Positions 1 to 64,000 of a DNA stretch of 64,000 bases are shown in pieces (within the stretch, counting starts at the first letter, position 1; every line of letters begins with the position of its first letter). The notes beneath the pieces were generated by a model. The model did not search any database. It saw nothing but the letters and a program-made list of their open reading frames with translations, and was not told the origin of the DNA. Made by a program: the position numbers and the translations under genes. Source of the stretch: Malacoraja senta (taxonomy: Eukaryota); NCBI GenBank assembly GCA_038087875.1, contig CM075988.1, forward strand, positions 24,678,001 through 24,742,000, written 5' to 3'.

Positions 1-165
1 CCTGATGTTTTCAAGGGAGAGTTAGATTTAGCTCTTAGGGCTAAAGGAATCAAGGGATATGGGGAAAAGCAGGAACGGAGCACTGATTTTAGATGATCAG
101 CCATGATCATATTCAATGGCGGTGCTGACTCGAAGGGCCGAATGACCTACTCCTGCACCTGTCTC
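1..165 (+). mobile_element. CR1 LINE 3' end
   Basis: Ends in the CR1 3' motif gaagggccgaatg(g/a)cctactcctgcacct shared with other copies in the window. Confidence 0.8.
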
Positions 166-581
166 TAATATACAGGCTTCAAACATGGCAGAGTAGCACC
201 ATTGATAGAGCCACTGCCAATGTCAGCAATGAGATTGAATATCCCACTCTTGCTTGTTTTCATGTATTACACTCAATCTGCTGTAGAGTTTTCCCATGTA
301 TACAATAGGCAGTCAGAAATTAGCCTGAGGGTAGTCAGAATTGCCTACCTCATGCAGCAAACAAGGGTTGTGCAATTTGTTCACAGGGACTAAAATGGGC
401 GATATGTAGCTTCCCCAAAATACTCAATTATTCTTGTGATCACAGAACTTTTATCCTTGAGACCTAATCTCAGTAGCACCCCGACTATCTGCTTCAGTTT
501 TGGAAGGATATCTTGGTACTTTTTGTGCCTGCATTAAATATCCAACAAGACAGCACACGCATAGCTCTGCAATACTTAAGA

Positions 582-587
582 TTTATT
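582..587 (-). promoter_or_regulatory. Candidate TEN1 polyadenylation signal (AATAAA)
   Basis: tttatt on the + strand, about 400 nt downstream of the TEN1 stop codon. Confidence 0.5.
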
Positions 588-992
588 ATGTACAAGCAGC
601 AAAAACAAGTATTCTCCAGTCTTATTCTTGAAAATTCAAACAGAAAACCAGTCTGCAAAATGGTCAAAATCCAATTTCCTTCTTTCACTGATGTAGTATG
701 GGTTACAATCAACTCACATTGTGTACATTACCATTATAGTTGTTTAGTAATGATACTCAAAACTCCAAATACATTAGCAACTTCCCAATGCTGGTTGAAC
801 TTTAAACATTTAATAGCCAAGTTGTGACATCTGAAGGCCAAGGTGAGCACGACATGCAGGAAGCAGACTAGATGCTCTGTACCAGCCCAAAACAAGCAGA
901 TTCAGAGAAATCAGACAGCTATAGACACAAACAGCTGTCACACCTGAGGCTCGAGAAACTGCAACTCCAATGGCAAATTTGAGTCCACACAT

Positions 993-1147
993 TCACACAT
1001 CTCTTCTGCCTGTTCTCTTGGTTTCAAGGGCACTTCTGTCTCTTTGTTGGAAGTACTTTCTCTGCTCCTGTACAGCATGTTCCAGCAATGGCAAGTCAAC
1101 TCCATCCGCATCAATTAGCAGCCGAGCCTGGATCACAGGAACGTTGC
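993..1147 (-). CDS. TEN1: TEN1 last coding exon (NVPVIQARLLIDADGVDLPLLEHAVQEQRKYFQQRDRSALETKRTGRRDV*)
   Basis: Acceptor ttttag| at 1148. Matches the recalled TEN1 C-terminus (VVKARVLTCVEGMNLPLLEQAIREQRLY). Spliced CDS 89+158+155 = 402 nt, 133 aa plus stop. Confidence 0.95.
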
Positions 1148-2149
1148 CTAAAAATAATGCCACCAAGTTAATATCCCAGCAATCAAAACAATTGCAGCAT
1201 GTGTGAAAAGCAATGTAACTGAGTGAAGTTTCCAGCCCTGTGGTGAGCTTCTCCATCTTCGCCAAAGTACTGCAGCTGGCCTATCTGCCCAGTACACAAA
1301 GTGGATAAGAAAATAGCTATGATCATCCAATTTTCCAGTTAACTGCACAATGAACCACAAAATCCAAAATTTAAAATAGTTCATTAATGATTTACTAGGT
1401 GATGTTCAGCTGAACTCAAAGATCAAGGGACAAATAGTCCAATTAGCTTATTTTATATCCCTACATCCTCTTCTCAATCAGAAAAATTTAGCATCAAACA
1501 ACTTGAGACAACAATGGAGTGACAGGATGAGTGATTACTCCAAACTATTTCATAACTTGCATTTGATCCTGTAAAATTGTCAGACCACAACTTGCACATG
1601 TTAATCATCCTTAATATTTGAAAGAATAATGCATCTTCCTTCCATTGAAGAATGCTTACAAGCATGATATTTTGTCCTTGTTAAATCATATCCAGATATT
1701 TATTTATGATCCTCAATTATCAAAAGTGGAATAGACAATCATCTGTTCAGAAACAAATGTCTTATTCTGCACAAAGTTTGTTTGCTAGGGTTTCCAATTC
1801 AACTGAATGGATTGGACTCAAGGGAAGAACAAAGGAGATAGCCATTCCATGCAAGTGTAGCAAAAGCCAGAATTTGCATCTGAGGAAATGAGACCAACTT
1901 AAATAAGCAGGAGACTGCGGTTTCAAAACTGCACCTTCGTTTCATATACACCTAAACCACTGATTTTCGACAAAAAAATGTATCATTACTGTGAGTAAAA
2001 GTGATCAGATATTAGTTGGACGTATAGACTTGTGAAATGCGCAGACATACTCTGACATTTGATATAAAAGTATAAAATGTTGAGTGGAATAAAGAATGCA
2101 GAGACATATATACTTAATGGCAAATATTGAAGGATGGCTGGGACATAAA

Positions 2150-2900
2150 ACTTTGCAAGTTGCAGGGAAAGATAATGTCAGCTTCAAACATATGGGATCC
2201 ATGGCTATGTAAATACCAGCATGGAATATAAAACCAAAAGAACTTATGCTGCAAGTAATTAGGAAAGCTAACAGAATGTTATTGTTCGTTGCTAGGGTAA
2301 TTGAATACAAAAGTAGGGAAGTTATGCTTCAGTTATATGGTGTACTGGTGAGATCACATCTGGAGCATCTGTCCAGAATTTGCTTCTTTATTCAAGGACG
2401 GATGTTGATGCATTGGGAACAATTCAGAGTACCAGACCAACTCCCGAAATGAGAATGGGTTGGACAGAGTTGTTTCTATTAGAGCTTAGAAAAACAAAAA
2501 CGGACTTGTCACAATAGGCATGGTGAAATTTTCTTCTCTTGTGGGATAATCTAGAATCTGGAGTCAATGTTTAAAAATAAGGGGTCACCATTTAAGACTA
2601 AGGATACCATTTTTTTCTGAGTATCATGGGTCCATATACCCAAAACAGAGTGGAAGTTACAGGTCTTCCAGTAGGTCCAAAGTCACATATACACCAAATA
2701 TGCAAGAAAGGCAGACCATCTTTAAGGCACACTCAACACTTTACAATAGAAAAAGAGAGATTCTTGATAAGCACGGATGTGAACAGTTACAGCAGGTAGA
2801 TAGAATTGCAAAACAGAATTTATACTCAGCCATGTCCTTGTTAAATGGATAAGCAGGCTCAAGAAGCCAAGTGAACTATTCCTGCAGCCAATTCATATGT
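2150..2900 (+). mobile_element. Degenerate CR1 LINE fragment in TEN1 intron
   Basis: Peptide KANRML...IEYKSREVMLQLYGVLVRSHLE plus a decayed CR1 3' end. Confidence 0.75.
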
Positions 2901-3782
2901 TCATAGCCTTTATAAATCACATGGAAGGACTCAGCTGGATTATGGGCATTGCAACATGGGAAGAATGATGGAGATAATCATGATGCCAAGTATATCATCG
3001 ACAAAGTGTCCAATGATGAGGCCCAATTATTTGCAGCTGCTTCTACAATGAGTTGGCTAGCCTTGAAGTGATCAGAATTCAGGACATTTGCTGATGATCA
3101 GAAAGAATGCTTAGCTCTCTTTGCAATTGATGCACACATACACTGAGAGTTGTATATCATTTCACTGCAATGTTGCAGTTCAATAATGAATCAGTCAATG
3201 ATCATCTCCAACAAATGTTAGTGTAACCCATGTCTTCTTGAGAATTAATTGAATTATCATCCCTGACCATCAAAGAAACTTGAGAAACTGCTTTGCACCT
3301 CTCCACAAAGGTAGGGCGAGACCCTGGGTTTTCTGTTCTGAGTACCTCACTTCCCCAAGGCGCAAGACAGGAAGATGATGGAATACTCTTCAATCGCCGT
3401 TGTTGGTCGAGTCCACCTCTCCTCTGAATTACAATCGTATTTGTAATTGTTCATGAAATACCAATTCCATTGGTAGTTTAAGCATTTATCCCAGATACCC
3501 TAAACAGTGGAAGTTGCAGGTCAACCACTGGATCTGGAGTATACCAGACTTGTGAATGTCGGACTTATTTTCCCAAGGCCTAAGCAGATTAATTTTCATA
3601 ACAATCCATTAGTTTAATGGCCAATATTACACACATCTGCTTTTATTCCATGTTTATCCAATTACATTAATTTAAATTCCCTGACACACCCCAGGATCAT
3701 TAGTTTACACCTGCAAACAATATCCATTATGCTAGCAGAGTGCAATCTATAACTGTCTAACCATTCCCATAACCAAAGGGCT

Positions 3783-5958
3783 ATTTGTTGATGTACAGAA
3801 TGGCTTTAGGAATGGAAGGTCTACAATGGAGTCTGTATCAGTTTTGGATCAGGATATTAAAAGGGCATTTAGAAGCAAGGAAACAGTAGTGAGTGTATTC
3901 CTTGATATTGAGAAGGCATATGATTCTTTGTGGAAGGAGGGATTAATGATTAAAATTTTTGACTTGGGAGTCAGGGGACGAATGTTCAACTGGATTAAGG
4001 ATTTTTTATTGAATAGAACAATACAAGTAATGGTTGGTAGTGTCAGATCAGAGACTGTAGAAATAGAGAATGGAACCCCGCAGGGAAGTATTATTAGTCC
4101 AGTTTTATTTAATATCATGATAAATGACATATTTTGTAAATTAGAGAGAGGATTTGGTCTGTCTTTGTTTGCAGATGACGGGGCCATCTGGAAAAGAGGT
4201 TGTAATGTAGTTTGTTTTAAAACAGATTCAAAGAGTGTTAGTGTCTGTAGAGGAATGGGGGAACACATGGGGCTTTAAAATCTCTGCCTCTAAGACTAAA
4301 TATATGGTATTTGGTTTTAAAAGAAAGTTACCTAAGTTAGGGCTGTATATGTATGGGTCTCTATTGGAGAAGGTAAAGGTTTTTAAGTTTTTGGGTGTTT
4401 GGTTTGAAGAGCGTATGACTTGGGCTGTGCATGTAGGTAAAATTGTGTTGAAGTGTGAAAAAGTTCTGAATGTTATGAGAAGTCTGGTTGGGTGTGAGTG
4501 GGGGGCCAACAGGGAGACAATGCTGCTAATTTATCAGGCCATGATCAGATCTTCTCTTGACTATGGGTGTTTTGTGTATGGGTCTGCGTCTAAAACTGTT
4601 CTGGCTAGGCTAGATGTGTTGCAGGCAAAGGCTTTGAGGCTTTGCTGTGGAGCCTTCAGGACTTCCCCAGTCCCTGCCCTGATTGTTGAAATGGGAGAAA
4701 TGCCCTTATGGTTAAGGCGCATTAAGCTAGGGTTACATTACTGGGCTAAACTTTGTGGGTGTAATGATACCTTCCCAGCAAGGTGTTTGTTGCAAGAGGT
4801 TGATGATGATAACAAATATAACACATTTTTTGTCATTATAAATCAGTGGGCTAGGAAGCTGGGTTTGGAACAAGGGGGTATTATAGAGCATACAATAAGG
4901 CTACCTGTGCCCTATTGGGTTCTTCCTGAACTGTTTATTGAGCTTGCTTTTCTTCAGGAAAAAGATAAGCGCGAGGTGACTCCAAGAATAGTGGAATATC
5001 TTAATTCAATCAGTGAGAGCACTTTGATTGTTTTTACAGATGGATCTAAAGATCCAGTTAGTGGGAGAGCTGGGTTTGGAGTGTATGTGGAGCAGCTTGG
5101 GTTGAAGATTGGCCGGCGCATTTCTGATGGAAGTTCTGTTCTCACGACTGAATTAATGGCAATTCAATGGGCTCTATGGTGGATTGAGGAAGCCAGTTTT
5201 AGAGAAGTCATTATCTGTTCTGATTCTGCAGCTGCTCTTGAAACTTTAAGAGTAGGGAAATCTAAAGCTCGTCCTCATATTCTAAATGAAATCTTGAGTG
5301 TGTTTTCTAGAATTGGGTTTGCGTGTAACATCACTTTTTGCTGGGTTCCCGGGCATGCTGGGGTGAGGGGGAATGAGCAGGTGGACCTCATAGCAAAGGA
5401 GAGTTTAAGAAGAGAAATAGATATCCATGTATCATTGGGGAGAGTGGAACTGAGAGAAATAATTAAAGAGGGCTTAACAAAAGAATGGCAGAGAGGATGG
5501 GAAATGGAAGTCAGGGGTAGACACTACTTTTCTATACAACCTGAAGTTAGGAAAATATGTTTCTGTACATCTCTGTCCCGTAGGGACTCAGTTAAACTGT
5601 GTAGATTGAGGTTGGGACACTGTGGGTTAAATTACTATTTGTGCATTGTAGGGAAACATGTTTCTGGCTTGTGTGAATGTGGGAGTAATGAGACAGTTAA
5701 GCATGTTTTCCTAGAATGTAAAAAGTATAGGGTAGAAAGAAAAGTATTGTTTGTTAGACTGACAGGACTTGGAGTTGAGGCTTTTTCTGTTTTATCTTTG
5801 TTTGGACACAATGAGAAACATCAACTGATATCCAGGGCTGTTCTTCAATTCCTGCAAGTTACAGGATTGTATGTAAGAATTTAGTTCAAACTTTGACCTG
5901 TGGAGGGCAGTAATACGCTTAGCAGCGTCTACACTGCCGGAATCCTACAAGAAGAAGA
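3783..5958 (+). mobile_element. 5'-truncated I-group (Nimb-like) LINE with RT and RNase H, antisense in TEN1 intron
   Basis: RT motifs FLDIEKAYD, GTPQGS, LFADD (3826-4278). Frameshift near 4210, then a 549-aa ORF (4235-5884) with RNase H motifs FTDGSK, TELMAI, CSDS, WVPGH..GNEQVD and a CxC..H..C tail. (GAA)n tail; 14-bp TSD ataaccaaagggct at 3769-3782 and 5959-5972. Confidence 0.9.
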
Positions 5959-6454
5959 ATAACCAAAGGGCTTCTAGAAGTCTGTTCTCACTAATTTTCT
6001 AAACCTGCCACATGTTAATGACAAACTGGAATTGTGCTCTTTATACCCAAATTTAAGCTGTACAAATATAGAGGGAAAATTGGATTAAGTACTGGTTTTA
6101 AATCTACACTACAGACAGCTTGAGATTTAATGGACAAAAGTTGAGATATAATGGACAGATGGAACAAGCCTTCATTGGCATGCACAAGCTGGAATTGCCT
6201 GCAAGCACAGCTTGCATTTATCTATCAACTATATTGTGGTAAAACACCCCCAAGATGCCTTACAGGAGCAGTGTCAAAAAAAATGCAGCACAGAAGTGTT
6301 TGGATAGATTATCAATGACAAAGCTAGGATTTAGGGGGCTTTAACAACAAAAGCTGCTTTAAGCTCATAAAAGACGAGGAAGCCGCGTTGGAGAAATTCC
6401 GCGAGATCATGCTGGAGCTGAAACAAATCATTTTCATAGCCTCCCCCACTCTAC

Positions 6455-6612
6455 CTGTTGTGCTTTCCATCTCTCCAAGTGCCATATATTCTGTTCCGAT
6501 CCGAGCTTCAAATGGTTCCACCAGTGAAGTGAGGACTTGAAGTCTGTAATCATTTGAATTGTGATGAACAGAGAGTGCTGCCTCAGAGATCCTGGCATCA
6601 TAATTAGTTAAC
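6455..6612 (-). CDS. TEN1: TEN1 second coding exon (LTNYDARISEAALSVHHNSNDYRLQVLTSLVEPFEARIGTEYMALGEMESTT)
   Basis: 158 bp, acceptor ttgtag| and donor G|gtagag. Phase-compatible with both neighbours. LVEPF...LGE matches the TEN1 OB-fold. Confidence 0.95.
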
Positions 6613-7179
6613 CTACAATAATTAAAAAATGTTTAAATGGAGATGGTGACAACAGGAACAGCATTGTGCTACACCAGAGAGGTAGGTCCAATATGTTTCT
6701 GCTATTTTGTATATGGTTTGAAAGTTTTATCAATTGGCTGTTCAGGACTTCGTTCAGCCTGAAGAAGTGTTCCAACCCGAAACGTCACCTATTCTTTTTC
6801 TCAAGAAATGCTCCTCTATCCGCTGAGTTACTCCAGCATTTTGTGTCTATCTTCATAAATCTCTACATTTGCCAAACAGTTCAGTCTGGAAACAAACATA
6901 TCCATTTACCTTTTGCAAAGCAATATTTCCTGAAGAATCAATGGGCAACTGAGCTAATGGGTTAGAGGAAAGTGCCAAAAGGAAGTTTACATCACAATCT
7001 TTTAGTTACATCAAATTTGAAAGTCAGATATAATAATAATAATCATAATAATAGATTTTATTTATATAGCGCTTTTCAGATATAGGCTATTCAACCCAGC
7101 TGGCCCACACTATTCTTTATTTACAACAGCTCGCCCACTTACTACCACTTCACTCCATATCCTTATGTTCCATTATTCA

Positions 7180-7505
7180 TATGTGGAGAGGATGTTTCCA
7201 CTAGTGGGAGAGTCTAGCACTAGAGGTCACAGTCTCAGAATTAAAGGACATCCCTTTAGGAGGGAGATGAGGATGACATTTCTTCAGTCAGAGGGTGGTG
7301 AATCTGTAAATCCTTTGCCACAGAAGGCCAAGTCAATGGATATTTTTACAGCAGAGATAGATTATTGATTAGTACGGGTGTCAGGGGTTATGGGGAGAAG
7401 GCAGGAGAATGGGGTTAGGAGGGAGAGGTAGATCAGTCATGATTGAATGGCGGAGCAGACTTGTTGGGCCGAATGGCCTAATTCTGCTCCCATCACATGA
7501 CCTTA
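7180..7505 (+). mobile_element. CR1 LINE 3' fragment
   Basis: Peptide ERMFPLVGESSTRGHSLRIKG and the CR1 3' terminal motif. Confidence 0.8.
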
Positions 7506-7911
7506 TATATGCATCAATTCACCTCTTCATGAGTCAATTAACATATTGACATACAAGCTAGTAAACATATTGAAAAGTTTACAATTTACATTATTAAATT
7601 CTGTCATAACGGGCCAACAAAAAAAAACCCAATACTTCAGGACAAATGTGTGCAAATATTTATTTCACATAGAATCATGATTGAATGAAGTGCTGGACAG
7701 CAGTGGAATTCAAACTGGGAATCAGTTAGAGATTGTTATCAGAAGAGCACAGGTGAAGGAGGTTGTTGACTCATGTGAGGGATAAACTAGATCAGTGCAA
7801 GAAGAAATTATCTGTCTGGAGGCTTTTTCTGTGTATTACTTCCTTATAAAGAGGAATACAGGGGAAAGTAAGGCAAGTGTTGATGTGAATCATGCAACTA
7901 TTGGCACGTAC

Positions 7912-8000
7912 CTGCCAAATGTTCTCACTGTACTTCCTTCATCCACTGCACCAGAACAAATCTCCCACAAAAAGTGAAATACGCCAGGCTTTGGTAGCAT
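7912..8000 (-). CDS. TEN1: TEN1 first coding exon (MLPKPGVFHFLWEICSGAVDEGSTVRTFGR)
   Basis: Manual translation matches the recalled vertebrate TEN1 N-terminus (MLPKPGTYYLPWEVSAGQVPDGSTLRTFGR). ATG at 8000-7998, donor AG|gtacgt at 7911. Likely acceptor tttcag| at 8038, which implies an upstream non-coding exon. Confidence 0.95.
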
Positions 8001-8909
8001 TTTTTTTTCTTTTCTCTGTTTGAGTGAGAGTTAAAAGCCTGAAATTAGTTTATGTTTCTTTAGTCATTGATTACATTGAAGATACAAGTTACCTATGATT
8101 GTCACAATGGGGCTTCAGGGTTGGTTATCACTTATCAGAAAAGAAGCAGCACGTCTTTTACCATCAATCCTATATTACCATTAACACTGGAGCAAACAGC
8201 TGGCAATAATGCTTCCAGGTTTACAATGAAAGTAATTTTCAGAGGCAAAAAATTAAATGTAGCGCTGGATGAAATTTCCCACCATGATACATATAAAATC
8301 AGTTGAATACATCCCCAAAGTTTGTAGAGAGTTTGCCAAAGTGTGGGGGGAGGATTTAATCCAAAACACGATGTTGATGTGACATAGACTATGCATCTGG
8401 TGGATGAAATATAGAAGGAAAACAGAATCAGTCCACTCGGCAGAACAAAATGCTGTTGGAGGAACACAAGACTAAATTGCAGGAGGAATGTAAGACAGAT
8501 AAACTTATCTGCACACAGGTATTATTGCTATCACAGGGACATAGTTGAAAGAATGGCAGGTCTGGAACATTCAAGGGGATAGCATCAGCATTACAGCAGA
8601 AGGGTGTAGAAAAAGGTGGTGGCATTGGAAAATTAAGTACTGGTAATTCACTACTTGTGTAAAGAAAGGATATCCTAGAAGGTACTTGAAATGGTCTTAC
8701 AGATAGTGTTTTGGAGCAAAAAGTTCAATTTCAATGAGGCCTTAAACACACATTGAAACTTCAGACTGAGGAAAGGTCCCAACAAAAATGTCACCTGTGC
8801 ATGTACTACAGAGATGCTGCATGGAAAGACACCAAATGCGTTTGACCCACTGAGTTACTCCGTCACTTTATGCCCTTTTACTAAACTACATGGTTAACAA
8901 AACTTCAGA

Positions 8910-9300
8910 GCGAGCGCATGGCAGCTGTTCCTTGCTTTTTGCATATTTTTCATTCATTAGTTCAATACACCATCTATATCTCCTGGGTACACAAAAATGC
9001 TGGAGAAACTCAGCGGGTGCAGCAGCATCTATGGAGCGAAGGAAATAGGCAACGTTTCGGGCTGAAACAACATTGCCTATTTCCTTCGCTCCATAGATGC
9101 TGCTTCACCCGCTGAGTTTCTCCAGCATTTTTGTGTTACTTCGATTTTCCAGCATCTGCAGTTCCTTCTTAAACACATCTATATCTCGTTTTCCCCTGAC
9201 TCTGTCTGAAGGGTCTCAACTCGAAACATCACCTATTTATTTTCTCCAGAGATATTGCCTGACCATGCTGAGTTACTCCAGCTTTGTTGTGTCTGATCCT
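8910..9300. mobile_element. Nested Penelope-like fragments: inverted hairpin insert (~8983-9175) inside an older copy
   Basis: Inverted arms; catctatatctc duplicated at both borders; the host copy resumes with ctgaagggtctcaactcgaaac. Confidence 0.75.
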
Positions 9301-9594
9301 GTTCCAAGTCTCCTTGAGTGCTTAAACTTGATGTAAGGACACACCATGACCTAAAACCATGGACATGTTTTTTTTGTAAACTTACCACACAATGTTGACC
9401 TTTCCTGAGGGATTCGCCTGTCAATCTGGGCCAGTTTCCAAAGAAGGGTCTCGACCCGAAACGTCACCTATTCCTTTCCTCCAGATATGCTGCCCGACCC
9501 GCTGAGTTACTCCAGCTTTTTGTGTCTATTATCGATGGGCAAGTTTGTTATGTTGGGGGAGTGCGACTGCTCCAGCCGTTCCTTCTTCTCCAAG

Positions 9595-9925
9595 GAATAG
9601 ATCGGGTAGATGCACAGAGTCTCTTGCCCAGAGTAGCGGAATGCGTCGAGGACATAGGTTCAAGGTGATGGGGAAAAGATTTAATAGGAATCTGAGGGAT
9701 AACTTTTTTTACACAAAGGGTGGTGGGTGTTTGGAACAAGCTGCCAGAGGAGGTAGTTGAGGCTGGGACTATCCCAACGTTTAAGAAACAGTTGGACAGG
9801 TACATGGATAAGACAGGTCTAGAGGGATATGGACCAAATGCAGGCAGGGGGGTCTAATGTAGCTGGGACATGTTGGGTGAGCTGGGCCGAAGGGCCTGTT
9901 TCCACACTGTACCACTCCAATTCTA
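9595..9925 (+). mobile_element. CR1 LINE 3' fragment
   Basis: Peptide RGHRFKVMGKRFNRNLRDNFF and terminus gggccgaagggcctgtttccac. Confidence 0.8.
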
Positions 9926-10079
9926 TTTTATATGTTCGACAGATACGTAGTCTCTGCAGTCCATTAGTTACTTGAGTGAAGCAGCAGCACCACTTCTTCT
10001 TGCTCACTCTAGTCTAACCCGTCTCGTATCTCCCGCTTCTCACCCAAAGCTGGCCTTTTTCCTTCCCTCTCCCTCTCCC

Positions 10080-10650
10080 TCTCCCTCCCCCGCATCCGCA
10101 GGCCCCGTAACCCGACTTAGTCCCTCAGTTGAAGCTTTAAAAAAATAATAATAATAATAATAATAAGATTAAAAGGGGAAAAAAAACGGACCGACGCCGC
10201 TCCGGTGGTCGACGGCCGAGGCGCGGACCAGAGATCACGGAGCGGACTGCAACGGCGCGAGCAACCCCGCCGCAATGCGCCTGCGCGGTCAGATGAGGTC
10301 GCCTGCGGGCGGGGCTGGAGCTGGGGCTCGAGCACGTGATGGTAACCGTGGCGACCGCTGCAACCCCACTCACCCCAGACGGACGACGAGCGGGCCGGAG
10401 GGGGGGGGGTCAGGTGACCGTAGCCATGGCGACCGGAGGAGGGGCCTCAGCGTGTGCGAGGTCAGGTGACCGTAGCCGTGGCGACTGGTGGGAGGGGTCG
10501 AGCGCGCAGCGAGGTCAGGTGACCGTAACCATGGCGGCTGGAGGGAGGGAGGGGGGGGGGGGGTCGAGCGGGCTCAGGTGACGGTAACCATGGCGACCTG
10601 AGGCAGATCTGAGTCCCAGGCAACGCTTCTCCGGGTCACCTGCACAGGTA
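10080..10650. promoter_or_regulatory. CpG island, probable TEN1 promoter and non-coding first exon
   Basis: CpG-dense unique region about 2 kb upstream of the TEN1 ATG. NRF1-like TGCGCCTGCGC (~10276-10286), CACGTG (10333-10338), five E-box/X-box modules. Candidate minus-strand donor GG|GTGAGT at 10373. Confidence 0.8.
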
Positions 10651-11611
10651 TCAATCAGCTCGGTTCACCAATACTGCGCCTTTAATATCACTCTGCTTTG
10701 ATTGTTGTCTATCAGAATTATTGTAGTGGAACGTAATATTGGACGCACATCTTTTCATAAGTTCATAAGTGTTAGGAGTAGAATTAGGCCATTCGGGCCA
10801 TCAATTCTGCTCCGCCATTCAATCATGGCTGATCTATCTCCCTCCTAACCCCATTCTCCTGCTCAACATAACCTCTGACACCTGTACTAATCAATCTATC
10901 TTTTGGGAAAGACATCGTCCATCCCCTCCCCTTTCCCACCACACCAATGGACCCTTGAAATTTCCATGGCACTATTTCAAAGAAGAGCAGACAAAGTTCT
11001 CACTTTGACCCCGTTTGGCACATCAAAAACATTCCTTTCCATCTCCCTTCCACTCAGTCCGACAAGTTCCAACGTTCGCATCCCTGTCGTTAGCACATCT
11101 TCGCCAGTCAATAATGAATCATTATGGACTCCGCCCTTCCTGAGGCCATCTGTGTCAGGCCTTGTTTTGTTCTGGCTTTCTCTATCTTTCAGTCTGAAGA
11201 TGGGTTCCAACCCGAAATGTAACCTATTCCTGCCTGATCCGCTGAGTTACTCCAGCATTTTGTGTCTATCTTTAGTATAAATCAGCATCTTCCTTCCTAC
11301 ACACAAAAACATTTGTTGAGCCTTCATTACAATGTAGAATCTTGGACCACATGTTTTGGCAATTCTTGTGCATTAGAACAGAGAAAAGTATAGCACAGGA
11401 ACAGGCCCTTTGGCCCACAATGTCTTTGTCGAACATGATGCCAAGACAAACTAATCTCATCTACCTGCACATTATATCAATAATGATTAGTATTGTTTAC
11501 ATCCTACAAAGCACAATATTATTCAGGTGTTTCATGATATTTTAAAGTTCAGGGATTGAAAATAAAGTTTCCCCAAGGGAAGTAATATGTAGATAGAGAA
11601 CATAACAAAGA

Positions 11612-12112
11612 GACTTCTACAGGTGCACAGTAGAGAGCATGCTGACTGGTTGCATCATGGCTTGGTTCGGCAACCTGAGGGTCCAGGAGCAGAAAAGGAT
11701 GCAGAAAGTTGTAACCACTGCCCAGTCCATCATCGGCTCTGACCTCCCCACCATCGAAGAGATCTATCGTAGTCGCTGCCTCAAAAAGGCAGCCAGCATC
11801 ATCAAGGACCCACACCATCCTGGCCACGCACTCATCTCTCCGCTACCATCGGGCAGAAGGTACAGGAGCCTGAAATCTGTTACATCCAGGTTCAGGAACA
11901 GCTACTTCCCCACAGCCATCAGGTTATTAAACTCGCCAACAAACAGACTCTGAACTGTAGCAGCCTATTGCACTTTATCTGCTTATTTATGTGTATATTG
12001 AACTGAACTGTTCTGTATTTTTGCTTACAATACTCTGTTGTTCTGCAGCAAGCAAGAATTTCATTGTCCTATCTGGGACACATGACAATAAACTCACTTG
12101 ACTTGACTTGAT
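11612..12112 (+). mobile_element. Rex1/Babar LINE 3' fragment
   Basis: ORF 11639-11953 (...KDPHHPGH..LPSGRRYRS..RFRNSYFPTAIRLLN), then tgacaataaa and a (cttga)n tail. Confidence 0.85.
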
Positions 12113-12363
12113 TATGTTTTTATTACCTCTCACACAGATGCTTCAGTAACAAATTGAAAGGGGAAGCAATTATTGAGGTTAATGAGTTCAAGTCAAGAGA
12201 GTTTATTGTCATGTGTCCCAGATAGGACAATGAAATTCTTGTATTGCTGCAAGTTTATATAATGCGATAGATTTAAGAAAAAATAGAGCTTGACACAGAC
12301 CTTGCAGGCAGCTGAGTTGTTCATGTGCTGTATTGTCCTGTTTGAGAGGTTATTTAACTCATT

Positions 12364-12745
12364 TTTTTAGTTTAGTTTAGAGATACAGAGTAGAAACAGG
12401 CCCTTCGGCCCACCGAGTCCGCACGAACCAGCGAACCAAGCACATTTAAGGGCCTGTCCCACTTTCACGACCTAATTCACAACCTCTGCCGAGTTTGCCC
12501 TTGATTCATGCTCGCAGCATGGTCGTCACGAGGTCGCCGGAGGTCGTAGGTAGTTCGTAGCAGGCCGTGATGCTAGTCATAGGCATCAAGTAGGTTGGGG
12601 CATTTTTCTAGCATGATGAAAAATGTCCACAAGTAAAAAAGGTCGTGAATTAGGTCGTGAAAGTGCGACAGGCCCTTAACACTATCCTTCACACACTGGG
12701 GACAATTTATAATGTTGCCAAACCAATTAAGCTAAAACCTGTGCA
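12364..12745 (-). mobile_element. HE1-like V-SINE fragment interrupted by a Harbinger-type MITE
   Basis: (tttag)n tail and a body matching the other SINE copies, split at cacat|taa|cact. Confidence 0.75.
12449..12676. mobile_element. PIF/Harbinger-type MITE
   Basis: Terminal inverted repeats (TIRs) AGGGCCTGTCCCAC...GTGCGACAGGCCCT with extended inverted ends and TTA/TAA flanks. Confidence 0.8.
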
Positions 12746-12960
12746 ACATTGCAATCACAGCCAACATATTAAACCAAATAAAATGTTTTTCATGTGTAGT
12801 CACTGTTTAAATATAGAAGTCCTGTCAGCGAACTTCCTTTCAACACAAACAGCAATTTTAATTGATAAGAGAGTATTATTGACCAGGACACCAAGCGTCC
12901 CATCTATTTTTTTGAAAAGTACTAAGGGATCTTTTACATGTAGGTAATATTTTAGTTTTC

Positions 12961-13590
12961 TGGGCAGTACTATAGACAATACAATACCATACAATACCAT
13001 TTATTGTCATTTGAACCTCAAATGAGGTTCAAACGAAATTTGGTTTCTGCAGTCATACAAACAAGTAAAAAGAACCAAGACACAACACAATTTACACAAA
13101 CATCCATCACAGCGAATCTCCTCCTCGCTGTGATGGAAGGCAAAGTCTTATCTCTCCCCTGCACTCCCCATTCTCCTCCCGATAGACCTGCACGGGAAGG
13201 TAGACACTCCCGCCCCCACGAGTCTCGGGCAGATGGGGCTCGTCAGCCTGGGAAGGCATCTAGGAGAGGGAAAACTCTGATTTAAAACCTCCACTGCCTT
13301 GTGGCCATATCCAGTCATGGAAAGGGCTCCAGGAGTAAACCTCAAGGAAATCCGGAGTCGGAGCCCCTAAGGCAGTTTGTCATTGTCTACAACCTTGCTC
13401 TGGCATCTCCTGCGACGGCACTGGTGCCAAACTGTAATGGCCCTGCTGTTCCTTTGGATCGATCAGAGACATGGAGAGGGGGGGGGGGCGTGCTACATGG
13501 GCAACAGCCTGTCCTCCATATGACATCGCCCAGGCTTGCATCTGACCAGGATGCATCACCCATGGTCAGTCATGACCGAGGGGGGCGTAC
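12961..13590 (+). mobile_element. RTE-derived non-autonomous element with a nested antisense Rex-like 3' fragment (12978-13181)
   Basis: 16-bp TSD taatatttttagtttt (~12945-12960 and 13591-13606). RTE-5'UTR-like tctaggagagggaaaactctgattt. The nested piece is flanked by atagac on both sides. A second copy lies at 46919-47376. Confidence 0.7.
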
Positions 13591-16201
13591 TAATATTTTA
13601 GTTTTACATATCATTTAAAAGCCCTGGTGTTTCATAGGAGAGTGGACCTAAATTATCTACACAATTTTCTGAAAGGGGATATGAATAACCAACTAATTTA
13701 ACGTTGTCACACATATCACATCCCGCACACCTCCTCCCATGTTATTTTTAATCTCTGATTACTTGGTAATTTGTTCTATGTGTTGCATTTATTGCCTGTT
13801 CCTTCCTGCATCATGTCAGCCACATAATTTTGGGGTTATGAAAGGTATTTTACATCAAGCAGGAGTGAACAGTATCTTTGTCTGAGAGTATTAACAAATC
13901 TTTAAAAGAGTTCAGCATTTCTTTCTGTTTTACAGAGCCAGTTTACAAATAAGCAGATATTTTGAATTCTCTTTCCCATTTTAACCTATTCGGTTTCACA
14001 TTTGGGATTTGATCTTGTGACTCTCCATTGCCGTTCCATTCCCAGGAAACCATTTTGCTACTTTGCTCACCAACTGTTTAATCGTTAATCTTACAAAGGA
14101 GTCCCAGTAGAAGTATCACAATGCTACTTTTTCGTTTCAATCTTTTTTTCTCAGTATGGTTGAGGCAACCCACTGCGATTTAATTTGTTAAGAGCCAGAA
14201 TCCAATTGATCAGGTCATTTGCTTTTATCCCAGTAGAGGTACTCCCATTTCATTAATCTAACCTTCAACCTATTAACTTAAGTCTAACCAACTCTAATAA
14301 CAAGAAACAGGCACATGGGAATCTTCGGTTATGGAACAGATGCAACTCTAGGTGGGCGAATGACAAAATATTTATATTTTGATATGTTGTTTCTCTCAAT
14401 CTACAATTACTCTAGGCCTTTACAAAATTTATTTTTGTTCATTCAAATGGTCAGTCAATTATGTGATATAATTGGAAATTATATTTTATTCTTAATTTAA
14501 ATTTAATCTTTGGTATATTATTAAGGATTATAAATCATTTCATGTTTAGCTTAGTTTAGTAGATGGGATTAATTTGTAGATCACCCATGGTTTAACTGAA
14601 TATTAGAACAAAACTAAAAAACCTCCTCCTGCTCCCATGTTGTATCATAATTGTTTGGCATGCAGGATTATTTTGAAGGATTGAAGTCACATACACTTGG
14701 TAAAGTAAGGGCAGTAGATTTTCTTTGACAAACTACATTCATAAACCATTTTCTTTACTCACAATTCAACAACTTGTATTGTTATTTGGCTTTATAAACA
14801 AAATTGTAGCTAAATTCTCAGACTACTATTTTCTAGTTTACTAGGCCAGGCCTTTTAGCATTAACTCAGTAACATAGTAATATTAGTCCACGAGCATAAC
14901 CATAACTCACACAATTGCACTTCTGCCATTGAATTGTGGTGTTTAATATGTAATTATTAGTACAATCTAACAGGGGGGAATAGTCCAGAATGGAAAAAAA
15001 ATCTTCAATTGTCTATTGGAAAATTCAGGAGAGAGAGTAAGAGGTGTTGAGAAAGGAAAATATGTTTTGATCTCTCATGTGGGATGGCTTTTTCCAGCAT
15101 TTGGTCCAACCCCAAGTGCCTGTGAGAAGATGATGGTGAACTGCCTTCTTGGAGTGCTATTCTGCTGTCTTAGTGTTTAAGGTATTCCCACAATTCTATC
15201 AGATATGTAGGAATTTTATCCTATCCCCACAGTGTTACAAGAATATGCTGTATTTTCAACAGAATAGATTGGAGGAAAACTTGAAGTATTCCCATGCTCT
15301 TGCTACCATAGTCCTTGAAACTTGAAGTATTCCCATGCTCTTGCTACAATAGTTGCAGTAATGGGAAGAGTTGTCACAATAACTTCAACAGTGAAGTGCT
15401 GCAAAGCATTTTGTAGTTGGTTTACATTGTAGCTACTGTGATCCAGTTGTGGAAGGAATAAATATTCAGATTAATGGTTGGGTGCATAGACGCATGTTGC
15501 CAGATAGTGCCAAGCTTCTTCAATGTTGGTAGAGATATGCTCATCCAGTCAAGTCAAAGTATTCCATCACACTCTCGATATGCCTTGTGGAAAGGGTTTC
15601 AGAAATCAGGAAATGAACAACTCACTAATTTTTCAGGCTGTACTTATAGCCACAGTGTTTATACACCACTGTCATTTCTCATCAAATGTGAACCCCTGGA
15701 ATGTTGAATGTGGGGGAGTTGGCAATTTTAATGGCTTTGAAAGACATATGGGGATTATTTTACTCTCACATTTTGGAAATGCTCAAGCCTGGCACCTGGA
15801 TGTTTTTTTAAATCTATCAGCCTGTTCCTGAATTATGTTCAGGTCTTATTTTACACTTAAGGTTAGGCTACTTGATTTCTAGGGAGTTTCAAAATGATGG
15901 TGAAGCCTTTGTGATTACCCAAAGAACATCTACCATTGTGTCCCAATCTAATAAATGCAAACATCTTTCTTTGGACTAGAAAATACTATCAGAGAAAAGT
16001 ATTTTCTCTCATTTCCTTTGACTTCAATTTTAATAAAGAAAACCACACAAGATCAAAAGTCATCTGACTCTTCTTTCTCCTTGTTAGGATGAAGGATAAA
16101 GGCAGGACTTGTGCAGTCTTGGTTGACCCAAAATTTGGCCTCAGATTATTGATAAGTGAGTGCCAATTGATCATGGTCTTCTTGATACCTTCCATCATAA
16201 A

Positions 16202-18422
16202 AAACATAGAAACATAGAAAAGTAGGTGCAGGAGTAGGCCATTCGGCCCTTCGAGCCAGCACCGCAATTCAATATGATCATAGCTGATCATTTAAAATCA
16301 GCACCCTGTTCCAACTCTCTTGTAAACATCGCCTTCACTGGCCACCACTGCCTTCTGTTGCAGAAAATTCCACAGATTCACAACTCTCTGGGTGAAGGGG
16401 TTTTTCCTCATCTCAGTCTTAAATGGCCTACCCCTTATTGTTAAACTGTGACCCCTGGTTCTGGACTCCCCCAACATCGGAACCATTTTTCCTGCATCTA
16501 GCCTGTCCAATCCGTTAATTTTTTATGTTTCTATAAGAAATCCTCTCATCCTTCTAAATTCCAGTGAATACAAGCCCAGTCGACCCATTCTTCCATCATA
16601 TGTCAGTTCCGCCATCCCGGAAATTAACCTGGTGGACCTACGCTGCACTCCCTCAATAGCAATAATGTCCTTCCTCAATTTAGGAAACCAAAATTGCACA
16701 CAATACTCCAGGTGCGGTCCCACCAGGGCCCTGTACAACTGCAGTAGGACCTCCTTGCTCCTAAACTCAAATCCTCTTGCCAACATGCCATTAGCTTTCT
16801 TCACTGCCTGCTGTACCTGCATGCTTACTTTCAGTGACTGATATAAAGGAACACCCAGGTCTCGTTGCACCTCCCCTTTTCCTAATCTGACACCATTCAG
16901 ATAATAATTTGCTTTCCTGTTCAGCTATGATCATATTGAATGGTGGTGCTGGCTCGAAGGGCCGAATGGCCTACTCCTGCACCTATTTTTCTATGTTTCT
17001 ATGTTTTTTATGATGGAAGGTATCAAGAAGACCATGATCAATTGGCACTCACTTATCAAAGTGGATAACCTCACATTTATCTACATTATACTGCACCTGC
17101 CATGCATCTGCCCTCTCACCCAACCTATCCTCGTCACCCTGCAGCCTCATAGCACCCTCAGCGCAGCTCACACTGCCACCCAGCTTTGTGTCATCCACAA
17201 ACTTGGAGATGTTACATTTAATTCCCTCATCTAAATCGGTATTGTAAATAACTGGGGTCCCAGTACCGCGCCTTGCGGCACCCCACTAGTCACTGCTTGC
17301 CATTCTGAAAAGGACCCATTAATTCCTACTCTTTGCTTCCTGTCTGCCAACCAGTTCTCCATCCATCTCAATCAGGGACGTGCGGTCAGGGGAGGCAGGG
17401 GAGGCAGAGCCTCACCTGTCATACTCCAATGAAAATAGTTGTTACGAAAAGTAAAGAAAAATAATAATAAAATAAATATAAAGATTTTTCCATTGATCTG
17501 TGTTATAAATGTTATTTCTGTTAGATTCCAATCATTTTTTATAGTCAAAATCACCAAATTTGCAGAGTTTCGCTGCAAATACAGGGAGAGACGAGAGGTG
17601 AGGCAGCGACGAGCTGAGCCTCAGAGGGGAGCAACCCCTCAGAAACTGGATGGAGCGCGGGCAATAAGCGTGTGCCTGTTATTATCTGTATGTCACCAAT
17701 GTAATGTTTGTAGACCCCTTCATTACATGTCCTCGCCTTCCATAGTCCAGGTAACTTATTTCACATATGAAGACATTTAAGCTTGCTGGTCTCGTCATAA
17801 AACTGCAATGAAAAAGCACCAGGGGAGGCAGCTATCACATCTGCCTCACTGAGGGAGGCGTGTCTTGAGCCCAGTGGAGGGAGAGCGGGCGTCAATTACG
17901 TAGGCTCAGCCCACATAATTGACGCTCGCTCTCCCTCCACGTTAGCTAGCTCTAGCAAAAAAATTCCAGCGGCTGGTAAGACCATGCAATATTTATTTTC
18001 ATTTGTGTGAATGAGTATGAAGTGGAACTGCATTTTCCCTATAAAACGTGAATCGAATATGTAACTTACCTGTATGCGTGTGTTGTAAAGAATGCTGATA
18101 TGAAATATGAAACATACGGTCGCCTAACCAATAGTCATTGTGCAACCTGCCAATTGAATGGTGAATCTAAGCTACCTCTATCGGGTTCATATGTGTGTAA
18201 ATCTGGCACTGATACTAGCCAGATACTAGCCAGTGCCTCCCCAGCCATTGACCTCAATACCCTACCCTCAATACCATGCGCTCTAATTTTGCACACTAAT
18301 CTCTTGTGTGGAACCTTGTCAAAGGCTTTTTGAAAGTCCAGATACACCACATCCACTGGCTTTCCCTTATCCATTCTACTTGTTACATCCTCAAAAAAAT
18401 TCCAGAAGATTAGTCAAGCATT
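16202..18422 (-). mobile_element. CR1 LINE (RT and 3' end), interrupted by an inverted templated insert and a hAT-like element
   Basis: Peptides DVVYLDFQKAFDKVPHKRL (18135-18374) and QQAVKKANGML...HLEYCVQFW (16523-16870); (catagaaa)n tail. Confidence 0.9.
17373..18255. mobile_element. hAT-like non-autonomous element inside CR1
   Basis: Begins CAGGGACGTGCGGTCAGGGGAGGC. Right end gcctcccc..tgacc is a partial TIR. atctcaat/acctcaat flanks resemble an 8-bp TSD. Confidence 0.55.
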
Positions 18423-18498
18423 ATTTCATTTTGCTGGTGATTGAGAATAGAATGATGGGCCATTAAATGGTTGGGTGAAGTTGGCCTCCTTTTTCAAG

Positions 18499-19049
18499 TC
18501 TGAAGAAGGGTCTCGACCTGAAACGTCACCCATTCCTTCCTTCCAGAGATGCTGCCTGACCTGCTGATTTACTCCAGCATTTTGTGCCTACCTTCAATTT
18601 AAACCAGCATCTGCAGTTCTTTCATACTCCTTTTTCAAGGCAGACAGGCCAAACGCAAATTGGAGGAACAGCACCTCGTATTTCTCTTGGGCAGCTCACA
18701 ACCCAGCGGTATGAATATTGATTACTCTCTTCGAGTAACCCTTGCATTCCCTCTCATTCCGTCCCTCTCATTCTGTATAGGATGTTTTCACCAACCCCGC
18801 AGACAACAATGGGCCATTGTGGGCTCTGCCTTTCCTTGATCATCAATGCTTTTTTCATATCTTTCATTCATTGTTCTGTGTACCTTCTCTATCTCTCATT
18901 TTCCTTTCCCCTGACTCTCAGTCTAATGAAGGATCTCAAACCGAAACATCACCCATTCCTTTTCTCCAGAGATGCTGCCTGTCCTGCTGAGTTACTCCAG
19001 CTTTTTGTGTCTATCTTCGGTTTAAACCAGCATCTGCAGTTCCTTTCAA
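18499..19049 (+). mobile_element. Penelope-like (Neptune-type) fragments with hammerhead motifs
   Basis: First unit bounded by TSD ctcctttttcaag (18486-18498 and 18627-18639). Second unit encodes AKRKLEEQHLVFLLGSSQPSGMNID, resembling a GIY-YIG-region C-terminus, followed by 3' UTR and hammerhead motif. Confidence 0.75.
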
Positions 19050-19756
19050 GTCATGCCCGGCTTGAAAATGAAAGCACAAATTTTGATTGAATGTAATTCT
19101 GATGCTGTCACGGTGCTTCAAGCGATGGATTTCTACAACCATGCTAATTTTGTAACTTTAATTGTATATTTATTAAATAATTGATGTTAAATTCTCCAAC
19201 TGCAGCAGTGGGATTTGAAATCATGTTTCCGGTTTACTACTCCACTAATTCAACCACTACTATACTATTTCCCTTCAATTAATGGAGATAAACAAATCCT
19301 GTGCCTATTGTACAAAGGCTTTGCACTTTAAATACAAATTGTTCAATTTCATTAAATGAGCTTTATGTGTGTTTGTCTGGCACAGTGAAGCTGACATCTT
19401 TGCCTGGTGCAGATTGGAAGGATTTCTGTGAGAGCAAATGATTTATTGAGTCCACTAAAATCTAGTCAAGATAAAATTACTGAACCGTAAGCCTATTCCT
19501 TGCAGCCTGTGGGAATAAAGTGAAATTGCAGAGCTTCGTGCCGAGGCTAAGATTAATGAAGCCAGACACTCCATTATTACACATTGAATTTTTATATAAA
19601 AGCAGCAGGTAGAACACAACATTTATATACAGAGAAAATAATACGATTAATAGTCAGCAAGAGTGCAGCAAAGACACAGGAAATGTTAACAATGAAATCA
19701 GGATTCTGATTTTGAAGAAACTAAGGTTTTACAATCAAAGTGTATAGTTAGAATGT

Positions 19757-19997
19757 GTATAAAGGACAGCAGATGCTGGTTTAAACCACAGATAGACACA
19801 AAATGCTGGAGTAACTCAACGGGACAGGCAGCATCTCTGGAGTGAAGGAATGGGTGACGTTTCGGGTCGAGACCCTTCTTCAGACTGACTTCAGACTTCA
19901 GTCTGAAGAAGGGTCTCGACCTGAAACGTCACTCATTCCTTCTCTCCAGAAATGCTGCCTGTCCCGTTGAGTTACTCCAGCATTTTGTGTCTATCTT
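19757..19997. mobile_element. Inverted (hairpin) Penelope-like insert with two hammerhead motifs
   Basis: Arms of about 100 bp in inverted orientation; 16-bp TSD tgtatagttagaatgt at 19741-19756 and 19998-20013. Confidence 0.85.
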
Positions 19998-21743
19998 TGT
20001 ATAGTTAGAATGTTATCTGTAACTTTTATCCATGATAATGGAACGATAATCACAGTACAATCACATCTTCCAATATGGACTTGATTTTATCCTAAGCTCT
20101 ACTTCGCGCTTGAACTAAGTTCTGTTCATACTGAGAGTTATTTTCCTACACTGACCTACTCTGGCTCCTGGTTTGGCAGTACTCATCCTTGTTTTTCAGA
20201 TCCTTCCTTTAAACAATGCAAGATCTCTTTGATATTCCGGCCAGTTGAATATTTCCAGTTTTACTCACTCTATTGTGAACAAGTCTTCAGATCCATAGAC
20301 CTCACCTTTAGCTCTCTAAATCTCTCTACTATATTCCCCTCCTCCTGCTTTCGATGCACCTTCTAATTCACTGACCAATCTCTTGGTCATCCATTACACC
20401 ACTTCCTCACATGGCTCAGTGCCAAATTTGGAATCTTGAAATATTTAACTGTATTAATGGTTCTATAAAAATACAAGCACTTGCAGATGTGATATTGATC
20501 AGCCATTAAATTCCTGTCCCTGCTTACCTGTTGCTTGAGGCCCTTAAATGCCCTCTTGTTCCTTTGAGCAAATGTAATGAATGCTGGTTACTCCAGGCAT
20601 ACAACATAACCAAGAACCTTCATTCTTGGTTCCATTCTGTATTTCTCAGCGTCTTTTCAAAAATATTTTATAAAGTGTGCTTCCCAAACAAAACCCAGTA
20701 CAGCTTGGGACTTGTCAGTATTTTTTAGCCATAGAGTTCTTGCTTTATGCTCAATTTTACCTTGTACTAGTATAGTTTTAATATATTTGGTTTTTTTAAC
20801 AGCTTTCAACTCCGAACTTTTCCTTGGACAGATGTTAAAAAAGGAAATTTAATGGAGGTTCAAAATAACAAATGATTTTGATCAAGTAAATATTCAAAAA
20901 TTTTGCATATTGCAATTTATGTTCCACATTATGACAACTTGTTATCTGAAAGGTCATTGGAAGCAGATTCAATAGTAGCATTTAAAATGTAATTGGCTAA
21001 GCATCCAAAAAGAAAATAGGTTATATGGCTACAGAGAAAAAGTAGGAGAGTGAGATTAATTGTACATGGATCTCTTTACAATTGTTCCATTAGTTAATGT
21101 TGCCATAATTCAGTCTTTCAAACAAAATATAACATCTCATACTTCCATGAATCATACTTGAAAGGTCATAGTTATGGTAGTATTCTAACTGACTCCCTTA
21201 TAAAACCCTTAACAAATCCATGTTGGCCTTCTCTAAAGAATACATATTTTCCAAGTGACTCCAAATTCAGTCGCTAATTTTAATTTCTACATTGTCTATT
21301 ACTTTTGCTTCAATTTCTTCTATCAAGTAGAACTGTTGCCTCTTTGGGGTAAAACTAGTTCTGCATCTTATTTGTTTTTCAACTACTTCCTCTAATTTTC
21401 TATCATTTTACCCCCTTGTGATTTTGCCCAGTTTACCATGGGCAGCCTATTTAATGATATTGATATAAACCTAAACCTGGAATCACAGTAATTGTTTTCC
21501 TTTAGATTGAACTTGATCATATAATTTCAGTTAGAGAAATGTTCATTTTTTAATATTAACTGAACCTGCCTCATTGCTAAATTGTATATGCCCTTCTTTC
21601 TTGTTGGCTTCAGGACACATTGAGAAAAGTATCCTGAGCACACTAAAGGATCTGAATACGTTTCAGATAGGAGCTGACCATTTTAAACCCAATAATTACC
21701 ACAGTCAATGTTCTCTCTTTAAAACCATGTCATATATATTACT

Positions 21744-21918
21744 GTTTAAGAAGGAACTGCAGATGCTGGAAAATCGAAGGTAGACAAAAATGCTGGAGAA
21801 ACTCAGCGGGTGAGGCAGCATCTATGGAGCGAAGGAAATAGGCAATGTTTCGGGTCGAAACCCTTCTTCTGAAGATGCTGCCTCACCCGTTGAGTTTCTC
21901 CAGCATTTTTGTCTACCT
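21744..21918. mobile_element. Inverted Penelope-like insert
   Basis: 14-bp TSD tcatatatattact at 21730-21743 and 21919-21932. Confidence 0.8.
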
Positions 21919-21974
21919 TCATATATATTACTAATCATTTCATTTGTATAGATTACCAATCATTACATTTATAT

Positions 21975-22797
21975 AGTTTGGTTTAGTTTAGGGATACAGT
22001 GTGGAAACAGGCCCTTCAGCCCATTAAGTCCACGTTAACCAGCGATAACCCATACACTAGTTCTATCCTACACACTAGGGACAATTTACAGAAGTCAATT
22101 AATCTACAAACTGCATGTCTTTGGAATGTGGGAGGAAACCGGAGCACTCCAAAGAAAACCCATGCAGTCACAGGGAGAATGTACAAACTCTGTAGAGACA
22201 GCAACTGTAGTCAGACAGTGGTGATTCCAACACTCCTGTATGCATCAGAAACCTGGACAATATACCGAGCCATCTGAAAACACTTGAAAAGTTCCATTAA
22301 CAATGTCTTCGAAGCAGTTTAAATATCAGCTGGGAAGACAGTAGAACCAACGTCAGCATGCTGAATGAAGCAAAAACATCTAGCATCGAAGTCTTCGTCA
22401 TCAAGAACCGACTAAGATGGGTCGATCATGTTGTTCGGATGGAAGACGAGCGTCTACCAAAGCAAACCTACCCCCAGCTTAAAGAAGGCAAACGTAAAAG
22501 AGCCAGACAAAAGAAGAGATTCAAAGGTGCCTTAAAGCCACCATGATGAAATGTGAACTCGACATCGACAATTGGGAAACCAATGTCAAGGACAGGAAAC
22601 TCTGGCGAACCTGTCCTGAATGCCAAACTTTCAAAGCCAGGATTGGACTCATAAGCCACTTGAGAGTCCATAAATCCAACAGAACGTAGACCATCATCCT
22701 CGACCTCGAGGGATAGCCACGAACGAACGGGTAGTCAGGATCAAATCCAGTTTCTGGCGCCGTAAGGCAGAAACTCCACTGCTGTACCACTGTGCCA
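21975..22797 (-). mobile_element. HE1-like V-SINE interrupted by an RTE fragment
   Basis: V-domain-like sequence; tRNA-like head at ~22735-22797. Confidence 0.75.
22215..22729 (+). mobile_element. RTE-clade LINE 3' fragment
   Basis: Peptides VVIPTLLYASETWT and RLRWVDHVVRMEDERLPKQ; (acga)n tail; gtagtcag duplicated on both sides. Confidence 0.8.
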
Positions 22798-24264
22798 TTT
22801 ACAGTTATTCTAGGTGCAACTGTAATGTGGAGTAATACCTAAGTACACAAATTAGCTCCTAACCTTTGATGTTCTTCTTGACGTTACTCATAACATCTAT
22901 GTGCATTAAATTTTATCTACCATGTGAACCATTTCCCAATTCTGTTTATATCCTGAATTTTATATATTCTGCATATTTTATAGTTATAGTGTATTAATTT
23001 ATAATAAAGTCAAAGTTATTAATTTATGTCAAAAAAGCATTCTGCAGTCCTATGTTAGCATTATTTGCCTATTAATTAATGACATTGCAATTTTTAATTG
23101 CCATTAGTTAACTTTGAGATCATGTGGCATCTTGACAAAACTGAGCTTATACGTAGACAGAGAGAAATGTCACTTCTGTCACAATTGCACTGTATAATTG
23201 TCATGATGAAATGTTCTTCATGGAATCACATTGTTACGAATGTGAGATGGTGCTATGCATTTTCATTTCCCATTTTTACAATAAACACAGAGATCAATAC
23301 AATAATCAGTTGTTTTGATCACCGTTGATCCTAGATCCCGTGAACAATATTGAATATTAGTAACATACTGCATTACTGTAATGATTTATCATATAAATGT
23401 TGTAATTTGCTTCTCAGGACCACAATCAGATAACATTTAATTACAGGCCACAGACAGACATCTCAGAACAGCTGATCAAGTGGCATATTATATGGAGTTG
23501 TGGGAAGGGGTTATATGGGGAGTAGCTTAGGAAGGGAATTTCAGAGTTTAATGGCTCAGGAATGGCAGTGGTGGAGAGATGAAAAGTGGAGGGGGCACAG
23601 AGAAAATTGAAGAAAGCAGATATTGTGGAAGGTTGTAGAGCTGTAGAAGGTTACAGAAAATAGAACAACATTTAAGAGGCATGTGGACAGGAAGCTATCC
23701 ATAATAGGTGAATTTCTAGTTAGTGTGTATGCCAGCTTTGCTCACATGCAACTTTCCACTAATAGCAAGTTCAGGACCGTGTTAAAAGGATGGCATCATG
23801 CCTTTCAGTCACAAGTTTGAAGTATATTGCTGTACATGGTGCCTTTGTTGAGGGGTGTGAACAATTCCAAGATTTTGATCGTTTTCTTTATGCTCTGCAG
23901 CAAATGACAGTTCTCGGGCTTCAATTCCAAAAGATCCCTTCCAACAACAATGATGTATTGGCTAAGCAACCAATTACATCATAGAATTCTTATAATATTT
24001 TGGTTGCATTGTAAACATTTTACCAAGTACAAAGTAAAGATTGGAACCTACTCTGATTGAAGTTGGAGTTGAAACATCAAACAATCTTTAGCAATTATTT
24101 AACAATTATTTGAAAAATATTTTTAAATATTTATCGAAGGGAAGCATGTCCCATTTTATGGTAGAGAATCCACAATGCTCTAATATAGTGTTACCTATTG
24201 AGGTGCAGGGGATCAATAACAGGAGCCTCTGGATTTCCATGTTTAGCAGCATGTTCACGTGCTT

Positions 24265-24565
24265 AGTTTAGCTTAGTTTAGAGATACAGAGCGGAAACAG
24301 GTCCTTTGGCCCACCAGGTCCGCGCCGACCAGCAATCCCCGTACACTTGCACTATCCAACACACACTAAAGACAATTTACAATTTTACCGAAGCCAATTA
24401 ACCTACAAACCTGTACATGTTTGGAGTGTGGGAGGAAACTGGAGGACCCGGAGAAAACCTACGCAGGTCACTGGGAGAACATACAAACTCCGTACAGATA
24501 GCACCCGTGGCCAGGATCGAACCTGGGCCTTTGGCGCCGTGAGGCAGCAACTCTACCGCTGCGCT
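24265..24565 (-). mobile_element. HE1-like V-SINE
   Basis: B-box-like ggttcgatcc on the minus strand, V domain and CR1-like tail. Confidence 0.8.
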
Positions 24566-25535
24566 GGAAGTTGCATTGAGTTTTCCAATACACCCATGGG
24601 GAATATACTGAGCACTAAAATGTACCCCTTATGAGGTTAACCAGTGGTGCTTGCACAATCCAACAAGCTACAGCTGCTGACAGAGGGGAGAAATTAATCA
24701 ATCCTTGAAGCCATAGTGTGAGTTAAGAAGTGTATCTCAAGAAAGAGGAAGCTGATTTGATTAACCAGCTGTTGTTTACACAAGGGAAGGATGTTTATCC
24801 AGGACTAAAGCATCATCAGCTCTCTGATAGACAGCTAATCCCAGTTTGAAAATAGCAAACATCTGTAGTCGACCAGGACTGGAATATTGCTGTGTACACC
24901 GAACATCCTTTACAAACTACCTAGAGAAACAAAAAGCTGAAGGTAGCAGAATATTTAATTAAAGTGTAATTTATTTGATCTTTGTGGGGTTTTTTCTAGT
25001 GCTCAACAAGTTGAGGAAGCTGGCTGCTTAACGTAGAACATCAATGGTAAATCCTACAGGAGAAAGAAACTGATGGTAAATATTTTGACAGCTTCAGGAC
25101 AATGTAACCGATGGCCACCCTTGAGCACCTGAGGGTGATATAGCTTATGGTCAGTCTTTGGCCAATGGACCTAATGGTCCCTCTCTGGACAACATCAGGA
25201 CATGTTAACTAATGGTGAGTCTCAAGACTTCTCTACGACAGTGAAACTAATAGTGAGTTTCTTGGCAGCTCCAGAATAATTTAACGGTTAATCTAAAGAG
25301 TATTCCCAAACAAAATATTGATTAATAACTGGACACGTCCAGTTCAACATGACAATTAGTGACTGGGCAAATCCAGGACAATGCAATATTCAGTCACATT
25401 TCTCAACATTAACTCAGTTCAGAGTACTACATTTACTGAACAATCCTATTAAGTTTATCTTAAATATGTTACCATCATGAATAGCAAAAGAATAAAACTG
25501 ATTCCTTTTTGTTGCTATATGCATGGTAAATTCCT

Positions 25536-25634
25536 ATATCTGAAGAAGGGTCTCGACCCGAAATGTCACCCATTCCTTCTCTCCAGAGATGCTGCCTGTC
25601 CCGCTGAGTTACTCCAGCATTTTGTGTTTATCTT
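25536..25634 (+). mobile_element. Penelope-like mini-insert starting at the hammerhead core
   Basis: 12-bp TSD tggtaaattcct at 25524-25535 and 25635-25646. Confidence 0.8.
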
Positions 25635-26119
25635 TGGTAAATTCCTGATCAGTTTACATTGATTTAAATGTTCACCACATTAGAATATAGAAACTAATGT
25701 AATATCACCACCAAGAGTTAAATAGTTTAGTTTAGAGATACAGCATGGAAACAGGCCATTCGGCCCACCAAGTCCACGCCGACCAGCGAACCCCATACAT
25801 TAACACTATCCTACACAATCCATTAAATGTGGGTGTCAGAAACTATCTGGTCCTGAGATTTTGAATCACAATCAACATAAATTTGTACAACAATTTTGCA
25901 GCATGTGAAACTTGTAATCCATAGTGTGTTTATGAATCTATGATTCCATACCATACCATATCTGCTTTTCTGGTATTTATTGAAACTATGATTCTGGACC
26001 GTTAAAGCTGTCTAGTGGCTCTGAATCCGCCATCACGAAGTGCTCTAAGAATCTGGTGATGGTGTCCATCCAGCCTCCTAGCCAGCCTTCATCCACTGCA
26101 GTTTGCCTAGCATCGCAAC

Positions 26120-26755
26120 AGGATATATCCAAGGATACTGTGGGAAGTAGAAAATAAATTGCGGGAGCCCTGACTGAGATATATGAATCACCGTTAGATG
26201 GGGGTGAGGTGCCAGATGATTGGAAGGTAGCTAACATTGTGCCTCTATTTAAGAAGGAAGGAAAAGGCTGGGAAATATAGAGATCAACTTCAAGGAGAGT
26301 ATGCTGATATATATATGCATTGGGATAGACTGGGGTTGATTAGAAATAGTTTTATACAACATAGTTTCATACAAGGGAGATCATGTCTTACGAATTTGAT
26401 TGAGTTGTTTGAAGATGTTACCAAAAATGTTGGGGTAATGTTACAATCTCTTCAAAACTTACTACTCAAAAGAAGATATGTAAAATACAGGAGGGCATAG
26501 CTTTAAGGTCAGAGGGTTTTTAACAGAGCTGTTTTTTACACCAGTGTTGTACTGTATGTGCATGGGATGCACTGCAAAAGATGGTGGTGGAAGTTGACAT
26601 GCCGTTTAAGAGACAATTACCCAGGCACATGAACGTGCAGAGTAATGGAAGGATATGGATCATGTGCAGGCAGACACAGTTAGTTTAATTTGACATCATC
26701 ATTGGCACAAGCATCGTGGGCCAAAGGGCCTTTTCCTGTGCTGTGCTGTTCTTTA
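26120..26755 (+). mobile_element. Internally deleted CR1 LINE
   Basis: Peptide GRSCLTNLIELFEDVT joined to the CR1 3' region through a 44-bp local filler. Confidence 0.75.
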
Positions 26756-26984
26756 TTTTCATGTCAGGGCAGCGTGTGGCCTGGAGGCGACCTTTTCAGT
26801 GGCATTGTTCATTGGCAGTTGAATTTTTTGGAGAAGGCAATAATTGGAGGCATTTTTTACAAGCTTGGAGTGAAACTTTCTAATTGCATTTGTTTTTAAT
26901 TTTAATATTATTTTTATTTATTTTCTTTTTTATTTTAAATTTATTTTTAATAACTTTTGTTATTCGTTTAGAAATAGTTACAAA

Positions 26985-27166
26985 TTAAGACTTTGCCTTC
27001 CATCACAGTGAGGAGGTGTTGGAGACTCACTGTGATGGATGTTTATGTAAACTGTGTTTAAGTGTGGGTCTTGTTTTTTTTTTTTTTTTGTAATGTAAAA
27101 AACTGTAGTAATGAAATTTTGTTCAAGCCTTGGTTTGAATGACAATAAATAGCATTCAATTCAATC
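26985..27166 (+). mobile_element. Rex-like LINE 3' UTR fragment
   Basis: Related to 12978-13181. ccatcacagtga...tcactgtgatgg hairpin, tgacaataaa and (ttcaa)n tail. Confidence 0.6.
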
Positions 27167-28137
27167 ATCAACAAGTGGTGCAGTAATGTTGCAATCTCTT
27201 CAAAACTTACTACTCAAAAAAAGACATTTAAATGGACAGATTTTCTACCCTGTTAATGCCAGCACGATCATTTAAGGCCAATCTTGATTGCTAACATGGA
27301 TGATGACAGTATAACTTTGCAATGTACACTACCCAAGCCAATGCCATTTAAACTTCAAATCAACTTCATAGCCAAATTGTAAAAACATAATAAGCAATAC
27401 AAAATTTGGACCACTCCTGTGTTTTTCCAATACTCTTGTATGGTCTCTTGAGACATTGAATGAGGCCTTGGTTTAAGACTGACTGATCTCCAAACGTATC
27501 ATTTGCACATTACTGCAATAGGAATGCCAACATTAAATTTGGGCTCAAGCTTCTGAGAACCACTGATTTGGAACAATTCTCTATTTTCTCTGGCTTGTTT
27601 ATTTGTGCACATTGATGTCCTGGGGTCTTTCGTGCGATTATATTGAATGCCCAATGCCTCATCAAGTTTAGAATTGTTTGAATGTATATCTTTCCCCTCA
27701 GTACGCAGGACAATGATGCAAACCTTTTAGCTTCTTTGACTGAATTGCATAGTTTGGAGGCTAACTTTTAACGTCACTCAGGTGTTCGTTTTGAGAGATT
27801 CACAGCAAATAGTTAAGAAATGGTGAGTGGAAGCTCAGATTTAGGATACTCCAGCATTTTGTGTCTATCTTCGGTGTAAACCAGCATCTGCAGTTCCTTC
27901 CTGCACATTCGGATTAAAGATAATCTAACTGCAGTCCCTTCAATGGTCACTTGAGGGCACTGATGAGTTGTAAATGCAGATCACCGTCAGAACTGGTAGC
28001 AAAGGGCAATATGGATAAAGCAGACCTGCTGGCTCAATGCAAATCAGTGCTGATCAGTTAGATCAAAAACATCATTGCATTGAAGTTGGGAGAAACACAA
28101 ATATTAGGCAAAGCTAATTAAACCTGGTAGAAATAAA

Positions 28138-28420
28138 TATGTAGGAATGAACTGCAGATGCTGGTTTAAACAGAAGATAGACACAAAAAGCTGGAGTAAC
28201 TCAGGCAGGCAGCATCTCTGGAGAGAAGCAATAGGTGACATTTCGGGTTGAGACCCTTATTCAGACGAGTCAGGGGAAAGGGAAACGAGAGATATAGACG
28301 ATAGAGAGATAAAGAACAATGAATGAAAGATATGCAAAAAAAGTAATGGATGATAAAGGAAACAGGCCACTGTTAGCTGTTTTATTGGATGAAAACGAGA
28401 AGCTGGTGCGACTGGGTGAG
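28138..28420 (-). mobile_element. Penelope-like 3' fragment
   Basis: Antisense copy of the shared aggaa..gcagatgctgg...gaccctt(a)ttcagac unit plus UTR. Confidence 0.7.
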
Positions 28421-29224
28421 ATTGGTGTAGGACCCATTCATGCTTAAGTTAGTTACTGTTAGTATATTATAGCCATGTCTCGATATTTCTAGCTGTATCA
28501 TTCTGAACGCTTATGGGTGGGATTATATACATAGATGGGTGTGTCTGCATCTGAGGAGGGTAGCGTAGCCACAGAGAGTGGACTGGTCAGTTTAGCCTCG
28601 GGGGATGGAAGAGACAACAGTTTTTAACCACACGACACGACACGGATGGAACAGTTAGTAAGAACAAAAAGTTACAATTTGCATCGGAATAAGAAATACT
28701 TGAAATGAATCATTTCTTGGTACTACTTCAATGAAGGACCAATTAATCAAGAATAGCGACTGGAAGATTTGTTTTTACTATAAGCGAGTGCGTTAGCTAT
28801 ATCACTTTTACATCTCCGAGTCATAATGGCAATTAAAAGTTGGACATTGGAAAGTTAAGAAATTGGTAAAGGGAGGGAATGAGAGCTATTGAATAGTGGA
28901 AGAGGAGGTTGAGGTGGGACGGTGTGGATAGGCACAGTAGTCTAGAGGGGATGGAGTGTTCAGAGGGAAAAGGGAACAGTTAAGAGCACTATCGACTATG
29001 GTGGTGGGAAATATTTGGTTAAAGGAAAATAAAGACATGTAAGAAGGAATGATTTTGTATGTGGTGACAGAGGGCCAGAAGCAATTGAATTGCCCTTTGA
29101 AGTTTGTAGATTTTTTGTGGATTTAATTAACAACTATCCCAAGAAATGGAGATAAAGAAAAGGAAGGGAAGAGCCAGAGATGGATCTGTGAGATGGAAAT
29201 TGAAGTTTCAACAGTGAAGTCTTC

Positions 29225-32200
29225 CAGGCAGCTGTTTGTGACACTAGGATGTCTAAACCAGCAGATGGGAGGCAGGAGACCATCATAACCGTGTACCCCT
29301 CATGCTCATCATCAGACAGGTGTTTTTCACAGGTTGGGCGAGGTGCCCGTGAGAAGGTCAGCTAAGTGCATGTCCTTACCATGTTTGTAGGTTAGTCTGA
29401 TGTCATATCTCTGTAGTTCCATCATCATGCGTTGTAAGCGCGCTGGTGCCGTGTGGATCGGCTTACTGAGGATACTGACCAGGGGCTGGTGATCGGTTTC
29501 GACCGTGATCAGGTTGCCAAAGATAAAATCCTTGAATTTCTTCCAGGCAAAGGTTACTGCGAGTAGCTCCTTTTCGATTTGAGCATAACGCTGTTCAGTG
29601 TCGGTCATTGTACGGAAGGCATAGGCAACATGGTATGGAAGGCATAGGCAACTGGTCTGGAGCCCTTTCCGTCGTCTTGTAGGCAAGCAGCGCCCAGTCC
29701 ATACTGGGAGGCATCACAGGTAAGGGTGACGGGTAATTTGGCATCAAAGTATTCGAGGGTTGGAGCGTAAGACATTAGTTGTTTGAGGGTTTCAAATGCC
29801 CTCTGCTGGTGCTGGTGCCGGGACCGGTGCGTATCCTTGTGGGTCAGCTGTCGCAGCGGGGCTGATAGCTCGCTGAAGTTTGGGATGAATTTTCCCAAGT
29901 AGTTTACCATGCCTAAGAATCATTGTGGAGCAGTCACGTCCGTAGGTGCTGGCATTTCGTTGATGGCAATGGTTTTAGACGGGTCTGGCTATAGTCCGTT
30001 GTTGGTGAACACGTGATCCACATAAGTCACTTTGTCGACCCGAAACCTGCACTTGAGAGGGTTGAGTTTGAGATTTACTTCCCTGGCACGATCTAGGACC
30101 TGTTTCAGGTTTGAGTCATGTTCTTGTGCACTGCACCCAGTGACCAGGATGTCGTCCACAATTATGTAACATGGGTAGCTGGCAAAGAGTTGTTCCATAG
30201 TACGCTGGAAAACCTCACTGGCTGAATTGAGGCCAAATGGCATTCATGAAAATCGGTAGCGTCCGAATGGCGTCCCGAATGTGGTTAACATGGAGGATGC
30301 ATGGTCTAGTGGCATTTGCCAAAATGAGTTCTTTACATCTAGGACAGAAAAAACTGTGGCAGCGACTTCTTCCCCCGTCTGCATTGGGTGGTATGGCCAT
30401 TTGATGGCAGTATTTACTGTAAATCCTTAGGGTTGATGCAGATCCTTATTTCGTCTTTGTTCTTTTTGACTGCTGCAACCATGGTGGAGACCCAGGAGGA
30501 GGGGTCGTTGACAGGGGCTATTACACCCAGTGATTCCATTCTGTCTAGTTCAGCTTTGACGCGGTCCTTCATTGCGTGCGGGATTTTGTGAGGAGAACGA
30601 ATGACAGGTATAACTTCCTTGTCGGTTACAATGCTGTATTCTGTGGGAAGCTTGCCCAGCTGATTGTCAAAAAGGTCTTTGTATTGTTCGAGTAGTTGTT
30701 GGGTAGGACTTTGAGAGGTCGACAGCTGATACACAGTTTTGCCGAAGAAAACTAGGTTCATATTACGGCATGCATCATTGCCCAGAAGGAGGGGCACTTC
30801 CCCTTTTACGATGAAAAAATCCAAGTTGTAAACTTGAGACGCTAGATGGCATTGTAATGTAACCGTACCAACTAGTTGCAATTCCGCCCCACCAAATGGA
30901 TGTAACTTAGAGTTTGTTTTCAGAACTGTTTCGTTGTTGTGAATTGTTTGGAAGTCTGCCAGAGAGATCACGTTGCATCTCGCCCCCGTATCTATCTTAG
31001 CAGCAACTTTGGTGTTGTTGATACTGAGCGTTGTCATGGGATCACTGTCTGTAGCCACAGAATCGGGAATACAAGAATGTATGTTTTGGCTGACTTCTTG
31101 CAGGTGCTGCGGTTGTGGTTCTGCTGTTTCAGTTAGTGCCTCATGGGAGAGTGTGGGTTCAAGTGCATAGAGAGATTGTTGTGACTGGGCCCTGTTGGCA
31201 CGGGAGCAGCAGCACCGGATAAAGTGGCCTTTCTTTTTACAATATTGACAAGATTTGCCATAAGCGAGGCATTGCTCACAAAATTTCGGCTGTGAGCCAC
31301 CGCAATTACCACAGTTATTGACTAGATGATCAGTCACCCTCCCTGGGGGTTTAGGCGATTGTTGAGGGGTTAATGCTTGTTGTGGGGACCTATAGAAGGC
31401 ATGGAAGTCATAGGCAGAGTGTGGCCCCGGTCCCAAGGCTTTGGTATGGGTATCAGTGTATTCTGCAATCCGGCAAGCACGTTCAAACTTATCAAGTGTA
31501 AGCTCCTCATCCCGGAGTAATTGATTTCTCACCATATCATTCAGGATGCCATATACGAGTCTGCCGCGGATGAACACATCGCGGTCTTGAAAGTGGCATC
31601 TGGATGCAATGCTCTTGAGGGCACCAATGTAGGATTCAACCGTTTCGCCCTCTTGTTGGCTGCAGGAAAAAAACTTGTGGTGTTCCATGATAACGTTGGT
31701 GCGAAGTTGGCACAGGTCTCTGAACTTTCGGAGGAGGCAGACCGGGTCTCTGATGGATTCTGCTGGGGTCACAAGATGTGTTACCGGATCGGTATGTTCT
31801 GGGGCGTAGTGGAAGTCCTGTGCCCGCAGGGCAGCCTCTGTGCCCGCCACATTGAGGAGAATCACCGCAATGGTGTGTGATGCAGCTGCAGGGTGGGCAG
31901 CATCAATGAAAATCCCGAATTCCACCTCGTAGATGCGCCACTGTTCAGCAAGCTCACTGTTGAACACCAAAGGATCTGGTCTGCGTAAGGAACTATGTAA
32001 AAAAATAAACTAAAATAAATTCAGGCAAAATAGTTGGAGACGTGATTCAAGACTCTGACACCATGTTTATCGGCGACCCATATGAAAAACACACGCATGG
32101 TGAAATCCAACTTTATTCCATTAAATACACAGGAACATTCAAACAGACAGCTGCTTGCATCTGGCTTTACTAATTAGAGTGTCCGAGAGACAGAGAGAGA

Positions 32201-32240
32201 GAGAGAGAGAGTCTTTGTGTAGTACTGTAATACCATGCAA
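29225..32240 (-). mobile_element. 3'-truncated Ty3/Gypsy LTR retrotransposon (Mag-like): LTR, PBS, gag-protease, decayed RT and RNase H
   Basis: 518-aa ORF 30414-31970 with CxxC..GH..C knuckle and protease DTGA. RT motifs MPFGLNSA and IVDDIL; RNase H motifs CDAS, YAQIEKELLA, TDHQPL. Primer-binding site TGGTGTCAGA after an LTR ending in CA at ~32063. No integrase or 3' LTR seen; LTR outer limit uncertain. Confidence 0.9.
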
Positions 32241-32646
32241 AGGGTGGCATACACATATGTGTGGTGAAGGTTATAAATGGCATGAATTAATCTACAGGCC
32301 AGGAGCAAGCAAGGCACCGGCCGGCACACCCATTTATGGTTCAGAACAAAAGGTGACAAAGGGGACCAGAGCAGGAAAGAAACCAAGAATGCTCCACATA
32401 TCCCACACATCTATTGGTGGACCCAGGCCTCCTCCAACTTCTCATAGCAACAGCTTTTATTTGGAGGGGGTGAAAGGAGTCAAAGGCTAACTTGTTCAAT
32501 GTGAGAATAGCAGTGAAGTACAAGGCTGGATGCATGGGGGTCGAATGGGATCTCAGTTTAAGGAAGAAGCAGAAGATCTTGGGTTGTGTCCATCAATTTG
32601 GACAAATCAATGTGTTCCATGATGGTCCCAGTGGGATGATTTATAG

Positions 32647-32950
32647 GTACACAAAAATGCTGGAGAAACTCAGCGGGTGCAGCAGCATCTATGGAGCGAA
32701 GGAAATAGGCAACGTTTCGGGCCGAAACCCTTCTTCAGACGACGAATCAGGGCAAACTCGGGAGAACTCTTTGAATGAACTCGTACCGTGGGACAGAGCT
32801 TTAATTCTAACTGTGAAGAGTACATAATTTTGGATTCGGCCCGAAACGTTGCCTATTTCCTTCGCTCCATAGATGCTGCTGCACCCGCTGAGTTTCTCCA
32901 GCATTTTTGAGTACCTTCGATTTTCCAGCATCTGCAGTTCCTTCTTTAAC
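32647..32950. mobile_element. Inverted Penelope-like insert carrying captured local DNA
   Basis: 14-bp TSD gggatgatttatag at 32633-32646 and 32951-32964. Loop 32743-32832 copies 33824-33913. Confidence 0.85.
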
Positions 32951-33129
32951 GGGATGATTTATAGTTCTGTAACTCATATGGACCAGCACAAATCAGTTAA
33001 GCAGATACTGCAGCAGTTTTAATAGGAAGGTCACATTTCATTTTGGTGGGTAGCTGCCCTCAAGTGGGTGATAATGGTAGAGCAGTTTGATTCACTTATA
33101 TTTTCAGTTCTACTCAATCACTTTAAGAT

Positions 33130-33560
33130 CATTACAGTTCTGGTTGCCATATAATAGGAAGGATGTCATTAGGCTAGAGGGGGTGCAGAAAAGATTAACA
33201 GGGATGTTGCCAGGACTGGAGGGCTTGAGTTGTAAGGAGAGACTGCATAGGCTGGGATTGTTTTCCCTGGAGTTGAGGAGGCTGAGGACCTTATGGATGT
33301 TTATAAAATTATATAAATATTATAGGTTTAAGGTGAGTAGGGAAAGATGAAAGGAGACCTGATGGGTAGGATTTTCCACACAAAGGATGGTGGGTATATG
33401 GAAGAAGCTACCAGAGGAGGTAGAATAGGTCCATGGATAGGAAATGTTTAGAGGGAGACAGACCAAATGCAGACAAACAGGACTGGCTGAGGAAGGCATA
33501 TTGGTCAGCATGGATGAGTTTTACTTAAGGGCCTGTTTCCATGATTTATAATTCTGTGAC
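33130..33560 (+). mobile_element. CR1 LINE 3' fragment
   Basis: Peptide QFWLPYNRKDVIRLEGVQKRLTGMLPGL...LGLFSLE. Confidence 0.8.
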
Positions 33561-33562
33561 TA

Positions 33563-33882
33563 TGGCCCTGTCCCACTGTACGAGTTCATTCAAGTGCTCT
33601 CCCGAGTTTAAAAAAAAAATCTAACTCATGGTAAGCACGGAGAATGAACGTAGCGGGAACGTCTGAGCTCGGGGACGTCTCTTAGCGGCTCGTAACGCTA
33701 ACGGCAGGTACTCGGGAAACGCGGTAAGCTCGGGAAGACTCGTGAAGATTTTTCAACATGTTGAAAAATGTCCACGAGAGCCCTGAGTACCGACGAGCGG
33801 CCATTACCCTAAATCTCCGAGTTCGAATTAGGGCAAACTCGGGAGAACTCTTTGAATGAACTCGTACCGTGGGACAGAGCTT
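33563..33882. mobile_element. PIF/Harbinger-type MITE
   Basis: TIRs TGGCCCTGTCCCAC / GTGGGACAGAGCTT, ~45-bp inverted ends and an internal TTTTCAACATGTTGAAAA palindrome. Confidence 0.75.
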
Positions 33883-34788
33883 TAACTCTAACTGTGAAGA
33901 GTACATAATTTTGAATGCTGGGAGCCTGCAAAAGGAGCTGAAGCTATCAGAAGCAAGCTGAAACAAAAAAAGATCTTTGGATTACAGACCTATCAAAACC
34001 TAATACATAAGAATAAGGACAGTGTACCAACCTATATAGAACTAAAACTAAACCAGAAAAAAAGTATAGAATATGTTAAAGTAATCTGCTTGTTGGAATT
34101 CTCATAGCAGAAACTTGAAAAAAACACATCTAGGGTGAACCTTTCGGTGCAATACTGAGGCATGGAGACATCTTTTTCCTGATGTTACTGTCTATTTCGA
34201 AAGAGGATAGTTGATTTTGTCTCAAAGATATATTGTAACTTAATAAATGCACCATTAATGTTCTCCAATAAATTATGATGTCCATTGCTATTGGTGGTGA
34301 TCCCTTAAAATGTTGGAATTGTTTTCCATTCACGTTGGAACATATGGCAGCTTGGCTTATTTCAGGAGCACACTTGTCTCCAAATGATTTACGCTGGTGT
34401 TTGTATAGTCAACCTGTGAAATGCCTTAGCTCCGGAAACTATGAATAAACCTATCCTCTGAGGCATTCCTTTAAATCTGCCACTTTGACCAAACTTATAG
34501 TCACCCACCCTAATATTTTCATATGCAGCTGAATATCCTATTTTATTAGATAACCTTCCTGTGAAGTGCTGTGGGATGATTTTACCATGATAAATACATG
34601 ATATAAATGTGTCAAAAAGGCTGCATGGGGAATGATTTCCACACCAAAACAGTAATTGAAGAAGACCGGGACTCAGTTATGCTGAACCCTTATTTCTCCG
34701 AACTTCTCTTGACATTGTATTGCGGGGGAAAAAGAAAATTCTTCCATATCTCTCAATCAGAACCCTCTTTCAGTCAGCACAATTGAAA

Positions 34789-34885
34789 GTCTGAAGAAGG
34801 GTCTCGACCCAAAATGTCACTTATTCCTTTTCTCCAGAGTTGCTGTCTGACCCAATGAGTTACTCCAGCTTTTTGTGTCAATCTA
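34789..34885 (+). mobile_element. Penelope-like mini-insert
   Basis: Starts at tctgaagaagggtctcgaccc; flanks cacaattgaaag and cacagttgaaag. Confidence 0.75.
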
Positions 34886-36389
34886 ACACAGTTGAAAGGG
34901 CAGGTTAATGTGCAGGTGTATGACAGGATAAGGAAGAAACATAAAGAACTGCAGATGCTGGAATCTTATGCAGATCAGTGCTAGAGTAACTCAGCAGGTC
35001 GGGCAGCATCACTGGAGGACATGGATAGATGACATTTTGGGTGGGGATCCTACTTCAGACTGCTGCTTAACATGCTGCTAGCCTTATGCTTGTTTATATG
35101 AGAGCTGCAGAAGCACATCTGCAGGCTCCTGTATTTACAAAAGATAAAACTTGCATTTACAAAGTACCTTTCATAACCTCAGGACATTCATAGAACTCTT
35201 TACAACTAATAAAGAGTGCATGGAGCCAGGGGTGCTCCAGATATAAGCTAAGCTCCCACATGTTCCACGAGGAATAGAAATGTATCAAACCAGCAGATCT
35301 AAGGGACCACTGCCACTGTTAGTGAACATCTTATTTATTGGAGAATATTAGTGACACATTCACATGCTTACATATGCCGCATTTGCATGGTCATCACCAA
35401 CATAAAAAGACACCTCAATTTCCACGTAAAAAAACTCTCACAAGAGCTTTGTATCAACATTCAGGTCATATTATCAGTGATTTTGATTGTGAAGTAAATA
35501 TTGGCCTGCCCACCTTGCTCTTCAAAAAGTGCCAAAAGACCTTCCACATTCATCCAAAAGTGTTTGATGTCTCTGAAAGCTGGAAAGGCTCCTAATCATA
35601 TAAATCTGAGCTTGTGATTCGGTTTGATATGAGCAAAGAACTCTGTTGATTCCAAGGTGTAGTCATGCAAGAAATTGCTTTTTTTTAGGATGCCTAACAA
35701 GAAGCAGGGTATTTCTTTATAAAAATGCAATAATTCAGCCCTGCTTCAAGGGCTAATTACCGTGAAAGTAAAGTACAGATTACACTTTAAATAATATTTT
35801 AATACTGAATAAATGCAGAGATAATGGGTACATTTTGACTCTGAATGTGAGTTAAACATAGGGACTGGTACTGGCAGCTGGCTTTATATATCCTGTGAAT
35901 TCTACTGCCATTGCCTAGAATGGAAATAAGACTGGGAGAGGTGCAAAATGATCTGCCAATTCACTGCCACCCATTTTACAGAAATACACCACGTTATAAT
36001 CTACCCCAATGGCGTGCAAGTGTAAAAACAGAGGTATGGTGTAGACTGCAGCCCAATGTCTTTAACTGCTGCCCAGGACAAAGATCAGACACCATTAGAT
36101 GCACAATAGCTAATGTTTGTGTCTAAAGAAATATCATCAGAAGCAGAAGAACAAGGTTTTCAACTCATTACTGTTATGTGTTACTATTTCCGATTGATAG
36201 CCACACGCAGCAGAGAACCTGGCTGCTGAACTGAACTGACGCAGTCCTCTTTCTGTCCATCTTTGTCTCTCTGTATCAGCATATCTTATGTATTGTGATT
36301 AAAGTGAAATTGGCTGTCAAATTCAGAGGATTATGTGGCGCACCATGAGTTAGATGTCCTGGACATAATGTTCTCGACTCAGTGCTCGT

Positions 36390-36646
36390 TTTTCAGCTAA
36401 CAATGGCCTGCTTCCTTTATCATCGTTACTTTTTTGCATATCATGCATTCATTTGTTCTATACCTCTCCACATCACCGTCTATACTTCTCGTTTCCTTTT
36501 CCCCCGACTCTCAGTCTGAAGAAGGGTCCCGACCAGAAACATCACCATTTCCTTCTCTCCAGAGATGCTGCCTGTCCCACAGAATTACTCCAGCATTTTG
36601 TGTCTATCTTCAGTTTAAACCAGCACCTGCAGTTCCTTCCTACACA
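36390..36646 (+). mobile_element. Penelope-like 3' fragment with hammerhead motif
   Basis: Same UTR and ctgaagaagggtcccgaccagaaac unit as the other copies. Confidence 0.75.
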
Positions 36647-36939
36647 TATTCACAAGGTTGGGTTGCAGATCCTATGTTGCATTTATTTCCGTGGCTTTGA
36701 GCCGAACCAAAAAGGTTTAAAATGTCTCCAAAAGAACATGAATATGCACAAATATATTCCTATGTGCGCATCTCCCATCCAGTCTAGGTATGAGCATTTG
36801 TGTCCCGACAAGTCTGCCCTGTCACACAATCTTTCACTATCCAAGTTTTAAAATATTTTTAAGAAGCATTTTAAAATATTAATTCAACATAAATCAACAA
36901 GCATCCTTTTGTCCTTTTCGTATTTTAATGTTTTTTTTA

Positions 36940-37538
36940 GTCTCCCCACTACACACCTACGAACTTTTTATAGGGGGACAATCGAGAGCACATTAACCTA
37001 CGGCATCACTTCCTGGTTCGGGAGCTGCAAGGCGTACGAACGGCACCAACTAGACAGGATTGTGAAGACCGCCAGCAGGATTATTGGTGCTCCACTCCCT
37101 TTCCTGCTGGACATATACAGGAAGAGATGTATCAGCAGAGCCATCTCCATCATCAAAGACCCCTACCACCCATCGCATCACATATTCTCCATCCTGCCAT
37201 CTGGGAAGAGGTACCGGAGCATTAGGTGCAAAACCAGCAGGATGCTCCTCAGCTTCTTCCCGCAGGTTATAAGACTGATAAACGGACTTTGTCCCCTGCC
37301 AAAGTATCGTGCACCAACCACCAACCTGGACACACTGCAGCAGAGCCACTGTCGTGCCGCTGCCGATCGGAACGCCTGTTGATGTTTAGTAGAGTAGAGT
37401 GTTAATTTGTTCATGATATATGTATTTTTACTTCTATTTATTTTTTACTGCACACTGAAATGGACACTGGTTGAGGAACGTTTTTTTGTTTCCTCTGGGT
37501 ATGCGAATACTCAGGAAATGACAATAAAGATATACAAC
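36940..37538 (+). mobile_element. Rex1/Babar LINE 3' fragment
   Basis: Peptide TFYRGTIESTLTYGITSWFG...KDPYHPSH..LPSGKRYRS..SFFPQVIRLIN, then tgacaataaa. Confidence 0.85.
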
Positions 37539-40500
37539 AATCTCCAACAAATAAAAGCAAAATATTTTCACATCGAAGGAGTAAGTCTGACTAAGTATGC
37601 TGTGCTCCCTGTACACAATGAACACAAACGTACCAGCAGCCGCAAAAAGTATGCTTTAGCTTGCGATGGATTGTTTCACCCCATGCTTTCACCAGGTGTC
37701 ACTGCTCACCCGTGCTCAGGCTGTGGAAGAAATGCTCAAATCTTCAGGACAGAACAACCCAAGATGGCCTCTCACTGATAGACAAACACGGCAGAGATGT
37801 TAAACAAAAAGCTTGTAACAAAGCCCATTAGAACATGGATTTTCCTTGTTAAATGAATAAAAGTAAATCTTAAATCATTTGAGATATTTTTCAGATCTCG
37901 TACGTTTAATTTTAGATCTGGCAACATCACCTAAACTTCAGTAAAGTGCTATTTTATAGAATCATAAAAAATTATACTGCTGTATGTCATCATTTAGGTC
38001 ATGGTAGCCACATCAGCCAAAAATGTACTATTTTGATTCATCTCATTTCCCAGCTCTTAGCCCATAACCCTGTAGGTTTTGGCTCTTTATGTATTAGTAT
38101 GTGCACTTCCTTACAATTAATACAATTTGAAGTTTGCTTTGGCAATTGTATCCCTCAAATGGTTAACATTTTGCAGACACCATTGGTTTTTTAATATGAT
38201 AAGATCATTCACATTTTCAGTCCCATTCCAAGTCCTCTTCACTCCCTATCCCTGTGAGTTCCTCCAGCCTTCCAGCCCTCTGTTCTCTCTCTCCTTCTCT
38301 ATCCCCCTCCTCCCCTGCATATTTTCAGTTGCATTTCTTCCCGAATGGTGGCCATTCCTTCGGTTGCCCCTAAGCAATGGAATTATCCCCCAAATCTTTC
38401 CACTCCTCTGTCCCTCCTTTATGTTGCTCCATAACATTTACCTCATCGACTAACCATGGATCTGATGCCAAATTTTGTTTATCTCTCTTGCGAAACGTTG
38501 GAAAGGGGACTTATGTTGTTTGTGTAGACATGAATCTTTTGTTACAGATTTAAAATTTCCCTGTTAACCTTCTGCCTTAATCATGCAGCATGCTTCCCCC
38601 GGAATAGTGCCCCTTTTGTATGGAATTGTAGAATCTGTATCCCTGTACCTGGGCCTCTTTCAAATAGCTGTTCGGTCACAGGTTTTTTTTTTCTCCCTTT
38701 CTGCCTTGTAATCTTTTTTCCTCCCTTCTATATTACAAAATAACCCGTCGCAAACTGACTCTTCTTTAAGGAAAATTACAGCCTTGTAATAAAGAACTAA
38801 ATGATTCGCTCTGGTTTCTATAACCCTACACAAACCAAGCAAATTAAAATAAAACACTGCGATATTCATCTCCAATCGGAGAGGCAAGTCTGTTATTTAT
38901 ATTACTGCCAAGCCAGCAGAGGGAACCATAATTTCTGTCTGACAGTAACTTGGGTCTGTGCCAGCTCTGTTGCCAGGCAAAGCAGGGGAGCGGCCTCTGT
39001 TCACAAAACAGGTTCCAGAGAACCTGGAAGGTGGGAGTGGTTGGAGAGAAGTGGGGGTAGGGCAGGGTGAGGGGGTGAAGAAAGAACAAATGAAATAGAT
39101 TCATTGCCCACTCGGCGTTTTATCTTAAAATAACACAATGTCCAGCTCAACAACCTCCGCGCCTGCCGATCTTTCTTAAAGCTTTCCACTGCCAATTGTT
39201 TTAATTATTATTTTTGAAATGTTATTTAAGGACAGAACAAAAGGAACTGGAATTAAAATAAGCACTCTTTGTGCCGGCAGCCAGTTTAATTACTTTTGAA
39301 GTGCTGCCACTGTCACCCTTTGGGAAAATGTAGCACAGCGAAATCCCTCAAATTGACCTGAGTTGCACCACTGAATTATTATAAAGGGATACATTTATGT
39401 CCAGAGCACCATCCCAAACTCTTGTTCAAATATGGCCTGTCAGTTTTTTATTTTTCCCAAAAGAGCAGAAGGGTCTCAATATAACATCTCAAAAACACTT
39501 CCAATGTATTTAATACCTATCGCAACCTTTATAACCAATGAATATTTGAATTGTACATTCTCCTGAAACGCACCGACAATTTTGTAAAAATGGGTAAATA
39601 TCCTTTTTTTTTGTATGCAGTGATGTTGGTTGAAAGATGATTATTAGGTGGGACACCAGGGAGAACTCTGCTATACTGAATGAACAGATGCTTCATGTAA
39701 CTATATATAGACCTAACTAATTAGGTCTTAGGTATCAACGCAAACCCCTTCCTGTAGCCAACAATTCCAATGTTCTCTTCGACAACTATTTGGCATTGAT
39801 CAAGGTTGGAAACAACTTTGCTATCATTTATAACTGATGTAAACTTTGATCACACATCAACACCGTCACTGTCCGCTTATTTCTACCCTGTAATATCTCC
39901 ATGGTTCCCTGTCTAGACTGTTGCTGAAACACTCATCCATGTTTATGTTACCATAGCACTTGTCTATTCCAACATGCCCATGGAAAGCCTCCCATTTTCT
40001 CTCTTTCATAAACCTGAGGTAGTTCAAGACTTTGCTGGCTGTGTCCTAACTTGCATCAAACCCTGCTGTTCATTATTTCCATGTTTGATGACGTGCAGTG
40101 GCTCCTGGTTAAGCCGGATCTTAATTTATACAAGAATCCACTTTATTTTCAGTTTACCTCTTGCCCACTAGAAGAGCTATAATCGCTCTAACTCTAAAAT
40201 CTTCCAATCTATATGCTCTCTTCAAATTCTGAATTCTTGAACAATCCTGCTTGAACTGTCCTAGCACTGGTGGTCATATCCTCAGCTTCCAAGGCCTCAA
40301 AATCTAATATTTTCCCACTAAGAAGTAGTGCATCACTCCCTATATATAAAGTGATCATTAAACATAATTAGTCTTTAAATGCCCCTGTGAATGCTTTGAA
40401 ACATTTAACTTTATTAAAGGCAATTTATACATATGAAACACAGTTGCTTTTTATTGAAATAGAAGCATTGTATCCTCTATGTCCATTTCAGAGTGCAGAG

Positions 40501-43444
40501 GGACCTTGGTTCAAGATCTTTACAGAGTAATGTCACTGTCAACCATACAATGCTTCTGAGGTACAGGAGTGCCAGTGTGATTTATATATTAAAATCTTTG
40601 GAGTGGAACATAGAGAAAAGAATGTAGTCTTCTGGTAGCAAGTCCAGAACAATAGGTACTAACTCAAATTCAAGGGTGGTGTAAATAACCATTCCTTCAT
40701 ATAAAGGCTACCAGAAACCTGGAATCCCCCCATAAATTATTGAGGTTTTGGAAAACAGGATATTTCAAAACTGAGCCTGATTCATTTTTATTGAGGATTG
40801 GTATTAAATCTCACAGAACTGAAGGGGAAACATAGTAACGGGCCACTGATCAGCCAAAGGCTAGAATGGCAGAGCAAACTGAAAAAGATGAATGGCTGCT
40901 CCTTCATGTGTTGGACAATGGATTCCACTGCTCTCCAGAAGTTACAACGTTCTCCCCAAATCTGAATTCAAAGGTTTCTTTGGTGAGTACTAAGTTTCTT
41001 GCTCTTTGTAACGTACCTTGAGTAGTGAAGTACAATCCATAACACTCTATGATTGGAGGTCAAACCCAAGCAGATGGAAGAGAAAAATTAGGGGAGATGA
41101 CCAAATAAACATTCAAAGGGGTATGCTTGGAAGGTCTGGGATAGTGAGGTGGGGAATGTAGGAGTTTGTGTTAAGCAGTATTGACATATTAAAATAAATG
41201 CCTGGAGAAATGTTTCAGATACAGTGTGATAAGCATGAAGACTTTTGTCATCGATGATAGAGCAGAAGCCTTGAATCCACAGTGAAAACCACAGAGGAAA
41301 GAATCATGTGGTTAAGGATTCCAAGCTTAAAGAGGCTGGAAATGAAAGTCCTTGTCTCCAACCCACAGCAAGCTATTTCAGTCAACCTAACTGACTGAAT
41401 ATGTTTAATTCCCGGATAGACAAGGACGTACCTGGTATATTAATATCCTCATCAGCACCTACTGTCTGGAAGCGCAAGTGGCATTTCTATATTCATGAAC
41501 AAAGAGTTCATATTTTATGGTTGGCTTTCAATTTATTTATAAGTGTGAAGAAAGTTCTGTGGAACAGCTGCTCACACCCATTCACTGTACATTTTGCAAT
41601 AATGTGTAGTATTGGTCATCAATGCAGCTAATCAAATCATGGGGCCTCATTCACTTAATTGAACAAAGTTGCTAAATATAGTGTTAAGTCAGAACATATG
41701 CCAAGCTAGTCTCAGCTTGTTCATCCTACTGTTATTTTTAAGTCATCATTTATCTTAGATCCCCTGCTACCAAATTCCAATAACTTAAAAATACATTCAC
41801 ACAAGATATATCTTGCTTTCAAAGACCTGAAGCTTTCAGGATCATTCATGTATAAATTCAAAGCTGAGGAAAGCGGTTATTAGTTGGAAAGTTTCAAACA
41901 AAGAACAAATGGAATAATTAAGGGCAAGGGTAAAAAAAGGATCTCAGGTAGAACTTGGTTATCTCAAAGAACTGGTGCAGAATATGAGCTGGTGATTGAG
42001 CAGGTGGAATAAGAGGGTCCAACGAGCAATTGGATGTATAACTACTAGGATGGTTACACAATTGAGGGTTAATGTTAGAATAAACAATCATCCCTATTTG
42101 CCAGTTATGCTTCTGCACTGAATGACCCCAGGCATTGTCTATAGAGAGTAGTGAGCTGACTGGCTTCATAAGTTGTGATGAGACTCTGTACAATGTGACA
42201 GGACTTTCCATGACATAATAACATGTGTGGACAGGGTCATATCAAGTCCTACCCCTTTGTTGAGAAAAATCTTTTGACAGCTGGTTAAACCATGCCCTTT
42301 GGTTCATCTGACTGTCAAAGCTGTCAAAACACTGTTAAATAATATATTTAAAAAAAATGAAAATGTAAAAAAATTAATGAAGTAAAAAAAACAAAAAAGT
42401 TTGTTTATGTAGATGCCCCCTGGTAAGTGGAGGGGGATTCTTGCCATTTTATTGTCGATAGCTCAATTATAAACTGTCCAGTGTCAAAATGAAGCCATGA
42501 AACGACCACAACACAGCTGATTGCAACTCCATAACATTCTCGTTCAACGCACACCTGCACAAAAATGCCAAAACCTTTCAAGTAAGGAAAGTAATATTGG
42601 AAAATGATGATGAGTATGGTGTGTCGTTTTGGGAAGCTACTGCCTCAAGACAGAGATCCACCAGAAAACCCAGACCTAAAGAGCAGATGATGGCTGGCGT
42701 CGATGACATGCGCAAGTTCTTCGGCACTGTAATAGCCATCAGTACCAATCACAAAAGACCCCACTCCTGATAGCAGAGAATACAGATGACCTCCTCAGAG
42801 AGCCAGTCAGTGCCTGCTAGAAGGAACACTCTGAGGACCTCGTATGGATGACTCTGTCCTCAACATGAAAGTTTTGGCTCCATCCCACAGCAAGATATTT
42901 CTGCCAACCTCACTGACCAGCAAGAAGTCAAGACGATCATATATCAATTAAAAACCCTTGGGTGCAGACAGTATTAGACAATAGACAATAGGTGCAGGAG
43001 TAGGCCATTTGGCCCTTCGAGCCAGCACCGCCATTCAATGTGATCATGGCTGATCATTCTTGATGAAATCTTAAAACTCGACAGCAAAAAAGCTTTGGTC
43101 ACAAATTCACAATTACATCTGTGAAGAGGAGGATAGACCTGGGTCTTCAGCAATGTTGTAATTGTGACTATCTTAAAGAAAGGAAATAATTCCAGTTGTG
43201 GTAATGAGGTGTCTCTGCTGCCTGTCATGGAAAAAGTTATCATCACATTGACAAAAAGCAGATAGCTTGGGCAGAATTTTTTTTTCCAGGTGCTTTTGCC
43301 AGGAACAAAGACAGATTAAGGCACTAATTTTATAACCTGGTGTCTGAAATTGGCAGGGGCCAATTAGGAATACTAGAGAGTAGGTTAAAGGATATAATCT
43401 GGTCAATGGGTTCAGACAGTTTTTATATAGAATGATAGATACCT

Positions 43445-43750
43445 ACGTAGACGCAAAATGCTGGACTAACTCAGCAGGTGAGGCAGTATCTCTAGAGAAA
43501 AGGAATGGGCGATGTTTCGGGTCGAGACCCTTCTTCAGACTGATGTCAGGGGAGGGAACGGGACAAAGATAGAATGTAGGCAGAGACAGTAAGACCAGTG
43601 GGAGAACTGGGAAGGGGAAGGGGATGGGGAGAAAGCAAGGGCTATCTGAAGTTAGAGAAGTAATGTTCATACCGCTGGCGAAATATGAGGTGCTGTTCCT
43701 CCAATTTGCACTAGGCCTCACTCTGACAATGGAGGAGGCCCAGGACAGAA
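43445..43750 (-). mobile_element. Penelope-like (Neptune-type) 3' fragment
   Basis: Antisense KLEEQHLIF-coding segment, UTR and an intact hammerhead motif at ~43513-43541. Confidence 0.75.
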
Positions 43751-44654
43751 TGGGTCTGGGTTAAGACGTGGTCGTAGAGTCGGAGGGAAGGTGGAATCAC
43801 AGAGGGTGAGCAGTGAGAGGGGATGTTGCCGAACTCTCATCAGAGAGAGGAGGGGTTGGGTTACAGTCCAAAATATCTGAGGAAATGGGTTATATCCATA
43901 TTCATGGAATCCTGGGGTTGCGTTACAGACTGCAATATGTTTGAAGGATTTGAGTGCTTCATATCGGGAATAAATGAGTGAACCAATTACTGGAACCTGG
44001 TCAAGATCTCAAATGGTTTGTAAGTTCTGGAAAGCGATGAAGGTTCCCTGGTTTGAATGCCGAGTAAATGGATTTCTTTCTCGAGTAGCAAACCAGATTC
44101 ATGAGTTCAGTTAACATCATAAACCATAAAAGTGACGTTTGAATAGTCTAAAATAGTAATTTGAACCTTAAAATGAGATTACAGCCTAGGTCTGACACTC
44201 AGGCATCTGTTGTTTTTCCAACATATCATGCAAACTGATCCTTTGTTATCAAGCACTGCAGGCACAGACTGCTTTAAGTTGCAGATGATATTAATGAACC
44301 TGATGTCATTACTGCAGGTTTTTCAGACAAATTACATTTGATAATTATATTGTACAAGGTTTTTGCCTGGCACATCTGTCATGCTTCAAACATAACACTG
44401 TATAGAACATCAGCAAATCATATCTGTACAATCATAAAATAATATTAAAAGTGGAACAAAGCCATTATTTCCTATTATTTTATGAGGTATTAACCAAACA
44501 TGGTATTGGAGAGGAATCAAAACCATTGTCAAGAAAACCTGTACAGCACCATACTTAAAAACAGAAAATACTGGAAATAAACAGCAAGTCAATCCGCATC
44601 TGTGGGGAAAAAAAAACCTTTGTTACAATTGTGAAGGACTGAAAATAAACGTAG

Positions 44655-45065
44655 ACAGAAGGAACTGCAGATGCTGGTTTACAAAAAAACGCACAAAGTT
44701 CTGGAGTAACTCAGAGGGCAGGCACTATCCCTGGAGAACATGGGTAGGCGATATTTTGGGTTGGGACTTCTTCAGGCTGATTATAGTAGAGCTGAGAAAG
44801 TTGGATGGGAGGTGGGGGTGGGGCAAAATAATCTTGTTTCGCAACAGGGAGAATGGAGATGGAGATGTCTCTGATAAAGTAAACCCCAGGGTAAACACGA
44901 GGATGAAAAAAGACATAAAGTGCTGGAGTAACTCAGCAGGTCGGGCACCATTTCTGGGAAACATGGATTTAGGTGACATTCAATGATGTTGACCTGAAAT
45001 GTCACCTCACTTTTTCCCTTGCACTTTGTGTCATACTTGTAAGCCAGCATCTTCAGTTCCTTGAG
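44655..45065. mobile_element. Cluster of decayed Penelope-like fragments in both orientations
   Basis: Three partial copies of the gctggagtaactcag / gcagatgctgg unit. Confidence 0.6.
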
Positions 45066-45511
45066 TCTCCATCGAACATGAGGATAACTGTAAACAAGGT
45101 TATGGCATTTTTTGTTTTTATTTTCTATTTCCAGGGTCTGTAGTTTTTTTTTTTAAATTTTGAGCACCCTGTTGTTTTGGGCCAGGAACTTGTAATTCAA
45201 ATTCAACAAAAGATAATTCGGAAAGGAAAACAGTGGACTTAACAAAACTTCCATAACATAAATAACATAATTTTCATTTCGTATCCTGCATGCACCTAAT
45301 GCATTAATCCATGGAGGTTCTGAGACATGGCAGTGCCACCCATAGACATAAAGTGCTCATCGAGACACAACATCCAGGATTGAGGATCAAGCATATATCG
45401 GCAATAGTTCATAGTCCTTCAAAATACTTGTGAAGCTTACTTCAATGTTTCCTGAAGATTTTGTCTTTCTGGGTCCTACCCCATGGTGTCTTGAGCCAGA
45501 AACATACCTTA

Positions 45512-45726
45512 AGGGCCTGTCCCACAGGCGATTTTTTGAGCGACTACAGGCGACTGCCGCAAAATTTTCAACATGTTGAAAATTTCGGGGCGACAGTGGC
45601 GACAATTTTTGCTGTTGTAGGTTGTCGTAGGTGCTGTAGTAGCTTGTCACCAGGTGTCGTAGGTGAATTCCATTAAAACTAGTCCCTGGCAGTCGCCTAA
45701 AGAGTCGCCGAAGTGGGACAGGCCCT
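45512..45726. mobile_element. PIF/Harbinger-type MITE
   Basis: Perfect 14-bp TIR AGGGCCTGTCCCAC with TTA on both sides. Confidence 0.85.
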
Positions 45727-46918
45727 TTAGTTACGATCCCTTTTAAGCAATATCTAACCCATGCCATCTTTTGCCCCCACCTCTTTCCAATCCCATAGTC
45801 GCTGAGCTTCACCCTGGTCTCATGCAACTGCATCAACACCCACCCTACACCCTCACCCCTCCATAAAGCGCTGCACTTTTTGCGGTCTGAATTTTACAAC
45901 AGTGAACACTGATATTAAATCACATACGTACAAGTTCCACTCCTTTTCTTGGTAAATGTTACTGTAAAGGCTTTCTAACAGCAATCAACTTCTAATTGAA
46001 AACAGAGAAAGTCTATTATTGTTATTTGCCCACAGTAAACAGATGAGCAGAGGACATAAATATGGTCCTCAATATAAACAGGGCTAGCTATACAAGCCAT
46101 ACCATTGCCGCAGGAGGTCCAAAGCACTATACAGCCAATTAAATATTTTTGAATTATTACCACTACTGTCATCTCTTTCTTCTGATGCAGACCCTTGGGA
46201 TCAAGGGTTTGTTTCCTCTATCCATCAGGTAGATTTCTTGTCTTAAAGAGCTCAGAATAGTATGCATGTTTCAGGACTCTGGTGTTGAATATGTGATAAA
46301 CATGGCCTGCCTGTTGCAACCAACTGTATGTAATTTAGGCTTCAATGCTGGGGATATTTGCCTGGGAGAGAACACTGGAATGCTGCCAGTTGATTTGGAT
46401 GGAAGGAAAGAGCATGGATGTGAACTCTTCCATGCTTGTGCCTAAACAGTAACCCGTGTCGTAGAACCATCAAGAAGGCAGTGGATACTGGTGCCTGGGA
46501 GAAAATTAGCTTTCTGCCAGGTTTAAGATAATGATCTACAAACAATATATTTTCCTTTCTTTTACAATGCAGCCAACATGGCTGTTAATTTGCACTGAGC
46601 AAATGTTCTATAAACACCAGTATGAAATGTGCAAATCATTTGTTTCAGCACTAATAGCTGAGGAGTAACTATTGCACTTGCATCAAGACCTCTCCTATTC
46701 ATCAAATACAATAAAACTCTGATAACCCAGCATCGGAAATTGTGATGGTCCAGCATTTACTTCATTATTAGTCTAGAATGTGAGCTGGGTATGCAGCTGG
46801 AGCTGGACTTCAGAGCCCTTGTAGCTTTTCCACTCCCTTTAAACACCTCTGGGTCACTGGAAGATTTATTGCTGTGTAATGTTAAAAAAAAAAGTGAAAT
46901 GATAGTGTTTGGGTATTA

Positions 46919-47376
46919 GTAGTAGGCCCCCCTCGGTCGTGACTGACCATGGGTGATGTATCCTAGTTTGTCGGATGCAAGCCTGGGCGATGTCATATGG
47001 AGGACAGGCTGTTGCCCATGCAGCACGTCCCCCCTCTCCACGTTGCTGATCGATCCAAAGGAACAGCACGGCTGTTACAGTTTGGCACCAGCGCCGTCGC
47101 AGGAGCTGCCAGAGCGAGGTTGTAGACAACGACGAACTGCCTTAGGGGCTCCGACTCCGGATTTTCTTGAGGTTTACTCCTGGAGCCTTTTCCATGACTG
47201 GATATGGCCACAAGGCAGTGGAGGTTTTAAATCAGAGTTTTCCCTCTCCTAGATGGACTGCCTTCCCAGGCTGACGAGCCCCATCTGCCCGAGACTCGTG
47301 GGGGTGGGAGCATCTACCTTCCCGTGCAGGTCTATAGCACCTGCCCACTGCCCACTGCCCACTGGATATTGCTGCT
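46919..47376 (-). mobile_element. RTE-derived non-autonomous element (second copy)
   Basis: High similarity to 13182-13590 in inverted orientation; (tac)n tail; TSD tttgggtatta. Confidence 0.75.
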
Positions 47377-49159
47377 ATTTGGGTATTAATAGGAGTCTGG
47401 TAAACCTGCTGGTCCAGCAGTATCAGTCCCAAGGGTGTTGAATTATCAGACTTTTACCGTAGTACAAAGAGATCATTTCTGTTCACGTGGGAGGCCAGAA
47501 AGACTTTTGTTTAACCTTGTATCCAAAAGGCTGAGCTAGAAATTCCATGGCTAAACAGTCAAGGCACATGCATGAGGCTGCAATTGAGCTCATAGGAGAT
47601 CAGAGATCTCAGATTAGGGTTTGAACTTCATGGTTTCAGAACCAATATTGTTATCAAGCCCACTGACAAGGGAGGAGTCTGAAGAAAGGTCCCGGCCCGA
47701 AATGCCACCTATTCATGTTCTCCTACCTTATGCATGTGCTTTCACTTTTTTGTTATGGAAAGATATCAAGAAATAAGAATAACATGGACATAGTAACTAA
47801 AGCATTCCAAATCTAACTCCTTGTGTTTAAGTGGAATACTTTCTATTGCTCACATTATTCCTCTGATGCTGGAAACAGATATCAGTGAGCTGTCAATGCA
47901 CTCCAGGACCCAGGTAAACTTGTTCTGATGCAATATTGCTCGTCATCGCCATCTGAAGATGCTGGAGTACAATTTCCTGAAAGTAATTGATACTCAATCA
48001 CTTCAACCAATGGCTTCAGGCTTAGGGCCAAGGATTTTTTTCTTTAGTAGGCAAATCATTCACAGTGTGTGTGTGTCACAAACCATCTTGATCCCGTACC
48101 CATTTGATGATGCAGCATGTACATTTCCAGAAGGGGTTGACAACTAATGATCAGAGTTTGCAACTTCAGAAGAATTCACTCCTGTACTCTTGTTGCTGTA
48201 CAAGTTCTGCTCATTTGACTGAGTGATGGCCAGCCAATTCACCTGAAACTGCTGTCATGTACATATTTGACTTTACTTGCTCCCTATCTTGTCACTTCTT
48301 CTGGTTCCAGCTCGGATTTTAACAGGAATAATTTCAGCATTGGTCGTTGCTGCGGGACCAAAATATTGGCAGACATACACATTTTGACTGCTTCATTTCA
48401 AAGTTTTGGACGTTTTATAAGCTTAAATCCCAGGCTGTGATTATTTTTTGGCTCCATGACATTCTTTTACAATGTTAGATTTAATCAGCATATGTTATTG
48501 TCCATAATTTAAAGCTGTGACATCTCATTAAGTTAAATTCCTGAGATTGAATTTCAGGCACTGTTCAATATCAAATATGGAGAGAATGAACTGCTGCCTT
48601 AAGAGAAAAGGACTCATTATCACTCACAATACTCAATAACTTTTAAGGTTCCTGCCAAGAATTTGCTGGAAATCTTAGACTGTAATTTAAATTTATAAGA
48701 GTGTAAGGTATTTGAACATTTAGAGAGCATTCTTATGCACCATTTCATAAACTTGTATAGATTTATATGATTAATGACTTTTTTGCCTGTCATTCGATTG
48801 CTGTTTGCAGATGCTTTGTTTATATAGTGAGTCCTAACTGCATAGCCAAGTGTAACCGGGAAGAGGGAGTTACTGCGACAGGTGTGAGAAGACTAAATGA
48901 ATGTCAGCTGAGATACAGCCAATATGCCAGAGTTTTGGTGGTGGTTCAGTCATGTTATAACAGAACCTCAATTATCTGCATTGCCATACTTCACATTCCT
49001 GATTAGCTCTGTAATTTTTCCTGGGGCTCTGAGTAAGGGCCAGGAAACAATCAAAACCATGGAGTTGATTGAGCAGAACAATGGGAGTTAATGCATGTTC
49101 CAGAGAACATAGAACCTGAGACTTGAGAAGGGTCTAGTTTGAGCTGAGACAATGTGGCA

Positions 49160-49671
49160 TAGGGTTGCCAACTGTCCCGTATTAGCCGGGACATCCCGTT
49201 TTTTTGGCTAAATTGGTTTGTCCCGTACGGGACCGCCCTTGTCCCATATTTGACTGCTACTACTCGGGTCGAGGGGACTGTCGGGTTGGAGCGCCGTGTC
49301 CGGGCCCGCCTCACCCGTCCCGACGTAGTGCAGCCCATGGAGTGCAGCAGCAGCAGCGCCTCGCCCGTGACCCCGTCGGTCGGCAGCCTGGCCAGCTATC
49401 CAACCTTCGGACCTTCACTTACCGCCGACATCACCACCCCTCCTTCTCATGGCCGAGCATCAGTCCATGAGTTGGATGGGGCGCCGGACTTTGCGCGACC
49501 CAAAACTCCTCAGATGGCCCGCCGGCTGGGCTTTGTGTGCAGTCCAGCACCCGGGCCAACTCATCATTCACCCAGCCACGGCCGAGTCGGTCAACGAATT
49601 GCCTTCAGGAAATATGTCCCTTATTTTGAACTTTTGTCCCTTATTTGGGAGTGAGAAAGTTGGCAACCCTA
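49160..49671. mobile_element. hAT (Blackjack-like) MITE
   Basis: TIRs TAGGGTTGCCAACT / AGTTGGCAACCCTA; 8-bp TSD atgtggca / gtgtggca; CpG-rich interior. Confidence 0.9.
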
Positions 49672-50747
49672 GTGTGGCATGGTCCAGGTAACAATGCTGA
49701 GACAAGACAATGCTGAGTGAAAATCAGTGGTTGGGTCAGTCATCTTTCTTCCTTTTGGCAGATTCTTTATAAAAAGAAAAGTTAGCATATTATTTGTGTG
49801 TTTGTCCATCCCTCTCTGATTCCATCCAGGTCCCATGAGATATTTTCCTATTTTAAAGATGCTATTTAAATACAAAATGTGTTAAATACAATTGTTGTCA
49901 TGGGTACTATATAATGCTCATCCCTGCTTGTACAGACCATTTCACACCAGTCTGTGGCACATCAACATCGAAGTGAACTGGAATAAATAACGTGCAACAT
50001 CTTACTGATATAATAACTTAATACTTACAGGATGATCTAACTTTCTGCAATTGACAAATCCTACTTGTGAATTTGTTGCTGTCCCATCAAGTAGTTAAAA
50101 CAGGCATCTGCAAATTTTGTTTTTATTTGCTTCTTGGGGTTTTCTTTTCCCCATTTTTCTCAGTTATTCCTTTCCTTGACTTGCCAAATTTTCCGCTCTA
50201 CGGTAGGTTTTATATTCGTATCAGTTCATATGCCAAAATAGATTAATTAGTACGATACACTTTCATCTTTAATGGACTGCCAGATAACGTTATTGAAAAG
50301 GTGATGCAATGGCCATGTAACCTAAGTGCAGAGAGCTGCACCTCCTTCAAAATCTGTAGTTGAGTTTTCAGATAAGTTCATTTTGTGACGCAAAATGGGC
50401 CTTTTGAGGGAGCAAGTAATAAGTATTCAGGGATTTCATTAAAAGGGCAGAGAGAATTGCATAAAAGAACAAACTTGTTATAAAGTACCTTTCACAACCT
50501 CAAGATGTCCCAAGGAGCTTTACAGCTAATTAAATACTTTTAAAGTGTACACACTGTTGTACTGCAGCCAATTTGTGCACAGTAATGTTCCACAAACTGA
50601 AACATGATACATCACTATATAACTTTTGTTGTATTACATTGACTGAGGTGTCCAGAACACCAGGAAAATCACCAGGTCCTCTGCAAATAATATAGTTTAC
50701 ATTTATTTGAACAATTTATCCAGATTATGGGTCTTCTGATAGTGTAA

Positions 50748-51043
50748 AGGGCCTGTCCCACTTACGCGACTTTTTCGGCGACTGCCGGCACCCGTCATAG
50801 GTCGCCGAAAATTTTCAACGTTGAAAATTCAGCGGCGACCAGAAAGACGCTACGACTGTTTGGGCGACTGAGGAGACGACTCACGATCATACAGGCGACA
50901 CCCTGGTGACATGTCGTGAGTAGTCGCCCAAAGAGTCGTACCTTGTTCTCGTCGCCGCTGGATTTTCAACATGTTGAAAATTTTCGGCGACCTATGACTG
51001 GTGCCGGCAGTTACCGAAAAGTCGCGTAAGTGGGACAGGCCTC
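50748..51043. mobile_element. PIF/Harbinger-type MITE, almost fully palindromic
   Basis: TIRs AGGGCCTGTCCCAC / GTGGGACAGGCCTC; TAA TSD; inverted arms longer than 110 bp. Confidence 0.9.
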
Positions 51044-51274
51044 TAACACTCTCTGTTGCATTAGTTTGGCCAGGATAGAAGTTATGGTCAAATCTGTGGA
51101 AAGGATGTTGAACTCACAACCATCAGCTCCAATATCAAAAGTGCTACCCTTTTAGACACAGCCAATGCTTTGCACATATAGAAGTGTTATAACTGGCAGC
51201 CTCCATGGGCAAGGGTGAGAGGAAATTTAGCCAAGACACATGCGTGCACAAAAAATGTATCGTGAAATGTATAA

Positions 51275-51638
51275 TGGGTTTGCCAGCTCTGTTTTGACTT
51301 AATCCTGAAAGTTTCATCACATGACCAACCTACTTTCAACTATCCAGCCCACACCCTCTTCATTGTTTTTCCAGAATGCTTGTCCTCAAGATGCTCAACT
51401 AATTGGAAGTTAAATACTTTTTTCATTACATAATTAAATAACGTTTCCCCCTCTCCCCGTCTTTTTCTTATGTGTCCTCGTTTTTGCTATCAATATCTGA
51501 AAGTGCTAAAACAAAAGATTTAAAAATACATTTCCATCCTCCAATGACTGTTTGTGGATTTGCTCTGACTTGTACCGTGAGGATTTATCATGAATTCCTG
51601 GAGACTCCAGGACTATCTGGGTAGGTTGGGCACCCTAA
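51275..51638. mobile_element. Old hAT-Blackjack-like element
   Basis: Degenerate ends gggtttgccagc ... gttgggcacccta. Confidence 0.4.
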
Positions 51639-52635
51639 CATGTCAGCATCATTGGATGAGGGGGGGGGGGGGGGGGCAAGTGTGGACTGAAAGATGTCTA
51701 CACGTTGGGGGGAATGCAGATAATTACTTGAACCGTCTCAGAGATGCTTGTCCAGTTATGCTGAGAGACAACAGAAGCTGGGATTGTTTCCCTTACAGTT
51801 TTGAAGGTTGAGAAGCGATTTAATGCAGATATTCAGTCATGAAGAATTTTGGTGACTGCATGGGATGAAATTGTTTCAGCAGTAAGAAAGTCGTAACTTG
51901 GCAGTTACATCATGATAAAGAGATGAAAACATATTTTTATTTATATCCATTGTTATGGATCGAAAGCAGAGTCACCAATTTATTAAATACAATACTTGGT
52001 GAGGACAATGATGCAGTGCTGCCGGGATAGAAACGTGTCAATTAAACAATTATTTTGAAGAGCCAGCAGAGGTACAATGGGCTGGTTCCACTATTTTTTA
52101 CTGAATGTGTAGTTTGATTGTCAGTATAGTCTTTTTTTTTTATCATCCCTACTTATCAAGTTGCCATCTTTCCTTATTTTAATCTTCCCAGAGGGATAAA
52201 GTAGTTCTGTGTTTCTTTCTTGAGAGTAGACGCGGCATTAATAGTAAGAGAGACAGATTACGGGTCAGTTTATGAAAAGTTGGTGAAAGCTAGGCACTTA
52301 ATCTTGCATTTATTATTCTGGAGCCTTTTTTTTAATATACTAAGCAATCCAATAAGAAGGCCTTTTTACCTCTACTAGGTCTCATCAATCAAAATCTGGG
52401 AGCAAACCCAAAGAAAACGTGTGGCTGAGGACCTGCTCCCCTGATAGTAGGAGAGCCTTCCTGGCCTCACTTTAATAATTGAGCTGAAGATGCACGTCAC
52501 TTCTCTCTCTCGAGAAGAGCTGAGTCTTGTGGTTTAGCTACCCACTTCCCACCCCAAGAATATGTTTATTAAGAGGTTACACTCCTGAGCCAAAGTAAAT
52601 ATCAGACCTTATAATGTTCGAGATCACAGCAGATC

Positions 52636-53620
52636 ACACCATTGCTCTTCCTACTGTAGATCAATGACATTCCAAATGCAGTTTCATCCAGAGTTCGACT
52701 CTTCGCAGATGATGCCATAATTTATAGAGAGATTAAAACACCAGAAGACAGCTTGTCCTTACAGAAGGATCTGGATGCTCTCTGTGAGTGGGGAAAAACC
52801 TGGCAGATGTCATTCAATACAGCCAAATGTCATACCATGCATGTCTCACACAAGATTAAACCACTTTTATCGGAATGCAACATGGATAGCCATACATTGC
52901 TTGCTGTCGACCATCACCCATATCTAGGAGTCGAATTAAGCAAAGATTTAAGTTGGGCGATGCATATTAGTCAAGTGTCCAACAAAACAAATAGAACTCT
53001 CAGCCTACTCAAAATAAATGTTCACGCATGTAGTACATCCGTCAAAGAGAATGCCTACAAGTCCTTGGTCAGGTCCAAATTGGAGTATTGTGGAGCCGTA
53101 TGGGATCCTTTCAACAACAACAACAAGATCACCCTGGAGAAAGAACAACGCCGAGCAGCCCGCTTTGTATGTAATGACTACAAGCGCAAATCAAGCGTGA
53201 ATAATATGCTGACCTCTCGGATGGGATACCCTAGATCTCCGCAGAATCAGGCTGAGACTTATTGCAATTTACAAGGAGATTCACAAAATCACGCCATCAA
53301 ATCTCCCGTCATCCCAGAGCACCATCTGCCATGAAACAAGACAAAATAACCGTCCCTACATCATCAACCCGCTAAATTTCAATGAACTTTGCTACCAATA
53401 TTCCCTTTACCCAAGGACGATAAGGGAATGGAATATGCTACCACCCAACACAAGTGCTGGTGTTAAGTCATTTAAAAAGGGGATTGAGCAACTAGATCTC
53501 CTCAACTTGGTCAAAAAGGCCCACTTCAAAATGTAATCACTACTCTACTCATTCCGACCTGCGCGAGATAACCACTGATGAGGTGTTTGCGCAGTAATCA
53601 ACCAGAACCAGAACCAGGAA
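52636..53620 (+). mobile_element. CR1-group LINE 3' fragment, distinct from the dominant CR1 family
   Basis: Peptides RLFADDAIIYR, LQKDLDALCEW..WQMSFNTAKC, YLGV, LVRSKLEYCGAVWDP, QRRAARFV; (ccagaa)n tail. Confidence 0.8.
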
Positions 53621-55078
53621 GACAAACAGCAAACATAATGAAGTGTTTGAATTGGAAGCATAGGTGCTACCATCATGTGAATTACTTAAGGGATGGATTG
53701 AAAACATTGTGAAACTGGTTCTGCCGGCTATGTGATTGGTTCTTCTTCCTTGTGTCTGGCCATCTTCCATATCACGTCTTTCCGGTCGGTCAGTGACGGT
53801 TGACGGTCGGTGGTTGCAGAATTGGCTACTTCAGTCATTCACTGTGGTACAGTTTCTGTCGTCAGCATTGCCCGGAATGCACCACGCGGAGGCTTCTGCT
53901 TGCATCCCATTTGATTGGTAAATGCACAATTCATTCTTCCACGGAGCCAGTCAAACTATGAAATACCTAGTCACATTTTAGTCACATTAACTGATTGCAA
54001 TGATAGCCATATATTTATAAAAACATCTTTCTTAGTCACAGAATATTCCAGTGTTTTAAAGCCAATTAAGTGCTTGAATCATTCTAGTTGTTGTATTGTA
54101 GGAACCGTGATAGTATATTTGTATACAGGAAGCTCAATACAAGACCATGTCCTTTCAATATTTCCTATCGTTACAATCCATCAGGACAATGAACAGAAGC
54201 CAATAATCAGTATAATTGTAAAAAGGCTCTGAGATGGACCATGGCACCTGAACCATCTCCCTGGCTTTAGTTTAAGTCTTGGTTGACATAGCACTGTGCA
54301 CGAGTCAGAAACGTGGGCAGTGTTGAAGAGGTGAGTGAATGCAACACTGCCAGACATGTCATGTTGCCGATGAAATATGAAACTGAGACCTTACTTCCAT
54401 CTCTGGTATTTGTGATGAATGATCAAATCATTCGATGTTAGATCAGGGATAAATCAGATTACCAGATGAACCTCCCCTATACTTCAACAATCTTTAATGT
54501 CCACTTGGGTGGCTGGCTTCAGTTTAATGGCAGAGTTATGAAAATCTGGGATGTGCAAGGGACCAGAATTGAAGGGCTGGAAGTGATTACAGAGATCAAG
54601 GGAGGTAATGGCCCTGGAGGGATTTGGATATGAAGTTAAGAATTAATAATTGTGCGAATTACTTTATTTCATTTAAACTAAATGTTTCTCTGCTCGCATT
54701 TCACTGCTGAGATTGGACCAATTTGTGCACATATTGTATACCTTAGTATACACCAGCGATGACTTCTTGATCAATCGGTGACCATTTGGACATTGGACAA
54801 TGTATGGTGAGATTGTGTTCCAATCTTACCACACATCTTCATAATTATTGACAGGAATCGGATTTTACATGTGCAGCCCATGACCTGTGTTTTCAATCAC
54901 AAAACTACAAGTAACAAATCCCCTGCTAGATTGCCAGAGAAACATGAATTGAAGGATGCCGATGTGACATTAATGTATTGCTCTCTGCATTAGCCGGCCT
55001 CTCAATTGTTATTGCGTGCATATTTCAAACAACACTTCTGGGTGTCCCATTATATATTGCAGCACGAATATATTGCAG

Positions 55079-55458
55079 TCTGATGAAGGGTCTCGACCCA
55101 AAACGTCAACCATTCCTTCCCTCCAGAGATGCTGCCTGTCCCGCTGAGTTACTCCAGCATTTTGTGTCTACCCTCGATTTAAACCAGCATCTGCAGTTCT
55201 TTCCTGCATATATTGCAGCATTTCTACATAATGGTCAGCAGAGATAAATGCTGCATTCTCTGCCATTGGGAGGTGGGGGGGAGTACCACCACTTTGTAGT
55301 GATGCAAACGACTCACGGCACAGGGTGTGCATTGGATAGATGGTTACTTGGTCTGAGGAAAGGTCGGAAGAAGGGTCTCGACCCGAAATGCCACCCATTC
55401 CTTCTCTCCAGAGATGCTGCCTGTCCCGCTGAGTTGCTCCTACATTTTGTGTCTATCT
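55079..55458 (+). mobile_element. Two Penelope-like mini-inserts (55079-55207 and 55350-55458)
   Basis: TSDs atatattgcag and tagatggttactt (55337-55349 and 55459-55471). The first has the canonical CTGATGA core. Confidence 0.8.
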
Positions 55459-56295
55459 TAGATGGTTACTTCGAACGGTTGAGATGACCAGACACACTGG
55501 AGACATGCATCTCCCCTCTGCTGCATTTTCTCTCATTTCCATGGCAGTCTTTCCTGTGGCTACCGAGTGAAAACTCCTTCAAGCTCTGACTGCATTCCTT
55601 TGCGCCACAGCAGCAATTAAATTAGCAGCTGCGATCTTTCCAAGCAACTGCGCAGATAATTTTTTTAACACATAAATCAGGTGAAAACTACCCTAATTAC
55701 TTTTTTTGTAAAATATTCCCTCCCCCCCCCCCCCCCCACACCAAAATTGGGCATTAACACTACATGCAGCACCTGTTTAGCACTGTAATAATGGTGAACT
55801 TTAAATTCTAAGCATAGATCTTCCTCAATCCATTCTTTTGCCAGTAGGTATAAATGCTTCGAAATTGGAAATGATAAACACAGTCAGATGTTACACCTTT
55901 AAGAAGTGATTTTTTGTGATTGTAGACAATATCTGTGATTGCAGGTAATATCATTAGGTGTTCAGATGTGCGATGGTGAATGATGCCGGAAGTGGCCGAG
56001 CCAATTTCCCCATGGTCAATAATCGATCTCCAAATAAATCACAAGCAAATTCTAATACACGCAAAATGCCCTTTATAGTCAACTTGAGCATGAAAACCAT
56101 GTAAGTAGTTCAATTTCGAGGCAAAAGTCTTGAACATTTTGGAGGTTGGAACAATGGGACAAGAAAAGGCCATTCAGCCCCTCAAGCCTGTTCTGCCATT
56201 GTATAAACTATACATTTCCAAAATAAATCCTCTGAAAGGTATTCCAGCAGCAAATTGTTCATTTATTTAGAGTAACACTTCAATAACCAGACTAA

Positions 56296-56571
56296 AGTGA
56301 GGACCACCATAAATTGGAGGAGCAGCACCTCATATTTCGCTTGGGCAGTTTGCACCCCAGCGGTATGAACATTGACTTCCCTAATTTCAGTCCTTACTTT
56401 CGCCTCCCCTTCTCAGCTCTCCCTCAGCCCACTGGCTCCACCTCTTCCTTTCTTCTTCCTGCCCTCACATCAGTCTGAAGAAGAGTTTCGGCCCGAAACG
56501 TTGCCTATTTCCTTCGCTCCATAAATGCTGCCTCACCCGCTAAGTTTCTCCAGCACTTTTGTCTACCTTCT
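56296..56571 (+). mobile_element. Penelope-like (Neptune-type) 3' fragment
   Basis: Encodes SEDHHKLEEQHLIFRLGSLHPSGMNIDFPNF, then UTR and hammerhead motif; 14-bp TSD aataaccagactaa (56282-56295 and 56572-56585). Confidence 0.85.
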
Positions 56572-59177
56572 AATAACCAGACTAAGTTGTTGACGACTGA
56601 TCCAAATACAATGTTTAAAAGGCGTTTGGACAGGTACTAGGAAAGGAAATGTTTAGAGGTGTATGGGCCTAATGCAGGCAAATACGATTGGCACAGATAG
56701 GCATCGTAGTTAGTGTGGTCAAAGTGGGCCAAAAGGACCTGTTTCTGCGCTATACCTCTTTGATTCTGATTTACGCTGCATACTGGTAAAACCAAAATCA
56801 CAGGCAGTTAATACCAATGACCACAAGAGGACAACAAAGCCTGGGACTTAGCATTCCCTAGTTCTTATGGAGAAAAGACAGTGAGGTCGAAATTTGATAA
56901 TGCAGTTTTATTTTTTTCCAGTGGATCAAACCCAATTTTGTGTGATTTCAAATGCGATTTGCAATTGTACTTTTATGGCCTGCCTTGTTCTACCTGTAAA
57001 GACTAAATCATGTGATTCCAAATGTATATGAAATGTGCAGAGTATACAGCTATAATATCAATCCCTGCCACGTGAGGCCACATTTCTGCAGCTAACACGT
57101 AGTGTGGGCCATTGCACAGGAAATCAGGTCTGAACAACAGGAAAAAGCTTTGCAACTGCACTATTTAAAGCAAGCTTAATTGCTAGCAGGTTTGTTGGCA
57201 AATCAGTTGGTGGAGAGCTCACTGTGCTCAACTGAGGATATATTTTTCATAATGGATCAAGTTTGCTTTAAATTTTGGATTACTGTGGAAGCTAAAGTGT
57301 ACTTACTGCCTGAGCAAGAGTAAGGGGGGGGGGGGCATGGGAAAGGAAGTGGGGGGAGAAGGGCTTCAGTGGTGGTGAAGCTCACAGTTGCCCTGGACCT
57401 CTTGTTATTCAATGCTGCAACCAAGCAGGTTACTGTTGACCCATGCAATCACATTTGGATGTCACTTTCTTTGTGAATGACACTCTGTTTGAGATGAAGG
57501 GTGTTAGCAATAAGAAATGGACCCTGATTATTTCAACATCCTGTCAGCATGATGTTCTTGGCTGATCAGCTATCTTGTGGTTGAGACTTTTGCCTCAGTT
57601 GGGTGGTGTATTATCCCCATGTTCACCCATCTTGGCTAGAAAGGGAGCTGACACATGAGACATCATGTGACCAGTTGGTTAATAACTCTTTCCTTAAACC
57701 TCATGTATCAAGCAAAAACTGACATGGAAACTAATGATTCAGAATACCAATCTACGCGCCAGACAAGAGCCAGTTGAATCACATACCTTTTTCTGATGAT
57801 AAAAAGGACTGGGAGAACATTATTGAAAGTGGCTAAATTATCTCCTCCAACTAACTCAGTTTACTTCATGAATTTCAACTGACCTGGTCCACAGAAGGTG
57901 AAATGTTCCTTGATGAAGTACTTGTATGGGATAATCAATACTGATTGTTATACGCGAACAAGGCAGATCTGGATCTTATCCCTTTGAATCTTAGTCAAAT
58001 CCTTTAAATCCATAAAATAGGAACTGAACCCACAGAAAATCCAATTTTACTAAAAGGAGTGGAGCATTGTTGAAAAAGCTGTTTTTGGAAGATTTGTTAA
58101 ACCAGTTGCACTCAAGAGGATTTAAAAATCCCAAAACTGGAGAATTTCTTCCTAAGTCCTGGTCAATACTCATCCATCAAGTAATATAATAAAATAATTG
58201 AAATAATAATGCAAAATGCTGGAAACACTCAATGGGTCAGGCTCAACTAACTATTTCCAGCAATTTGAGCTATTATTTCAATATAATATCAGGCTGCTTC
58301 ACACACAGCTGTCCTTGGGGGTTTACTGTGCACCCATAGCCTGCTATGTTTTCTCTATTCTAACAGTGAATGAGTACTTCAGTCACTTGCAGAAAGCAGG
58401 GCATGGGTTTGTGGAGGGACATTTTGAGAGGCAGTCTAGTTTTTATTGGAGCTTCTTTAAACTTCTCACTTGCATTTATCTGGCAGAGAGTTCTGCTGAC
58501 AGAAATGACACCCCATTGGGATATAGTTATAGGCGCATGCCTTTATAGTTATGGGTGCTCTTGGTGACAACTAAAATGGTGGCCTGTGGATTCCAATAGG
58601 TGAGGTTTGGAAAGGTGGAAAGCTTCAACTTGCAGAGTCCAGCCCGACTCTTGCCAAATGGTGTTGATTAAAGTTAGCCTCCAGGACTGATGACAGCTGA
58701 TTTTCCTCTCCCTATTTCAATGGTCCTGGGACTAATTACAGCAGCCAATTTGCCTCCACGAAGGATCAACCACAATGAGGCGTGGTTCTTACCTCGTCAG
58801 AACAGCAGCCCCCGTTCAATGCCGATTAGTAACAGAATCAATTCCCCATTATATATCTCCACCTACTGAGACTCTCAAAATACTCTTATCCCAAAGCCTG
58901 CGAGCTAAAAAGTTGCGCTTCCAGACAGTACTTCATTCCTTGACTGATTCTTTTCAAATATATATGTACCAGAATAGACAATCTTTCCAATATTCTCTGT
59001 GAAAAATAATTTATTAATATCATTAAAATGAGAAAGATAACTAAAGAGACTGCTGTACATTGCTTCAATATGTTCCTCAGTATCTAAGTATGAAGTGTAT
59101 AATTATATGATTGCTTGATACCTTTTCAACAAATGGCATCATACATCTTAGAACAGGTCATAACGTTAGACTAGCAA

Positions 59178-59495
59178 GGGGGTTGGTTGAGTATCCAAGC
59201 CGGTTCGAATCCCGCTTGGAGTGCATACTGTCGTTGTGTCCTTGGGCAAGACACTTCACCCACCTTTGCCTGCGTGTGAATGTGTGTGAATGTGTGTGAG
59301 TGATTGGTGGTGGTCGGAGGGGCCGTAGGCGCAAATTAGCAGCCACGCTTCTGTCAGTCTGCCCCAGGGCAGCTGTGGCTACAGAAGTAGCTTACCACCA
59401 CTGAGTGTGACTGAGGAGTGAATGAATAATGCGATGTAAAGCGCCTTGAGTATTAGAAAGGCGCTATATAAATCCCATCCATTATTATCATTATT
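59178..59495 (+). mobile_element. CORE-SINE with L2-type tail (AFC-like)
   Basis: B box ggttcgaatccc, CORE gtgtccttgggcaagacactt, L2-type tail tgtaaagcgccttgag..gcgctatataaatcc and (att)n. Confidence 0.8.
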
Positions 59496-59557
59496 GTAGT
59501 ATCTGATCCTGAGAAGCATGGACCCACCTCTATCAATAGTAAATCGAGCCTATTTTT

Positions 59558-59816
59558 TGGGTTCGATCCCGACCACAGGTGCTGTCTGTACGGAGTTTGT
59601 ACGTTCTCCCCATGACCGAGTGGGATTTCTCCAAGATCTTCGGTTTCCTCCCACACTCCAAATTCATACAGGTTTGCAGGTTAATTGGCTTGGTATAAGT
59701 GAAAATTGTCCCTATTGTGTGCAGGATAGATTTAATGTGTGGGGATCGCTGGTCGGTGCGGACCCGGTGGGCCGAAGGGCCCGTTTCCACGCTGGGTCTC
59801 TAAACTAAAGTAAACT
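59558..59816 (+). mobile_element. HE1-like V-SINE
   Basis: gggttcgatccc, V domain gagtttgtacgttctcccc, (ctaaa)n tail. Confidence 0.8.
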
Positions 59817-59869
59817 ACGTTAGAATATGTTTTTGCTCAGACTGTTCTATGTACAACTCCCAGTCCAAC

Positions 59870-60092
59870 ATGTGGAGGAAGAACTTCAGATGCTGGTTTA
59901 CACCAAAGATAGACACAAAATGCTGGAGTAACTCAGCAGGTGAGGCAGCATCTATGGAGAGAAGGAATTGGCAACGTTTCGGATTGAGGGTCTGAAGAAG
60001 GGTCTCGACCCGAAACGTCGCCAATTCCTTCTCTCCATAGATGCTGCCTCACCCGCTGAGTTACCCCAGCATTTTGTGTCTACCTTCGATTT
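59870..60092. mobile_element. Inverted Penelope-like insert with intact hammerhead motif
   Basis: Inverted arms; ctgaagaagggtctcgacccgaaacgtc at 59992-60019. Confidence 0.8.
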
Positions 60093-60273
60093 TATAAGAC
60101 ATCAGTCGGGTTACCCTCCAATCTTCTTATTTCTAGGACAGCTTACTTGGAAATGCAAACCACCATCAAATTCACCACCGTCATAATTATTCCAATTTAG
60201 TCAAAGATCATCAATCCCTCACATTACAAGATTAAAACCCAGGAAATATCTTCTAAGCAACAATGTGGGAGGC

Positions 60274-60432
60274 ACATTTCCTACACTTTCACTTTTTCCT
60301 TCACTTTCTTCTTTCTTTCAATCTTTTCCTTTTCTAGTGTAAAAAATAAATGGAGTACATTAATTGTAAGAAGATATAAATGACAAGTACTAATGTATGT
60401 GGTTGTAATGTAATGTACTTCTAATAAAATAC

Positions 60433-60466
<34 letters not shown>
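60274..60466 (+). mobile_element. Poly(A)-tailed retro-insertion (L1/Tx1-type 3' end)
   Basis: aataaa followed by a ~29-nt A tail; 15-bp TSD aacaatgtgggaggc. Confidence 0.75.
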
Positions 60467-60467
<1 letters not shown>

Positions 60468-61062
60468 CAATGTGGGAGGCTTCATGGTGCAGTCTGCAGA
60501 AGAAGGCTCCACACTACCTTCTCATTGGTAATTGGGGACAGGCAATAAATATCATCCTCATCAATGATACCCATAACCTAATGAAATTATTCTGAATGTC
60601 ACATTACAGTTTTCTAACATTGTGACAGCTTTGATAGGATAGAGCCCTCAAATGCCAGTGATATGCTGGGGTATTATTTCTTTATGAATATATTTAGGAT
60701 ACCATGGGGAGAAATCTATGTTTGATGGCTAGTTCTAACTGTCTGCCAGTAGTACTCATTCCCACATATTCAGATCCCCTGAACATAGGCATGTTTCTCC
60801 ACCTATATTTCAAATAATTATACTGAGAAAAACACTATATCTTTTGCTTGTGAGTTTCAGTTGAAAGGGAGTGTTCCACATGTAAGAAAAAAAACATTTT
60901 AAAAATAATTAAAACATCTTACATTTATATCAACTCGTTCATACCCTCTCAGGACATCTCAGAGCTTCTTATAACAATGTAAATAATTACTTTGAGCATA
61001 CCCAAGGCTTGCAAACAGCAATGAGATAAATTACCAGGTAACCTTTGCTACCTGTTGCTTTA

Positions 61063-61849
61063 ATCTGCGAGTTTAGAAGAGTTTGCCCTCGACTCAAACT
61101 CGCAGCATGGTTGACACGGAGGTCCTATGATGTCACTGGAACTCTCCTTCATGCTCAAGGGAAGTTCCCGCATACTCGCGGCCTCAGCTAGGTCGCGGAA
61201 AATATTTCAGCATGATGAAAAATTTTCCGCGAGTAAAAATTGTTCGGCATGGTTCTTTTGAACTCGTAGTGCAGTGGTGTGAGGTCGCTATGTAGTTACA
61301 GGCAGTCGAGGGCAGCCGTAGGCAATCTCCTTCACTGACCGGGCATTTTAATTGGATCATTGGCGTTTTCAGGACCAAGGAAAACTGGCTTGGTAAAATG
61401 CCCGCTAAAGTAGGTAAAATGCCCGCTAAACTTTATTATACTTAAAAGTGTCTCCACTCCTACTCCCCCTCTTCTCTCCCCTTCTCTACCCTACTCCCCC
61501 CTTCTCTCTCCTTCACTCCCCCTCTCTCCCCTTCTCTCCCTTTCTCTACCCCCCCCCCCCCCGCGCTCTCTAAAGGACTTACTGTACACTGTGCAGCCGT
61601 CTTTAACCTTCTCTTCATCGCGGGTGTGAATTTCAGACAGCGCTTCCCCGCTTTCCCTGGCCCCTGCCTTTGCGATGTGTTTGTGTGTGTGTGTGCGGTC
61701 GGTCGATCCAGCTCGCACTTTCATCGCGGACGGTCGATCCAGCTCGAGGTTTTTCAGGCGAGTGCGCTCGAGCTTGAAGGTCGAAGACACTCTTCTGAAC
61801 TCGCACATTAGGTCGCCACAGTGGGACAGCCCCTTTAAGGGGCTGTCCC
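61063..61849. mobile_element. Longer Harbinger-type non-autonomous element; left TIR missing, TIR-TTA-TIR junction at right
   Basis: Interior related to 12449-12676 (gagtttgccct, ctcgcagcatgg, gcatgatgaaaa). Ends GTGGGACAGCCCCT-TTA-AGGGGCTGTCCC. Confidence 0.7.
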
Positions 61850-62142
61850 TGGATGAAAAGTCCCTGGATGAAAAGCTAAGCTTACATTTTGGCAGTCAAG
61901 CAGTGTCTCAATAGAATTAAAATTGTTACTAATCAGAAAATATCACACACGAACTTTACACAACATTAACGTGAATAAACAATCCAATTAGTGCATTTTA
62001 ATTATTACATATGCCACTAATCATGATAAAAGGACTTACAGCAATTTCAAAATTAGAACAAAAATTAAAAATCTAAATATTGACATAAGTATCGACGGCT
62101 ACAGGGAGAGCTCTATCATGGGAAAGAACATGTATAAGTACA

Positions 62143-62277
62143 TGTGTAGGAAGGAACTGCAGATGCTGGTTAAAACCAAAGCTAGACACAAAAAAGCTGG
62201 AGTAACTCAGCGGGTGAGGCAGCATCCCTGGAGAAAAGGAATAGGTGACATTTCGGATTGAAGCTCTTCTTCAGATC
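62143..62277 (-). mobile_element. Penelope-like mini-insert
   Basis: Antisense unit ending at cttcttcaga, the 5' edge of the hammerhead motif. Confidence 0.7.
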
Positions 62278-62974
62278 TGACGGTCACTTATTGGAGAAGG
62301 TCACTTATATAGGCTTCTCATGTCACCAGGCTAACTCTGATCGGATAAGAGCAGTTGAAAGAGTTATGACCGCATTGGAAAGACATAGTCCACCTGAATA
62401 TGATGTGACTATATTTATGAAAGCTGTGGAAAAATTAAGAATTCATACACTAGCTTCTTGGGGCACAAAGCTAATACATCTTGCATCAAATGCTAAGCGA
62501 ATTTACTGTGAATCCAGATCCAATGCAGTTAAAGTTTAGGTAGAGGAAGAGGTAAGCGATCCCTTGGTGATTTAGAGTATTAGTCTATATGACACAGAAC
62601 AAGTAGGCAACATGCAGATTAAATTTCTCCATTCTCACTTTAAACCCATGCCCTCTAGTTCTAGACTTCCCTGCCCTTGGAAAAATATTCTGACTACATA
62701 AGAAGGTAGAAATTAGCCATCCTTTTATTTCAGTACAACTATCACATTGAATACAGATCTTACAGCGAAATGCTATAGTACTTTATGAAAAGCCATGAAG
62801 AGTATAGAGAACAAGCTTATGTTCCTCAGGTGATAGAATAGTCACTGTAGACACTGCAGAAAATACCTGGAACCACACAAAAAGCTTGGTTGGAAACAAA
62901 TGTACAAATACACATTACGTAGATGGACAGGTTCGGACTTGGGTCTGAATAATGGCATGAAACTATTTTATTGA

Positions 62975-63120
62975 AGATGATATTCTTGATTAGGAAGGGG
63001 ATCAAAGGTAACTGGGAGAAGGCAGGAGAATTGGGTTGAGAAGGAAACAGATCAGCCATGAGTGAATAGTGGAGTAGACTCGATGGGTTGAATGGGCTAA
63101 TTCTGCTCCTATGCCTTATA
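62975..63120 (+). mobile_element. CR1 LINE 3' end
   Basis: gggatcaaagg..gagaaggcagga..gatcagccatga..aattctgctcctatg, as in the other CR1 tails. Confidence 0.7.
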
Positions 63121-64000
63121 GTATTAAGCGTCCACCAATCTGAGTTGTATAGAATGATAACACTGGGTATATTACCAAAGGAATTGCAAAGGAAGATCAG
63201 GGAAGAATTTCATGCAGAATACTTTAGGTATAATAGTTATGTAGACAGTGATTCAAATATTTGTCCACTGGCCTGGCATTGACAAATGTATAGAAGAACA
63301 AGCCTGCTGAAACAAAGTAGGCCAGGGATGTTGGATGTGATTCCGTATGCACCATTGAGGGCATGGGTCTGGCTTGCAAGATAATTTGTGCTAATATTGT
63401 GGTAAAAAGGAGAAAAACGTACTGTATTAATTGACAACCATTGAAAATGTCTCGACATATGTGGTGTTGTATCTTATCAAGGAAGGCACGGTAGAGAAAT
63501 TAAGATCTATCTTAGCCACATATGAAGAAGTTTGTTTCAGATAATGATTCATAATTTAGATTATTCATCTTGAATGATTCATGAAGAGCAATGGAATTAA
63601 ATGTTGCTGCTTACAATTCAGTGCAAATTGGGAAGCAGAAAGATTATTTTATGTGGCAAAAGAGGCATTGCAAAAGGAAGTTATGGAATGAACTTTGCTA
63701 TGCAACATCAATTTGCAGCAGTTTTTCAGCAATGGGACAATGCCATACTCCACAGCAGGCGGCACTCCTGCAGAACTGCTTATGAACAGAAGGATGAGAG
63801 ACTGTGATTGAATCTCATCCAAACCAATTTGTAAGGGAAGTGGAGAATAGGGAATGAAAACGAAGAAGGCATCATAACACAAGTTGCACAGCAAGGAGAT
63901 CCAGCCTGCACAATAGAGTTCATGTCGTGAGACCTGTTAGCAGGTCGAAATGAGGTGTTAGTGGTGATATACAGTTTGAATTGTCATGAACGTTGGAAAT

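What the first reader, a model, noticed from the sequence alone, without database searches (positions are those of the whole stretch)
6755..62277. Dense family of Penelope-like mini-elements carrying a minimal hammerhead ribozyme motif
Seen: about 20 copies share CTGA(A/T)GA-A-GGGTC-TC-GACCC-GAAA-CG-T(C/T), e.g. ~18500, 19903, 25540, 34791, 55080, 59992 on +, and ~19857-19883, 32711-32739, 43513-43540 on -. Three copies are joined to a KLEEQHLIFRLG..PSGMNIDF coding end. Established: CUGANGA, stem II, GAAA and UH form the hammerhead core, and Penelope-like elements carry minimal type I hammerheads whose palindromic stem III (here ACGU) requires dimerisation. Inference: this is a very high-copy non-autonomous, retrozyme-like derivative that places potentially self-cleaving RNA motifs every ~3 kb, including around TEN1.
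Basis: partly seen in the sequence, partly recalled or inferred. Interest (0 to 1): 0.72.

Follow-up and report, generated by a model that had tools for sequence, protein, structure and literature searches.

The report
Decayed Penelope retrotransposon ends with hammerheads
This stretch of what appears to be skate DNA is peppered with short, mostly decayed end-fragments of a known kind of jumping gene (Penelope-like, Neptune type) that carries a known minimal self-cutting RNA motif; the notable detail is that half of the fragments start just before that motif and none starts at its cut site.

Summary
The repeat is real: 15 motif matches at up to 3 mismatches (0 in 100 shuffles), and 32 arms in 26 insertions. 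It is the 3' end/pseudo-LTR of a Neptune-type Penelope-like element (PLE), probably in a skate: GIY-YIG C-terminus, UTR, minimal type I hammerhead, about 95-nt core, optional about 35-nt tail. Distant RT+GIY-YIG relatives carry the same hammerhead 88-165 nt behind the ORF match (20 of 32 loci), with compensatory stem changes. Insertions show PLE hallmarks: 11-16 bp target duplications (11 of 26) and six head-to-head pairs, each with exactly one tailed arm.

'Retrozyme' is not supported in this window: there are no tandem arrays, and short and ORF-linked copies interleave in a tree. Only 5 of 23 cores are intact, the monomer misfolds (stem II probability 0.004), and the hammerhead-bearing copies in TEN1 are antisense.

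One lead is worth following: 16 of 32 5' ends fall within -6..+4 of the hammerhead's first base and none at the cleavage site. This suggests run-off cDNA of uncleaved RNA from PLE internal priming sites to a fixed RNA 5' end (inferred, about 50%). Verdict: new member of a known kind.

The parts
19856..19883 (-). Best-preserved minimal type I hammerhead: CUGAAGA, extra A, 4-bp stem II with CUCG loop, GAAA, palindromic ACGU, predicted cleavage after GUC
   Evidence: exact match; intact; covariation
6754..6854 (+). Short copy, core only, 5' end at about -5, stem II damaged; in the TEN1 intron between coding exons 1 and 2, antisense to TEN1
8761..8824 (+). Degenerate copy of a divergent subfamily, core broken
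8986..9176 (.). Head-to-head pair (- arm core only, + arm with tail; neither has the CUGA end), 12-14 bp duplication, inserted in the UTR of the older copy at 9207
   Evidence: arms 65 of 67 identical
9177..9300 (+). Older UTR-linked copy with a deletion in the hammerhead core; its upstream UTR continues at about 8950-8984
9441..9533 (+). Short copy starting at +4, 11-bp target duplication
11170..11304 (+). Copy with short UTR, internal deletion and tail; palindrome lost
18497..18627 (+). Short tailed copy starting at -3 with AG microhomology, 13-bp duplication; core intact (G10.1-U11.1)
18650..19047 (+). ORF-linked copy: GIY-YIG C-terminus, UTR, broken hammerhead (G5 to A), core, tail
19753..19998 (.). 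Head-to-head pair (- arm tailed, + arm core only), both arms start at about -5, 16-bp duplication, both cores intact
   Evidence: arms 90 of 94 identical
21743..21920 (.). Head-to-head pair (- arm tailed from +3, + arm core only from about +48), 14-bp duplication
25539..25636 (+). Short core-only copy from -1, 12-bp duplication, palindrome lost by CpG change
27847..27908 (+). Very short tailed fragment from +71, no hammerhead
28137..28405 (-). UTR-linked tailed copy, G8 to U
32643..32946 (.). Head-to-head pair with about 80 nt between the arms (- arm core only, intact hammerhead with UUCG loop and GUU site; + arm tailed from +14), 14-16 bp duplication
   Evidence: 79 of 80 identical
34788..34884 (+). 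Short core-only copy from -3 with AG microhomology, 12-bp duplication, G12 to A
34943..35062 (-). Old tailed copy from -4, core broken
36383..36649 (+). UTR-linked tailed copy, palindrome lost
43447..43759 (-). ORF-linked core-only copy (GIY-YIG C-terminus with a stop and a deletion), palindrome lost
44658..44781 (-). Old tailed copy from about -6, core broken
44911..45062 (.). Old head-to-head pair (- arm core only, + arm deleted internally but tailed); weakest of the six pairs
47676..47723 (+). Fragment from -3 to +45, core broken
55076..55210 (+). Short tailed copy from -4, 13-bp duplication plus a partial extra copy of the target, G12 to A
55350..55460 (+). Core-only copy with a doubled 5' piece of the hammerhead (template jump), 13-bp duplication
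56296..56572 (+). ORF-linked core-only copy of the second subfamily, 14-bp duplication; source of peptide P0002
59870..60092 (.). Head-to-head pair (- arm tailed from +13, + arm core only from -2 with exact motif 59992-60019); no duplication found
62141..62280 (-). Tailed copy, stem II damaged
993..8000 (-). Host gene TEN1, coding exons at about 8000-7912, 6612-6455 and 1147-993; CpG island 10001-10750 upstream (context, not part of the element)
   Evidence: Pfam Ten1_2 on the first and last exon; boundaries and island

Best explanation
The copies are dispersed, 5'-truncated pseudo-LTR/3' ends of an autonomous Neptune-type Penelope-like retrotransposon. They were inserted by that element's own RT and GIY-YIG nuclease and have decayed since.

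Shown here: the order ORF end, UTR, minimal hammerhead, about 95-nt core, optional about 35-nt tail; staggered target cuts 11-16 bp apart; two 3' end classes; head-to-head pairs with one arm of each class; and a sharp pile-up of 5' ends just before the hammerhead.

Taken from work on another PLE: reverse transcription starts at two internal sites that delimit the tail, both target strands are cut and extended, and uncleaved RNA is the template.

Inferred: (a) each inverted pair is one event in which the two nicks primed at the two different start sites and the cDNAs joined at their 3' ends (about 70%). (b) The 100-135 bp copies are run-off cDNAs from the start sites in the 5' pseudo-LTR to the RNA's 5' end, a transcription start at the initiator-like TCAGT directly before CUGA (about 50%). 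(c) The hammerhead was kept under selection in the master elements, where it may cleave as a dimer or with help from the element's protein, but the genomic copies do nothing for the host (about 90%).
For: The 33-aa peptide P0002 matches the C-termini of skate and whale-shark proteins at 73-84%. The GIY-YIG part of one of them (P0009) finds RT+GIY-YIG proteins of sharks and rays and a 902-aa ORF with a Cys-rich linker. In distant relatives a hammerhead hit lies 88-165 nt after the ORF match in 20 of 32 loci (14 of 24 not used to build the model). Stem pairs covary: 28 double-change cells against 12.4 in shuffles; column 16-21 reads UA/CG/UG/AU/GC. Target duplications of 11 bp or more: 11 of 26 units against 2 of 150 mismatched flank pairs. 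3' ends: 14 core, 16 tail, 0 in between, 2 shorter. In 6 of 6 inverted pairs one arm is tailed; the arms of the five younger pairs are 93-99% identical against a median of 84% among copies. 5' ends: 16 of 32 in -6..+4 and 0 of 32 at +27..+31. The six ORF/UTR-linked copies do not form a clade. CpG sites differ in 33 of 159 cells. Literature: PMC4209133, PMC11167929, PMC8557442, PMC3846280.
Against: No full-length element lies in the window and no genome was held, so the autonomous parent is known only from related species' proteins. The 5' end positions were read by eye and the -6..+4 window was chosen after seeing the data. Nine of the 16 piled-up arms lack a target duplication, so an unrecognised UTR of another subfamily could hide there (6 of the 7 duplication-bounded single copies still start in the window). 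The sequence before CUGA fits a 3' splice acceptor (pyrimidine tract plus CAG) as well as an initiator. Two copies have TCGT instead of TCAGT, and the TATA-like TATA(T/C) at about -35 is missing in the 43538 and 56475 UTRs. Core non-CpG positions differ less than downstream ones (8 of 199 against 140 of 1233, p=0.001), though not significantly once subfamily-diagnostic columns are dropped (8 of 199 against 75 of 1055, p=0.12). The tree rests on 94 columns with only 2 starred branches. The shuffle control ignores relatedness, and most double changes come from one distant lineage.
Confidence: 0.8

Rival explanations
1. The short 100-135 bp unit is a self-propagating non-autonomous family (SINE-like or retrozyme-like), with its own internal promoter, that borrows the PLE protein and may go through dimeric or circular RNA.
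For: 16 of 32 arms share nearly the same 5' end, as full-length SINE-like units would. Only 3 of 32 arms reach the ORF. In DNA run X1 of a related organism some contigs join the core or tail end to a hammerhead start (190 contigs in the listed joints, of 338,715 laid; 1508 further joints not shown), so head-to-tail dimers exist at low frequency. A 2026 preprint derives animal retrozymes from PLE pLTRs and reports some in one cartilaginous fish.
Against: No tandem array of the element among the 12 TRF rows. Short and long copies interleave: the best-supported clade (100/99) holds one ORF-linked and five short arms, and monophyly of the long copies is rejected. None of 32 5' ends is at the cleavage site, where copies of a self-cleaved or circularly permuted unit would be expected to begin or join.
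Confidence: 0.15
2. Same element, but the 5' pile-up has another cause than a transcription start: a 3' splice site at CAG/UCUGA, or RT termination and template switching at the near-palindrome TCAG-T-CTGA, which could also pair two cDNA ends.
For: A pyrimidine tract plus CAG precedes the motif in the long copies. In D. virilis Penelope the intron ends at the 5' end of helix I. Palindromes at inverted junctions are described in rotifer PLEs. The 19.8 kb junction contains slipped copies of this palindrome, and three duplication-bounded singles show AG or CAG microhomology.
Against: Copies of a spliced RNA should share an upstream exon, and the short copies share no sequence upstream of about -6. 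Four of the six inverted junctions do not use the palindrome (both arms start downstream of it, or the arms are separated by a spacer). Several distant relatives with a different sequence before CUGA show a TATA box about 40 nt upstream of the hammerhead, which fits a start site just upstream of it.
Confidence: 0.4
3. The host has co-opted the hammerheads as self-cleaving regulators of TEN1 or neighbouring transcripts.
For: Six arms lie between TEN1's CpG island and its second coding exon. Assemblies of runs guessed to be RNA contain the repeat (X15, X17).
Against: The five + arms there are antisense to TEN1 and none has an intact core; the one - arm lacks the CUGA end. Monomer stem II probability is 0.004 and the competing hairpin is -8.9 against -3.9 kcal/mol. 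Published min-HHR monomers showed no cleavage and dimers low cleavage. The anole PLE ribozyme cleaved only with its protein. One of nine Xenopus dimers cleaved. No Pfam-detectable host gene was found in the 300 stop-free frames scanned, apart from TEN1, one sub-threshold zinc-finger hit and transposon remnants (300 of 703 frames).
Confidence: 0.03

Closest known systems
Neptune-clade Penelope-like elements with minimal hammerheads in their pLTRs (PMC4209133; PMC8557442)
   Same: C-terminal GIY-YIG end followed by a pLTR with a min-HHR (no helix III beyond a palindrome, extra base between 9 and 10.1, G10.1-C11.1). Mostly solitary truncated copies, pairs on opposite strands, 30-40 bp optional tail; Cys-rich RT-EN linker in the related proteins.
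   Different: Shorter stems (II 4 bp, I only 2 bp in the skate copies) and very high density (26 insertions in 64 kb). No skate or shark family was named in the parts of PMC4209133 that I saw (main text parts 1-2 of 4; term search of its supplements, file 1 not searched).
Poseidon element of Anolis carolinensis (PAc; PMC11167929)
   Same: Two internal RT start sites that delimit the tail, about 111-118 nt behind the start of stem II. Here the 3' ends fall about 85-90 and 115-123 nt behind it, the tail ending in an AC-rich stretch. AT-rich targets (duplications 68% AT against 59% for the window). Uncleaved RNA as template.
   Different: Different clade (Poseidon lacks the linker zinc finger). 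In PAc the ORF starts at stem II; most copies here have no ATG there. A 5' pile-up at the hammerhead edge is not described in the parts I read, and its Fig. S2 is an image I could not see.
Metazoan non-LTR retrozymes (PMC7229834; bioRxiv 10.64898/2026.07.22.740005)
   Same: Small, non-coding, type I hammerhead, related to PLE pLTRs, high copy number.
   Different: Retrozymes are head-to-tail tandem repeats of about 150-450 bp units, in PMC7229834 with canonical type I hammerheads, and give circular RNAs. Here the copies are dispersed singles or head-to-head pairs with target duplications and a minimal hammerhead, and some are joined to the ORF.
Penelope elements of Adineta vaga (PMC3846280)
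   Same: Inverted pLTRs enclosed by a target duplication, tail on one of them, palindromes at inverted junctions, TATA/Inr-like motifs in the pLTR, solo pLTRs.
   Different: Duplications of 8-10 bp there against 11-16 bp here; low copy number there.

Membership tests
Penelope-like element (EN+) | Single ORF with telomerase-like RT and C-terminal GIY-YIG | tested here: inconclusive
   Only the last 30-45 codons are in the window (3 copies). They match GIY-YIG C-termini, and relatives carry RVT_1 plus GIY-YIG. No full ORF from this genome was available.
Penelope-like element (EN+) | pLTR with hammerhead directly behind the ORF end | tested here: met
   3 window copies; 20 of 32 distant loci
Penelope-like element (EN+) | Optional 30-40 bp tail, often at one end only | tested here: met
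   14 core-ended, 16 tail-ended, 0 between; 6 of 6 pairs have one tail
Penelope-like element (EN+) | 5' truncation with inverted pLTR arrangements and target duplications | tested here: met
   6 head-to-head pairs; duplications of 11 bp or more in 11 of 26 units against 2 of 150 controls
Neptune clade | [quoted passage not shown] | tested here: met
   C-x4-C-x2-C-like linker in P0137-P0142, the relatives found with the GIY-YIG end; criterion from PMC8557442. Seen in relatives, not in the window. Nematis shares the motif.
Neptune clade | Placement in an RT phylogeny with reference PLEs | not tested
   No named reference PLE proteins were at hand. The preprint found only Neptune and Poseidon in vertebrates.
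Minimal type I hammerhead | Core CUGANGA/GAAA/UH, stem II, palindromic 15.2-16.2, extra base after A9 | tested here: met
   Majority sequence meets it; 5 of 23 copies intact
Minimal type I hammerhead | Covariation in stems I and II | tested here: met
   stem II 93% paired with double changes at 2 of 4 pairs; the two core-proximal stem I pairs also show double changes. Within the window only one-sided changes (U-A to U-G).
Minimal type I hammerhead | Self-cleavage as dimer or with protein | not testable with these tools
   Folding alone disfavours the active fold
Non-LTR retrozyme | Head-to-tail tandem units, at least two with a complete hammerhead | tested here: not met
   No such array in the window. 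Rare head-to-tail joints exist in a relative's contigs.
Non-LTR retrozyme | Lineage replicating apart from ORF-bearing copies | tested here: not met
   Short and ORF/UTR-linked copies interleave; 5 label changes against a shuffled mean of 5.5 (25 rows, 94 columns)
Non-LTR retrozyme | Expression as unit-length linear and circular RNA | not testable with these tools
   Only assembled contigs of runs guessed to be RNA were available; contigs show no ends, strand or circles

The most novel reading that the evidence does not exclude
The skate repeat is a very large natural record of PLE integration. The hammerhead occupies the first 30 or so nucleotides behind the cap. Most insertions are abortive run-off cDNAs of uncleaved RNA from the 5' pLTR's two internal priming sites to the transcription start. 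Head-to-head pairs arise when both target nicks prime, one at each site. Hammerhead cleavage, held off by a competing hairpin, would then act as a switch that removes the capped 5' end and is not part of template production. Short copies that keep the initiator could in turn seed a SINE-like second wave.
Probability: 0.4. Interest if true: 0.6.

Novelty: new member of a known kind. Interest (0 to 1): 0.33.

Why it matters
As a family it is ordinary: minimal hammerheads in truncated PLE pLTRs are published for many animals, thousands per genome (PMC4209133). It matters in three smaller ways.

First, the steps of PLE integration after priming are stated as unvalidated (PMC11167929). A very abundant family with clean 11-16 bp duplications, two 3' classes and a sharp 5' step makes the two-nick and run-off models testable by counting.

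Second, it gives a genomic argument that cleaved RNA is not the template.

Third, the ORF end contaminates gene models: a skate neuromedin-U receptor 1 protein record ends in the PLE GIY-YIG C-terminus. No evidence points to a role in TEN1 regulation.

Tried and rejected
Rfam scan: no hammerhead family up to E=1; the miRNA-family hits fall on inverted-repeat hairpins and are all below gathering scores.

No genome was held for the window, so there are no genome-wide counts.

Exact motif scans of viral and metagenome contigs found 0 and 0. One GTDB match (L001) is a chance 23-mer in a bacterial repeat region behind a long ORF that looks like RNA polymerase beta' (identified from recall). No PLE protein relative was found in viral contigs.

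One search was wasted: P0004 proved to be a GPCR model with a PLE tail and returned only receptors. Five of the 14 hits (P0003, P0005, P0007, P0013, P0015) are repeat-rich proteins that I set aside as chance. P0017 is only a cluster member of P0003.

Run X22 laid 17 reads and is uninformative. X15 and X17 are only guessed to be RNA. The small-share metatranscriptome rows were not used. Depths are sums over contigs and are not copy numbers; I use them only as rough ratios.

The search for an ACOX1- or CDK-like neighbour by short recalled motifs and by Pfam on 300 of 703 stop-free frames found none.

Earlier findings of this scan: nothing returned.

Literature searches returned no description of this skate family or of a 5' pile-up. 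The library lacks most subscription papers, Repbase and Dfam, so the family is probably catalogued somewhere.

A dimer between neighbouring same-strand copies was considered and rejected. The close neighbours (18500/18923, 55080/55367, 9207/9443) each include at least one broken core. The nearest intact same-strand copies (18500, 19903) are 1.4 kb apart, and 19903 has an adjacent antisense partner. The two-stem-II plus ACGU dimer fold scores -12.7 against -26.9 kcal/mol for the best cofold.

Full report
Observation. A DNA profile built from ten window copies finds 33 hits and none on the reversed window. I dropped one weak 32-bp hit (58211-58242) and kept 32 arms, grouped into 26 insertion units. 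Positions below are relative to C3 of the hammerhead (+1). Rfam has no matching hammerhead model at E up to 1. The window also holds TEN1 on the - strand (exon edges) and LINE and Gypsy-like remnants.

What the element is. Three copies continue upstream through 100-240 nt of pyrimidine-rich UTR into a coding end. The 33-aa peptide from 56296-56394 hits 14 proteins at E up to 0.001 among 1.84 billion. The relevant ones are C-terminal matches in records named Rhinoraja longicauda (84%), Leucoraja erinacea (74%) and whale shark (73-74%), so the window is probably from a skate (inference). The Leucoraja protein shows the GIY-YIG context (YIGET, HFN). Its residues 135-236 retrieve seven longer proteins, among them whale shark, Mobula, Stegostoma and Chiloscyllium proteins and an unnamed 902-aa ORF with Pfam RVT_1 and GIY-YIG. 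These carry a cysteine motif between RT and nuclease, which marks Neptune and Nematis (PMC8557442, passages); a preprint found only Neptune and Poseidon in vertebrates. I therefore call it Neptune-type, without an RT tree.

The hammerhead is a conserved part of this PLE lineage. An alignment of those proteins found 488 related stretches in metagenome contigs, of which 80 were kept (hosts not determined). A strict minimal descriptor found 13 motifs in these 80 loci and none in ten shuffles. A covariance model from 32 sequences has a hit 88-165 nt behind the ORF match in 20 of 32 loci that reach the C-terminus, and in 14 of 24 not used in training. Several loci also have an inverted copy upstream. 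Core letters stay fixed while stems change: 28 double-change cells against 12.4 in shuffles, the loop-closing pair of stem II reads UA, CG, UG, AU or GC, and the two core-proximal stem I pairs covary. That control ignores relatedness and most changes come from one distant lineage. The architecture equals the published min-HHR of metazoan PLEs (PMC4209133, main text parts 1-2 of 4).

The genomic copies are mostly dead. Of 23 arms that include the hammerhead start, 5 keep all core bases, four stem II pairs and the ACGU palindrome (18500, 19883, 19903, 32738, 59992). Two CpGs sit on G12 and on the palindrome, and CpG columns differ in 33 of 159 cells. Non-CpG core positions differ in 8 of 199 cells against 140 of 1233 downstream (p=0.001), or 75 of 1055 once subfamily-diagnostic columns are removed (p=0.12). 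Median divergence from the majority is 10% (20 copies). This fits selection on the master elements and decay afterwards. In the best copy, stem II has probability 0.004 because the purine strand pairs with the pyrimidine run behind the cleavage site (-8.9 against -3.9 kcal/mol), and none of six folded regions is more stable than its shuffles. Four of the five intact cores lie in inverted pairs, where a read-through transcript would form a long duplex. Published tests found no monomer cleavage and weak dimer cleavage, cleavage only with the element's protein (PMC11167929, main text parts 1-2 of 4), and 1 of 9 active dimers (preprint parts 1-3 of 5). In TEN1, five arms are antisense to the gene and none is intact; the one sense arm lacks the CUGA end.

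Insertion anatomy. Eleven of 26 units have a flanking direct repeat of 11 bp or more, against 2 of 150 mismatched flank pairs. Trimmed by eye these are 11-16 bp and 68% AT. 3' ends are bimodal: 14 at +89..+102, 16 at +123..+131, none between, and two shorter (two values adjusted by hand as noted in that script). This is the optional 30-40 bp PLE tail, which in the anole element is the distance between two internal RT start sites. There are six head-to-head pairs; four are enclosed by one duplication and each has exactly one tailed arm (chance about 1 in 64 if the arms were independent). The arms of the five younger pairs are 93-99% identical against a median of 84% among copies. As the anole protein cuts and extends both strands, the simplest reading is one event in which both nicks prime, one at each start site (inference). 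Arkhipova and colleagues read similar rotifer structures as self-priming on an antisense template (PMC3846280, passages), which these data do not exclude.

The 5' pile-up. With positions read by eye, 16 of 32 arms begin in -6..+4, 8 begin further in (7 of them arms of inverted pairs) and 8 further out. The termination rate is 8.5% per nt in the window against 0.4% and 0.8% on either side (binomial p about 7e-10 after a 40-fold correction for choosing the window). None begins at +27..+31, where a cleaved template would start. Six of the seven single copies bounded by a duplication begin in the window. Contigs of a related organism point the same way (run X1): summed depth is flat at 1.4 million over the two UTR bins of the 56.3-56.6 kb copy and 10 million in its core bin, and a set of 970 loose 5' ends has an AT-rich consensus that ends in TCAGTCT (agreement only 0.36). 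These sums are not copy numbers and UTR divergence confounds them. The 338,715 contigs laid still indicate a very abundant family.

Mechanism. My preferred reading is that the RNA starts at the initiator-like TCAGT just before CUGA (the match to the initiator consensus is recalled knowledge). RT starting at the internal sites of the 5' pLTR then runs off after 100-135 nt, while starts in a downstream pLTR give the longer, variably truncated copies. PLE promoters lie in the pLTR (PMC2377424 and PMC3846280, passages), and several distant loci show a TATA box about 40 nt before the hammerhead. The rival, a splice acceptor or palindrome-driven template switch at the same spot, is nearly as likely.

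Retrozyme test. Retrozymes are defined as tandem units with hammerheads that give circular RNA (PMC7229834, passages; preprint). Tandem Repeats Finder lists 12 rows, none this element. In a tree of 25 cores the six ORF/UTR-linked copies need 5 label changes (shuffled mean 5.5), their monophyly is rejected, and the best-supported clade mixes one ORF-linked with five short arms (short alignment, few strong branches). Against my reading, X1 has some core-end-to-hammerhead-start joints (190 contigs among the listed joints), so rare head-to-tail dimers exist and retrozyme-like arrays elsewhere in the genome are not excluded.

Novelty. The kind is known. Seven literature searches and a term search of PMC4209133's supplements (file 1 not searched) gave no description of this skate family or of the 5' pile-up. 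PMC6155905 was seen as passages only. Figure S2 of PMC11167929 is an image and the preprint's supplements are closed; either could already show the pile-up or this family. Repbase and Dfam were not available. Verdict: new member of a known kind, interest 0.33.

Noticed in passing
window:3736-5884 (+): LINE-type RT plus RNase H remnant (180-aa and 557-aa frames; Pfam RVT_1, RNase_H) inside TEN1 intron 2, antisense to the gene, with long open frames
   Followed up: partly
window:29330-32009 (-): Gypsy-like LTR retrotransposon remnant in several frames (gag-protease, RT, RNase H by Pfam), broken by frameshifts
   Followed up: partly
window:52660-53536 (+), 36852-37382 (+), 11606-11953 (+), 16523-16924 (-): Further LINE 3' remnants (RVT_1 hit for 52660; the others look like L2/CR1-type ends from recall)
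   Followed up: no
window:10001-10750: CpG island upstream of TEN1 with a 53-bp tandem repeat (10408-10549) containing GTAACCATGGCGAC-like units, which resemble an RFX X-box (recalled)
   Followed up: no
window:21950-22214, 24264-24523, 25720-25817, 59560-59815: A second dispersed family of about 250 bp, seen in the self-comparison; not identified
   Followed up: no
window:12044-12251 and 17868-17946: Inverted-repeat (MITE-like) hairpins that draw sub-threshold miRNA family hits
   Followed up: no
window:8950-9300: One inverted pair has inserted into the UTR of an older copy of the same family, as expected if the nuclease also cuts its own pLTR
   Followed up: partly
P0004, P0011: Public gene models fused to the PLE GIY-YIG C-terminus: a Rhinoraja neuromedin-U receptor 1 record and a VKOR-domain protein; probably annotation artefacts
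   Followed up: partly
P0139: The Stegostoma PLE protein reads through its UTR into a stretch that looks like the translated hammerhead region, suggesting the same arrangement in sharks
   Followed up: no
window:22498-22686 (+): Sub-threshold C2H2 zinc finger Pfam hit (E 3e-4)
   Followed up: no
L001:4001-4023: Chance exact match of the motif in a repeat-rich region of a bacterial genome bin
   Followed up: yes
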